Source: an uncultured Nitrososphaeraceae archaeon (GTDB lineage: Archaea; Thermoproteota; Nitrososphaeria; Nitrososphaerales; Nitrososphaeraceae). From it: a stretch of DNA of 64,000 bases. The notes under the pieces were generated by a model. It was not told where the DNA came from. It did no database searches and saw nothing but the letters and a program-made list of their open reading frames with translations. Both the position numbers and the translations under genes were made by a program. Positions within the stretch are counted from its first letter, which is position 1. Each line of letters opens with the position of its first letter. The DNA is taken from positions 96,001 to 160,000 of the forward strand of contig CAWGVG010000014.1 in assembly GCA_963825865.1 (NCBI GenBank), written 5' to 3'. This document shows, one piece after another, positions 1 through 64,000 of the stretch.

Positions 1-199
1 TTATTGTCCCTTATTTAATAATTCAGCAGCATGGGAGGAGTTTTGTAATTCCCTTGTTTGTATGCATTCTTTGGTTCTGATGGGGATATCCATTGACCGT
101 GTGCAGTAGTTGCTAATGTTATTGCAGACATTATTATTAATCCTAAGCCGCCTTGAGTAATCTTATAATCGATATTTTACCACTAACCCAATAACAGTA

Positions 200-1244
200 G
201 ATCTCTTGCGTAATTAGCAGCTATAGTCTAACACCCTACTTGTTTTAGCCGTCTTCTTAGATTGAAATGCTGTCAGACTGTATAACTCTGAAGTTCAGGA
301 GACCTGGATATTATATCAGATACGTTATTGTACTTCCTTAATCTGTTTCTAAATTTAGTACCCATTATTCCAAACTTTTTGATTCTACATATGGTATGTT
401 CTACTATGATCCTTAGCCTAGAATGATTCTTGTTGTAAGTTCTTTCATCACATGAAAGCAATGTACCCTTTTTCTTTTTGATACGAAGTACAGACTTTAC
501 AGTGGGAAAGTCCTTTTCAATGCCAAGATAACCAAGATCAACTATGTTTTCAACTTGTGATGGAGTTATAGAATGATTGTGTTTGTAAATGTCATAATCA
601 TGTTTTCTTCCACTTCTGTGACCTGTCTTATGCAGTATCAATCCTTCACTGTTTACCATCAATTGTGTCTTGACAGTATGTTTCTTCTTTCTACCTGAAT
701 AGTAACTCTTCCTTCTTCTTTTGTTCTTAGGTCTTGGAATTTCTTGTTCTGTAGAGTCTATGAAAGCCTTGAATCCAGGAAAGTACTCTTCTACTTCATC
801 TATAGTTCTTAATCTCCTAGTACGTTTGTATATCTTCTTTGGCAATGGAATACACTCCTTGATAAGTGGTTCCATCATTGATATATCTCTACAAACATTG
901 CTTTGATCAAGGTCAAACAGAAATCCTGATAATGTATATGTAATGTATAATCTGTAGTATACTAGAAGCATAACGAATCTTTCTTTAACTTTAAGCTTAA
1001 ATGGTCTACCAGCACCTATATCCCGTATTCTCATCCTTGATAGAAGACGTCTTCTTTCGTGCTCTTCGTAGTTATGTTCAATTTCGTTACAAATGGATTC
1101 AAATTCAGATACAGTTACTCCGGTAAATGACCTGAATATCAAAGGTTTCTTACATAATTTGCTATAGGACATCAAAGAGCTTGTCAGATAGATATCCTAT
1201 GTGAAGAGGAATATAGCTCTAAGCTTCTAATTACACAAGAGATC
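200..1244 (-). mobile_element. IS5-family (ISL2/IS702-like group) insertion sequence, copy 1
   Basis: Terminal inverted repeats gatctcttgcgtaattag (200-217) and ctaattacacaagagatc (1227-1244), 1 mismatch; TA on both flanks; near-identical copy at 26440-27484. Confidence 0.9.
273..1175 (-). CDS. Transposase (HTH_Tnp_4 + DDE_Tnp_4 type)
   Basis: FRSFTG N-terminus, IDSTEQ...RP, YSGRKKKHTVKTQ, DLGYLG, RIIVEHTICRIK motifs. Confidence 0.9.
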   Translation of the reverse strand: MMSYSKLCKKPLIFRSFTGVTVSEFESICNEIEHNYEEHERRRLLSRMRIRDIGAGRPFKLKVKERFVMLLVYYRLYITYTLSGFLFDLDQSNVCRDISMMEPLIKECIPLPKKIYKRTRRLRTIDEVEEYFPGFKAFIDSTEQEIPRPKNKRRRKSYYSGRKKKHTVKTQLMVNSEGLILHKTGHRSGRKHDYDIYKHNHSITPSQVENIVDLGYLGIEKDFPTVKSVLRIKKKKGTLLSCDERTYNKNHSRLRIIVEHTICRIKKFGIMGTKFRNRLRKYNNVSDIISRSPELQSYTV

Positions 1245-1789
1245 TAGTATTGTAGAATGCTATGCTATGCTTATGAATTGAAATTTCATAATTGGGTATT
1301 ATTATCTATTGTAAAGAGTCATTAGATTGCAATATGAAAAATCTACCAAAGTCTCAGACTATGGATGATTAGGTTTTTTAGTTCAGTTGGAAAAATATAG
1401 GATAGGATAGAGGAGCAATATAAAAGAGAGATGGTAAACGAAAATAAAGAAGAAATGGCATACAGTTTGCCAAACAATTCCGACATTAATAGATTAGTCC
1501 TTTATTTAATACATGATGGACAAATTGGTGATAATTATATACCAGATTACAATACTATAGTTTCCAAGTATATGAAACTAGGGCTATGTAGAAAACAGAG
1601 TGTATTTATCGTTTTGTAATGATAAATACTGCACAACAACTCAGACTAATATTTGTGTTTATGAGCACATCAATAGCTTGCTGTTAGGTTGTTATTCGAA
1701 AGAGCTTTTGTCAATCTGTTAACCGATAGCGTGTGAGGATCGGCATTAAATACGCTTGTTGTGTCTTTTGGCGCCATTCCAATTTTTCC

Positions 1790-2779
1790 TCAGAATTTCT
1801 TTCTTCGTGCTCTACTATTATAGATGGCAAATGGGTTATCTGTAATCACACTATCGTGGTATGAAATTATTTGTTTCATTGTCGTGCTCATATTTGATAC
1901 GGATATCTTTGAAATATCAAATGCGCATAACATAGACATATTATTGGCAGCTTTGTATTTATTAATTAACTTTTCAAAAGATACTAGCCACTCAACGTTG
2001 CTGTTTTCTAACCACCAAGTACCATCCACTTCTGCAATCCTTGTTGTTGATTTATTATTATTATTATTATTATTATGTTGTGATTCATTTAATGATTGCA
2101 GATTGGCTATCCAGGAGGATAGCTTCTTCATCGATATGTCATTTATTGTCTGCCCAAGTATCTCCCCATATGACAAATTATTTACTATCAGAGGATTGAT
2201 ATTATTATCTACGGTTTGGTTTGACAAAAGACCTATTGGAGCACGATATGTGTGATTATCAAATGTTGATTTATCACAATTTAAAAATTGTGCCAATATT
2301 TTATTTCTGAAATTTTCTTTTGAGTATAATAATATGGTATGATGATGATGTCGCGCATTACTCACAAAATCAAATATCTCTGCCTCTTGGATAAATTTTA
2401 CAACATCACTAATTTTAAGAGACGGATTTAGAATATCATCCACTGTAATACCTGAATTTACAATTACAGCATATGTTAGAATTTCCTTTTTAATAATATT
2501 AAGAATTGCATTTCCTGCCTTACCTAATATACGGTTCAATGATTTTTCAAATAAGTCATAGTTTGTTAATAACTCGTGTTCTGATAGATTATAAAGTGAA
2601 CATATATTATACAATATGGCTTTAGAATATGATTTTCCAATTTGTTCAAGACATTTTATTATGATGTCGGAAATAATTTGATCAGATTCAGGAGCTATAG
2701 AAATATATTCTAGATCATCTAGAATGGATAGATATTCAAAATTCGTTTTTGTAACCTTAATTTTGATCAGCTCTTGTAT
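1790..2779 (-). CDS. Thaumarchaeal signalling protein, N-terminal NitrOD5/DUF3227-like helical domain plus MEDS-like domain
   Basis: FEKSLNRILGKAG; HHTILLYS...FL; SMLCAFD...IISYHDSVI. Frame is open upstream of 2614 to about 2779; start uncertain. Confidence 0.55.
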   Translation of the reverse strand: MQELIKIKVTKTNFEYLSILDDLEYISIAPESDQIISDIIIKCLEQIGKSYSKAILYNICSLYNLSEHELLTNYDLFEKSLNRILGKAGNAILNIIKKEILTYAVIVNSGITVDDILNPSLKISDVVKFIQEAEIFDFVSNARHHHHTILLYSKENFRNKILAQFLNCDKSTFDNHTYRAPIGLLSNQTVDNNINPLIVNNLSYGEILGQTINDISMKKLSSWIANLQSLNESQHNNNNNNNKSTTRIAEVDGTWWLENSNVEWLVSFEKLINKYKAANNMSMLCAFDISKISVSNMSTTMKQIISYHDSVITDNPFAIYNSRARRKKF

Positions 2780-2780
2780 T

Positions 2781-3227
2781 TTACTTTTGCATTTCTTTTG
2801 TAATTAAATTACGTGATGATGATGAATGCGGTTCTTTTATTATTACATCTTTTATTTCGTTATTATCTAATAAGGCGTCAATAATTCTTTCAAGCTCTTC
2901 TTTAGATGTTTTTTTGTATACTTCCAGAGAGTCAATTGCCTTAAGTTTCCAAATATTATCTATTGCATATTCAATTTTCTGTTGAACATGCATTAGGGCA
3001 TCATAGACTATTTTACCAAACGTTGTAAGGTAATATCTTCCTTTTTTTCTATGTATCAAACCAGACTTTATCAACTCAGACAGCCTTGAGTAATACTGCT
3101 TGCGAGTAAGTCTTAGATTCGTGATGATGTTCTCATTCTCTGCAGAAGATATACAAACAAATAAATTCATCGTCTTACCATCGGCCAAGATACGCATAAT
3201 GTCATGGTAAGATATCATGCAATTCAC
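2781..3227 (-). CDS. Winged-helix DNA-binding protein (Nitrososphaera-type)
   Basis: LTRKQYYSRLSELIKSGLI..KKGRYYLTTFGK, WKLKAIDSL. Confidence 0.75.
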   Translation of the reverse strand: MNCMISYHDIMRILADGKTMNLFVCISSAENENIITNLRLTRKQYYSRLSELIKSGLIHRKKGRYYLTTFGKIVYDALMHVQQKIEYAIDNIWKLKAIDSLEVYKKTSKEELERIIDALLDNNEIKDVIIKEPHSSSSRNLITKEMQK

Positions 3228-3331
3228 GTCTCTAGGGAAATATTACATATAATATAAAGATTTTCTTGGTAATTTAGCCATTTCTCGATAAATGATATGC
3301 AATAAAATTTTATCCTGATTGAGCAGAGTAT

Positions 3332-3990
3332 TCAAGATCTTCTAGACTTGTTCGGCACCGATATCCGTTGATACGTTTTCAACAGTAATAACCTTTGAAA
3401 AGAGATTTTGCACATCTGCCACAATCTAATAAATAATACAATATTGTTCATGTGAACTATACATATGCCAAAAATTCCTAAAATCCCTCCAAAGATCGCT
3501 AATGGAATATTGAGAGGCGGTAAGCTGTTAATTCCAAGCTCATATAAAGTAACTTGAAAGATTATTGTTAGCAATATAGTCGACGATGCGATAGTAGATG
3601 TAAGCGATGCTCCAATTTTATTTAAACCCATATTGTAAAATAAAGCTGAAGATAGAGGGACCAACGAAAATACCATCAGTAATGTACAATTTTGTAATGA
3701 TATCCAAGTTAATTTAAAAGAAGGAAATGAAAATCCACCACTACTCACAACGGACATAATATATACTGTAGACAGTGGAAATGTGGATGATCTCAATTGT
3801 GAACTCAAACTCCCATTTTCGAGAGTCACAAAAAACCTACTAATGCAAGTATTACTCCAAGGCTCTGCGGCTTACTAAGTCTGTCAATTAAAAAAAATCT
3901 TGCAAGAAATAAAATCGTAACAGTTTCTAGCGGCACAGCTCTCTCTATTTTGCCAAAAAGAGAAAGATTTGAGCTTCTCTTTTTGAAAAT
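3332..3990 (-). pseudogene. EamA/DMT transporter, C-terminal fragment
   Basis: ALFYNMGLNKIGASLTSTIAS, GGILGIFGI; upstream part broken. Confidence 0.55.
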
Positions 3991-4122
3991 GGTTTTTGAT
4001 TATGTATTTGGATTTTCCATTTTCATTTTGACTGTGGTTATCAAAAGTTAGAGTTTCTATAATTGTTCCGTATTGCCGTCAGGATATTTTATCGTTACCT
4101 CTTCCTTTTTTATATCAATATC

Positions 4123-5124
4123 TGCTTTGTTACATGATTCATTATCTTGTAAGTGATACTTATTTGACCACTTCGCATTTAGCTAGCTAATAGCAATTAT
4201 TCTGGTATGATTGACTGGCCTTCCTATAATGAATCACTAGTCAGACGTGGTCAGGTCCTCTTGGATTTTGATGTACTTGATGGATGGGATTATGAATTAT
4301 CTCAAATGAATCTTGGTAAGGTTGGTGAACCTTACGACTACCCAGATTCATTTATGCAGCTTTTAGGTTACATGAGAGCATATTTCCATCTACCATATAG
4401 ACAAACACAGGGTGTAGTCATAGCTCATGCGAGTAAAGAAGTACCAAGCATACCAGATTATATGACCATTAGTAGACGTATAAACAGACTGGAGATTAAA
4501 ATCAATGAAAAATTAGGAAATGATATTGTCATTGCTTTAGACAGCACTGGCATTAAGGTAGCTAATCGTGGAGAATGGATGCGGCACAAATGGCATGTCA
4601 GAAAGGGATATCTAAAGATACATGTAGCAGTTGACATCAAGAAGAAAAGAATCCTGTCTTTGGAGGTAACAAGTGAAGAGGTACATGATGGTAAGATGCT
4701 AAAGAAGTTAGTAGACAATGCTTCTGAAAATAATCATGTGAAGGGCATATTAGCAGATGGTATGTACGATAGCAATAAGAATTTCCGATATCTGTCAAAG
4801 AACCACATTAAACCTGGCATAAAGACAAGAAGTAATTCCAAAGTCAAGTCAACTAACTGTCATGCTAGGAATATGTCTGTAGTAAAACAACAACAAGCAA
4901 ACCTCAATGGATGGAAAAATAGCGTGAGCTATGGACATAGGTGGATGACAGAAACTGCATTCTCTTCTATTAAAAGGATGTTCGGTGAACATGTAACAGC
5001 TAGAAAATTTTCTAACATGGTAAAGGAGATCTTCCTAAAGGCAACTCTGTATAACATGTTCAATCGAATGACATAACCATCGGCTTAAATAAACTAAAAT
5101 CCTAAGGGATCGTGCAACAGAGCA
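4123..5124 (+). mobile_element. IS5-family (ISH1-group-like) insertion sequence, copy 1
   Basis: Inverted repeats tgctttgttacatgat / atcgtgcaacagagca; 8-bp target duplication tcaatatc at 4115-4122 and 5125-5132. Confidence 0.92.
4207..5076 (+). CDS. IS5-family transposase, apparently intact
   Basis: DWPSYNESLVRRG, ALDSTGIKV.NRGEW, ADGMYD, YGHRWMTETAFSSIKRMFG. Confidence 0.92.
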   Translation: MIDWPSYNESLVRRGQVLLDFDVLDGWDYELSQMNLGKVGEPYDYPDSFMQLLGYMRAYFHLPYRQTQGVVIAHASKEVPSIPDYMTISRRINRLEIKINEKLGNDIVIALDSTGIKVANRGEWMRHKWHVRKGYLKIHVAVDIKKKRILSLEVTSEEVHDGKMLKKLVDNASENNHVKGILADGMYDSNKNFRYLSKNHIKPGIKTRSNSKVKSTNCHARNMSVVKQQQANLNGWKNSVSYGHRWMTETAFSSIKRMFGEHVTARKFSNMVKEIFLKATLYNMFNRMT

Positions 5125-6690
5125 TCAATATCGACTTTCTTTTTTTCAGTAACTCTTCTTTTTCTTATTACAATTTCTGCAAGTTTGACCATTTTCTTAT
5201 TAATTTCAAACTCCTCTCCCATAAGAGGAATCACTTTTTCAGTTTCTGAAGCATTATTATCAGAAGAGGGGAATAAAGGAACTAGCTCTACTCCTTTAAG
5301 ATCACCTTTTTTTCTTACAGAAAGATTGACTGATTTGTCCGAATTACTGCCTATGCTACTACTCAGCTTATCCTTTATTAAGGAGAAAACAGAATTATCC
5401 TCTACTGATTTCATTTTCTTTCCATTAATATATACTTCCTCATAGGTTATAGGTACCTTGACTGTCTTAGTCTTGGTAACCCATCTCTTTTCTATTTTTG
5501 CTTCTTTGACTGTGGTTTCCTTTGAAATCGAGTATTCTTCTTCTATAACGGGAATTATTTGTTCCTGCTGTTGTTGTTGTTGTTCTTCGAAGGCTCCAGC
5601 CTCGTTAGTCAGCTCCACGGGATGGTCAACTTTTCCTCGTTGATCTATCTTGTTTTCCATTTTCTGAATGCTGCTATATACTAATGGTAATTATAGGTTA
5701 TAACAATTGGAAAAAAATATTATCTATCATAGACGTTGTGCCACCGAGCACCTCGTTATGATCGCATGGGTGACTTAATCTCATAACAGCGAGTACATAA
5801 TGCACATTCGCAATGTCATTAACATATTGCAATACCAACAACAACAACAACAACAACAACAGCAACGGCAGTTCCAAGATCAAATTATACCACCATCAAT
5901 AAAGAACAACAAGAGAAAATCCAGCCAGCCTGGACCAATAAGGGCAACTACTACTACTACTACTGCTCAACTGCCCAAGGAACCAAGTAATGCCATGTGT
6001 ATGATTAGTGCGTTTATAGCTTACTTACTACCTAGTTTCAGGCTAATTTTATGGATTCTACAGTAATATCCTTGAGAGTTGGCCTTTCATATTTAATTTC
6101 TAGTGATTACAGACGTCTAACCTGTGGAGTATCATATTATTAAAATGGTAATCGGGATTAATAAAAAATACAGAATCAATGTATATATTTCATTTCGAAA
6201 TAGCACATAATCAATATATGCAATCCTTATGTATTTTTGTTATCTAATAGTTATCTTATATCAAGTCCATTATCCATTGTTGTAGCTTCTTTTGCTCTAT
6301 TGGCCTGCCAAACCATAAATCTTCAACAACAATGCCGCGCAATATTCTTGTTGTTTTGATAAGATCCATTCCAGTAGCCCTTTTGATTTTTGTTAATATA
6401 TTAACATCTGGAAAGCATTCAAAACTAATTTTGCTATTATTTATCAGAAATTCCAATTTATTATAAACAGCATATCTAATAGTTAGTACAATCCTGATCT
6501 TTAATATCCTTGCATGCAAAATCTAATCCTTGCATTCGTCTATCTGTAATTGAGCAATAGTTTCAGTCATAAACTACCACTATCAATCATACTTTTCTTA
6601 ATTATAATTTAGATGCTCTAATCGCTATAAGGATTTCATAAATTAATTTGAATTTTTATTAAGCTTAAAGACCATATAAATACATATATT

Positions 6691-7008
6691 ATGAGCAAAG
6701 ATGAAAACAAGAAGGCTGTCGCTGAAACATCAAATTCTAAAGAGCCTGCTACACTTCCGTCTAAAGCATCAGCAAAAGAAAATGATGATCCAGCAAAACC
6801 AGCTGAGGAACGAAAAGTGATAGTTGTAGAGCCATCTAAGACGGAATATAAAGAAAGATATCAGACTGAATACCCCCCCTCATCTGAAGAGGAAGCAAAA
6901 CAAGAAAACCAATCGGATTCTGCAAAAGCCAAAGAAGCAGGACAATCATTCAAAGAGACGATAAAGTCCTTAGGCAAAAAAGCAATGACAAAGGCAGAAG
7001 GGAACTAA
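6691..7008 (+). CDS. Hydrophilic low-complexity hypothetical protein, possibly truncated
   Basis: ATG downstream of a TATA-like AT tract; E/K/S-rich composition. Confidence 0.5.
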   Translation: MSKDENKKAVAETSNSKEPATLPSKASAKENDDPAKPAEERKVIVVEPSKTEYKERYQTEYPPSSEEEAKQENQSDSAKAKEAGQSFKETIKSLGKKAMTKAEGN

Positions 7009-7251
7009 GGAATTCCGATATTATTGAGTCTTGTACAAATTTGACTCGATATTGCAACTCTAAAGTGTGCTGTCATTATCTTTAGCACTTACAAAAGGAA
7101 AAACATGTTCTATCCATCTTTACAGATCTATTGCCTTTTCTTTTTTTCTTGTTGTAAATAGCGGAGTCTATTTTTTCGTGTAAGAACTCTGCTTTCCATA
7201 ATCATAACGTTTTAAAAAAAATCTTTGATGTTTCTGCCTCTGCATGTTTAA

Positions 7252-8058
7252 TCAAATCCTCCTGGAGGATTCTCTTGACCAAATGGTTCTGAGTTTATTT
7301 GCAGAGGATTTAGCATCGTTATTATTTGTAAAAACCTCTAAAGTAATTGTTCTATCATAATCAATGCCTTTTAATGCTTTGACTGCTTTTTCATGATCTA
7401 TTAAGCCTTCACCGATTGAAAGATGTTCATCTTTCTTCCCATGATTATCATGCCAATGGATATGAATTATTTTATCTCTAAATGTATCTATATAATCAAT
7501 TACTGACTTCATGCCTCCAGACGTAAAAGCGTGAGGAATATCTAAATGAACAAATAACGAATCAACATTATTCAGAATATATTTGAATTCATCTATATTG
7601 TGTATTCCATTTGAAAGCGGAACATTTTCTAACATTATCTGTACTTGAGATTTTTTAGCATATCTTACAATTTCTCTAAGACTTCTGATCATATTATCCA
7701 AAAGGATCTTCCTTTTTTCTCCATAAAACATACCATTAAGGTTAGCATGAAAATTAACAAGATCTATGCCTACCTTTCTTGCTGTTTTAATTTCCCTCAT
7801 AGCTTGTAGGATCCAAGCATGTCTGATATAGTCATAATCTGAACACAAATCTATCCAATAGGCTGTATGGCCAATAGGCTTTTGCTTGAATTTATGAAGC
7901 AGTTTTGTTATTTCATGCTTCTTCTTGTCAATTATCTCTGGATTGCCTTCCGGTCCTTCTATACCTACCTCAGCATACTCGAAATTTAGATCATATATTT
8001 TACTTATCTCGCTTAATATTTCATTTGAAGGATTTGTAAGCAGTCCATAAGATGGTAT
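7252..8058 (-). CDS. Sugar-phosphate isomerase/epimerase, AP_endonuc_2 TIM barrel
   Basis: IMLENVP, HLDIPHA, HIHWHDNHGKKDEHLSIGEG, ITLEVF; frame open upstream of 7848 to about 8058. Confidence 0.85.
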   Translation of the reverse strand: MPSYGLLTNPSNEILSEISKIYDLNFEYAEVGIEGPEGNPEIIDKKKHEITKLLHKFKQKPIGHTAYWIDLCSDYDYIRHAWILQAMREIKTARKVGIDLVNFHANLNGMFYGEKRKILLDNMIRSLREIVRYAKKSQVQIMLENVPLSNGIHNIDEFKYILNNVDSLFVHLDIPHAFTSGGMKSVIDYIDTFRDKIIHIHWHDNHGKKDEHLSIGEGLIDHEKAVKALKGIDYDRTITLEVFTNNNDAKSSANKLRTIWSRESSRRI

Positions 8059-8905
8059 ATAGAATCACTCAATATGTATAATGAAAGAAGAACAAGATAT
8101 CTGTTACGATTCTCATCAAAAAAGGACTTGTCTCCATCTTCATACTCTGCTCGTTTTTTTATTTTTATTTTCGTTATTGTTGTTATACTTCTCATTATCA
8201 TCATTATTTCGGAATAGAATATGTGATAATGTGATAATGTTGTTTTTGAATAATTGAAAGATAATGTATTTGCTTCTCATATTCAACTTTTCTTGCATTA
8301 ACAGATCCTGCCCAGATTTATGCAATGCTACACCTTTGAGTATCATAGTACCTGTTCACGTCCAAGTATAGTTCCTTTATGTCGAAAATTTTCTAAATCT
8401 TTGTATAGGCAAATATTCCTTTCTTCATTGCAACATTATCTTTGTCAATTTGTTTACAATATGGAAAGTAAATAATAATGACGTCTCATTTTTCCATATT
8501 GATGAGACAATGTAATTGCAAAGATATGCCTTACATATCAAGATAGAAAAGAGAGCATAAGCGGAAGTTCAACTGTCAACACTATGAATACATAATAAAT
8601 AATCGCCGTCATGCAGAGATGACTGTTAATGGGGGTTATACTTAGTATATTTCTATAATAGAAGAATTTGTCATTACCTTCAATAATAATAATATAAAGT
8701 AATATAGTTGAATTCTCTAAATATACGATAATACTCGTAATTACGTTTTCTTCTGATAACATGGATATACCTTTGTGGAGACGAAACTCAAGAGAATTTC
8801 GTTATACGTATTTATGTCAGTCATATCCTCGTTCTCTCCTACACAGTCTTTCTTATCTCTCTTCAATTGATAGATATATACATAATATAAATCTGAACAT
8901 ATTAT

Positions 8906-9412
8906 ATGGACAGTAGTGATGACAGCGAAAATGATAGTATAATTAACGAAGGTATCAAGCTTCTGCATGATATGAAAATCCAAGATTATAACCAATGGAG
9001 AATGAAGAATCTAACTGTACGACCAGATCTTAGGGGTCAGGATTTTTCTGGTAAGAATCTTTCTGGGGCATATCTTAATGGTGCTTCCTGCCTTAGGATT
9101 AATTTGTCGCGTTGCAATCTAAGTAAAGTAAATTTTGTTCAATCTGAACTTAATATGGCCAATCTTGAAGGAGCAAATTTAACTGATGCAATTTTGATGT
9201 ATTCTGAGATGGAAGAATGCAAGCTTATTAATGCAGATTTAACTAGAGCAAATTTTATGAATGCAAACCTTCAAAATTCCAATTTAACCAATAGTAAAAT
9301 GTCGAAAACAAATTTTGTCCAAGCAAGTTTGAAAAATGCCAAACTTCCCAATATAGATAAAGGTGCGGTATATCTAAAATATTCTAAATTAGAAGGATCT
9401 TCCTGGAAATAA
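8906..9412 (+). CDS. Pentapeptide repeat protein
   Basis: PDLRGQDFSGKNLSGAYL, ANLEGANLTDA, ADLTRANF repeats. Confidence 0.9.
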   Translation: MDSSDDSENDSIINEGIKLLHDMKIQDYNQWRMKNLTVRPDLRGQDFSGKNLSGAYLNGASCLRINLSRCNLSKVNFVQSELNMANLEGANLTDAILMYSEMEECKLINADLTRANFMNANLQNSNLTNSKMSKTNFVQASLKNAKLPNIDKGAVYLKYSKLEGSSWK

Positions 9413-9749
9413 AATTTAGCTCTTCAATGAAATATCTTCTATAGATCCAAAATAAGAGCTAATAGCGTTATCTACAAGTATGTCAATACTGCTGCAATAC
9501 TGCTATAATGGAACAAGAATACGAACTAACTGTTTTTCTTTGTATTTTGAATTAAATTATCCATTAATTCTCCTTGTTTCTTGTATAATGTTATATTCTT
9601 TGCCTGCTACTTCTAATTATATTTCTAGATAGACTAATCACACTACTAATTCCGCACTTGTGCCCTCTGACGCAATCGATTATTAATAACTATTCCAATA
9701 GACATTTTAGGCTCAAAAGTATCGAAATGCACATATACGTTCAAAATTA

Positions 9750-9866
9750 TTATCTACTGGATCTCGTATGAGAGTCAGCACAATAACCACAATAATCTGT
9801 ATTTGGTCTTTTGTGACATATACATTCACATCTGCCGCCTCCGCCACCTGAATATTTTCTGTTCAT
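9750..9866 (-). CDS. 38-aa Cys/His-rich microprotein (not in ORF track)
   Basis: MNRKYSGGGGGRCECICHKRPNTDYCGYCADSHTRSSR*. Confidence 0.55.
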   Translation of the reverse strand: MNRKYSGGGGGRCECICHKRPNTDYCGYCADSHTRSSR

Positions 9867-10278
9867 TATGTTATGATCATGATCACATGTATTTAATTGG
9901 ATAGTAACAAAGGAAGAAGTCTCTCTATACTACATCCAAAAGAAGTCTCTCTCTTGTTACTGAGATCAATTCTATAAGGTCCTGGCAACTTTAGAAAGAA
10001 AACAAAGGAGAAATAGCTCGATTACCCTACCTAATCCAAAAGTTGTTACTCCTAAAGTACGTAGATTAGGTTAATTAGGAAGATGCTTGATGGTGGGGAT
10101 GTTTTGGAGATTTAAGAATGGGAAAGACATGCCTCCTAAAAAAAGACAGAATTAATGGTTTGATGGTAGCCTAATCGCATGCATGAGATACATATTCACA
10201 GCGTTTGGACAGTTCACTATCACAGGTAATTGCATAGGTTATATAATCTCTAGCCGATAATATTGCTAGGAATTAACA

Positions 10279-10675
10279 TTGTATCTACAAACAAAAATTA
10301 GGAGAAAGCGAATTTCTGAAGTACTCGCAATCGTTGCAATGGCATTATTACTAACATATATTGCTGATGCAGCTATAGCACATGGAAATAAACAAGGTTT
10401 CTTGCCAATGAGCGCCAGCTCAAAGAGGAATGATATTTGGTGCCTCTACAATAATTTTGTTTCTTCTTGCCTTTGGAATAGGATTTGGAGAAAAGACTAA
10501 GATTACAACCATTTTACTCATAACAGGTGGTGCAATCATTGGAACATCTATACTGGGAGCATCTGCAATGGCTAAAGGAGGATTGGCAGCTATTCAAAGT
10601 TCATTCTTACCTGTAATTATACTAGGCTATATCATAATGGGACTTGGTTTATTTAGAGCAATTCAGAAAAAATGA
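10279..10675 (+). CDS. 4-TM membrane protein with one frameshift near 10417
   Basis: Two overlapping hydrophobic ORFs join if one C before AGCT is removed. Confidence 0.65.
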
Positions 10676-11465
10676 TAATCACCATGGTAATTGCATTCAT
10701 CCTATATTATATTAGTTCGAGTTGTATTGCTGTTCTGCAATTCAAGACGAGTCAGTTTACATTCTGTTTGTGTAATGACTATAGATAGGCTTTGTTTATC
10801 ACTTTGCCGATACTGTTCACGAATAGACCGTTGCAATTAATTAGACCCATGTATATAGAGCAAAGAACATAGATTTGTTCGTGCAGAAATTGATAATGAG
10901 TGATATAGACTAAATTAATTAAATTACTGAGTGATAATAGCGCCACATTTTATTATTTATCATATCTATCATAATACTTCAATTCTATACAACTTCTTTG
11001 GTATGTCCTGCTGTGGATGATCCAAATTGTCTTTACTTTATTAATTCTATTTTGATTTATATTACCTAGTATATAGTGCATTAATGTTCGCATTGTGATT
11101 CCTATATGATTGCGCATGTGCCTCTGTTCCCGGCACAAACGATAGTCATCATAGGGCTGCTGTCACAATGCGAATATTCATATAGCTATTGCTATCTCAT
11201 TTCTTTTTGTAAATTTGAAGGTTGTTTTATCCAATCACTAATAGGCCTTGAAAATTTTGCGGTATTGGTAGTGCTTAAACTAACAAGCACTGACTCAGCC
11301 CAGAAGTGAATCTCTAATAAAGCCATCAACATTTTGGTTGAATTGTTTCTCATCAAACAATAGGGTTCCATTCTCTTCCTATTCTTTCACAAGAAATGAC
11401 ATTGCAGCAACCAGTTTCTGCAGTTTTACATAATCATCTTACCTCCACAGTCCACAATAATTAAT

Positions 11466-11801
11466 CTACAATGGTCCTGGAGCTGTTGGTAGTAATATGC
11501 CAACTATAGAAGCTATTATCCATATAATTACTGCAATTATTATTGATTTTATCCAACCCATTTCATACAACCACCTTAAAGACAATAGCCAGGCTATACC
11601 ACCTACGAGCGCTGCTAATATGCCACTTCCCAATAGAAAGTATGCAATAGTGTATATTATTGATCCGATAACAGCAGTAAGAAAGGCTACTCTAATTCCT
11701 TCTTTTTCTCTAAATAGTTTTGTAATAGTAAATATTATGATTGTGGAGATTACTAATCCTATTACAAAGCTAATTGCTGTCCACGCTGAAACTAGCACCA
11801 T
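11466..11801 (-). CDS. Small 4-TM membrane protein
   Basis: Four hydrophobic segments; YEMGWIKSIIIAVIIW, PTAPGPL end. Confidence 0.7.
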   Translation of the reverse strand: MVLVSAWTAISFVIGLVISTIIIFTITKLFREKEGIRVAFLTAVIGSIIYTIAYFLLGSGILAALVGGIAWLLSLRWLYEMGWIKSIIIAVIIWIIASIVGILLPTAPGPL

Positions 11802-12062
11802 CTGAGAAATGGTACTTGCTATTCAATAGATATAATAGTTAATATAGAAATGCTAAGAAATATATGCACTTTTTAATTGTAAAATATATCTTTTTACATA
11901 TATAGTGCAGTATAAATTATTTTTGGACTCCAAAGGCTTAATGTTATGAATCCTGACATATTATTGGATTCAGTTATATACCCTATTTTGGCCATTTTCT
12001 AGTATAGAAGAAAAGAACATTCTATGCAATGACAATTATATCAGATTGAAGTTGGTTTATCC

Positions 12063-12206
12063 ATGACTGATGTTGCAAAAAAGGTGAAGAATGTAAGTCA
12101 GGATTTTGAAGCAAAAATGAAGACTGAGAAAGATCATCTTGAAGGCAAACCTAGTTCTGAAACACTTAACAAAGCTAAGATAAAGGCAAGAGATGCATTA
12201 ACCTAA
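12063..12206 (+). CDS. 47-aa charged helical (LEA/hydrophilin-like) protein (not in ORF track)
   Basis: MTDVAKKVKNVSQDFEAKMKTEKDHLEGKPSSETLNKAKIKARDALT*, followed by a T-tract. Confidence 0.6.
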   Translation: MTDVAKKVKNVSQDFEAKMKTEKDHLEGKPSSETLNKAKIKARDALT

Positions 12207-13779
12207 CAAATATAAAAAATAGCGTCATTTTTTCCTTTTGCCATCCTTATTATAACCTTTTAGATATACTATTGGAAAATATCATCTATTTATAGATGAA
12301 AACAATGAAGACCACAGATAGACTTTACCAAAGATCCAGAAAACTATCCTTTTTAACAAGTTCTATCTTGCTGGAGCTGTTACAACTCGATTTATTCCAT
12401 ATTTGATAGTAATAGTATTTCTAACGCACTAATTACTTTAGCCATAGGATATTGTTTATATTCCGCTTTTTGCTTTGCTTTTTTATAAAGATATCTAGTC
12501 AAGATATGTCGATCCATTAACAGGCAATAAATTTGACTTGTTAATGCCGATTTATTTTATATCAATATCTAGAATCTTAACAAGAGAAGTAAGACTTAAA
12601 GCTCGACACACATTAAAAGATGCAGAGAACCAATTATGCAGGCCCTTAAGGATACTCACTTAGAACTTGCAGATACTGATAATATCATATTGATTAGAGG
12701 GTCTACAATGCCACTGCTCAGAGAATTGGTAACAACAATTATGGGTAAAGAAGAACCAGATTATGGCATTGGTCCGATGGAGGCAGTAGAAATGAGAGCA
12801 GGCATTCAGACAGGTATTATTTCCGGTGACGCATCAACAGTTTTTCTATTCAATAAAAAGTTGTGTTAATCTTTCTTTCAACTTTAATACATTGTTTAAA
12901 ATGTGCTTACGTTAGGGGAACTACAATAATTCTTCCTTCTCCTAGGCGAAAAACAGAATAATTTTTTTGTAGCCGACGAATAAACTTCATTTACTAACTT
13001 CATTCCTTCTTCAATATTTTTTGTTACTATTGGTGTGATTCTTGCAATTAGAATAATAGGTTCTTTATTGGAAAAATGGTCTTGCAATTCTGATAGCTGT
13101 GAATAACTGTGAATAGAAATAGTTTTCAGCCAGAGTTGTTGTTGTCGATATTTCTCTTAAGTTAGATTGTGTTGTTACATGCTGATCGGTAGTTGTATCT
13201 TCCACATTACTACAATTGTCTTAATGACTTACTACTAATAAAATGTATTATTACAAACTATTAAACCAAATTGTAAATTCTAAACTAATTTATATAATAT
13301 TCTATAATAATATTTTTTCTGATGGATAGAAAATTGAAAATCTTGTTTAAGATAATAATATAAAAGATATATGGATTATCTTAGACTAAAGAATATAAAA
13401 TCAGTCTTCTTGCACAGGTTTTCAATTTAGGCGGAACTTTATAGATAAGACCTTATTTTTCAATTTCAGTTTAAAAAAGCGTAGCGTGAGGTTCCAAAAA
13501 TTCTCAACTACAGCAAAGTAATTTCTATAACTATTATTGCCTGTCTATTGTTTGACATTTACCGACAGTCTTCCTTGTTTGGTATATTACTACAATATAT
13601 GTACTAATTATGATCAGCTCTTATCTGCTGTTTCTGGTATTCATTTTGCCCTTTTAACGTAATTTATAAATATCGTTAGTATATCTATGTGGCAAATTTG
13701 CATCTAACGTGTGACCATATTACAGCCTTTAGATACAAACAACAACATTTTCTAGCCTTCGTCAGACTCTCTTTGCACT

Positions 13780-14290
13780 GTAAGATATCCAAAGTTAAAA
13801 GCCCTATTGTATTCCTAGTGTTATATACTTCTTGCAATTTAGATGCGTCAGCCCAATGGATGTTTTTATTGGTAGAGCTATAGAAATTTCCTGGGATGTT
13901 TTGCCATCCAACAGCGTCTCGAACCTTTAGCAGAACAGTCAATATCTCCGGTGATCTGGTCACCATTAAATACAAAGAAATCAAGAGACAGTGTCTTCAT
14001 TACTGAGAATATTGTATAACCCATGTTGACACGTCTACAATAGTTTTGACCACCAAGAACTCCGCAAATAACGAAGTTGATGGATCTGTCAGATAAATAA
14101 TCTGGAGCTGCCTAAAATTCCTAAGATGGAATTTGAGACTACCATGGGTTTACCTTTAGTTTCTGGCCCTGGACTTACAGGAGAACCAAACGCGGTAGTG
14201 ATACAAAGTACCAGCTTAAGCCCTTCAAGCTTTGCATGCCCTGTAAAATTTGTTGTTCATTGGCTGGCACTGTTATCTGTGACTTTGTAT
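13780..14290 (-). pseudogene. Alkaline phosphatase D (PhoD-like) remnant
   Basis: Across frames: FTGHAKLEGL..GTLYHYRVWFS, GGQNYCRR, DFFVFNGDQITGD, GWQNIPGNF; multiple stops and frameshifts. Confidence 0.6.
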
Positions 14291-14444
14291 GCAAAAAAGA
14301 GGAGTTAGCATCATATTGTATATGCATCTGAGCTTGTTACATAGTTTTATTTTTTATGTCGTAGTCGATTATAATAACAAAAATGTTGCTATATATTCGT
14401 TGGTATGTCTTCAAATAGGTATATAAGAGGTATTTCTATATATT

Positions 14445-14936
14445 TTGCTCATGGATGTCATAGAAAAAAGTAAGGAATACCAAAAAAATAACTATAATAA
14501 AAATGGTATGTCCGTAATTGTTATTATTATTGCTTATGTTGCCGTTATCGGTACTGTATTTGAAACAGGAGGTTTTAATGTGACTCAAGCCCAAGAGGAG
14601 GAGCAATCGCCTTTTTCTCCCGTATTCCCATTACCTACTTCGCCATCACCTTCACCTACTTCTCCTACTACTGTATCACCAGAGGTAAAAACACAAATGT
14701 GTGATCCTAATAACCCAAAACTCGAATTTGTTAATTCAACTGAGTCAGAGGTTTGTGGTCTTCCAAAATCAATAAGAAACGACACAATAACAACACCTAC
14801 GCCTACACCTACATCAAATCCAATATCACCTATATCGCCAAAGCCAATATCACCTATATCGCCAAAGCCAATATCACCTATATCGCCAAGATCAATAACA
14901 CCTTCACAACCTCTAACACCAGATGAGTTACCGTAA
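14445..14936 (+). CDS. Secreted or membrane-anchored Pro/Ser/Thr-rich protein
   Basis: Hydrophobic signal ending AQA/QAQ, CDPNNPKL..VNSTESEVCGLP disulfide motif, PISPISPK repeats. Confidence 0.65.
   Translation: MLMDVIEKSKEYQKNNYNKNGMSVIVIIIAYVAVIGTVFETGGFNVTQAQEEEQSPFSPVFPLPTSPSPSPTSPTTVSPEVKTQMCDPNNPKLEFVNSTESEVCGLPKSIRNDTITTPTPTPTSNPISPISPKPISPISPKPISPISPRSITPSQPLTPDELP
14820..14890 (+). repeat. 24-bp tandem repeat x3 (PISPISPK)
   Basis: ccaatatcacctatatcgccaaag repeated. Confidence 0.9.
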
Positions 14937-15148
14937 CTACTAAGTTACTCAATGATCTTCGTGATTGTTCCTGCTAGTATGATTCCGAACTCATGAAGAA
15001 ATGCAATTAGGATAAGATTATAAACGACAAGGGACAGGGCACAATCAATACACACATATGCTGCAAACGGAGATACGCTTGATGCTCTATGCCAAAAAAT
15101 TGATTAAATAAAAAACATGAAGAAAAATATTAGGAGCAAGAACAGTTT

Positions 15149-16611
15149 ATGGAATACAAATGGATTGCATTAAGCAATACTACAATTGGCACTCTAATGG
15201 CTTCGCTTGATACAAATATTATCATTGTCGCTTTGCCAGTCATTGCATCAGAACTTCATACATCTCTTTTGACTACATTATGGACTGCACTTGGTTATTG
15301 GCTTGTAACTGCTTCTGTTATACTAAATTTTGGCCGTCTAGCAGATATATTTGGAAGAGTGAGGTTATATAATCTAGGTTTTACTATATTTACTGTAGGG
15401 TCTGCTCTATCTAGCATATCCCAGACAGGTGAACAGCTAGTAATGTTTAGAATTATTCAGGCTTTTGGCGCTCCATTTCTTTTTTCGAATAGTGCAGCAA
15501 TTTTAACAGATGTTTTTCCAACAAACGAAAGAGGTAAAGCATTAGGACTTAACCAAGTTGCAATAGTATTGGGTTCAGTATTAGGATTGGTTTTTGGTGG
15601 TTTTTTAACTTCTTATTTGGGATGGCGATCCGTTTTTTGGATAAATATCCCAATAGGCATAGTTGGTTACAGTCTGGTCTTATGCAAAATTAAAGGAATT
15701 AGGAACCATCAGCAAAGGGGAGAAAATTGACTGGATTGGAAATATCACGTTTGCAGCAGGATTATTTATCTTATTAACAGGGATCACATTTACATCATCC
15801 GGAATTATTAGTTCAAGTTCAATACAGTTTTACATTGCAATTGTCGGTGGGCTATCTCTATTAGTATTATTTGTATTTATTGAAAAATACATCTCAAAGG
15901 ACTATCCTATGTTTCATCTTTCTCTATTTAAAATAAGAGCATTTGTCGGAGGCAATATCGCAACTCTTCTCAATTCTATAGCAAGAGGAGATTTTACCTT
16001 GATTATGGCTTTTTATTTACAAGGCCCATCTATGAAATTAAGTCCTCTTGAAGCAGGCATCTACCTAATACCCGTATCTGGCGCACTAGCAATATGCGGT
16101 CCTGTAAGTGGTTGGTTATCTGATAGATATGGATCTAGAGTCATATCGTCTATAGGCTTGATTTTGTCAGCTATAGGCTTTCTAATGCTTATGAATCTAG
16201 GAGCAACAGCTTCCTTTATTGATCTTCTGTCTCCACTTTTACTCATTGGAGCAGGAATGGGAGTATTTGCTTCACCTAACAGAGCTTCAATAATGAATTC
16301 TGTAAAATCATTTAGAAGAGGAGTAGCAGCTGGTCCTGGTACCTACTCTAATATTAATCGGGAGAACATTAAGCTTAGGTATAGCTTTCCTAATAATGGC
16401 AGGCATAATGCCTATCCAACAGATAAAAACCATAATTTTGGGAGATACTTCTGCTATCTTAACAACAACGGCGACAACAAATACGGCTACACAATTAATG
16501 ATAGGTAAATTTCTGATATCTATGCATATTATATTTTTAATTTCTGCAATATTTATGCTTGCTGCAATAATTCCTGTTATGATTAAGAACAAAATTGTTA
16601 TTGCTAATTAA
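15149..16611 (+). CDS. MFS drug:H+ antiporter (DHA2/EmrB-like), two frameshifts
   Basis: SLDTNII.VALP, FGRLADIFGR, WRSVFWINIPIG, GWLSDRYGSR; indels near 15667 and 16343. Confidence 0.85.
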
Positions 16612-16669
16612 CTAGACCTTTTAGTATACTTAATAGCTGGGTATTTGTAAATAAAGGATGATTGCTATT

Positions 16670-17024
16670 ATGAGTACCTACCACCACAACTATCATTACC
16701 ACCCAAAAAACAAATGATGCTCTTACCAAGTTAGACTTGGAAAGCTATAACTCCTGTAAAATATGGCTTGAAGGATATAATTCTCCAGCTACAAAGAATG
16801 CGTATAAGGTTCACCTTTCATTATTATGCAAATATCACAAGATTGACCCTGATACTTTAATTCAATTAAAACCAGAACAAATAAGGAATATGGTTCTTAA
16901 CTACATTATACACCTTAAAAAGAATGCAAAACAATCGGTCAGTAAGGCAAAGCGCGGCGAAATATCTGTAAACTCTGTTAAAGATTATTTATCTGGTATA
17001 CAATCTTTCCTTGACTTTAATGAA
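16670..17024 (+). pseudogene. Tyrosine recombinase N-terminal fragment
   Basis: Near-identical to the N-terminus of 57591-58238; identity stops at DFNE. Confidence 0.8.
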
Positions 17025-17025
17025 A

Positions 17026-17720
17026 AAGTCAAAAGGAATCGCTGTTATTGCCGGTGAAGTATGGCACAGGGAAAATAAAAAAACCATTACCTGACAATCA
17101 TAGATGCAGATAAAATTGATGCAATAAATGAGATCTGTAATCGAAATGGAAAAACGATTTCTTTACCGGAAATGGCTCAAAAAACTGTTATAGAACAGCA
17201 CCAAGACTGTCTGGATAAAGTTTACATTTACGTTTATTCTCCTATACCTTTTGTTCAGAAAGGTCCTGATTTGAAACTAGGACTTGAAGTTAAAGGACTT
17301 GGTCATCATGGTATTGTGTTCTGCACTCCATCAATACACAAGAATGGTTCCCCCTATCAAATCATGGGTATTAGTGCACCAGCGACTTTAAATATACAGC
17401 AAGCAACGGAATTAATGCAGCATTTAGATCAAATCTGTATTAAATACGGAGTTGAATATCTTGAAAGGACTAAGGGAATCGACAGCAGACTTAAGGGTAT
17501 GGTCAAGAATTTTGTCATTGATCCTAATGTAAGAATTGCACGAAGTACCCGACATATAACACTTATTTCAGTAGCAAATTCTTTGCTCTTTAACCATTTG
17601 GGGAAAAGAAAGAAAACGGAGGAACATCTTATTTTTTTATGGATATTAATAGTGCATTCTGTGATCCAGAACCGTTGCCAGAAAAAGAAATCATTAGTAT
17701 CTGGAATAGTGCTTTAGTTT
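17026..17720 (+). pseudogene. Bifunctional DNA primase-polymerase fragment with PriCT-1-like domain
   Basis: KGIAVIAGEVW, IIDAD, LEVKG..GIVFCTPSIHKNGSPY, RHITLISVANSLL, CDPEPLPEKEI.SIWNSA. Confidence 0.7.
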
Positions 17721-17846
17721 GACGAATTTGCACTGTTGAGGATACATGTATCACTATTAAAAGCGTTAATCGTTTTTATATTATATGAAATTGTAATATC
17801 TCTTATCGTTATTATCCCTATGTTCAATTATATACATATAATTATG

Positions 17847-18089
17847 TCAGGTTATTTGATTTCTTTTATTTCTTATTAATTCAACTAAGGTTGTTAAGGG
17901 TTCTATCCCTTTTTGTTTTAATTTCTCTTTTAATTTAGATACGTCGCGATCATGTTCAATTACCTGTTGTTTTTTTATTGCAATAAACTCTCCATCAAAT
18001 TTATCGATTAGATCATTATAATTAGTATGAAGCCATTTGACATCTTCATCGAATTCTTTTAATCGCTCTGCATACAGAACAGTATCCAT
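17847..18089 (-). CDS. DUF5678-like protein
   Basis: WLHTNYNDLIDKFDGEFIAIKKQQVIEHDRD. Confidence 0.65.
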   Translation of the reverse strand: MDTVLYAERLKEFDEDVKWLHTNYNDLIDKFDGEFIAIKKQQVIEHDRDVSKLKEKLKQKGIEPLTTLVELIRNKRNQIT

Positions 18090-18122
18090 ATCATAATACG
18101 ATGTGCTGAATCGTATTTATGT

Positions 18123-18250
18123 CTATTTTGTTCCATTTTTATTAGCTTTGGCATTTTGAATCAGTGTAGTCCACTTGTTTTATGACACAATCTTAATCCC
18201 ACGCATCTTAACAGCTGTCTTTCCATCCAACCTTGATGAGGCTGTATATT
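18123..18250 (-). pseudogene. IS6-like DDE transposase C-terminal remnant
   Basis: PHQG(L)DGKT..GIKI..NKWTTLIQNA, homologous to 56874-57095. Confidence 0.65.
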
Positions 18251-18339
18251 AATAATGAGACACTACGTTGGTTTATAATTGAATTTGATAACGTAAAGGA
18301 TATAATGATCAAAAGTTGATCAATATTGTATAGTTTTAA

Positions 18340-19165
18340 TTGACTGAAGAAAAGGCAATAGAAATAAGGAGAATAAATAAGGACAAGAGACTTAACATCA
18401 AAGGCGGAATAGTTTTAGATGGATTTCCTAGTACTGGTCTTGTTAATGCGATTGCCTCAGAATGTATTATACATTCGATAGGTACAGAACTTGTCGCGGT
18501 TTTAGATTCACAGTACTTTCCTCCTGTATCGATAATAAGCAACTATATACCGCAATATCCAGCTAGGATATATGTAAACGAAGGATTAAAAGTTTCATTC
18601 TTTCTTTCTGAGCTTAATATTGATAGGTCGATACAAAAAGCTGTAGCAAATACGATTTTAGAATGGGCAATAGAGAATGAATGTAGATTGATTATTAGCG
18701 CTGAAGGTATAGTATCATCATCAGATTTTCATCATGATGGTGAAAGTAGTACAAATAGTGGTGGTGGCGATGATAAATATTATAATAGTGCGGAAAGCAC
18801 AAAAGATAGCAAACATATCAGCAAACCAGAAGTCTTTGCAGTTTCCAGTACACCTTCAGCAGCTAAAATAATAAAACAACATGCAAGTCATTTTACACAT
18901 TTACGAAGCGGTAGCATCACTGGAATTCCAGCCATTTTGCTAAATGAAGGAACTTTGAGAAATTTAGATGTAATTGTATTTTTGGTTAATACACTAAAAG
19001 ATACTCCAGATTTTCGTGCTGCGAGCTATAGTTTCAGAAGCAATAAGCAGACTTGTTCCAAATCTTTCTTGTGATATAGGATCTTTACTTATAGAAGCTG
19101 AATTAGTTGGGAACAAAATAAAAAACGTTAGAGATAATCAAGCAAGATTTTCTTATATCGCATAA
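18340..19165 (+). CDS. PAC2-family proteasome assembly chaperone, frameshift near 19023
   Basis: DGFPSTGLV..IASE, FPPVS, PARIY, GSITGIPAILL, PDFRAA(A)IVSEAI. Confidence 0.85.
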
Positions 19166-19630
19166 ACAGATATAGCATTACGTCTGCCATACATTGTTGT
19201 CAGCAATAATTTATCATTAAATCCGCCATTTTCAGTATAAGAAAACTCTCATATTGCAACAAACATCCCGCTGACGTTGTTGTAATATGCTATAATATGC
19301 TATGCATATTACTAGAGTTGATAACAAATGGGAGTACGATTTAATATCTAAGGAAATTGGAAATAATGACCTACAAGCAATAGAAAAAATAACAAAAGAA
19401 ATAGCAAAAAGATACAGATTGCTATATCGCAAAAATTAGAGAATACAAAAACAACTAAATTGTAAATCTATACTAGTTTAAAAGAGTTAAAGAATGCTCC
19501 GGTTGACTTGAAGATTAATTGGGTTCTATGACAAAGAATAACTTGTAACAGATTGTTTTTATATCGAAAAGTGATGATCTCATATTCTAGTATGCCCGAA
19601 GTACATACGGGAAAATAAAGATATTCTATC

Positions 19631-20759
19631 ATGTCTAGTGAATTACCGGGGAAATCAGATGAACATTCATGGAAGATGTTTAGAGGAAATGTAATGCGAA
19701 CAGGAGTATCGGCATCTCATTTATCTCGCAAACCTGCTTTTCTATGGGCAATTGAAGTGGGACCTATGGTGTCGTCTCCTGTTTTTGGAAATGGCATAAT
19801 TTATACATCAAGTATTACTGGAAGAATTTCTGCCTTAAACACGTTTCAAAGACAAATAAAATGGCATTTAAATTTAGGAAGTTCTTTAGTTTCATCGCCG
19901 TTACTTTATGAAGATATATTAATATGCGCAACCTATAATTCATGGACTAAAGAGACCGATTTTACGGGAAAAAATTTCGTGTTTGCAATAGATATCAAAA
20001 ATGGCCAGCATATATGGAGTTTTGATATTAATGGTGACATATTCTCTTCTCCGTGTCTAGTAAATGATGATATAGTGATTGTTGGCTCCATGAATAAGGG
20101 TATCTATGCAATAGACATTAAAGGAAATCTTCGATGGATGTTTGAAACTGGTGCCGCGGTTTGGTCTTCTCCTTCCTATAATGGAAATACAATTTTTATA
20201 GGCTCCGATGATGGTTTTGTTTATTGCTTAGATGCAGACGGTGATTTGCAATGGAAAACAAAATTAAATGGTAAGATTAGATCATCGTCACCCTGTATAT
20301 CGCCAGAAGAAGATGGTTCGATATTCATAGGAACCCATAATGGTGGAATGTATTGTTTGAATCAATTGACTGGCATTATAAAATGGAATAAAGAAATTTC
20401 CAAGCCTGTTCTGTCTTCACCTGCGATTTTAAAAGATATGGTATTTTTTGCTCGCATCAGATAATAGAGTTTACTGTCTCCATTCTACAAATGGTTCAAA
20501 GATATGGGATTTTGAAACAGGCAGTAAGATCTGGTCCTCGCCTAGTATTGTAGAAAATAATAGAGTCTTATTTTTTGGCTCATTGGATTCGCATGTCTAT
20601 GGACTTGATTTTAAGACTGGTTCCCAGGTTTGGAAATTTCCGACAATGAATATGATAGATTCTTCTGTCTGCATTGCTAGTAGTATGTTATTTATTGGAT
20701 CAAGGGACGGTTTACTCTATGCATTTGGATCAAAAGGAGTGCCTCAATATATAAGATGA
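19631..20759 (+). CDS. PQQ-like beta-propeller (BamB-type repeats), frameshift near 20452
   Basis: WKMFRGN..RTG; repeated SSP...FIGS.DG.VYCLD...W.FET. Confidence 0.85.
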
Positions 20760-21142
20760 AATCCCTTTAGGAATGTTGATAAACGTCATTCTGTCGAGAG
20801 AAGTTCGCAGCTTGTGCAGTGCAATTAGCCAAGAGGCTACATGACATGATTTTTGAGGTTCTCTCTTGCGGTCTATCATCACTAGTATATTCACAAAGGT
20901 GATTTCTTTGCTGTATGTTTATGGGAAGGTTAGCGCGTCAAATTTGATCGCATACCCTTGGAACCTAATCAATCTCGGCACCTGATTAGAAGTCTTCGCT
21001 TCGAGTTCGTAATTTATTAGTTGGTATTAATAATTCAGAAAAGGAATTTCGTAATGATTTATTTTCATGATTCGCCTGTTAATAAAACACAGGGCTGAAT
21101 AAAGAAAGAATGATTTAAGCGATAATAATACACAAATACCGT

Positions 21143-21953
21143 TTGAAAAGGAAACAATTTGACGGAAAAAATGTATTAATAACCGGAGCATCTTCTGGAA
21201 TTGGAAAGCACACTGCCATTGAATTCGTAAATAGTGGTGTCAGTACCAATAATACTTGTAGCACGTTCTGGGTCAAAATTAATTGAGCTCGAAAAAATAT
21301 TTAATAAAACATGCTCGTCCAAAGTCGTAGTATATCCATGCGACGTATCTAACAAAACAGCTGTTATAAAGATGGGTAAAAACATACTTGAAAGATTTGG
21401 TTATATCGATGTGTTGGTAAATAATGCAGGTTTTGGCCTATATGGAGAGGTGAAGAGCCAGAGTATAGAAGAAATCGAATCGATTACATATACAAATTAC
21501 CTAGGGACTGTTTATTGCACGAAAGTGTTTCTAGATTCTATGCTTTCCAGAAAGTCAGGACATATAGTAAATGTTGCATCGGTAGCAGCAAGTTTTGGAG
21601 TTGCGGGCTTAGCGGCTTATTGTGGTTCAAAATATGCCATATTAGGGTTTTCGGAATCGTTGTACCATGAATTACATCGATCAGGCGTAGGTATTACAGT
21701 TGTAAGCCCAATTGCTGTTAAGACAAATTTTTTCAATAACAAATCATTTAATGGTCATATGCCAAACTACACTGGGTTCTCGCTTGATCCAAAAACAGTA
21801 TCAAAAGCTATTCTTGCAGCTGCAAATTCTCGTCGTCTTGAAATCATAGTACCATTTTTTGTAAGAGCAGGTGTTTGGTTTAAGCATACTCTGCCGTATA
21901 TTGTTAGTCCAATAGTGGGTGCTCATTTTAGAAAACAACTCAAAAGAACCTAA
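21143..21953 (+). CDS. SDR family oxidoreductase, frameshift near 21247
   Basis: ITGASSGIG (other frame, from TTG 21143), LVNNAG, YCGSK catalytic motif. Confidence 0.88.
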
Positions 21954-22419
21954 CTTGATTTAAAATCTGTGAAAATAACGCATAAAAAGATTATAACGGT
22001 TACTTTAATAGCAAATAAGAAAGATCCTTGAGCCTAGTTATGCAATTACATCAATATTATTTAATGTCCTAGGATCTCCCAATTCTCTGCAAGCAATATA
22101 TGCTTGCTACTGTAGATAACACCGCTAATATGGTCCTTCCATGGACCAATCCCCCTCTGTTTGGTGCATGGGAGAGTGAAAGTGTTTGCATCAACATTAC
22201 ATGGACATTGTAATACGGTCAATGGTATTACTACCTATAATGTTGAATTTTTTTCATGTAGTCAGGTCCTTTTAATTATAGAAGTACTTTGTTTTGAAAT
22301 ACGAAGTGTTTATTTATAGTTAAGTTTCATACTCGAAGATATGATGAAGAAGAATAAACCTTTGGCTCTTGCTATATTATTGTAGTTGTAGTTGTCATTG
22401 CCTATGTCTTCACTACTAT

Positions 22420-22520
22420 TACTACCAAGATGGCTCAATTGCCCTTCGAATATACCTACTCCTAGGAATATCACCACGCTTATTGTCGATTGTATATATA
22501 ATTGATTTAGATAAGATTTT
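22420..22520 (-). pseudogene. Ribbon-helix-helix protein remnant, paralog of 52828-53028
   Basis: IDNKRGDIPRSRYIRRAIE versus IDNKSGDIPRSRYIRRAIE. Confidence 0.7.
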
Positions 22521-22714
22521 GCTAATACAAAGAACAGAGTGGAATATGCCTTAATTTGCAATGGTCAAGGAAAAGACAACATAATGTGTATTGCTAGCGT
22601 ATTTATTTAGATAATGAATAAAATAAGTAGAATTTTATTATATTCATTTGGCAATAATAAACGATACTATTATTAGGTAAGTGCATAACTTCTCCTCGTT
22701 TTATCTCCTCAACA

Positions 22715-22843
22715 ATTATGTTAAATGCGTCAGCATTAAATTACACTAAATAAGTCAGGACTCGATTATACTAAATAAATCAGTATTAACTTCCTCAAGT
22801 CAAATATATAGATGATATCATAATCTTTGATGACGAAATCTAG
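22715..22843 (+). promoter_or_regulatory. Cassette A promoter: three boxes at 25-bp spacing plus TATA-like element
   Basis: taaatgcgtcag 22722, taaataagtcag 22747, taaataaatcag 22772, then ctcaagtcaaatatatagatga; conserved in 4 copies. Confidence 0.75.
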
Positions 22844-23230
22844 ATGAACAACACAAGAAATCTAACAATAGCTGCTATATTAATAGCAGCAACATTAGTA
22901 GTAGGAGTAACGTTCGCAGCAACAACACAATCAGCATTTGCAGCGAGGAAAGGAGACAGAAATGAGAATGGTAATACAATTACCGAACAGAAATGCAAAC
23001 AATACGGCATAGTGAGTGGATTTGATAACACAGCAGAACAAGAATGTCAAAACGTGATATGTACTCACCCAACGAGCGATGGATCATGTGTAAGTGAGGG
23101 CAGCGCTACACCAAAAGTAAAACCAACACCACCAAAAGATGACGGCGACGAAGACAAAGATCAACAACACGACGACCAAAATCCACATAACGACGACCAA
23201 AAGAAAGACGACATGAGCAAATACTGGTAG
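22844..23230 (+). CDS. Secreted small protein, SGFDN/ICTHP family, copy A
   Basis: Signal peptide ending SAFA; GNTITEQKCKQYGIVSGFDNTAEQECQNVICTHPTSDGSCVSEG; acidic tail. Confidence 0.75.
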   Translation: MNNTRNLTIAAILIAATLVVGVTFAATTQSAFAARKGDRNENGNTITEQKCKQYGIVSGFDNTAEQECQNVICTHPTSDGSCVSEGSATPKVKPTPPKDDGDEDKDQQHDDQNPHNDDQKKDDMSKYW

Positions 23231-23270
23231 TCCTTTACTGCTACCACAACCTTTTTTTCTTTTTTGTTTC
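23226..23270 (+). terminator. Conserved GGTAG...CTACC hairpin plus poly-T (cassette A)
   Basis: Same motif after copies C and D. Confidence 0.65.
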
Positions 23271-23582
23271 TCAACAACAACAAGTACTACTAATAATACA
23301 AGCAACACAATATACTAGAGTTCACAAATTCAGACACAATTATTACAAAGACTATATTGCAATAATGAAGAATAAACCGACACTTGGCCGAGTATGTACC
23401 ATCCACAATAGAATAGATTTGACTTTTCATACGCGTGTTAAAAAATCTAAATAGTACATCTATTAGAGTAATGATCTTCATTATGCCACGGAATTTCAAA
23501 TTATAGATAGTTTATATGCTTCTCTTAGTCTATCTTGTTCAATAACTCTTCTAATCATTACATTTGAAAAGGAGCAAACTAG

Positions 23583-23897
23583 ATGGCTTTAAATGCAAAG
23601 CTGTTCTGTATCACTACAACAATAATGAGTCAGAATACCAATTATTCCAATGAAAAGAGGCAACAGCAACAACAGCAAGGATCAAGTCAATGGGCTGAAG
23701 TAATAGGACAAGTTTTTGATAAGATAACAGGCAAGAATATGTCAATGACTTATAACTTTGACAATCTGGTAATTGATATCCCTAGAGCGGAGGGTCCTGG
23801 TGGTCAAAGCATAGATAGCGCAAAATGGACAATTAATGGCAGGTTAATAATCACAACCGAAGCGCATAAAATAGGTAATGATGGTAACGGCAGCTAA
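23583..23897 (+). CDS. Conserved hypothetical protein
   Basis: Protein-like composition; overlaps the next ORF in operon fashion. Confidence 0.6.
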   Translation: MALNAKLFCITTTIMSQNTNYSNEKRQQQQQQGSSQWAEVIGQVFDKITGKNMSMTYNFDNLVIDIPRAEGPGGQSIDSAKWTINGRLIITTEAHKIGNDGNGS

Positions 23898-24318
23898 AGA
23901 TATGCTAGGAGACGATCACCTTCATATTGAAAAGGACGATCCAATAGCAGATTGGCTAGCTGGGTCTATGAGAGCTGCAATATCGGGTACAATCAAGATT
24001 CACATTGAAGATCAACCGGCAGTACAAATTGATGTTCATAAGGATATGATTAGCGTTAATCTTTTAGAGCCAGCAGTTTTCAAAATTCATGAGGATGAAA
24101 CAGGATTGTTTGATAAATTAAACACCGCAAAAGAATTTGCTCAGAAACTCAGTGAAAATGGATTAACTCTATCATTTCTTAGAAAAGGTAAAAAAGCTAT
24201 TATTTTGGGGAAAGAAGCCAAGCCGACGCTTTCAAAATTAATAACAAGAAGTGATGATATACAAATAAATAGCACAAAAGAATCTGCTAAACTTAAAACT
24301 GATTTAAAGGCTGATTGA
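23878..24318 (+). CDS. Conserved hypothetical protein
   Basis: 146-aa ORF coupled to the upstream gene. Confidence 0.6.
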   Translation: MMVTAAKDMLGDDHLHIEKDDPIADWLAGSMRAAISGTIKIHIEDQPAVQIDVHKDMISVNLLEPAVFKIHEDETGLFDKLNTAKEFAQKLSENGLTLSFLRKGKKAIILGKEAKPTLSKLITRSDDIQINSTKESAKLKTDLKAD

Positions 24319-24766
24319 ACATAATACATACATCACAAAGATAAGCCCATTGACCATCCAATGAAAAATTACATAATCATGGAAAGTTACATCAAAATGA
24401 TTTTATATTTTTAAATAGTTGATATTTTTGTTGGCACAGTTACATTTCACAACAGTGAGGTAAATCGTAACGTCCTATGTCACGTAAAGAATAAACTACA
24501 GGGACGGTCAAAAATTACTTCGAAGTCAAAGCCTTAGAGTAAATAACGATTTGACGCCACAACACTTTGAGAAATCTGAATTTGTTATTTTATACGCACT
24601 TCTCTTGCTAACTTCTTATTATGTTAAATAACTGTTGCTAGACAGTTTATCTGAGATAGAAAAAACGACAGGTGGGTGGTGGATTGACAAGAGTAACAAT
24701 TCAACCAAGATATGACTTTAGACAGTATAATGGTAAATGTCTTCCTAAATTTTAATAATATTCTAA

Positions 24767-25672
24767 TTGTACGATATGTCTAACATCATATATATGGACA
24801 CTAAAGTGGGATTTCATGTTTCAATTGCTGGTGGAATTTCAAATTCTGTAGATAATGCCTTAAAAATTGGTTGTAAAGCTTTTCAAATATTCAGTAGAAA
24901 TCCAAGGAGCTGGGCTGCTAAGTCACTTGAAGTAGAAGATGTAAAGAATTTTCAAATAAAATTGGTCAATAGCAAAATTCGTAGAAAGTCGGTATTTGTC
25001 CATATGCCATACCTGCCTAATTTATCAGCTCCTGATAGCATATTATACGAGAAATCAGTTAATCTTCTCAGAGACGAAATACAGAGATGCAGCAGGCTGG
25101 ATATCCCTTATCTTGTATTGCATCTGGGCAGTAATCTTGGAAAAGGATCAGATAATGGAATTAGTCAACTGGTTAAAGCCTGTAATTTTGCTTTTGACAA
25201 CTATTACAAATCATCTGAGGATCAAAGAGGTAGCAACTCAGTTACAATATTGCTTGAAAATAGTGCAGGCCAGAAAAATAGCATAGGCAGTAAGTTTGAA
25301 GAGATTGGAGTAATACTTGATAAATTAAACTCCTCTAAAAAATTCGGCATTTGCCTTGACACATGCCATGCATTTGCTGCAGGTTATGATTTACGAACAG
25401 AATATGGTGTAAATACAACTATAGATCAGTTTCACAATATAATAGGATTAAAGGAATTAAAAATGGTGCATCTAAATGATTCTAAAGGTAAAATAAACTC
25501 CCATCGTGATCGGCATGAACATATTGGACTTGGAGAAATGGGAGAGAAAGGATTCAGGGCACTATTTAAGCACGCGACTATCAGGAAGTTACCATTGATA
25601 ATGGAAACTCCTAACGATGAAAGAAGACATGACTCTGATAATTTGAAAGCTCTTTTAGAGCTTATTGCATAG
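24767..25672 (+). CDS. nfo: Endonuclease IV
   Basis: GFHVSIAGG, FQIFSRNPRSW, HMPYLPNL, LLENSAG, CLDTCHAFAAGYDL, HLNDSK...DRHEHIG, METP. Confidence 0.95.
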   Translation: MYDMSNIIYMDTKVGFHVSIAGGISNSVDNALKIGCKAFQIFSRNPRSWAAKSLEVEDVKNFQIKLVNSKIRRKSVFVHMPYLPNLSAPDSILYEKSVNLLRDEIQRCSRLDIPYLVLHLGSNLGKGSDNGISQLVKACNFAFDNYYKSSEDQRGSNSVTILLENSAGQKNSIGSKFEEIGVILDKLNSSKKFGICLDTCHAFAAGYDLRTEYGVNTTIDQFHNIIGLKELKMVHLNDSKGKINSHRDRHEHIGLGEMGEKGFRALFKHATIRKLPLIMETPNDERRHDSDNLKALLELIA

Positions 25673-25749
25673 CAGTAACAGAACAAGCATAAGATAGATT
25701 CATTTGGGTAAATTATTCTTAATTATCACTCGTTAGCTTTCCAGTTAAA

Positions 25750-25860
25750 GTATGCGATTCAAAAAGCATTATACAAGCCCATGGAGGTAGAATATGGGTT
25801 AAAACCAACGCTGAAGGCACAGGAGTTACGTTTGCATTTAGTATGCCATTAAATCAATGA
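25750..25860 (+). pseudogene. Histidine kinase HATPase C-terminal remnant
   Basis: KSIIQAHGGRIWVKTNAEGTGVTFAFSMP. Confidence 0.6.
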
Positions 25861-26439
25861 TAACTAAATTAATTAGAAAGAAGATGTGGTAGAAGCCTTG
25901 AATTTAAACAATTGCATCAACAAGATGATAGTATTATTGAGGTTGCAGTATTATTTGATTCACGATAATTCAATAACTAATACCTTATAATGGTATTGGA
26001 ATTTAAAAAAGAGATGTGACGAAATTTATTTGTGAAATTCACAGATAATGGAAATTTAAGGCAGTAGTATTCAGTTGAGGTAGATGATAAATTGGCAAAA
26101 GAAGACATTAGCAGAATTCATTCTATTTCACTCCACGTCATCTATTACGTTGCAATTTCTCCTTTACCTTTGTGTTGTTGTCGACAACTGTAATATTATC
26201 TTGTAAGATGGTTCATATGTATGTAATTTTAACTAACCACGACAAAGAAACCTGAATGCAATGGTGCCATGAGCTTTTTCAATATTATACTTGCAACAAA
26301 CACCTAACCTTTACTACTACTACTATCAAAGACCTACCTTTTGCCAGTTAGATGATATAGATCAAGTATTCGCAGAAAAATATTAATCAAATATAGAGAA
26401 GGTCTAGTAATCGAACTGCAAAATTATTATAAAATACTA

Positions 26440-27484
26440 AATCTCTTGTGTAATTAGAAGCTTAGAGCTATATTCCTCTTCACATAGGATATCTATCTGA
26501 CAAGCTCTTTGATGTCCTATAGCAAATTATGTAAGAAACCTTTGATATTCAGGTCATTTACCGGAGTAACTGTATCTGAATTTGAATCCATTTGTAACGA
26601 AATTGAACATAACTACGAAGAGCACGAAAGAAGACGTCTTCTATCAAGGACGAGAATACGGGATATAGGTGCTGGTAGACCATTTAAGCTTAAAGTTAAA
26701 GAAAGATTCGTTATGCTTCTAGTATACTACAGATTATACATTACATATACATTATCAGGATTTCTGTTTGACCTTGATCAAAGCAATGTTTGTAGAGATA
26801 TATCAATGATGGAACCACTTATCAAGGAGTGTATTCCATTGCCAAAGAAGATATACAAACGTACTAGGAGATTAAGAACTATAGATGAAGTAGAAGAGTA
26901 TTTCCTGGATTCAAGGCTTTCATAGACTCTACAGAACAAGAAATTCCAAGACCTAAGAACAAAAGAAGAAGGAAGAGTTACTATTCAGGTAGAAAGAAGA
27001 AACATACTGTCAAGACACAATTGATGGTAAACAAGTGAAGGATTGATACTGCATAAGACAGGTCACAGAAGTGGAAGAAAACATGATTATGACATTTACA
27101 AACACAATCATTCTATAACTCCATCACAAGTTGAAAACATAGTTAATCTTGGTTATCTTGGCATTGAAAAGGACTTTCCCACTGTAAAGTCTGTACTTGG
27201 TATCAAAAAGAAAAAGGGTACATTGCTTTCATGTGATGAAAGAACTTACAACAAGAATCATTCTAGGCTAAGGATCATAGTAGAACATACCATATGTAGA
27301 ATCAAAAAGTTTGGAATAATGGGTACTAAATTTAGAAACAGATTAAGGAAGTACAATAACGTATCTGATATAATATACAGGTCTCCTGAACTTCAGAGTT
27401 ATACAGTCTGACAGCATTTCAATCTAAGAAGACGGCTAAAACAAGTAGGGTGTTAGACTATAGCTCCTAATTACGCAAGAGATC
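26440..27484 (+). mobile_element. IS5-family (ISL2-like) insertion sequence, copy 2, inverted relative to copy 1
   Basis: Near-identical to 200-1244; TA flanks at 26438-26439 and 27485-27486. Confidence 0.9.
26509..27411 (+). pseudogene. Transposase with two compensating indels (near 26900 and 27033)
   Basis: Direct comparison with copy 1. Confidence 0.8.
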
Positions 27485-28139
27485 TACTACAAAGAAGGGA
27501 GTTCCAGTTATACTGGAGATTAAAAGTCGTATCGCTACCCATGATACGACTACAGCAAAAACAAATAGAGAAACACCTGGCTATTTTATCTCTTCTGTCC
27601 TTATTGCTTTGCTACAGGGTCGATCCACCCTTATAGATTCTAACATGGAAAAGCTGTAAAAACATATCATAGATTCCCTCACATTCTAAAAGGAAAAACT
27701 CATAGTTTCATGCATCATTTATACTCAAAATTCTGTATCAAGATTTTTAAAAGGATTTGCACATAATAACTTATTTACTAAAGAAATATCTCTTTTTTAC
27801 GCTCATGAATCAACGGACTATAATAGAACGAATCTATTGTCAATTCAAGAATCTTTGGTTAAAGTATATAATTACACAGACATGTTCTCTTGTTACAACA
27901 AGGACATTTGTTATTGCGTTGGACAATTTGACATCTTTTGTTATGTGTTTCACAAATTATTGTCCTTCTAGAATTCTCTAAATCTTCGCTTGCTATTTGC
28001 ATATAGTATGTGTTTGAACAGACAGAGGTTAATATAATGTGCTAGCTAATTTAGAGAAACCAGCTAAAAAACATCTACAAAATGTTGGATGTATTCATTT
28101 CTGCGTGTAAACTATGACTAGTTATGTTCTTGTGCGTGT

Positions 28140-29141
28140 TGCTTTGTTGCATGATTAATTATCTTGTAAGTGATACTTATTTGACCACTCACCATTTAGC
28201 TTGCTAGTATTAATTATTCTGGTATGGTTGACTGGCCTTGCTATAATGAATCACTAGTTAGGCGTGGTCAAGTACTCTTGGATTTTGATGTACTTGATCG
28301 ATGGGATCATGAATTATGTCAAATGAACCTTGGTAAGGTTGGTGAGCCCTACTGCTACCCAAATTCATTTATTCAGCTTCTAGGTTACATGAGAGCATAT
28401 TTCCATCTACCATATAGACAAACACAGGGTGTAGTCATAGCTCATGCAAGTAAAGAAGTATCAAACACACCACATTATAGTACCATTAATAGACGTATAA
28501 ACAGGCTAGAGATTAAAATCGATGAAAAATTAGGAAATGATATTGTCATTGCTTTAGACAGCACCGGCATTAAGGTCACTAATCGAGGGGAATGGATGCA
28601 CCACAAATGGCATGTCAGAAAAGGATATCTAAAGATACACATAGCAGTTGATATCGAGAAGAAAAGAATTGTATCTCTGGAGGTAACAAGTGAAGAGGTA
28701 CATGATGGTAAGATGCTAAAGAAGTTAGTAGACAATGCTTCTGAAAATAATAATCATGTGAAGGGTATATTAGCAGATGGTATGTACGACAGCAATAAGA
28801 ATTTTAGATACCTATCAAAGAACCACATTAAGCCTGGTATAAAGACAAGAAGTAATTCCAAGGTCAAGTCAACTAACTGTCATGCTAGGAATATGTCTGT
28901 AGTAAGACAACAAGCAAACCTCAAAAAATGGAAGCGTAGCGTGAGCTATGGGTACAGGTGGATAGCAGAAACAGCATTCTCTTCCATTAAAAGAACATTT
29001 GGTGAACATGTAACAGCTAGAAAGTTTCCTCACATGGTAAAAGAGATCCTCCTAAAGGCAGTCTGTATAACATGTTCAATCGAAATAACCTCACTAACGG
29101 TTTGCATAACCTAAAATCCTAATGAATTATGCAACAGAGCA
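28140..29141 (+). mobile_element. IS5-family (ISH1-like) insertion sequence, copy 2 (diverged)
   Basis: Inverted repeats tgctttgttgcatgatt / aattatgcaacagagca; homologous to 4123-5124. Confidence 0.88.
28224..29114 (+). CDS. IS5-family transposase, frameshift near C-terminus
   Basis: Same DDE motifs as 4207-5076. Confidence 0.88.
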   Translation: MVDWPCYNESLVRRGQVLLDFDVLDRWDHELCQMNLGKVGEPYCYPNSFIQLLGYMRAYFHLPYRQTQGVVIAHASKEVSNTPHYSTINRRINRLEIKIDEKLGNDIVIALDSTGIKVTNRGEWMHHKWHVRKGYLKIHIAVDIEKKRIVSLEVTSEEVHDGKMLKKLVDNASENNNHVKGILADGMYDSNKNFRYLSKNHIKPGIKTRSNSKVKSTNCHARNMSVVRQQANLKKWKRSVSYGYRWIAETAFSSIKRTFGEHVTARKFPHMVKEILLKAVCITCSIEITSLTVCIT

Positions 29142-29352
29142 TTCATTTCGATAAATGTGATAATGTATATAGTAATTATTATTCGTAAAGTTTGAAAAAT
29201 AAAGCTACATCTATGTTGCTTAATGACCTAGATCCAGTGACGATTTGTCGCTTTATTATTACCATACTGGATAAAAGATTTCAAAAATTGTTTACGCTAT
29301 TTATGAGATATGGTTGTTTAATCATGACTGAATGACTATGAAAGACTCGGAT

Positions 29353-29502
29353 ATGATGAGCTGTCCTATTGTAGGTTGTAAAGGACATTTAACAAAAAAC
29401 TATATGCTCAAACATCTGATGGCCGCCGACACAATCGTACAGATAACTGATGAATTAATCCGTAGAGAAGAAATTGAAGAACAACAACAACAACACAAAT
29501 GA
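29353..29502 (+). CDS. 49-aa zinc-finger-like microprotein (not in ORF track)
   Basis: MMSCPIVGCKGHLTKNYMLKHLM... Confidence 0.4.
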   Translation: MMSCPIVGCKGHLTKNYMLKHLMAADTIVQITDELIRREEIEEQQQQHK

Positions 29503-29800
29503 TTATTTTTATTGATACAATAAATGCAAAATTACCCGTCGTAAAAGTACATACATGCCACAGAGCATATGTTTTTTAATTAAATTTTGATTAATTGGTA
29601 GTACACTTTATACAGGAAAAGCTATTTTCCAGACGGTCTTTCCTAATAAGCTTGACATTATCAAGGGCAGGAATCGGCTAGACTGTACAAAAAAGATAGA
29701 CGAAAATGTACAATGGCCATTAAAAATTCAATAGATATGGAGCATAAAAAATTTATTAAATATTCCTTTATATATTCGTGTTTTTTATTATCTATAATGC

Positions 29801-31528
29801 TTGACACTTTTTCAAGGTAATAGCAGAGAAAAGACTGAGGTCTTGTATGGATTAGATAACATAATGAATAAAACGTTACAATTTTTATCAAAAGCCTGTA
29901 AAATAGATTCTTGTGGCGACTATAAAGCTGTTCCCGCAATTGTTGAAGTTAAAGCGTACAAGCAATTATTATCAGAAGTTAAAAGTAGAGGTATCAAAGT
30001 AAGATATATTACGGACGTTACCAAAGATAATCTCAATTATTGCAAAGAGCTCATGAATTTTGTCGACGACATTCGCCATTTAGATGGAATTAAAGCAAAC
30101 TTTTCTATCAGTGAAGCAGAATATCTTGCTTCTACAACTACAACACTGTCACCAGCACCACATATTATCTATAGTAATGTTAAAGATATTGTAAAGCAGC
30201 AGGAGTACGTCTTTGAAAGTTTTTGGAACAAGGCAGTTCCAGCTGAACAGAAAATTAGAGAAATTGAAGAAGGGATAGAACCTGAATTTTTTGAAGTTAT
30301 TGCAGAACGCAAAAAAATAAGTCAGATTTTTCTTGATCTGGCAAAATCTGCAAAGAATGAGGCCTTATTCTTATTTCCAAATGATAAAGCACTAGTAAGG
30401 GCAGACAGAGTAGGAGTCATTGACCACTTAATAAAAGCATCACAAAAAGAAAATGGTGCAAATATAAAAATTATTTGTCCTTTATCTGAAAAGAATTCTG
30501 ATATTGTAAAACGAATATCTGAACAAGCTTCATCTATCAGAATTCTCAATGGCAATGATTCTTTATATGGTATGTATATAGTTGATGAGGAGAAGCTTTT
30601 TAGGGTTGAGATGAGAGAACCACAGGCTGAAACCTTTATAGAAGCAATTGGTTTTGCTCTTTATTCTAATAGAAAAAGTACAGTGGAATCATTCAAATCA
30701 GTATTTGAATTGCTTTGGAATGAACGTATATTAAATGAAGAATTAAAAAAGGTACATAAGACTCAAAATGAGTTTATTAAAATGCAGCAAGAATTCATAA
30801 ATATAGCAAGTCATGAGATGAAGACTCCTACCCAAGCTATTTTAGGATATTCTGAGTTATTCCACCGCCATCCTGAAAGAAAAGATGAAATTATACAAGC
30901 AATCTCTAGAAATGCCATAAGACTTCAAAAATTAACACAAGATATATTAGATGTTACAAAAATTGAAAGCAACACATTAAAACTAAGCAAAGAGCAATTC
31001 AATCTAAGCGAACAAATAAGAAATTTAATAAATGATGTGAGTAAAAGTCAAATAAACGTTTCAGATAGCAGTAATACTGCCATAAAAATATTATTTGAGT
31101 CCAAAGCAAAAGAGGAAGGAGAAGGAAAACAAGATATTATCATAGAAGCCGATAAAGCTAGAATATATCAGGTTATTTCAAACCTCTTAAGCAATGCCAT
31201 TAAGTTTACTGAGATGGCAGGAGATTCTGTGTCAATTGCTGCAATAGCGCATAATGAGAATAATCAAGTTATTGTTTGTGTTAAAGATAGAGGCAGTGGT
31301 ATAGATTCTGAAATATTGCCAAGGCTATTTACAAAGTTTGCGACAAAATCCGAAAGAGGGACAGGACTTGGCTTATTCATATCAAAAAGTATTGTAGAAG
31401 CTCATGGTGGGAGAATATGGGCTGAAAATAATGTTGATAATGGCAAAGGAGCTACTTTTTACTTTAGTCTTCCATTAATCAAAAAACAAGAACAGCCAAA
31501 ATTAGAGAAAAGAACTAGCACAAAGTAA
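29801..31528 (+). CDS. Soluble sensor histidine kinase (HisKA + HATPase_c) with duplicated N-terminal sensor domains
   Basis: EFINIASHEMKTP, NLLSNAIKF, DRGSGI, GTGLGLFISK; no TM segment. Confidence 0.92.
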   Translation: MTLFQGNSREKTEVLYGLDNIMNKTLQFLSKACKIDSCGDYKAVPAIVEVKAYKQLLSEVKSRGIKVRYITDVTKDNLNYCKELMNFVDDIRHLDGIKANFSISEAEYLASTTTTLSPAPHIIYSNVKDIVKQQEYVFESFWNKAVPAEQKIREIEEGIEPEFFEVIAERKKISQIFLDLAKSAKNEALFLFPNDKALVRADRVGVIDHLIKASQKENGANIKIICPLSEKNSDIVKRISEQASSIRILNGNDSLYGMYIVDEEKLFRVEMREPQAETFIEAIGFALYSNRKSTVESFKSVFELLWNERILNEELKKVHKTQNEFIKMQQEFINIASHEMKTPTQAILGYSELFHRHPERKDEIIQAISRNAIRLQKLTQDILDVTKIESNTLKLSKEQFNLSEQIRNLINDVSKSQINVSDSSNTAIKILFESKAKEEGEGKQDIIIEADKARIYQVISNLLSNAIKFTEMAGDSVSIAAIAHNENNQVIVCVKDRGSGIDSEILPRLFTKFATKSERGTGLGLFISKSIVEAHGGRIWAENNVDNGKGATFYFSLPLIKKQEQPKLEKRTSTK

Positions 31529-31715
31529 CAATAACAATGAATAATAATAAAAACTTGAGAAACAACCTCAAGGAGTGAGTGCAAACAAACTGGGAATAAA
31601 GATGACACCATATGCGATATCAAATTAGGCAACAACCCCTATCAATCAAACAGTTATTATATATAATGGCAGACAAATTAAATAAGTACATTCATAGATT
31701 TTTATCAATAACATA

Positions 31716-32003
31716 ATGAAACAAAGAGTTGAACTTGTCAGGATAAATCTAAACAAAGAACTTTGGAAGATAGATTACACTACAGGTCTTGCTAAGCACA
31801 TACGAGAAAATATAACAGTTGATAATGATAATGAAAATTCTGCTAAAGGTCAAAATAATAATAATAAAGACGGTAATAGAGAAGGCCTAATAGGATATAA
31901 TGGAGATATAACACAATATATTGAAGAAAAAGGATACACATGGGAACAATTAGACGAAGATTCAATAAAATTTAAACATGATGGCGAACTTACTCAAGAA
32001 TAG
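31716..32003 (+). CDS. Hypothetical protein
   Basis: 95-aa ATG ORF with soluble composition. Confidence 0.5.
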   Translation: MKQRVELVRINLNKELWKIDYTTGLAKHIRENITVDNDNENSAKGQNNNNKDGNREGLIGYNGDITQYIEEKGYTWEQLDEDSIKFKHDGELTQE

Positions 32004-32704
32004 ACAGTAAATTCCTATCAAATGACTATGAAATTTATTTACTTACCTCCCTTCAGATACATGTTGCCGCATTTAGAATATTTTAGCTTTGGCTAAAAAC
32101 TTTGTTGTAATTTCACCAGTTTCCTCTTATTCTTATTCTTCACCTACTTTGCCAGACTTTTCATTTCGTATTATTAAATATCATCTCGCCATAATCGGGT
32201 CTCCTTCTGGGTCTATGGGTTTAAGATTTGGTTCTACTATTGATTTGTATTTTACTATGTAGATGTATATCTTGAGCTCAACTCCCTTTTGAAAACTAGT
32301 CCCGATGTCACGAATGATGCTGTAATTATTATGAATATTGCAGCTGCCACTTACCAAAAAAACCAAACCGTAATACAAAAGGGAACAGAAAGGTTTTTTC
32401 ATGTCAAGGCCAAAATTGCCATAGCTATTACAAGGTAAAACTATTGAAATTAAAAAATGATGGGAAAGACAGTTATCTAAACTAAAACACGGTAAATATC
32501 GTTAGGGTCATTTGACTCCAAAGAACACCAACCAACCAACATCTGATTTATTGTGTATTGTAACGATGATGATTTTGATATTCAAATGTCCTAATGTCAT
32601 ATGCCACAGATAGCAAGGAGGAGTTCGTGACATTTTTTATGTCTTAATACCTTTATATTTTATATTGACTAGTTAAACAAACGGATTATTGTAAAAGAAG
32701 AATA

Positions 32705-33535
32705 ATGAACGAAAAATCCTCCTCACCTTCCCGGGAAAAAGGATCTTCTGATAGGTCAGAATCTAATGAGACCAATAAAAATCTAATAGAAACAAATAAA
32801 CAACTGTTAGAAATTAATGAACAACTAAAGATACAACACAGAGTACTTCAAGATTTTATTGATATAGCAGCTCACGAACTCAGAACGCCTATCATGCCTA
32901 TAATAGGTTATGCTGACATACTTCGAGAGGAGATAGGAGAAAGAAAAGAAATCAAAGGAATCATCTACAATGCAAGAAAATTGGAACAGCTGGCAGAAAA
33001 CATATTGGATAGTACAAAGATTGAAAATCAGACACTAAAACTAATCACAGAACAGATTAATTTGAAAGATATATTAATAGAAATGGTACAAGATTATGAA
33101 AATCAAAATATAACAAAAGAAAAATATGAGATCAAATTACTCTACGAACCAAAGGACATCTTCTTAGAGGCAGACAAACTTAGATTGAGTAGAGTTATTT
33201 CCAATTTATTGAATAATGCTAACTACTTTACCAAAAAAGGCAATATCACTATAACTACCACAGAAATTAAAAATAATGATAATGATAATACTAAATTAGA
33301 ACAAAAAGAACAAGTTCTTGTCAGTATTAAGGATACAGGCCCTGGAATATCGCCAGTAATAATTCAAAAACTATTCTCAAAATTTATTTCAACAGCTTCG
33401 TCAGGCACCGGATTGGGATTGTTTGTTTCTAGAAATATTATAAAAGCTCATGGCGGCGAGATCTGGGCTGAAAACAATCCTGATGGAGAGGGTGCGACAT
33501 TTTCATTTAGAATCCCAAAAATACAGAGATCATAA
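32705..33535 (+). CDS. Histidine kinase without a sensor domain
   Basis: IAAHELRTP, NLLNNA, DTGPGI, GTGLGLF. Confidence 0.9.
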   Translation: MNEKSSSPSREKGSSDRSESNETNKNLIETNKQLLEINEQLKIQHRVLQDFIDIAAHELRTPIMPIIGYADILREEIGERKEIKGIIYNARKLEQLAENILDSTKIENQTLKLITEQINLKDILIEMVQDYENQNITKEKYEIKLLYEPKDIFLEADKLRLSRVISNLLNNANYFTKKGNITITTTEIKNNDNDNTKLEQKEQVLVSIKDTGPGISPVIIQKLFSKFISTASSGTGLGLFVSRNIIKAHGGEIWAENNPDGEGATFSFRIPKIQRS

Positions 33536-33673
33536 CTTATAGCTGGGATTAGTCAAAGTTTTCTTTGCATTTCATATATATTCGACATTAATATTATCAA
33601 TTTTTTATACATATATAACAATGCCTAAACAATAAAAATTTAAGGATAGCATTTTATCATAAGATAATAAGAA

Positions 33674-34072
33674 ATGGTACAGAGGTCACTTAATCAAAAA
33701 CTAAGAGTAATAATTGCAGACGACAATATGGATGTAAATTCATTTTTAGCAGCAACCTTTGTATTGAAAGGATATGAAGTCTATAAAACCTATAGTGCTG
33801 ACGAATGCCTAAGCAAGTTAAATGAATTGGGTGGTAAAGTAGATGTTATGGTCTTGGATGGAAGGTTTGCCTCAGATAGAGGAGCAATGGTCATCGTCAA
33901 GACTAAAAGGATTAATTTGGATGTCAAAATCCTGGCAATAGCAGACAACGAAAGTGAGAAAACACGTGTATTAGATTATGGAGCAGATGGCTTTACTACT
34001 AAACCAATTAGTGCTGAGACGATAGGAGATAAGGTTTCAGCATTACTAACAACAGGTAAAAATGTTGGATAA
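33674..34072 (+). CDS. Stand-alone response regulator receiver
   Basis: IIADDN, MVLD, GADGFTTKP. Confidence 0.85.
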   Translation: MVQRSLNQKLRVIIADDNMDVNSFLAATFVLKGYEVYKTYSADECLSKLNELGGKVDVMVLDGRFASDRGAMVIVKTKRINLDVKILAIADNESEKTRVLDYGADGFTTKPISAETIGDKVSALLTTGKNVG

Positions 34073-34227
34073 ATAAACCTCTACCAATATGGTTGAAGAT
34101 ATACACGTAGCAATAAATAAATCTAGGAGAGAACCCTTATAATTTTAAGGAAGCCTATATTCCTGCGGTGTGTGGAAGATATTTGAGCCTTTTTTAAAAT
34201 CCAAATATTACTAACTATCGTCAACTG

Positions 34228-34608
34228 ATGAATATGTATAAAAATATCCATATAATACCTTATCTTATGAGCAAATTTCGGCTTTATTCTGACAAATCAG
34301 AACAGATTACATTTGAAAGTCATTTAGAAGGATTAGAAGGAGAAACAAAGACATTATTGCTCAACCTACGAGACTTTGTAAAGCGTCTTGGCAACAATGT
34401 CATCGAAGAAGTTAGACCCCATAGAGTAGTTTATGCCAAATCTCTAACGTTTAGAACCTTTTTAGACATACAACCAAAAAAGGATTATATAGCAATTTCT
34501 ATAAGAAAAAGTAGAAGTGAACCCATTACAAATCATATCGTTAAAGCTGCAGAAGAAATGGAAAATATAAAACCTCAGATTTTAGATGCTTATGAGAAAA
34601 TCAAATAG
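34228..34608 (+). CDS. DUF5655-like protein (true start probably 34267)
   Basis: TFESHL, LRDFVKRLG, VVYAK..RTFLDIQP, ILDAYE. Confidence 0.6.
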   Translation: MNMYKNIHIIPYLMSKFRLYSDKSEQITFESHLEGLEGETKTLLLNLRDFVKRLGNNVIEEVRPHRVVYAKSLTFRTFLDIQPKKDYIAISIRKSRSEPITNHIVKAAEEMENIKPQILDAYEKIK

Positions 34609-35046
34609 GATACAACAATTAAAGGCAACAATTAAAATCCTAAAAATAAAGCATGAACTACAAAACCATCTTCAATATTATTATACTTCAAAAACAAGCA
34701 TCCAAGATTCAGCCCGTTGTCATCTTATTCCTATACATTATATTGATGCGGCACTAGAAAGCAGTCAAGGCCAATGGCGACCAATTTTCTTCTCAATCAT
34801 TATTTATTGCTTTGATATTCTGGCATCAATAAGTGATTAATCTGCTATCTGCAAAAAATTATCAAAGTATTGACTGATAATGACACATACTTTGATATAA
34901 CCATAGCCATCAAGTAATGAAGCCCAACATGACAGACATAGAAAAAACAACACCAATAGCTCGCAGCACCCCATAAGAGAACAACAAAGAAAGAAAAAGA
35001 ACTATTACAGAATAAGACTAACCACGAAAATTTAAATGCTGCAATA

Positions 35047-35283
35047 GTGACACTTGAAAATATAAATCGAAATCATTATCGTGAAGTTAATAGAAGTATA
35101 AAAGGTAGTATAAATGAATTACTTGTTTTATTGAAAGATAAAGAGCAAAAATTTAGCTTATCTGTAAGAGCGGCAAATGCCGTTAGCATGCTAGATAGGC
35201 TGACACAAGACAAGGCAATGAAATCGCATATTAGAACGATGCTATGGCAGGTTGTATCAAACCTTGAAGGTATAAGAGAATAA
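35047..35283 (+). CDS. UPF0147 family protein
   Basis: SVRAANAVSMLD..TQD..M.SHIRTMLWQVVSNLE. Confidence 0.75.
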   Translation: MTLENINRNHYREVNRSIKGSINELLVLLKDKEQKFSLSVRAANAVSMLDRLTQDKAMKSHIRTMLWQVVSNLEGIRE

Positions 35284-35458
35284 CATTCAATATCGGTACT
35301 TTACGATATCTAAGTGCTCCTTCTTCTTCTCCTCCTCTCTTTTGACCATTTAGCAATGAAATATTACATCTCATCATCGTGATCTATTTGTATAAGGATA
35401 AGCCTTGTTGTTGTTGCCGCCATCCCTTAAGGCTTGAATAAATACAAAGTAACCAATT

Positions 35459-35860
35459 TTGGCTATAGAATGGCTTTCTGCACCATCACATATAGATAGG
35501 AACAGGCAACAGCCGAGCCATAGAGATACGACTGATAATGATATTAATATTCATTATTCTCAAACAATTGATAACAATTCTTCTTTGCAAAATCATTCAG
35601 TTAACAATAATACTTTTTCTACACTAAAACCATTTTATAAAAGAATTCTTATCGTAGACGATAATACGGATATCACTTTAACCTTCAAATCAGCTTTAGA
35701 AGAGTATTATGATGATAAAAGATTTGAAGTATACCCATACAATAACCCGTTAGCAGCATTATCGGAATTCAAGCCACATTTTTACGATATACTGCTAACT
35801 GATATTAACCTACCCAGATATGAATGGCTTTCAATTATGTGGAAACATCTCTTGCTCTAG
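35459..35860 (+). pseudogene. Response regulator receiver, truncated
   Basis: RILIVDDN.DI, YDILLTDINLP(DMNGFQL); C-terminal half missing. Confidence 0.75.
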
Positions 35861-36002
35861 CAAGAAATCGCTTGGATACTTATGCTACAATGCGTAATTT
35901 AGAAGTGAATATTGATTATACAGAAGAAGCTCATTCGTTGTATGGTGTGTGATAAGAAAAACTTATTTGTAATTGTGTGTTCTGCTTTTATGAAATATAA
36001 AT

Positions 36003-36197
36003 ATGACCTCCGGTATCTGGCTGATATTCATAATTCCAGCCGTGTTATCTTTTGTCTTTAGTGTATGGGTAACTATCAGTATTGTGGCCGACGTTGCAGA
36101 GAGAGGAGCTTCTCAATTGGCATTAAGACAAAATATAGGTCAAGGAGTAGTTAAGTTGAAAGTACTGCCCCCCTTGCGTGAAAATAATAATTCTTAA
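36003..36197 (+). CDS. Small single-TM protein
   Basis: ATG, N-terminal hydrophobic helix. Confidence 0.4.
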   Translation: MTSGIWLIFIIPAVLSFVFSVWVTISIVADVAERGASQLALRQNIGQGVVKLKVLPPLRENNNS

Positions 36198-36297
36198 ATG
36201 CTTGTCAAGACTGACACATAATTATTATTTATTCCTTATTGATCCTTATAATTCTCCATTTTGAAAACCGGCGGTAAGGAACATTGAGTCATAACCA

Positions 36298-36531
36298 TTA
36301 CATCTTAGTTTTCTTCTTTAATAATAAATTCCGTATATAACAATCAACATTTTCCATCATTTTTGAGTTGCCCTCGATCAATGATTGTAGTTTTGGATTC
36401 GTATACTCAATATCTATATATTCGATAATATCTTTAGATATATAATATTTGTAATGAAATATAGCCCTGCTTCGTTCTCCTTTTACTTTGAAATCAAGCG
36501 CTACTTCTCCATATAAATCAGTTACTGGCAT
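36298..36531 (-). CDS. Hypothetical protein
   Basis: 77-aa ATG ORF with beta-rich composition. Confidence 0.5.
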   Translation of the reverse strand: MPVTDLYGEVALDFKVKGERSRAIFHYKYYISKDIIEYIDIEYTNPKLQSLIEGNSKMMENVDCYIRNLLLKKKTKM

Positions 36532-37850
36532 GCTATTAGTTCATTAGTCCTAAATATGTTAAGGATTTCATTAAAATAATATCCTTAATAATTGCAGTAA
36601 AATGAAATAGAATAATTCTGAATGTCGAAATCGTATTGACAGAAGAGGCTGTCAAAGACATGAATAGATAATTATTTAGAAAATCAAACTATTATACATC
36701 TGTCCAGATTATTTAAAAAAGTACAGGATAAAATTGGTGACTTTGGAAGAGTAGGCATTTTTATATCTACAGCATAGTAATGGAAATACGATTGACCTTG
36801 TTATTTTTGATGACAATCAGAAAGGCTATACAATGAGCTCCCTAAAACAGCATCATCCTTTGCAAAGTTATGTTATATATCGAACGATTCGATATTGCAA
36901 AGTTATGTTATCACGAAAGTTGAAAACATACACGGTAATAAGATCAATATCAACATTGAAGGTGAACATCGAGGAATTGAACCACAAGATACTCTTTTCA
37001 AGACTAAAAGAGAATAAATTTCCCATGTATACACAATAACAACAATTATGAAAAGTGGTAAAATCTTGGTTAGGAATCTTCCTGTCATTGGAGTGAAAGA
37101 TTGGATTCTAATTTACGATGATGCCTTATTTGTCCTTGCAGTAAAAAATTCATATTAGAATTAGAAATTATTATCCGCTAACGATTCTAATAATATTAGA
37201 TAAAAATTTAGCCACTTGGGGTACAAACAATTCGATTGAACTGCTAGAGAATAATTTCATATTTAAATTCGTTATTAATATCTACCACAAGATAGATATG
37301 TATATAAATGTATATACACTACTCCTACAGAATCCTAACCAACATTATGTAAACATTACTGCATGGCAGCAAACAAACAATATAATAATTAATTTAAAAT
37401 GCCTGGCCAAGTGCAGGTTTACCCACATCTTAGTCAGGCAATTTTGTTCCCCATCGGTTTGGTCGATGTATATTTACTTTGTATTAATTCTAATTTAAAT
37501 GTGATGATCAGACAGGAACTAGTACCATTATCAAAATTCCTTCACAAGTATATGAAGAAATGCCAAACACTTGATTACAGAAGATGAAAGACACAGGTTA
37601 AAAAATAATATTTTGAAAATTTCGAAAAGCCATTTCACAATCAGCTAGAAGATAAGTATGGTGCTCATTATCCTACTGGTATGACGATTATCAGTTTTGA
37701 TAGAGAAGAAGCATCACATGATGGATAAAAAACACTATATAGATTAAAAGGAGAATGAGTGAAATATACATCCCTGCAGCCACCAGCAGCACTAGTGATA
37801 ATGAGTGTAATACCGCCATTGATAAATAATAGAAATGGTAAGATTCGGTA

Positions 37851-38273
37851 TTGATAAAGTCAGATACACATTCGGATGACGAATTGAGGAAAATATATGA
37901 TTTAAAAGATATAGCTGTTGTAGGAATGTCAAAAAATGTGGAAAAGGCTGCACATTACGTTCCCAAATATCTTATTGAGAAGGGATATAATGTTATTCCT
38001 GTAAATCCTACAACTAGCGAAATTCTTGGAAGAAAATCATACAGCTCCATTAGTGAGGTGCCAGAAAATATAGACATTATTGACGTGTTCAGAAGGTCAG
38101 AAGATGTACCAAATGTGATAGTAGATGCAATGAAAAAAAAGGGAATCAAATATATCTGGATGCAGGAAGGCATTTACAATGAAGAAGCAGAAAGTAAAGC
38201 AAAGGAAAATGGTTTCGATGTTATATATAATAGATGTATGATGGCAGAACATAGGCGGCTGTTCGGCAGATAA
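37851..38273 (+). CDS. CoA-binding protein (YccU-like)
   Basis: IAVVGMS, GYNVIPVNP, IDVFRRS, IWMQEG, NRCMM.EH. Confidence 0.92.
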   Translation: MIKSDTHSDDELRKIYDLKDIAVVGMSKNVEKAAHYVPKYLIEKGYNVIPVNPTTSEILGRKSYSSISEVPENIDIIDVFRRSEDVPNVIVDAMKKKGIKYIWMQEGIYNEEAESKAKENGFDVIYNRCMMAEHRRLFGR

Positions 38274-38773
38274 ATCTGTCTATATCTAAATGTATAGATA
38301 TGAAATAGAAGTTTTGATTAAAAAAAGTAATAGTTGTTAAATTTAGTGAGCTTAATAAAAAATAATAGTCAGACTGCATAGATCACAATAACCAAAGACT
38401 TAATGCAATCCTAGATAACCTTCCAATCGCAGTAAATATATATATAGATGGGATGATGAACCTTATACTGACCCGATCCTTTAAGCCAACCTTTGTAAGC
38501 CTCTAGATATATTCACTGCGTTACGGGAATAAGTTGTTGTTTTGGGATAGGGAACTAACTTGTGGCAATTTTCATGCCTAAAATTACATCATAAATTAAT
38601 GCTTTGAGAAAAACATCTGTATTATTCTTTATTATTATTGTCCAATTATTATCATTTATGTAATCTGTTCTATTATCCATTCTTTAAATTTTGTAATTGC
38701 AAATTCTTCAGATTGTTTGATAAAACTAGGATCATTTGGCCTCTATTGATGAGGAATAGATATTTCAATCGTT

Positions 38774-38959
38774 ATGGCAAGAAATACACAGGTTATCATC
38801 AACGAACGCCGTCAGAAATTATGGATACTTTTAACCAGAGGTATGCGATCATATGATATTGCTCGTGAGTTAAAATGTGATCATTCTACAATCAGTCGAG
38901 ATATTGCTTATCTAACTTCACAATCTCATTGTTATAGTTATACACAAAGAAATGTATAA
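38774..38959 (+). pseudogene. HTH protein fragment
   Basis: ERRQKLW.LL.RGM..YDIARELKCDHSTISRDI. Confidence 0.6.
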
Positions 38960-39039
38960 GCATGATGAGAACAATGTTGAACAATGTTGAACAATGTTCT
39001 CATCATATTTATTTTGATCAATACATATCATATATGTTT

Positions 39040-39780
39040 ATGAGAAATATGTTTCGCAACATAGAACGTCGTTATGTTAGGGGCAATCTTACTATCATCT
39101 TTGCAACAACGATTCTTTTATTATTATCATCGTCATCGCTTTTAGCAGGGAATCTACAAATCCCAACAACATCATTGAAAAAGGCCGATGCTCAACAAAC
39201 GACTACGACTGGAGCACCATCTCCTACACCCGGTGAAGTAACCCCACCAGAAGGCGGAGACACCATCTCCTACTGGAGCACCATCTCCTACACCCGGTGA
39301 AACTCCAGCAGCTCCACCATCCGGTGAAACTCCAGCAGCTCCACCACCCGGTGAAACTCCAGCAGCTCCTACTGGAGCACCATCTCCTACACCCGGTGAA
39401 GTAACCCCACCAGAAGGCGCAGCACCATCTCCTACTGCAGCACCATCTCCTACTGGAGCACCATCTCCTACTGGAGCACATCTCCTACTGACACCATCTC
39501 CGACTGGAGCACCATCTCCTACTGGAGCACCATCTCCTACTGGAGCACCATCTCCTACTGGAGCACCATCTCCTACTGGAGCACCATCTCCTACTGGAGC
39601 ACCATCTCCGACTGGAGCACCATCTCCTACTGGAGCACCATCTCCTGACTGGAGCACCATCTCCTACTGGAGCACCATCTCCTACTGGAGCACCATCTCC
39701 TACTGCAGAGCACCATCTCCTACTCGGACACCATCTCCTACTGGACACCATCTCCTACACCCGGTGAAGTAGAAGAGCAG
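39040..39780 (+). CDS. Secreted mucin-like Thr/Gly/Ala/Pro/Ser repeat protein (frameshifted, end unclear)
   Basis: Signal-like IIFATTILLLLSSSSLL..ADA followed by (TGAPSP)n in shifting frames. Confidence 0.6.
39208..39770 (+). repeat. 18-bp minisatellite actggagcaccatctcct (TGAPSP) with interspersed 24-bp and longer units
   Basis: About 18 near-perfect tandem units at 39430-39760 plus higher-order repeats upstream. Confidence 0.95.
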
Positions 39781-40339
39781 AAATTGCTACTGAATTCCAA
39801 CATGAGTTAGATTATGACTCACAACCTCAAATACAGATTAAAGATAAGAATTCATATTTGTTACACAACATAACAGAAAGATACTTTGCAAAAGTAGAAA
39901 GTTACTTTAACATTATAAAACAAAGTCTGATCGCTGCAATACTGCCTGAAAATATAGGAGTTGAACAGTATGCAGATATTCGATATAAAATAAATGAATA
40001 CAGGTTGTTTATGCTCTTTTTTTATACTCTTCTAAAAAAATGGACAGAAGATATCAACATGAATATATTCATAGCGCTTATAGTTACTATCATGACGAAT
40101 ATGAAAGATTATACAATCCATACGCAGTGCCGATTAGACGACAACAACAAATCATTAAGAAGTTTTATCCCCAAATTATTAGATATATTTCTGTGCAGTA
40201 TTGCTATTTGTGGACAACCAATATGAATGCTGATTTGATTATAAGTTTATGTACTTTGGGCTTTATTTATTGATAATTATTTTTACTTCATTATAATTTT
40301 TTAGTTGGTAAGCATTTGTGATTGGATAATTTGGTTCTG

Positions 40340-41775
40340 GTCTTTTATGCTTCCAAGTGCTGTTATTAATGTCTGCAACTGAGATTCCATGCTGTTGAAA
40401 CGTTTTTCAATATCGTGTAGTTCGTCTTCTTTTTCCTTCTGAGATTCTAAAGCTTATTGATAGCCTTCAAAACTCATTATCATTTTACACTTGTTGCAGA
40501 ATTTGGCGTCCTGGGTATTTCCTTCATTGCAGTTAGGACATATCTTTGGATTTAGTGTATCAATTGGAATATTATCTTTAGTGACTATGCCATAAGCCTC
40601 AAGTAACGATTCAGAAGACTCATTTCCAAAGTAGTGAATGTATTTCTGTGCCATATTGCTATTCATCGACCAGCCTGCATGTTGGTTTAATGTATTTGTT
40701 TTTAGTTTGGTGGATTTTCAGTTAAGGCACGAATGCCGTCTAATATAGGGATTAAATGGCTTCGAATAGCAAGTTCTTGATCTTCTCTTTATCTTCATTT
40801 GATACTGTTGGCTCTTTTAATAACTTGGGAAAGAACTCTTCTTTGTAATATTTGTAAATTTGATATATACCATTGAGAGTAAGTTGTCTTCTTCCCATAC
40901 TACTGCGCCTACCTAAACCTACGAAAAGCGGAGAGTTTGGGTTATTTCTACTAGGGTGATTTGACAGCCAGTCTTTGATATAGGGTATAGATTGGATTAG
41001 TGGAATATGTCTACTACCTGTTTTACCATTAACTAGAACCTCTGCATATTGACTTATCTTGTCTACAGTTTTGAATATGATATCTTTTATTTTTAGATTT
41101 AATATTTCATGTGGGCGTGCTGACAAGTCTCTTGCCATTGTATGATAGCATCTATCACGTTTATTTGTAACCCACTTTAAGAAATAGTAAGTCATCTTCC
41201 TGGGACCAAAGGTCAGAAGGTTTGTAACAACTAATTTCTTTTCTTTTTAGCTTTGGAATATCCATTATGCATTCAGGTTTTCTTTCAGACTTGGATAATT
41301 CATTTCTTTTTTTAGGATTGAGCAGATATCAGAATAATATCAACCATTTGAAAGAATCTTATCAAGTACTATACGTTTTGTATTATAAGTTCCTATCCAT
41401 TTATGCAATGGATCATCATTGTCTGATTTTCTATTACTGTCTAAATATAGCAAAATATCATCTCTTGTCATATCTTCAAATTGTTTTTCTATACCAACAA
41501 ATCTTGAAAGTTCTGATAGAAATTGAATTGTGTATTTTGTGTAGCTAAGTCCTAGGATTAACCTCTCTTTTCATTGCTATAATATATTCAGATATCATCA
41601 ATGCATTTTCTTTAGATAGTCTATTCCTATCTCTTAGGACTAATTCGCAAAACTTGTTTGTTGTAATACCTTCAGTTGCTAAGGTAATCTTTCTATTTAA
41701 TATCTCTAAATCTTCTGTAGATTTGCTTGATAATGACGATGATGCTGATGATGATGATAATGAACGTTTGGACAT
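40340..41775 (-). pseudogene. Tyrosine recombinase/integrase with C-terminal zinc ribbon, multiply frameshifted
   Basis: RDRCY...SARPHEILNLKIKD, GKTGSR, PYIRRH.ALT, HAGWSMNSNMAQKYIHY, CPNC..NTQDAKFCNKC. Confidence 0.85.
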
Positions 41776-41864
41776 AGTATATTGTGTTTCTTTTTAGAGT
41801 ATTAGTTAACAATATTTTGTATGAACCAATATTATTAACCAATAAAGCACAGTAACAAATCACA

Positions 41865-42326
41865 ATGACAAAAATAAACTATGAAACAGAAATAAATGCA
41901 CCTGTCGGCAAAGTATTTGAATATTATACTAATCCAGATAATATTAAGGAGTCATGGCCTCAAGACATTGTGAAAGGATCTGAAAACGTATCTGGCCAAA
42001 AGAGTGAAGAAGGATCCGAAATGAAAGTAACAGGTGAATATATGGGAAAAGAAGAGGAAATGACATTAGAGGTAGTAAAAAAGGAACAGAATAGTAGATT
42101 AGTTACACAACAGACCCAAGGACCGTTTAAAAAGTGGGAAAGTATACAGGAATTTCAAGGCAGCAATGGCAAAACACATATCAGACATACGGTTGATTAT
42201 GAATTACCCACAACTGGAAAAATTGCAAATGTATTATCCGGCAGTCAAGCTGATAGCAAAATAAAACAGGGATTACAACAAGCAGCACAAACAGTCAAAC
42301 AGAGACTAGAATCAGGCTTATCTTAA
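41865..42326 (+). CDS. SRPBCC / polyketide cyclase family protein
   Basis: EINAPVGKVFEY.TNPDN..ESWP; C-terminal helix. Confidence 0.85.
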   Translation: MTKINYETEINAPVGKVFEYYTNPDNIKESWPQDIVKGSENVSGQKSEEGSEMKVTGEYMGKEEEMTLEVVKKEQNSRLVTQQTQGPFKKWESIQEFQGSNGKTHIRHTVDYELPTTGKIANVLSGSQADSKIKQGLQQAAQTVKQRLESGLS

Positions 42327-42345
42327 GCAAAAGTGAGAATAAAAA

Positions 42346-42685
42346 ATGTCTAATACCCATAACGTAGGCCATTTTGATATACCTGCAGATAACCTAGAAG
42401 TCTAAAGAATTTTTATTCTTCCTTGTTTGGATGGCAGTTTGAACAAGGAGAAACTAAAGGATACTGGATGATAAGAATGCAGGATAGTGGAGTTTAATGC
42501 AAAAAGAGAATCCACAGCAGATATCTACAATCTTTACAGAAGTAGAATCTATTGAAGATTATATAAGAAAATCAGAGCAAATGGGTGCTAAGGTAGTAAA
42601 GAGCAAAAATGAAATTCGTGAAGGATATTATGCTGTAATGGAAGATCCACAAGGAAATACATTTGGAATATGGGAGAGTAAATAG
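42346..42685 (+). CDS. VOC/glyoxalase family protein, frameshifted
   Basis: VGHFDIPADN, FYSSLFGWQF, EDPQGNTFGIWE. Confidence 0.8.
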
Positions 42686-42816
42686 CAAATTTATCTTCTT
42701 TAAGTCCCGTGCAAATACTATAATATTTTCTTTTTTTGCTTTGCTAGAATCATCGACTATAATGTTTATCAGAAATTCGAACCATAATAAAACAAAATAG
42801 GTGAAAATGAAAAGAT

Positions 42817-43155
42817 ATGTCCAATGTATCAAGCGATCGGAACTATACTGACAGCACGCAGTCAGGAGTTGGTGCAACATCGGAAAGAGTAGGAGACGCT
42901 ACAGGGGAACCATCTACAAATGAGCCAACTAATAGAGTCACAGCATCTAAAATGGCAAATCTACTGGAGGGTATACAATTCCCAGCAACCAAGGAAGATA
43001 TCAAAAACCATATAAATAGAAAGTCTCCAGCCATGGGAAATAGAATTAATGATGTGTTTGAAGCTGTTCAAAACAATCTTGAGGACGGAGTTAAATATAA
43101 CAGTACTTATGCCATAGAACTGGCAGCTGGATTAGTAGAGAAAAAGAATGAATAA
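42817..43155 (+). CDS. DUF2795 domain protein
   Basis: LLEGIQFPATKEDI...YNS. Confidence 0.7.
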   Translation: MSNVSSDRNYTDSTQSGVGATSERVGDATGEPSTNEPTNRVTASKMANLLEGIQFPATKEDIKNHINRKSPAMGNRINDVFEAVQNNLEDGVKYNSTYAIELAAGLVEKKNE

Positions 43156-43509
43156 CTTTAATTCATCTTTTAGTATATAGTGAATATTCGCTAATATGCA
43201 GTGGCTGTAGTCGTGAGCGATAATATTGCTTATTTTCCTACGTTCATTTTGATGCTCCCGGAATTTAATCTACCAATGGATCCGTTGATTATTAACTATA
43301 ATATATTTAAATTGGTAGATGATAGGAACACTGCAGTCTAAGATGAGTCTTTCTTAGTAACCCCAAACCGTAAAACTACAAGGTTTATACCATCCAATAC
43401 GCGAAGATATTCATTTACCTATTGATAGTATCATTAGTATATGTGGTGTGTAAGATTGTGGCCATCTAACAGCAAGAGGAACAAAAAGTTGATTGCACGA
43501 CCATCCCAT

Positions 43510-44154
43510 TTAAGTATGGCTCCTAGGCCGATCGTTTTGGGGATACGGGTATTCCATTTGCCTGGCCGTGGCCTGCCCAATCTCCTCCCCGAAAAAGTGG
43601 CTTACAATACGCAATGCTATGTCGATCCCAGCAGAAACACCTGCGGAGGTAAAGATCGGTTCCACCATAGTAAATAGAAGATCTTTACGTATTTTGGCCT
43701 TGGGTGCGGCCTCTCATAGGAAATCAAAGGCGCGCCAATGGGTAGTCGCTTCACGTCCATCCAACAATCCAGCTTTACCAAGGAGACTCGAACCGGTACA
43801 CACGGAGGCTGTCAACTTAGTCTTAGAGGCGGCTCGAGCCGCAATCCACTTCAAGAGAGTATCATTCTTTACTTCCTTACGCGTTCCCCAGCCACCGGGA
43901 ACCATCAGCAAATCAAGATCTGGACAGCTATCAAATGTCACGTCGGGTGTCAAGCGTAGGCCACCAATGGCCAGGACTTGACCGAGTTTTTCTGACACCA
44001 ATATCACTCTGAATGGTGATGGCTCTTCCCACCGGCGTTCTTCGTTCAAACAGGTTACGGAAAATACCTCAAAAGGTCCTGCAACGTCCAACACCTCAAC
44101 CGGATCAAAGATTAAAATTCCGACTATCAGCGGCAGATCGTTGTTAGGCTTCAA
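43510..44154 (-). pseudogene. DJ-1/PfpI (InhA/FtrA-like) family protein with an internal TGA at 43714
   Basis: EVLDVAGPFEVF, VPGG.G, SVCTGS, ATTHW; continues in frame as TSAGVSAGIDIAL...ARQMEY. Confidence 0.85.
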
Positions 44155-44387
44155 GGCAAAAACGAGCCACTATCTGCAGTGATTTATCTCTTTATTTCCA
44201 AATCTACATTTAACATAACGGACTCATATAACAATCAAGCAAGAATAATACACCACATTGCCATGCTGCCAGAAAAATAGCCCTGATGGTGCTCCATTAT
44301 ATCACTAGTGATTTGAGCACAAAAATGTTGATAAAATAGCCGTCAGGGATGGAGGGTCGGGCTAATATACTGCTATTTCTAAGATCT

Positions 44388-44813
44388 TCAAGTATCTGAA
44401 GGCATTATTTTGTTAATTTGATTTACCAAATCTTCATTTTCAATCGGCTTTGCGAGAAAATGCTCTTTGTCTATTTTGTCTCCTTTACAAAATGATTCTT
44501 TTCGAATTCCCTCATAATACATCTCACTTGCTGTTAAAAAACATACTTTTACTTTATTGTCTATCTCTTTCATTTTTTGATATAAATGAAAGCCATCCAT
44601 TTCTGGCATTTTTATATCTAATAACACCAAGTCATACAAGCCAGCTTTAAAGCTCTTCAGTGCTATAGTAGGATCTTCAAACGAATTGGCTTCAAATCCG
44701 TTATCTTCCAAAACCATCTTTAGCACTGTACAAAGATCAGGTTCATCATCTACTATTAAGACTCTCTTCTTATTATTATAATTATTAATCTTATAATTTT
44801 TTATTCTAGTCAT
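44388..44813 (-). CDS. Response regulator receiver
   Basis: LIVDDEPD, LLDIKMPEMDG, FLTA, KP. Confidence 0.92.
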   Translation of the reverse strand: MTRIKNYKINNYNNKKRVLIVDDEPDLCTVLKMVLEDNGFEANSFEDPTIALKSFKAGLYDLVLLDIKMPEMDGFHLYQKMKEIDNKVKVCFLTASEMYYEGIRKESFCKGDKIDKEHFLAKPIENEDLVNQINKIMPSDT

Positions 44814-44831
44814 GATTGATTTAGTACACCT

Positions 44832-45990
44832 TCACACTTGATTGTTATTGTGGGCGCTGTTTGTAATTGGCAAGGTAAAATAAAAAACAGATCCTTTCTT
44901 TACACCGTAAATATTATTTTCAGCCCATATCTTTCCACCATGGGCTTCTACAATATTTATAGAAATAAACAATCCTAATCCTGTTCCTTGAAAAGATTTA
45001 GTAGCAAACTTTGTAAATAGTTTAGGAAAAATTTCTGGATCTATTCCTTGACCTGTATCACTTACAGTAATAACAACAGCTTTTTGTATATCATCTTCTT
45101 CCTCATCCTTCTTTTGTACCTCTATAGATATTACCCCTCCCTCTTTCTTGGTGAATTTAATGGCATTATTTAATAGATTAGAAACAACCTGAGTAATTCT
45201 TTGCCTATCTGCGTCTACTATTATTACATCTTCATTGTTAATAGATTCAAACATTAATTTTATATTTATATTATCTTTTGTAATTTGATTATTAAATTGT
45301 CTCACTGTATTGGATATTACATCAATAACATTGAATTGTTCTTTATTTAATTTAAGTGAATGGCTCTCTATTTGTGTGATATCTAAAATATCTGATGAAA
45401 GACGTTTTAACCTTTCTGCACTCCTAGCAATCATATCTAATGAATTATCTAGCTCCTGTCCTTTGATGTTTTCCCTTTCGTGAACGAATAATTCCAACCG
45501 TACTAAGTATTGGTTGTATGGGAGTTCGCAGTTCATGAGCTGCTACATTAATAAACTCTTTCTGCATCTTGTCATGTACTTTAAGCTGTTCATTGGCTAA
45601 TTCAAGTTGCATGTTTGCTTCTTTTACTTGTTCATATAATTCAGCTTGTCTCCAAAGGCTCTCAAAAATAGAAACATAAGATAAAACTCCTGGTCTGCTA
45701 TTAGAATAGGTTGATAAACCTATTGCTTCGAAGAAAGTTGTTTTTGAATCATCCTTCAATTCCATCACTAAAGACGTTTTTCTATCTACTACTAAGATAG
45801 TAGCTTTAGTACCTGAAGATTCCTCAATATATCTAATGTCGATATTGCCACTATGATACTGATTCTTTCTCATTTTCAGCTGTTTTACTGAATGTTCAGT
45901 CACATTATGCGCAGGCATCAAAATTCTAACTACCAATGATAATTCCAAAATCCAACTTTTCCATAAACATTGTATATAAGCGGAGACCAA
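44832..45990 (-). pseudogene. Histidine kinase, N-terminally truncated and frameshifted near 45470
   Basis: EFINVAAHELRTP in one frame; NLLNNAIKF, DTGQGI, GTGLGLF in the next. Confidence 0.85.
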
Positions 45991-46161
45991 GATATTTGCA
46001 ATGAATCAAGAATCTGTGTTTGTGATTCTAAATAGTTTTCCTTATTTATTAGAATCTGAAATTGGTTCATACTTGAACGCTTGTTCGGGTAATCTGATAC
46101 AGAGAATAGGTCTCCAAACCAAAAGTTTATCAGACTAAAAACACTATACAACTCGTAAAAA

Positions 46162-46761
46162 TTGCTTGATAATAAAAAAGGAGAGCATGAAATGGTTTTA
46201 AATAAAAAAGTGGTATATGGCATAATAATAATTGTAGTTGTTGGATTTGCGGCTGTTTGGTTTGGTTTTAAGTTTGTTTTTGGTCTTTATAACCCGTTTT
46301 ATGTCGTTGCAAGTGGAAGCATGATACCAAATCTCAATGTTGGAGATTTGGTAATTGTCAGAAATAACACCATCAGTAGTAGTATAAATGACAATAACAA
46401 TAACAATAACAACCCCTATTCATTTAATAACCTAAAGGTCGGTGACATCATAATTTTCAAATCACCTGGCACAGATAATAATGGAGAACACCTAACCATT
46501 GTACATAGAATCGCAAAGATCGCAATAGATAAAAGAGATGGAGGTAGCAGAGTTATAAGAACAAAAGGTGATGCCAATCCCAGTTCAATTCCATTTCTTG
46601 ACTATCCTTTAAGAGAAGCAAATTACATTGGCAAAGTGGTATATGTTATTCCCAAAGTGGGATTGATAACTCAACTGATTAGACCACCGATAAACTACAT
46701 CATTATTGGATTTACAGTAATCGGCATGGTCTACTATCTCAGAAAAGCAACAAAAGGCTAA
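46162..46761 (+). CDS. Signal peptidase I (S26, Sec11-type)
   Basis: VASGSMIPNL.VGD, IVHRI, TKGDAN. Confidence 0.9.
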   Translation: MLDNKKGEHEMVLNKKVVYGIIIIVVVGFAAVWFGFKFVFGLYNPFYVVASGSMIPNLNVGDLVIVRNNTISSSINDNNNNNNNPYSFNNLKVGDIIIFKSPGTDNNGEHLTIVHRIAKIAIDKRDGGSRVIRTKGDANPSSIPFLDYPLREANYIGKVVYVIPKVGLITQLIRPPINYIIIGFTVIGMVYYLRKATKG

Positions 46762-47659
46762 AACGAAAAAGGTACTGCAGTAGAGGTTTGGACTTTAGTA
46801 GATGCTAAAAACAGAGTGGAAAAAGGAACGGCTATTGTTATTGATCAATTAAACGTAATACCAGATTATCGGCCATTGGTTTGACCTAAAATCTAACAAA
46901 ACCAGGATTATTTGCCTCAAGTAAATATGCAATAATTAGCTTGGACCAAGGTTCACATTTGGCTTTCCGAAATCATTCAGATGATGATTGTGAAAATGCT
47001 TTTGGGAAGTTACGAATCACAAATCTTTGGGTATGTGATAAATAATTAAAATGCTTACTAAAATAAATTGTCATAGTTCAGAATTTTTTAATCTGCTGTT
47101 CAACAATATTAAGGCTCAAAAGGAACGCTAGCGAAGATAGTATCTTCAAAGACCTAGCAGTTAATACAGCGGTGCGGTAGTACTTGTAGCTGAAGTACTA
47201 TACAAATACAAAGAAAGCTTTGCAGACAGAATAATAGACAATTACACGGAAATGATTGATGAGCTTTAAAATTCATTTTATAAAATGGACTATCACATAA
47301 TTAAAAAGGTTTTTTTAAAGTAAAGGAAATTGCCTAATATAAAGGGGTTACAAAAGATACATAACATCCTAGTGCATTATTGTATAAATTGTATGTCTTT
47401 GTTTACATAACAACAATAATAATAAGCAAAAGGATGGAATCAGACCCAAGTTTAACCCATTGTTATATCATTTCAATATATGGCTTGTAGATAAACGGGT
47501 CTATAAAACGGAAAAATAGGAGAATTAAATATGATCATCAACACAATACAACATCAATTTTTAATCGAAATTCTGCTGGTTTTGTGAAACCATATCCTAT
47601 TAATAGAGTAATAGTATTATAAATGTTACTAGTAATATATATCATACTTATTTTTCTTT

Positions 47660-47890
47660 AGCATGCAGAGACATCATTGGTTTAAAAACACATGATGCTT
47701 TGAATGCAATTAGCAGCTGGTTGGATAAATGTAGGCAATTAAAGCGAATAGGTTCAAACTGGCAATAACAAAATATATGTTAAAAGAGTTCAATTAGAAA
47801 TGGCCGTAGACCTCTAAAGTTTGATGCATTGAAGCTGAAAAATAAGGTACTATATGATTTGTTAAATGATAAAAAAATTGAAGTATTAAG
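47660..47890 (+). pseudogene. PriX-like primase subunit C-terminal remnant
   Basis: ALNAISSWLDKCRQLKR...SIRNGRRPLKFDALKLKNKVLYDLL. Confidence 0.5.
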
Positions 47891-48078
47891 AGTAAATAAG
47901 TGAGCACAACAAGGATAAATTACAACCCAAACTGATGGCTCTTAAAAAAATAGATGATCTAAATTATGCAATCAGGAATGGCTCATACAAAGTTAATTAT
48001 ACTGAACTTGGTTCGGCTTGCTCATAGGCCTATCATAGACTTGGAATGTGTATAAACTACAGGCACACACTTTGTCCA

Positions 48079-49442
48079 TTATGTTTTAGTCGTATTAATT
48101 ATCCTATTATCTCTAAAGATATTATCCATTGATTTTGAATCATTATCAAACACTATTGCTCTAGCGGTGGTAGTATTGTTCAATACTATTGTATTTGAGT
48201 ATAATATATTTCCATGAGCACCTGTCTTGATACTTGTAGCATTTGTAGAATTGATAATAGAATTTCGATATACCTTATTAGCCGAGGAGGCATTTAGTAA
48301 AGTAATTCCAAGATTACTATTTGAGATAGAATTATTGTATATTTCATTATTATGTGATTGTGAAACAAGGATAGCTCTACTCTGGTCGTGCAAATGATTG
48401 TCCCTGGCAATAGAGTTAGTCATATTTCTGCTAAATGCTATCCCAGACCCTGTATTATTATAAACTACATTTTTCTCAATAAGTATATTGTAGCAATCCA
48501 ATGAACAGATTATAGCTGTACCATTGTTGCCATATACAGTATTATTTCTAATTACCATATCATGAGTTCCTGTATGCGGATCTATGCCATAATGACCCAT
48601 ATCGTGAACTTTATTGTTTTCAATGACCATGCCCCCTACACCAACTGAATAAAAGCCAAAATATAGGTGGTGTATATCATTATTCCTTATTACGCTACCA
48701 TGCCCAGCAAGATGATAATGAAGCCCAGATGTTCCTGAACCCCATCCTCCTTCATATCCTAAATATGCAATCTCTGAGTTTGTGATATTTGTAGTACCTG
48801 TTCCTAGTCTTTCTACTCTAATATATGGTCTAGGAGCTCCTACATGAACTATTTTTCCGGAACTTTCTCTTAATCCATGACTTTCAACATAATCATTTGT
48901 TTCTGGATTCCAGGAAGTTACTTTTACTGAATCTATCTTCATACTACCATAGACATGTATGCCATATGCAAGAGTGTTGCCATCTGAAATTATTTTTAGC
49001 CATTTGGTATCTTTGGAATCGATATTTAATGTAGATCCAGGTTGTATGGTCACATTTGCATTTAACAACCATACTCCATATTATTATTATTATTATCGGG
49101 ATCTTTGTACAAAGCCTTATTTTCAGCTCCTCCGAGCTGTTCATATATATCAGTTAGGCTTACAGGAGATTTGCATGACACCGTGATTGTGAGAGTTGCT
49201 GCATCATAGGCTATACACCCTGATTCCGGTAATCCATATGCTGTTTGTATTTGCTCATTTGATGGTATTGAAAAACTTGGAAAGGCAAATGTCGAAAGTA
49301 TCAGTACAATAGCAGTAGTAATACCTGCGTAGCGTACTATAATCGAATGTTTGGCAATATATGTGTAGTAAATTTTTTTTCTAATTCTATTCGTTCCCGT
49401 TTGAATATTGTTACTTGAAAGGCTATGATGGGGATGAAACAA
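48079..49442 (-). CDS. Secreted right-handed parallel beta-helix protein (NosD/AlgG-like), frameshift near 49080
   Basis: NSEIAYLGY, HHLYFGFYS, YGIDPHTGTHD, IICSLDC; signal-like N-terminus. Confidence 0.8.
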
Positions 49443-49821
49443 GCTAACTTTGATAATTAGAAAATACAGACATTTACACTTTACTACATTTTTGAAGTTT
49501 TTACATAGTAGTCAAAACATATCAAATGAAGACAATATTCAAAGGATCAATAACTGAATTATGCGGCCACTTGATCTTTTGATTGCTCCTCCTTCCTTTT
49601 CCAAAGGTTTTGTTTTTTTTTGTCAAATCCTGGCGTTTTTTTGGCGCCATATTAGGGCTATTATTATTGTTAGCTTTTCATATGCTATATCATAGATAGA
49701 TGGATAATAAGTAACATATATGCTATCTAAAAATCAACTATGAGATGAAAAATGATGATGCGTTGCTTTTTAACATAATTTTTATAATTTATGAAGGAAT
49801 GAATAAGAACCAAAACTAAGA

Positions 49822-50130
49822 ATGATAGGGAATGCTCTGAGTAATAATGATAATGATATGACCGCTGATAACGATGATAATGAATTCACATATCTATTCA
49901 ATGGCCAAAGTATAGATGGCTGGCATATGGCAGGTCCAGGTAAATTCGTATTTCTTGAAGATGATAAATCATTACAATCAGAAGGACGAATGGGATTACT
50001 ATGGTATGCAAAAAAGAAATACAACGACTTTGTACTAAAGATTGATTGGAAAGTTAATCGTAGAAATGACAATTCCGGCGTATTTATCAGATTCTCAGAT
50101 CCAGATAATGATCCTTGGATTGCATTTTAG
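49822..50130 (+). pseudogene. DUF1080 (3-keto-disaccharide hydrolase) N-terminal fragment
   Basis: LFNGQSIDGW, GLLWY..KYNDFVLK.DWK, NSGVFIR. Confidence 0.75.
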
Positions 50131-50202
50131 AAAAAAATTTATACAAAAAATTGAATAATTGTCTTTAACCCTTCATCACTGGCGGCGCAATCACTACTAC
50201 TA

Positions 50203-50430
50203 CTAGTATGCGTGATATTCTTGCTTATGCTGCCTTAATTCTTTTGATGTCCAAAACAGATTATCACATTTTTCGCATTTCCAATGGTGTATGTTTGGCT
50301 GCTCATATGTACCAGCGTAAGTTTCTCTAGTGTTTTTATAGAATCCTGTTTTATTATTATAGTTAACGTAAGTATAGTTGAGTTTGTACTTATTAAAACC
50401 TCTACGCTCATCTTGTGATATTACTTTCAT
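50203..50430 (-). CDS. C2H2 zinc-finger protein
   Basis: WKCEKCDNLFWTSKELRQHKQEYH. Confidence 0.7.
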   Translation of the reverse strand: MKVISQDERRGFNKYKLNYTYVNYNNKTGFYKNTRETYAGTYEQPNIHHWKCEKCDNLFWTSKELRQHKQEYHAY

Positions 50431-50435
50431 TTTGG

Positions 50436-50684
50436 CTACCTTTGTATAATATTATCACTATAGCAGATTTTATAATCATGAATGAAGCTTTGTTTTATAT
50501 CATCAGTAAGGTCCTCAAGTTTTTGACTATCTTTTGATTCACTTTTATTATCATTGCTACTGCTACTTTTTTCAATTCCAAGCGAATCTAGTTCATTTAT
50601 CCACCAACTAACCTTTTTAGACTGTTCATTATCATTGACACCGTTGGCGAGCTTTTTGTTATTTATCATTTTTTTCTCACTCAC
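50436..50684 (-). CDS. Hypothetical protein
   Basis: Tightly spaced with neighbouring ORFs on the same strand. Confidence 0.4.
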   Translation of the reverse strand: MSEKKMINNKKLANGVNDNEQSKKVSWWINELDSLGIEKSSSSNDNKSESKDSQKLEDLTDDIKQSFIHDYKICYSDNIIQR

Positions 50685-51184
50685 TCTAATTATGGGGATG
50701 TGGATTGTCCTGCCGCTTGAATCTGGCTAGGATACCAGCCATTACTATCGTTAGAGTAGTTGGTATTACAAGTAATATTAGTATTATCAATTGTTGTTTG
50801 TTTGTTTTCATTTTCATTGCTATCATTTTTCTCCTTTTTGTCACTTAATCTAATAGAGATATACACTCCATCTAAATCCACTCTGCGCGGTAGCCAATTC
50901 TATAGCCATAAACAAAATTTATGTGAATGTCTAAAACCAAAATGGTCATTAAAGAACCCACCATTAAGGGAATTGGAACATGTAGCAGCGGCGTGACGTG
51001 CCACTTTGCTCTCTATATATATTATATATACACATCGTTGTACATAGGCATTCCGAAACAACAAACTGACTGTTGATACCATTATACTAACAATAGTTAT
51101 ACATTTTATTTATTATCATTAGTTGTGATGAATGATACCATCAATTGTTAGATGAATTAATTACACCCCATTAGATATATTCAA

Positions 51185-51289
51185 TATTTAAGCGAAATAA
51201 ATAAGCACTAAATTATATTAAATAAATCAGCATTAACTTACTCAAGTCAAATATACAGATGACATCATACTGATAGTGACGAAATCTAC
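51185..51289 (+). promoter_or_regulatory. Cassette B promoter: two boxes at 25-bp spacing plus TATA-like element
   Basis: gaaataaataag 51194, taaataaatcag 51219, ctcaagtcaaatatacagatgac. Confidence 0.7.
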
Positions 51290-51550
51290 ATGAACAACAC
51301 AACAACTCTAGCAATAGTTGCTATCTTAATCGCAGCAACACTAGTAGTAGGAGGAGTAACAACATTCGCAGCACCAACAACAACGCGAGCTGAAACTGAG
51401 TCAGAGAATAGCTCTACAATATGTATAAACGATCAACCATGCCAGAGTACAGTGTAGAATTCAAATACTACTGATTCACAAAACATAAATCACAATAGAA
51501 TCCATATGTCTATAACATGTGTAAACGATGAGCCATGCAAGACTAGCTGA
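51290..51550 (+). pseudogene. Cassette B secreted protein with family signal peptide and two CxNDxPC motifs; internal TAG at 51455 (not in ORF track)
   Basis: MNNTTTLAIVAILIAATLVVGG...ICINDQPCQSTV*...TCVNDEPCKTS*. Confidence 0.65.
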
Positions 51551-51795
51551 TAACAAAGATTAAAGAAAAAGACAATGGAAATGGTGACGGTAATAATAAT
51601 ACTACGGCCCAGCGTCATCTGGACCATTGGAAAGTTATCGTCAAATACTAATCAATCACCAACAGGATAAACAAAAAATATATTCACCGCTTAAAAGTGG
51701 AGTAGATGCAGTAACATACATTATAATTATAGATCTGTTCATTTTAGCCAAGAATGTAGTTAAATATACGATCTGTGGCTATACTCCACTGCTTT

Positions 51796-51990
51796 TTAGG
51801 GAAAAGGTAGAATGAAAGGTGTTTTATCAGGTTGTATAGAATACTGAAGACCTTGATGCACGCAAGTTGGATCAATAATACTATCACATCTGTACTCAAA
51901 AGCACTTGCTTGTTGTTGCAAAAATACCATAGTAAAGGTTCCTCCTCCCATTAGTATTACTGTTGTTGCTGCTGCCAGGGATACTAGCAT
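51796..51990 (-). CDS. Small secreted peptide with one Cys pair and TPFILPFP tail
   Basis: Hydrophobic leader ending QASA, CDSIIDPTC. Confidence 0.55.
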   Translation of the reverse strand: MLVSLAAATTVILMGGGTFTMVFLQQQASAFEYRCDSIIDPTCVHQGLQYSIQPDKTPFILPFP

Positions 51991-52279
51991 TATTATTGTG
52001 ATAATAATATGGTCCTCTCTAACATTATACCATTATTAGAATATATGGGATTAGGTAATTATGATTGTTTTTTCTTTACTAAGTTATTTCTAAAATATCT
52101 GCTATTATTATTATAAATGCGTGTGTATTTCACTTGAGATTTGCGATGAATATTATTATTATTTTCATGTTGAGTTTTCAATTTTAATAATATATTATTT
52201 TCTTATTGTAACCTTTTCAAAACATTGTATTACTATTAATAGATATATAAATAAGTTCTAATCGTTTAGTAACGTTAAT

Positions 52280-52420
52280 AATTATACCAAATAAGTCTGC
52301 AACAAATTAGAATAAATAAATCATAATTACATTATACTAAATAAGTCAGTAATAACAAACAGTAGTAACTACCTCAAGTCAAATATATAGACGACATTGT
52401 ACTGATTGATGACGAATATT
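52280..52420 (+). promoter_or_regulatory. Cassette C promoter: three boxes at 25-bp spacing plus TATA-like element
   Basis: caaataagtctg 52288, taaataaatcat 52313, taaataagtcag 52338, ctcaagtcaaatatatagacgac. Confidence 0.72.
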
Positions 52421-52693
52421 ATGACCAACACAAGAACTCTAGCAATAGTTGCTGTCTTAACAGCGGCAACATTAGTAGTAGGAGTAACGTTCGCAGCAAC
52501 ATCAGCACACTCTGCATTTGCTTACAAGAAAAGAGGAGACAAGGAAAGAGATAATGGTGACGGTAACACAATTACCGCGCAGATAAATGCACAAAAAGGG
52601 TATGTAAGTGGGTATGATAACTCACTAGAACAAGAAGCATCAAATGTTATCTGCACTCATCCGCATGACGAGTGTGTAAGTGAAGGCGACTAG
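52421..52693 (+). CDS. Secreted small protein, SGFDN/ICTHP family, copy C
   Basis: MTNTRTLAIVAVLTAATLVVG...SAFA; GNTITAQINAQKGYVSGYDNSLEQEASNVICTHPHDECVSEG. Confidence 0.75.
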   Translation: MTNTRTLAIVAVLTAATLVVGVTFAATSAHSAFAYKKRGDKERDNGDGNTITAQINAQKGYVSGYDNSLEQEASNVICTHPHDECVSEGD

Positions 52694-52724
52694 AATAGCA
52701 GCTGTAGTTGCTACTACGTGGTAA

Positions 52725-52772
52725 GGTAGTTCTTTATTACTACTACCATAGCCTTTTTTCTTTTTTTGTTTC
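52725..52772 (+). terminator. Conserved hairpin plus poly-T (cassette C)
   Basis: ggtagt...actacc followed by ccttttttctttttttg. Confidence 0.65.
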
Positions 52773-52827
52773 TACACAAAATAAAAACTTTCTGCAAATA
52801 GCCTTTTGTTGTATTTGACTTAACACA

Positions 52828-53028
52828 CTATCTGTTTTTACTGCTACTACTAGCAATGTATCCTTCAATCGCCCTCCGAATATACCTACTCCTAGGAATA
52901 TCTCCACTCTTATTATCGATTTTCTGTATTATTGATTTAGGTAAAGTGATTCCTAATTTTACAGTCATATCCATTGTAGCAGTGGCGATAGTACTACTTG
53001 TCATACTAGTATAATGTACTACACACAT
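52828..53028 (-). CDS. Ribbon-helix-helix (CopG/Arc-like) protein
   Basis: TVKLGITLPKSIIQKIDNKSGDIPRSRYIRRAIEGY. Confidence 0.75.
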   Translation of the reverse strand: MCVVHYTSMTSSTIATATMDMTVKLGITLPKSIIQKIDNKSGDIPRSRYIRRAIEGYIASSSSKNR

Positions 53029-53279
53029 AGCTAAAAGGTTTTTGATAGCAGATTGTTTAAGATTATTATGGTATTATATTGTGTATATTGATTAACTTTT
53101 TTTTGTATGCAGTAGAACAATATATCTATTAAATTAAAACGCACAATTGCTTCAGAATTACACATGAATACAATTATTTTCTAAAATTACAATCTTTATA
53201 CTCTATTACATAGTAGTAACAGATTGCCATAAAACACCAATAATAGCTAAATGAATAACTACACTTGATTTTATAACCT

Positions 53280-53386
53280 GAATAGTTATACGAAATAAGT
53301 CAGCATTATATCATATTAAATAAATCAGCATTAACTTACTCAAGTAAAATATACAGATGACATTGTAATGCTTGTGACGAAAATTT
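53280..53386 (+). promoter_or_regulatory. Cassette D promoter: two boxes at 25-bp spacing plus TATA-like element
   Basis: gaaataagtcag 53292, taaataaatcag 53317, ctcaagtaaaatatacagatgac. Confidence 0.72.
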
Positions 53387-53832
53387 ATGAACAACACAAA
53401 ATCACTAGCAATAGTTGCTGTCTTAACGGCAGCAACATTAGTAGTAGGACTAACAGTCGCAGCAACGGCAACACCATCGGCATTTGCTGGTGGGAATAAA
53501 GAAAGACAGGACAAATACATGAAAGGCGAACAAGATGGTTACAAGAAAGTAAAACAAGACTCCTATAAGAAAAATACCTACAAGAAAGGAAAACAAACTA
53601 ATGGAAATGATGGCGCTAAGGCGAGTGGTAATACACTTACCGTCCAGGCAGCCAAACAACACGGCATAGTGAGTGGATTTGATAACACACTAGAACAAGA
53701 AGCTCAAAACGTGATATGTACCTCATCCAAGCTCAACCTGTGTAAGTGAAGGCAGCGAAACTAACGCGACTGACACAACTGACAACAACAATGGTGACGC
53801 AGCGGCGACGGCCCGGGCCACTGACAAGGTAG
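53387..53832 (+). CDS. Secreted small protein, SGFDN/ICTHP family, copy D (frameshift near 53723; end uncertain)
   Basis: Signal ending SAFA; (Q)DxYKK repeats; GNTLTVQAAKQHGIVSGFDNTLEQEAQNVICT, then HPSSTCVSEG in the shifted frame. Confidence 0.75.
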
Positions 53833-53873
53833 TTCTTTTACAACTACTACCGCAACCTTTTTTTCTTTTTTTC
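53828..53873 (+). terminator. Conserved hairpin plus poly-T (cassette D)
   Basis: ggtagt...actacc, caacctttttttctttttttc. Confidence 0.65.
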
Positions 53874-53961
53874 TAATATCATAATTAAATAATTATCCTT
53901 GATCACATGGTCATAGGTGCATGACACTATATGTTACCAGTTATTAATAACATAAATACTA

Positions 53962-54819
53962 TCATTCTAATTTTCCTTCAGTCAATGGTCTTATAGGGAC
54001 ATGGTCCTTTCTTACTTTGAGTTTATCAAATATATCTGCAGACTGGTTAGATTCCTCACCCTCTATCTCTACATCCAATTCATTCTTTATTACATCCCTT
54101 CCTTACCTTGCGCCAATTAGTATTATCTGTGCATTCTGATAATCTATAAATTTTGTATCTTTAGCAAGAGATACAAAGTTTTCAGTATCATTGAATTCCT
54201 TTAGCACCTCCTGTGGATATTTTGGAGGCTCCTCTGTGCTTGGATAGCCTGTTGGGGCTGGCCTTTTAGGATTAATAACTGAAATAATATAACTTGCTTC
54301 CTTTTCGATACCTAGTTCTTTTTGAGATTCACCAGGTTCTTTTGGCATTTCCAAAATATATGCTAATTCTGCATGGTTTTGGTGTTTTACTATAGCATAC
54401 TTGCCTTCACCAACTGGCCTAGCTGCATCACCTTTTCTAAACTCATCTGACAAGAGATCTTTTGTAAGTTCATTAGGATCGTTGAATATACCGCCTACTC
54501 TGGCCCAATACCGCTCAGATGCTCTGGCTTCACTCTTTCTAATCTCTGGGAGTGATTTTTTACCTATAACAAATAGCCTATAAAACTGATTTTTACCACC
54601 ACTCTCTTTAGTATTTTCTGATTTTTCAGGGGCAGTAACCATGAAAAAGCGCCTAACATCCTCAATGCCCTTTACCTCCTCCGCATCTTTCTTGGGCCTA
54701 TAAAAGAAATAGATATCACCTTGTTCTAGAATTTCAGGTTTAGTATTATCACTAATATATATATTATTAGCATTCATTTGATTTTCTTGTTGTCTTTGTT
54801 GATCCATAATTAAACTCAC
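53962..54819 (-). CDS. Conserved hypothetical protein with an in-frame TAA at 54103
   Basis: ILEQGDIYFFYRPK, ARPVGEGKYAI, LAYILEMP; continues in frame GRDVIKNEL...PLTEGKLE*. Confidence 0.7.
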
Positions 54820-54826
54820 ACTCTTT

Positions 54827-55093
54827 TTAATTTATAAAAAGTGACAAATTACATTCTTGGCAAAAGTAGCAAAGCCCATTAAAATCGGAGGATAATGACA
54901 TTATATCATAACAGCGAGGACATTCAATTTCCTGTTCTAGATCTTGCAGCATTTTCTTTTCTCCCTTGTTATCCTCAGTTTGTTTCTCATATTGCAAAGG
55001 ATTAGGATCGACTTGCCGCTGTTGTCTTTGTTCTTGTTGATGCTGTCGCTGCTGCAATAGCAATTTCTTGCTCCTCATTTTTTGGACTAGCAC
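54827..55093 (-). CDS. Zinc-ribbon protein
   Basis: ECPRCYDIM...YFCQEC. Confidence 0.65.
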   Translation of the reverse strand: MLVQKMRSKKLLLQQRQHQQEQRQQRQVDPNPLQYEKQTEDNKGEKKMLQDLEQEIECPRCYDIMSLSSDFNGLCYFCQECNLSLFIN

Positions 55094-55406
55094 TGATTAG
55101 CTTGAGTTGTTATTATATTCCGAAACACAAACCATTACCTATGGAAACAATGTGGTGTGAAATTATTTGTATTCTTAATGTTTAATGCATTTTAAACTTT
55201 GTAATATATTAATTATCATGCCATCCTCCTAGTATTGGCTTGTAAAATATCCAAGATAATTACTGACCATAAAGGGAAAATATGACCGACGACAATGATC
55301 TCTGCTCACTATCGTCGTATCTGTAGAATTACGACCTCAATTACAGAGAAAGAAAATTGATGACAAAACCATAAGACTTTACAATTATAGATTCCTAAGT
55401 TAGAAT

Positions 55407-55553
55407 ATGTTTGGTAAAGCAAGATGTAAATTATGTGGTAACAATGTTAGATTTGCGTTGAGACATTTAAAGGAAAAACATCCTGAAACATTAGACGATA
55501 AAGATGTAATAAAATTGAATATGTTGAGGATAATGAAGAAATATTTTGAATAA
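55407..55553 (+). CDS. 48-aa C2H2-like zinc-finger microprotein (not in ORF track)
   Basis: MFGKARCKLCGNNVRFALRHLKEKHPE... Confidence 0.6.
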   Translation: MFGKARCKLCGNNVRFALRHLKEKHPETLDDKDVIKLNMLRIMKKYFE

Positions 55554-55893
55554 ATCATTATTTTGTAATAACTTTTATTTGAATGGATTCTGTTAACTCC
55601 ATAGCATGGTTACATGTGGAAGAGGCTTCATTTATTTATCTATCGAAATAGTGTAATGATGTATTCTAATAGAATGTTTTTTGCATAATAACACTATATT
55701 AACGGATATCAATTGGTTCAGAAAAGGCGATATGTTTATACCAAATTATTTACGATATTTTTATTATGGCATAAATCTCATTTGCAGTTTTTTATTTTAA
55801 TTATCCATTATATTTATGATTTGAATCAAATTCAATTAAGCAAATTTAATAAATGCGATTAGTCATATTAGTATTAAAGAAGTAGCATATAAT

Positions 55894-56061
55894 ATGCGTC
55901 TATTCAAAAGGAAAGAAAAAGAAAAGGACAGTAATAACAACACTTCTACTCTTATAAAATGTAAACATTGCGATATGGAATTTGAAGATAAGGAAAGATT
56001 AAAGATACATGATAAAAAGGCTCATTCTGGAAAAGGTGAAAGAAAGAAAATGAAGAAATAG
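55894..56061 (+). CDS. 55-aa C2H2 zinc-finger microprotein (not in ORF track)
   Basis: IKCKHCDMEFEDKERLKIHDKKAH. Confidence 0.7.
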   Translation: MRLFKRKEKEKDSNNNTSTLIKCKHCDMEFEDKERLKIHDKKAHSGKGERKKMKK

Positions 56062-56327
56062 AGGATTTTTATTGAATTTTAATAATAAAAATCACATAAT
56101 ACATCTCTCTCTATACATAGAAAAGGAAATTAAGCAAGATAGTTAGCCTGTAGTAATTCTTAACAGATGAACAAATTGTGTACCCCAATTATATCGGGTA
56201 AACAGAAGATACATCTCTTTTTAGCCTTTCACCTTCAGCAGTTATACTTGATTAATTGGTGCTTTTTTCCATATGTGTATATTATAAGAGAGCAAATGTA
56301 ATAATAGTTCTAACGGTTTTAAGAAAG

Positions 56328-56634
56328 ATGATGAATACTAATGAGCAGTATCTTTCTGGACCATTGTTATGGATAGGCATCTCTCTTGGTGTTATCTTTG
56401 CTATTTATTTTTATACTCCTTTTCCTTTATCTATACCATTAGCGATAACAGCTTTCATTTTCTTAAACTTTTATTTGAGAAAAAAAGTTGTTAAAAAAAT
56501 GAATACAATTGGTAATACTACTGGAGCAGTAATGCCTCCTCTTTAATCTATTGTTGTATTAAGTGCGGAACAAGACATAATGAAACTGCTTGTCCTAAAT
56601 GTGGTTCAAAGATGAAAAAAGCAGATTTCCATAG
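56328..56634 (+). CDS. 2-TM membrane protein with C-terminal zinc ribbon (frameshifted)
   Basis: Hydrophobic hairpin, then YCCIKCGTRHNETACPKCGSKMK in another frame. Confidence 0.55.
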
Positions 56635-56689
56635 ATTTTGAGAGTTTGTTACAATGAATATTTCAGTAATTTACAAATTCAACGGTAGT

Positions 56690-57095
56690 TGAGCAATAAA
56701 CCCATTATTCAAACAAGGCAAAGAGACTACGAGGAAAAAGACCCAATACACTTATCAGTGACGGTGCTCGTAATTTCAATGATGCCTTTAACAAGGAATT
56801 CTACACAAATACCACTCCAAGAACAAGGCATATCAGACATATCCGTTTACAAGGAGACCACAATAACAACAAGATGGAGCGTTTCAATGGAGAGGTTAGA
56901 GACAGGGAGAAAGTAATGAGGGGATTGAAAAAGAAAGATTCTCCAATTCTAACAGGATATCAAATATTTCATAACTACGTTAGACCGCATATGGGACTAA
57001 ATGGTATGACACCTGCTGAAATGTGTGGAATTAAGATTGAAGGTCAGAATAAATGGTTGACGTTAATTCAAAATGGAGAGAAATATAGATCTTAA
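56690..57095 (+). pseudogene. IS6-like (DDE_Tnp_IS240-type) transposase, C-terminal part
   Basis: LISDGARNF, NNKMERFNGEVRDREK..RGLK, HNYVRPH.GL.G.TPAE.CGI. Confidence 0.8.
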
Positions 57096-57178
57096 AACCA
57101 TTAATTTGAGAACACTAGACTTAACCAAACACAAATCTAAAATATATTGAAACTAGTCAAAGTCACAATAATAAACCA

Positions 57179-57360
57179 ATGACAACTGTTGTTGCAATAA
57201 AATCAGATGATGGTATTATCTTGGCAGGTGACAGCCAAGGAAGCAATAATACTATGAAAGATTTAGACATAAGTAAACTTTTTCCTATAAATGATTCAAT
57301 AGGTGTTGGTGCTGCTGGGGATATTGGTCACATTAGAGTATTGATTGATAAATTAAAACT
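57179..57360 (+). pseudogene. Proteasome beta/Ntn-hydrolase-like protein, N-terminal 60 aa
   Basis: MTTVVAIKSDDGIILAGDSQ...K...GVGAAGD; the rest of the tracked ORF is antisense integrase. Confidence 0.7.
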
Positions 57361-58291
57361 ATGCCCCATTAGTAATTCTTTAAATGAATGTGCTACGTCA
57401 GAGTTCATCAAAGCAGTATTGAAAAACTTTCTTAGGCTATGGTCTGGCTGTAATTGTTCTTACGGTAAACCAGCTTTTGTTAAAAGAAATTTCATTTGTT
57501 TATTTATCGTTTGTTCTCTCAGTGGCCTTGCTTTATTAGTAGCCTTTGAAAAGGCTGCAAATTTATCCCGTATAATATATGACTCCTCTGTTATTTTTCA
57601 TGTTGCCTTTTCCTAAATTCAAAATATTCGTCTAATGTAGCCATGCATTCAGGTGTTAATAGAGCATTGTATTTATAATTTTTAGACTGTGGATAGATGC
57701 TTAATATGCTAATATTATTACTTTCTTGCAATCTTTTGAGATGTTTTATCTTTAATTCTTTGATAGCTCCTACTCTTATTCCAGTAGATGACATTAGCAA
57801 AATAAGACAGCGATCTCTAAGATCAGATTCTACCAAGAGTTTTGCTATCTCCTCTCTTGTATATGCTCTTAAATTATTAGTAACTTGTTCAGGACAATAT
57901 TTTATAATCTTTTTCCAATTTAGCATTATTTCATTAAAGTCAAGGAAAGATTGTATGCCATCTAAATAATTTTTAATAGAGTTTACTGATATTTCTCCGC
58001 GCTTTGCTTTATCGACCGATTGCTTAGCATTCTTTTTAAGGTGTATAATGTAGTTAAGAACCATATTCCTTATTTGTTCTGGTTTTAATTGAATTAAAGT
58101 ATCAGGGTCAATCTTGTGATATTTGCATAATAATGAAAGGTGAACCTTATACGCATTCTTTGTAGCTGGAGAATTATATCCTTCAAGCCATATTTTACAG
58201 GAGTTATAGCTTTCCAAGTCTAGCTTTGTGAACCACATCTTGTCTTTGGCGCGGCGGCAATGGTAGTGACGGCGATAGGAGTAGTACTCAA
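57355..58291 (-). pseudogene. Tyrosine recombinase lacking the terminal catalytic Tyr segment
   Basis: LRDRCLILLMSSTGIRVG, HSLRKFF, LLMGHS; frameshift near 57593 and stop near 57461. Confidence 0.85.
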
Positions 58292-59248
58292 AATAACAGT
58301 CATCCTATATTTACAAGTCCCCAGCTATTAACCATACTGACTGTGATGGATCCAAAATATGCCTACTTTAGGCTTGATTGTCCCTTAGACTTCTTTGATA
58401 GAATTCTCTCCGAAATAGGCTCAGTACCCATAGGTAAGCAATCCTGCATTTAGAAAAGCTGTTGTTTCAATTGGTGTACATTCTGATATTAGATTAAGAC
58501 CAAAATTAAATTGCAAATACAATAGTTGTTTTAACAAGCTACCATTATTCTTAAAAGGCATTCTGGAAAAAGATCTTCAATTTTCAGATAGTCTTGTTAA
58601 TCTTTAGGAATTTCAAATGTTATTATAATAGTCATCTATCTGAAAATTTATGAAGATTACTGATTATTACATCAAAAACAATTATAATAACATCTTAAGA
58701 TACTAAAAACTTCCATGTTCCTTACAACTATTTATAATGTACACAAACAATTGATGCATATCTATATCCAATATTCATAATGAACAATAAGATAGTATAA
58801 GAATCATAGATAATAACTGACAAAATTTTTATTTCAATCAACACTATAAATGTAAAAAAATTACATATAAGATATATTCTGCTATTATCAGAAATGTCTG
58901 TATTAGAAAATGGACTCAAGAATAAAGTTGTCAATCGCCGCAGCAATCCTTATCGTTATTGCAATTATCGTTATGATTGTTGAGAAAGATTAATCTATTC
59001 TTTTAGTTCAAATTTGATTTTAAAAATTATAAGCATATAATTGTCGGGTCCAAAATATGCCCTAAAAATTCAGAGCATTCAAAGTCAGATAGAAATAATT
59101 AAGGAGATATCTATGCAAAAAACATATTTCAAAATTTCTACTCATTGCTCAGCGATTTCTAACAGCAGTGGAAGACATCTACAATATATATTAATAAATA
59201 AATATACCTTACAAATCGTTAAAGAATACTTCTTCAAATGGAAATTTC

Positions 59249-60367
59249 ATGGGACCTGCAATTTATTCTACTGGAAATCCAGCATTAGACTTCTTCTTTA
59301 CATTGTTCAATGGAATTTCCGAAGTCCCATTGTTCAGTTCTCCAATCACGGGGATTTTGATTCTAGCAGGTGTATTTGTGGCATCAAGGAAGGCCGGCGG
59401 AATGATGGCCTTGTCTGGGCTAATAGGTGCTGGGATGGCTATTCTATTTGGTGCACCATATGGGCTGGTAACATTTGGATTATTTGGTTACAACTCCATC
59501 TTGACGGGTATGGCATTTTGGTCTGGTCCTTTCGTAAAGGCAAATAAAGCTACATTCTTCATATCAGTCTTTGGTGCTGCCATCACGGCGGTGACTTGGA
59601 TGGCATTCTCCCATCTTATGGGCGACCTGTTTGTTTTGAATGGTACAAAGAGTTCATGGGCAATTCCTGGATTTACGTCATCTTTCATCTTCACAACTTG
59701 GGCTATGATGTATGCCAGCAAGAGGTATGGCCACGATATCTGGCCTGCACCACCACCACCTCCAAAGGAGGAATTGATTGCAGGTAGCGGCAATCAAGCC
59801 ACAAATGACAACTTCAAATGGACTGCAAAAGAATTTATCATAGCTACCTTAAAGGGTGTATCCCAGGTTACTTTTGTTGAAAATTGGAAGACAGGTATTT
59901 TCTGGGTAGTAGGTCTTACTCTTTCGTTTGAGTTAGCACCCCTTATCGCAGGACAGGCTAGGCCCTGGTTTACAAATGGATACACAGCTCAATGGAATGA
60001 GTTTTCACCTCTGTATTTGGGGGGATTGATGGCACTCATAGGCTCAGCAGTAGGAGCTGCCTTGGCAATTCTTACAAAATTACCAACTGCAGAGATAAGA
60101 CTGGGGCTGCATGGCTTCAATCAAGTGCTGGTAATGATAGCTCTGACCAGTTTTCTACCTTTAACTCCACAATCATTCATGATGGCGCTACTAGCAACAG
60201 TTGCGTGTTCAGTAATAGTAATGCCGGCTTTGCAAAGATTTTTTGGAATGTGGGGTCTGCCTGCTCTAACAGGACCTTTCGTATTTACAGCATGGGTGTT
60301 TCTGCTAGGAATTTCGGGTTTCTCACATATTCCCGCAGGAATTGGCTGGTCAAGACCAGCCCCATAG
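59249..60367 (+). CDS. Urea transporter (UT/Yut family)
   Basis: GISEV..SSPITG, GLFGYN, GVSQV.FVENW.TG, GLHGFN, LPALTGPFV; adjacent to urease. Confidence 0.9.
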   Translation: MGPAIYSTGNPALDFFFTLFNGISEVPLFSSPITGILILAGVFVASRKAGGMMALSGLIGAGMAILFGAPYGLVTFGLFGYNSILTGMAFWSGPFVKANKATFFISVFGAAITAVTWMAFSHLMGDLFVLNGTKSSWAIPGFTSSFIFTTWAMMYASKRYGHDIWPAPPPPPKEELIAGSGNQATNDNFKWTAKEFIIATLKGVSQVTFVENWKTGIFWVVGLTLSFELAPLIAGQARPWFTNGYTAQWNEFSPLYLGGLMALIGSAVGAALAILTKLPTAEIRLGLHGFNQVLVMIALTSFLPLTPQSFMMALLATVACSVIVMPALQRFFGMWGLPALTGPFVFTAWVFLLGISGFSHIPAGIGWSRPAP

Positions 60368-60485
60368 CTCAAAAAAGCGGCACAAATACTCAACATACAA
60401 CCTCCTTTTTTCTTTAATAAGCTAATTAAATCAAAAATATCTTTACATATAAATCCCACAAAAATGTGAGACATGTACATAATGT

Positions 60486-61070
60486 ATGAAAACAGCCGAG
60501 TTTGAGCAGTTTCTGAAATTTGCAGAGGATCATTTATCTGACAAGTCTGATCCAGAAAAGATTCAGACTTTTATCTCTTGGTGCAAAAAAAGTGGTATTG
60601 AGGAGGTAATCCTTAGGCTAAGTTCTGAAAATAAAGGAGGCTGGGGAAAGAACTTTTTCCTTGATTTCACTACAAGTCGAATAATAGTTAGTAAGAAAAA
60701 ATTTATGAGGAAATTCGTGGATATGGGTTATATCGCTGGAATGGCGCCGTTTCCCTACATGTTATTATCAAAAAATTTGAAACTATCTGATTTGAGAAAG
60801 GGATCAGTAATAAATCCAGAAGATACTCTAGGAAAAGATAGCTCGAATTTCTTTATTCCATATTCAGAAATACAAGAAGTTATTATTCGGAAAGGATTAG
60901 AGAGTATTGTAACAAATATGCTTGGTAGTATAATAACAAGGAATTTTCTCACAGTTAAGACTTCAAGCAAAAAATATGATTATGGGCTCCCAGTAAATAA
61001 AAATGGAGCGTTCGAGCAAATCCATTATTGGCTAGGTGTAATAATGCCTGTCAAAGTCTTCGCACGTTAG
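60486..61070 (+). CDS. Hypothetical protein (possibly PH-like fold)
   Basis: LDFTTSRIIV...FFIPYSEIQEV...LTVKT. Confidence 0.6.
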   Translation: MKTAEFEQFLKFAEDHLSDKSDPEKIQTFISWCKKSGIEEVILRLSSENKGGWGKNFFLDFTTSRIIVSKKKFMRKFVDMGYIAGMAPFPYMLLSKNLKLSDLRKGSVINPEDTLGKDSSNFFIPYSEIQEVIIRKGLESIVTNMLGSIITRNFLTVKTSSKKYDYGLPVNKNGAFEQIHYWLGVIMPVKVFAR

Positions 61071-61233
61071 AATGCAGACATTACATTTAGTCGACATCGA
61101 CTGAGTGTATACTAAGTTACAAGGCGTATGAAATGAAATTAGCAGACTGAAATTACTTTTATATATAAATTACTAATTTTAAATTTAAAATAAATCAAAC
61201 CTCTACTATACGTCGAGGTATATAGAGAGAGAA

Positions 61234-61536
61234 ATGATGTTAGCTCCGAGAGAAGTCGATAAGATGTTGATTTGGACAGCTGCACAAATAGCAGCAGGAC
61301 GAAAACAAAAAGGGGTAAAATTGAACTATCCTGAGACAATTGCTTATATTTCCAATTATGTTGTAGAAGGAGCTCGAGAAGGAAAGAGCGTGGCCGAACT
61401 CATGAAATCGGCAAGGGAAATAATAGGAAAAAATGATGTTATGCCAGGGATACCAGAACTAATACACACAGTCCAAGTGGAGGCTACGTTTCCAGATGGC
61501 ACAAAATTGGTGACGGTGCATGACCCGGTGCAATAG
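61234..61536 (+). CDS. ureA: Urease gamma subunit
   Basis: [38 protein letters not shown]. Confidence 0.97.
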
Positions 61537-61612
61537 GTGATTGAAATGGTAGTTAGCAAAACTAAAAAATCAAAAAAAAAGACCTCACAGGGAGGAGGAG
61601 GTTGCTAATAAG

Positions 61613-61981
61613 ATGATTCCAGGAGAATATATCCTATCGTCAGAACCTGTCATCTGCAACGAAAATAGAAAAACTAGTAAGGTCACTGTAAAGAACACTG
61701 GCGACAGACCTTGTCAGGTCGGTTCACATACTCACTTCTTTGAGGTAAATAGAGCATTAGACTTCCCAAGGGAAAAGGCCTTTGGATATAGGCTGAATAT
61801 TCCAGCTGGAACTTCGGTAAGGTTTGAGCCAGGAGACTCAAAGGAAGTGGAATTATGCGAATTGGGAGGCAAGCGCATTTGCTTTGGATTCAACTCTCTA
61901 ACAATGGGTAGTATGAATACCACAGTAGTAAAGAAGGCAGCAATTGAGAAGGCCAAGAGACTTGGCTATAAGGGAGCATAG
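61613..61981 (+). CDS. ureB: Urease beta subunit
   Basis: MIPGE, NTGDRP.QVGSH.HFFEVN, RLNIPAGTSVRFEPG. Confidence 0.97.
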   Translation: MIPGEYILSSEPVICNENRKTSKVTVKNTGDRPCQVGSHTHFFEVNRALDFPREKAFGYRLNIPAGTSVRFEPGDSKEVELCELGGKRICFGFNSLTMGSMNTTVVKKAAIEKAKRLGYKGA

Positions 61982-61998
61982 GAGTAGGGTGAATAGAA

Positions 61999-63775
61999 AT
62001 GGTTCTTAAATTAACACGAAAACAATACTCAGATCTGTTTGGACCAACAACAGGGGACAAAGTTAGACTAGGAGATACAGACATAATCGTAGAAGTAGAA
62101 AAGAATCTCATATCACTTGGAGATGAAGTTGTTTTTGGTGGAGGAAAGACAATAAGGGACGGATTGGCACAAACTCCAGGCATCACAAATGCGAACGGTG
62201 CTCTTGATTTTGTGATTACAAACGCGGTTGTCCTTGATCCAGTACTTGGCATAGTAAAAGGCGACATTGGTATAAAGGATGGCAAGATTGCTGGAGTTGG
62301 AAGTGCAGGCAATCCTTACACAATGGATAAAGTACCTTCTAACCTGGTAATCTCGGCATGCACTGAGGCTACTGCTGGCGAGCATACCATATGTACCCCA
62401 GGTCATTTTGATACCCACATACATATGATATCTCCTCAACAGTACGTAGATGCCATCAGCGGAGGCATTTGCAATATGATAGGAGGCGGAACTGGTCCAG
62501 CTGACGGTACAAATGCAACTACTTGCACACCAGGTGTCTTTAACATTAGCAGAATGATGGAAAGTGTGGAAGATATACCGATGAATTGGGGCTTCTTGGG
62601 AAAGGGTAACGATTCTCATCCTTCACTAGCAACACAAATGGAACAAATAGAAGCCGGGGCATGCGGATTAAAGGATCATGAAGACTGGGGCACCACTGCC
62701 GACAGTTTTGGACGCATCGTTGAAGGCAGTAGACGCTACTGATACACAGCTCGCCATCCATACCGATTCAATCAATGAATGCGCTTATGTTGAGGACACA
62801 ATAAATGCCATCGATGGAAGAACAGTACACAGTTATCATACAGAAGGTGCTGGCGGCGGTCATGCACCAGACATCATGAAAATTGCAGGAGAAGAATTCG
62901 CGCTTCCATCTTCGACAAATCCAACTAGACCATATACAGTAAATACTGTAGACGAGCATCTAGATATGCTAATGTTCTGTCACCATCTGAATCCCGCAGT
63001 TGCTGAGGACGTTGCATTTGCAGAGTCCAGAATAAGAGCTGAAACCATCGCTGCCGAAGATGTTTTGCATGATGAAGGTGTCTTGAGCATGTATTCATCT
63101 GACAGCCAAGCAATGGGAAGGATAGGCGAAGTAGTAATCCGTGCGTGGCAGACTGCAGATAAAATGAAGAAGATGAAAGGCAAACTAGTAGAGGAAGAGA
63201 CAGAAAGCAATGAAAAAGCAGAGAGTAAGTCGAAGGATAAGAGAAGAGGAGACAATGATAATTTCAGAGCGAAAAGATACATCGCAAAAACAACCATAAA
63301 TCCTGCCATAACACATGGTGTAGCGGACTATTTAGGCTCCCTTGAAGTCGGCAAATATGCAGATATTGTTATGTATCCAATGGCATTCTTCCCAGCAAAG
63401 CCGAAAATGGTATTCAAGGGAGGATTCATAGCATGGTCAATTATGGGAGATCCTAATGCATCGCTTCCGACCCCTGAACCAGTGTTCTACAGGCCAATGT
63501 TTGGAGCAATGGGAAAAGCAGTAAAGAAAACGTGTTTCACATTTACATCAAAGGCAGCGATGAAACTAGGAGTACCTGAAAAGCTAGGACTTGAAAAAGT
63601 GATGTTGCCAGTAAAGAATTGCAGGAATATTGGCAAGCATGATATGATGTGGAACGACAAGACCCCTGAGATAACAATAGATCCAGAGACATACGAAGTT
63701 AAGTTGGACGGAAAAATTGCGACTGTCGATCCAGCCAAAGAACTAGCTTTGGCGCAAAGATACTTTATGGCATAA
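61999..63775 (+). CDS. ureC: Urease alpha subunit, single frameshift near 62698
   Basis: [51 protein letters not shown]. Confidence 0.96.
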
Positions 63776-63888
63776 GAGCGCGTATACGTACAGAGAACAA
63801 TAACAGCAGTAACCAAACTTCTTTTTTCCTTTTTTTCTTGATTTATCATATATACCTTTATTTTTCTCTATCAGAGAGAGTAATACTG

Positions 63889-64000
63889 ATGTCAAATCCT
63901 AATTATGGTGTATGGAGACCCATGGCAGAGAACGTGGAGTTCAATGCCTTAGAGTCAAATTCCAATGCGGTGATGGCCGTCGCAGATATGGTAAGAACAA
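63889..64000 (+). CDS. Start of an unidentified ORF running off the window
   Basis: MSNPNYGVWRPMAENVEFNALE..., open to the end. Confidence 0.4.
   Translation, partial: MSNPNYGVWRPMAENVEFNALESNSNAVMAVADMVRT

Follow-up and report, generated by a model that had tools for sequence, protein, structure and literature searches.

What does a cassette that recurs along one stretch of an archaeal genome produce, and why should the genome keep so many of it? The window, by which we mean the whole 64,000-nucleotide stretch analysed (positions 96,001 to 160,000 of contig CAWGVG010000014.1, from an uncultured Nitrososphaeraceae archaeon), contains what a first-pass annotation described as a four-copy cassette: phased upstream boxes, a secreted protein, a hairpin terminator and a divergent ribbon-helix-helix (RHH) gene.

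Four copies of a larger family

The four copies, A to D, are real, with reading frames that start at 22844, 51290, 52421 and 53387 behind a common leader as described, and the family is considerably larger than four: in the genome of this assembly the core occurs at 64 loci and the promoter at 71. The features are as follows.

22431 to 22517, reverse strand: RHH remnant without a start codon, divergent from copy A
22729 to 22814, forward strand: copy A promoter, three boxes with a 25-bp period, then the BRE/TATA block (anchor 22797)
22844 to 23230, forward strand: copy A reading frame, 128 aa (intact orthologue P0119), with a putative signal peptide (aa 1-33), core (22967-23101) and Pro- and Asp/Lys-rich tail
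23226 to 23258, forward strand: terminator-like hairpin and T run, copy A
51202 to 51261, forward strand: copy B promoter, with boxes at 51202 and 51226 and its anchor at 51244
51290 to 51550, forward strand: copy B reading-frame region, common leader and a mature part of two Cys-paired repeats
51796 to 51990, reverse strand: small secreted-type reading frame with C-terminal PFILPFP
52345 to 52393, forward strand: copy C promoter, variant with boxes 13-14 bp apart (anchor 52376)
52421 to 52693, forward strand: copy C reading frame, 90 aa, a tailless short form with signal peptide, K/D linker and core (52559-52687)
52725 to 52759, forward strand: terminator-like hairpin and T run, copy C
52831 to 52968, reverse strand: RHH gene, one of the genome's 17 copies, divergent from D and convergent with C
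53299 to 53359, forward strand: copy D promoter, with boxes at 53299 and 53324 and its anchor at 53342
53387 to 53749, forward strand: copy D reading frame as assembled, 120 aa (intact orthologue P0109), with leader, expanded K/D/Y linker and core
53828 to 53864, forward strand: terminator-like hairpin and T run, copy D

The core attributed to A, C and D is present in all three, with the qualification that in D the HP..CVSEG portion lies in another frame, following a +1 frameshift near 53722. The core of copy A carries an additional cross-strand Cys pair, and the mature part of copy B is a different two-repeat unit instead of the core; at 51455 the frame of B is interrupted by a TAG, which in its paralogue on contig C47 is TCG, and both the C47 and C29 paralogues are open. 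The segments between leader and core, said earlier to be unrelated, are instead alike in being K/D/G/N-rich, at variable length, after a common AxA site. The GGTAG..CTACC/poly-T hairpins lie where they were reported (23226, 52725 and 53828), and the pattern we used for them occurs after only 14 of the 64 core loci. The PFILPFP ending is also found in several core-bearing and promoter-linked proteins, and judged by its sequence the reading frame at 51796 to 51990 is probably an associate of the same regulon.

Of the 48 loci that have both promoter and core, only 24 are intact as assembled. We considered the broken copies as pseudogenes and dropped that reading, since all four essential genes tested in this assembly are frameshifted as well; for the same reason the frameshift in copy D may be an assembly error.

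A promoter conserved across genera

The roughly 100 bp of upstream DNA held to be common to all four copies is indeed so, and it contains a near-invariant block around AAGTCAAATATAYAGA. The promoter consists of YAGCA boxes 12–13 or 25 bp apart followed by BRE/TATA, the phased boxes standing directly 5' of the BRE and of a non-canonical TATA box, CAAATATA. Autocorrelation over 69 distinct upstream regions, scored against shuffles, is highest at a lag of 25 (z 16.8), with a further peak at 13 (z 9.3). The 25-bp phasing first noted holds for A (22729/22754/22779) and D (53299/53324) and fails for C, where the spacing is 13-14 bp. A palindromic reading of the boxes (TRCTR-N7-YAGYA) was weak in the position matrix, and direct repeats fit better. 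Promoter scores across the genome are bimodal, and 48 of the 71 loci have downstream a signal peptide and a core of about 43 residues.

The first-pass annotation allowed that plain recent duplication might explain the upstream likeness. The promoter is kept across genera, which speaks instead for a conserved secretion regulon: of 150 other genomes in the family 28 contain it, and the reversed control gave two matches. At 36 of the 47 sites in relatives the next reading frame has the N-terminal hydrophobic stretch of a signal peptide and starts at +33 to +56; the pattern had been designed on three genomes, and excluding these leaves 34 sites, 26 of which precede such a frame. Candidate ACG start codons occur at family members in relatives. 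Extended to five more genomes, the search brought up three weak protein matches with at most diverged promoter-like DNA, which we take as a lead only. A search of genome contigs for related loci returned no match; the genus has no second genome. The 27-nt promoter signature flags a secretion regulon across many genera.

The RHH gene as a candidate regulator

An RHH gene does stand beside copy D and a start-less remnant beside copy A, as was claimed (Pfam RHH_3 for the gene at 52831-52968, E 3e-4, just under the cut-off); its role as the cassette's own dedicated regulator found no support. The idea that the adjacent protein binds the phased boxes concerns regulation only, so that any function of the secreted proteins would fit it, and it draws on linkage: 9 of the 17 RHH copies lie upstream and divergent within 700 nt of a promoter, against a null mean of 0.08. 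In most linked pairs, however, the DNA between RHH gene and cassette is itself homologous (~78-95%), so the pairs are not independent, and their sequences point to one juxtaposition copied as a block. Some 62 of the 71 promoters have no such neighbour, and among 18 relatives of the same family there is no co-occurrence, RHH turning up in 4 of the 8 that have the promoter and in 3 of the 10 that lack it (a single-protein query, some of the genomes being incomplete). We therefore consider a dedicated RHH regulator improbable. Regulation of the promoter would be of the activator type, and with 14 TFB-domain loci in the genome an unlinked activator, or a TFB of alternative type, is no less plausible. 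The signature permits a direct test of whether one of the many TFB paralogues is a specificity factor.

Expansion, selection and transcription

A genome of this kind could accumulate such copies with little consequence. It contains 656 multi-copy groups, with transposase groups of up to 76, and the duplicated blocks around the cassette (0.2-1.7 kb by BLASTN coverage) have variable lengths and ragged ends; the marks of a MITE-like, non-autonomous mobile element would be fixed ends, terminal repeats and target duplications. Intensive duplication of newly originated families is described for the largest Nitrososphaerales genomes in the accessible text of PMC7603488, which names neither a secreted family of this sort nor a common promoter. 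One could accordingly propose a near-neutral expansion, the side effect of a genome rich in transposases and prone to duplication, with one or two copies of importance and the others decaying passengers of a strong promoter-plus-leader; half of all the loci look broken. The pattern of conservation argues otherwise. Promoter (identity 0.74) and core (0.77) are conserved, whereas the upstream DNA at 130-260 nt, like the tails, is close to random (0.55 vs 0.51); pN is below pS (0.20 vs 0.42, 276 pairs among the 24 intact copies), with a dN/dS of about 0.38 that is moderate and drawn from related pairs; breakage is inflated by assembly indels; and other genera too have the family in several copies (G060 with 12 matches, G006 with 5). 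The core is under purifying selection, and we regard near-neutral expansion as quite improbable. The family offers a tangible example of what duplication on a large scale has yielded in these genomes.

Four studies yielded RNA contigs that cover the coding DNA of C and D. These contigs match at 85% likeness or more and pool paralogues and relatives, come from runs chosen for holding the stretch, and carry neither strand nor level; we drew no ranking of genes from their depth, and uncovered stretches are uninformative. With that reading they indicate transcription of the family. The earlier description of a co-regulated, expanding and diversifying family of secreted proteins is supported by the promoter's spread across genera, by the dN/dS and by these contigs.

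The core and its tails

The AxA site of the leader is invariant in 79 homologues, and the proteins would be exported with cleavage of the signal peptide. In the core, of about 43 residues, uncharged Gln/Asn/Thr positions alternate with charged ones, and conservation has a two-residue periodicity over 30 residues. Several invariant positions are fixed by the search pattern itself; among those it left free, the putative inner face is charged in 1-14% of cases and the outer face in up to 78%. Cys9 and Cys26 occur together in 51 of 183 distinct cores, are both missing from 129 and occur singly in 3, and they would form disulfides. Cores behind promoters in the genera g7, g10 and g14 align at 28-40% identity, with no gap in the hairpin.

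Searches of Pfam, NCBIfam, PDB sequences and Rfam gave nothing meaningful for core or window, so that the annotation's proviso of a match to a characterised family turned up none; the ESM Atlas returned Nitrososphaerota clusters only, and our search of openly accessible papers found none that combined the terms sought. An AlphaFold2 model of P0125 (60 sequences) pairs strands 53-59 and 74-80 in the register that Cys9/Cys26 predicts, at a low confidence (pLDDT ~60-64) that does not separate hairpin from beta-arch. Modelled alone (22 sequences), the core gave pLDDT 48.6 and no fold, and a four-copy complex scored 0.02 in two runs, in which the controls were likewise unfolded and which we count neither way.

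We suggest the following scheme. One conserved promoter would switch on a Sec-exported regulon in a clade of soil Nitrososphaeraceae, one member family of which would have been amplified to ~60 loci by ragged segmental duplication. Freed of its signal peptide, the core would form a strand-turn-strand with an uncharged face of Gln, Asn, Thr and small residues, with one or two disulfides as braces. Being too small to fold by itself, it would stack on sister copies, giving a cross-beta-like fibre or a surface layer. The scaffold would be built by short members, with which long members would co-assemble and display interchangeable tails. Most likely, then, dozens of exported proteins build an undescribed surface or matrix layer with varied tips. 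The first-pass annotation spoke of subunits, and we too infer assembly into a larger structure, by self-assembly and with a role in adhesion or matrix. That the core is a chaplin- or curli-like self-assembling surface module displaying passengers we rate at about an even chance. A narrower version is doubtful: in it, a single-rung, disulfide-braced functional amyloid displays adhesin tails, one dedicated class of promoter switches the envelope programme as a whole (perhaps through an alternative TFB in a sigma-factor-like role), and some members are throttled by ACG starts; if true, dozens of dispersed genes encode one natural display scaffold.

The tails are diverse: a pilin-like prealbumin fold, collagen, a four-Cys helical domain and low-complexity stalks. 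Tails that reach 40 aa number 98, of which 29 fall in a helical group and 24 in a beta group; SpaA_2 exceeds the cut-off in 2 of 39 scanned proteins and collagen in one (P0243). The commonest tail gives a confident helical model (pLDDT above 90). Its Cys spacing had suggested a saposin, an impression that the fold searches, which bore on this tail far more than on the core, did not bear out: Foldseek gave no match, and the best hit otherwise (Z 5.5) was a death domain, with no saposin among those listed.

A hairpin with a single such face would fit an anchor binding some other protein of the envelope equally well. The core might be a non-polymerising anchor or sorting tag that completes a sheet of the S-layer or another envelope protein, or is disulfide-bonded to it, serving only to attach passengers to the cell surface. 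It does not fold alone, it stands single and N-terminal before a Pro/Thr stalk and variable tails in nearly every case (best 150 of 182 clusters at 50% identity; 144 of the 150 proteins listed have just one matched stretch, and P0252, among the six exceptions, resembles an unrelated repeat protein), and some members also end in a PFxLPFP motif. Many intact members, however, are core-only and would have nothing to display (7 of 24 have at most 13 residues after the last Cys, and those of g7, g10 and g14 are all short forms), and P0267 contains two tandem Cys-less repeats. We consider the anchor possible and rather unlikely.

Ammonia-oxidizing archaea (AOA) depend on copper enzymes, and small secreted proteins with a Cys/His motif (Cys-Thr-His-Pro..Cys) invariant within this genus could be diffusible effectors, whether metal-binding (copper, for example), signalling or antimicrobial peptides. 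Against this, His and Pro are not retained in the g7, g10 and g14 homologues, a two-residue periodicity sustained over 30 residues is unlike a ligand cluster, the 31 window reading frames scanned include no modifying enzyme, and large pilin-like tails better match surface display. We hold this alternative to be improbable.

Comparison with known systems

The Streptomyces chaplins ChpA-H (PF03777) resemble the short forms described here in having a signal peptide, whose cleavage in our family is predicted, and one small two-Cys domain. No PF03777 match appears in the window proteins or in 16 cores; chaplins are hydrophobic whereas this core is Gln/Asn/charge-patterned, their long forms have a second domain and a sortase signal where ours, by inspection and clustering of the tails, have diverse ones, and they number eight against ~60 loci.

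Curli CsgA builds an inward-facing Gln/Asn ladder. In CsgA and Pseudomonas FapC, as in the unit tentatively modelled here, a strand-turn-strand carries conserved Gln, Asn, Gly and Ser (PMC6242892, in the part treating the CsgA motif), but each of their chains has several imperfect repeats, whereas ours has one unit with putative disulfide braces. Our family also differs from curli and Fap in its dispersed genes, with no assembly operon seen and no Pfam match; no curli- or Fap-like nucleator, chaperone or secretion gene was found among the 31 window reading frames scanned. The sheath protein MspA of Methanospirillum is archaeal and amyloid-like, with a signal peptide, Cys residues, several paralogues in each genome and no operon, by the accessible account in PMC6242892. 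At 40.6 kDa with internal repeats, it is set beside the core by description; a profile of the core has no sequence match among solved structures.

SLH-domain proteins and Bacillus BclA-type collagen adhesins likewise combine one module with many passengers, collagen included, as in P0243. They have no sequence match to the core, and differ from the present family, in which many members lack a passenger and one promoter is common. The Nitrososphaeraceae of soils, which are major nitrifiers, form biofilms. A recent study of AOA biofilms (PMC12448741) names no such matrix protein in its accessible text. The family described here is a candidate matrix family for these biofilms, and its 43-residue peptide is amenable to synthesis and testing.

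Results

The iterated core profile gave 66 matches in the source genome, or 64 loci after merging, and the promoter matrix gave 74 sites at a score of at least 18 and 71 at 24 or more, so the four copies counted in the first-pass annotation are too few. The four ORF starts it listed (A, 22844; B, 51290; C, 52421; D, 53387), their common leader, and the block ahead of them all lie where it placed them, as do the three hairpins, both ribbon-helix-helix (RHH) pieces, and the three cores. It had assigned cores to A, C, and D, which are present, but D is frameshifted near 53722; copy B shares the leader, but its reading frame meets a stop at 51455 and its mature part differs. A TATA anchor lies within 520 nt of the core at 47 of the 64 core loci, and a core lies within 620 nt of 48 of the 71 promoters, with an intact two-Cys core encoded at 24 of those 48; the remaining 23 promoters stand ahead of different secreted-type proteins or are remnants. 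A matrix rebuilt from relatives' sites returned 70 sites in the source genome at a score of at least 22, and its reversed control none above 18. The promoters are spread over 26 contigs, 42 of the 71 within 5 kb of another. Only two ORF clusters in the genome outnumber the family's 44 members, one kinase-domain (103) and one transposase-like (76), both labeled by reading sequences. The duplicated blocks that carry it measure 0.2–1.7 kb and have ragged ends, and duplication coverage is highest over promoter plus leader. The window also holds DDE transposase genes (26509-29114).

The assembly (4.98 Mb, 62 contigs, 35.5% GC, 82% complete) has the window at 96001-160000 of contig C14 and is the single genome of its genus in the comparison set; family homologues bear the labels Nitrososphaeraceae or Nitrososphaerota. 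Of the essential genes, rpoB, rpoA1, ileS, and EF-2 were tested, and each is split by frameshifts; we estimate roughly one indel per kilobase. The extra base in copy D falls at a motif position affected in several paralogues and is absent from RNA contigs of two runs, and the orthologue P0109 is intact. Given the frameshifted essential genes and the evidence from copy D, a break in a family copy is no ground for calling it a pseudogene; certain singleton tails may be mistranslated because of assembly indels, and other findings from this assembly that depend on broken genes warrant rechecking. Three other window genes lie in two pieces:

19631-20759, beta-propeller gene
48079-49442, beta-helix gene
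61999-63775, urease alpha gene

Urea transporter and urease genes occupy 59249-63775.

Among copies in the source genome, mean identity is 0.74 from −100 to +18 (partly circular from −12 to +18, which was used in locus selection), 0.84 in the leader, and 0.77 in the core, versus only 0.55 both for −260 to −130 and for the tails and 0.51 for random DNA. Over 24 intact copies (276 non-independent pairs), core pS is 0.42, pN 0.20, and the corrected ratio 0.38; that the expansion was near-neutral seems improbable. The independent test of conservation is comparison across genera. The core profile matched weakly in 3 of 150 other Nitrososphaeraceae genomes, and in 5 once those were added; these distant homologues bear the same promoter. 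A 27-nt pattern derived from their promoters and those of the source genome occurs at 47 sites in 28 of the 150 genomes (reversed control, 2 matches), so that the scan of relatives called for in the first-pass annotation carries conservation beyond plain duplication. By genus it is found in 7/7, 5/5, 5/7, 3/4, and 2/2 genomes, and in 0 of 87 from five other well-sampled genera, where absence may reflect divergence. An ORF with a hydrophobic N-terminus, starting at +33 to +56, follows 36 of the 47 sites, and 26 of 34 outside the three design genomes, kin genomes not being independent; of the other 11, 2 are borderline, 5 have a cut or broken leader, 1 is at a contig edge, and 3 have none. We consider it very probable that the family proteins are together co-regulated, exported, and under selection.

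The promoter is an array of YAGCA-type direct repeats in 12–13-bp steps, directly 5′ of a BRE and CAAATATA TATA box. Boxes stand at −30 from the anchor in 65 of 71 sites, at −55 in 38, and at −43 in 14, and the ATG follows the anchor by 34–47 nt in most promoter loci of the source genome. The proposed 25-bp phasing of boxes is real, except that the spacing in copy C is 13–14 bp. Archaeal activator-dependent promoters provide a model for a box array upstream of BRE/TATA, and by analogy we infer that this array is an upstream activating sequence. The RHH gene had been put forward as the family's own regulator, which is unsupported: its link to the promoter in the source genome is real, yet inherited as a block, and RHH presence does not follow promoter presence across 18 relatives. 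Since the genome has 14 TFB-domain loci, an alternative TFB is a candidate for reading the promoter.

Twenty RNA runs contain a small share of the C–D stretch, and four, from four studies, were aligned. Contigs with at least 85% likeness cover the C and D coding regions, and in two studies a contig ends at 52706, between the copy C stop and the hairpin. This indicates that the family is transcribed in soil relatives, with paralogue, strand, and level not assignable from contigs. Separately, window 50194-50982, short minus-strand ORFs 5′ of copy B with 2–7 copies in the genome, is covered by RNA contigs, at very high nominal depth in one run and by a few from other runs; it has no Rfam match and is possibly a small RNA, or a small-protein mRNA, of high abundance.

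In the leader are a basic n-region, a hydrophobic segment, and an AxA that does not vary; from its sequence the leader is a putative Sec signal cleaved by signal peptidase I. That the products are diffusible effectors we find unlikely, though slightly less so than near-neutral expansion. A signal-peptidase-like gene lies at 46162-46761, 4.5 kb before copy B. Between leader and core runs a K/D/G/N linker whose length varies. Cys9 and Cys26 are nearly always present or absent together in the 183 distinct cores (both in 51, neither in 129, one in 3); position by position the charge alternates, basic on the outer side of strand 1 and acidic on strand 2. AlphaFold2, given 60 sequences for the homologue P0125, pairs two strands in the Cys9/Cys26 register (pLDDT about 60–64); its helical tail exceeds 90, and structure searches with that tail gave no clear match. 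Against 1.84 billion proteins the core profile drew 182 clusters at 50% identity. Tails include a helical four-Cys group (29/98), a beta group (24/98) with prealbumin-like pilin domains, and collagen tails. That the core is an anchor tag is a less probable rival to assembly. Neither core nor full proteins had a meaningful match in Pfam, NCBIfam, or PDB sequences, in keeping with the earlier failure to recognize a named system. P0262, a permuted member with the Cys loop ahead of the hairpin, and P0267, a tandem two-repeat member without Cys, are good candidates for structural work.

Other loci and proteins were noted:

L057, L069-L075, L084, L085: candidate ACG-start sites
window 51796-51990 (−); L057, L061, L069-L071, L074, L075, L080, L082, L084; P0255: PFP-type motif carriers
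L056, L059, L072, L077, L079, L083, L086-L090: hairpin-like families

At ten promoter sites, in nine genomes of genera g3, g6, and g8 and many of them orthologues rather than independent events, a signal-peptide ORF opens with an in-frame ACG (+33 to +44) in place of the ATG of other members; no ATG, GTG, or TTG follows in frame before +65, and at three sites there is none up to +110. Conserved ACG initiation in archaea and C-to-U editing are candidate explanations. Many small secreted proteins behind the promoter end in a PF(I/T/D)LP(L/I)PFP-type motif, some fused to a degenerate core; about 13 ORFs of the source genome carry it (19 pattern matches, control 4). It is possibly an undescribed sorting signal, and a literature search on it found nothing. 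In other genera, this promoter or a diverged form of it precedes further secreted Gln/Asn/Cys hairpin-like families that may belong with the core to a single superfamily; the L077 product resembles the mature part of copy B.

Discussion

We give about an even chance to a scheme in which the common promoter would switch members on for export, and single strand-turn-strand units would then assemble into a disulfide-braced fibre or layer displaying the tails. PMC7603488 accounts for the duplication background, and PMC12448741 shows biofilms of AOA and names no such family in the text searched; the literature search found no paper joining all terms, and the supplements of both may list members as hypothetical proteins.

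The family most resembles chaplins in its short and long forms, Cys pair, and proposed co-assembly (PMC5618241), and its putative units have a working likeness to curli-type units and archaeal MspA (PMC6242892). Because it fails the chaplin sequence tests and the curli/Fap repeat test, we do not class it under either; this uncharacterized family and its promoter regulon are probably a variant of secreted self-assembling surface proteins.
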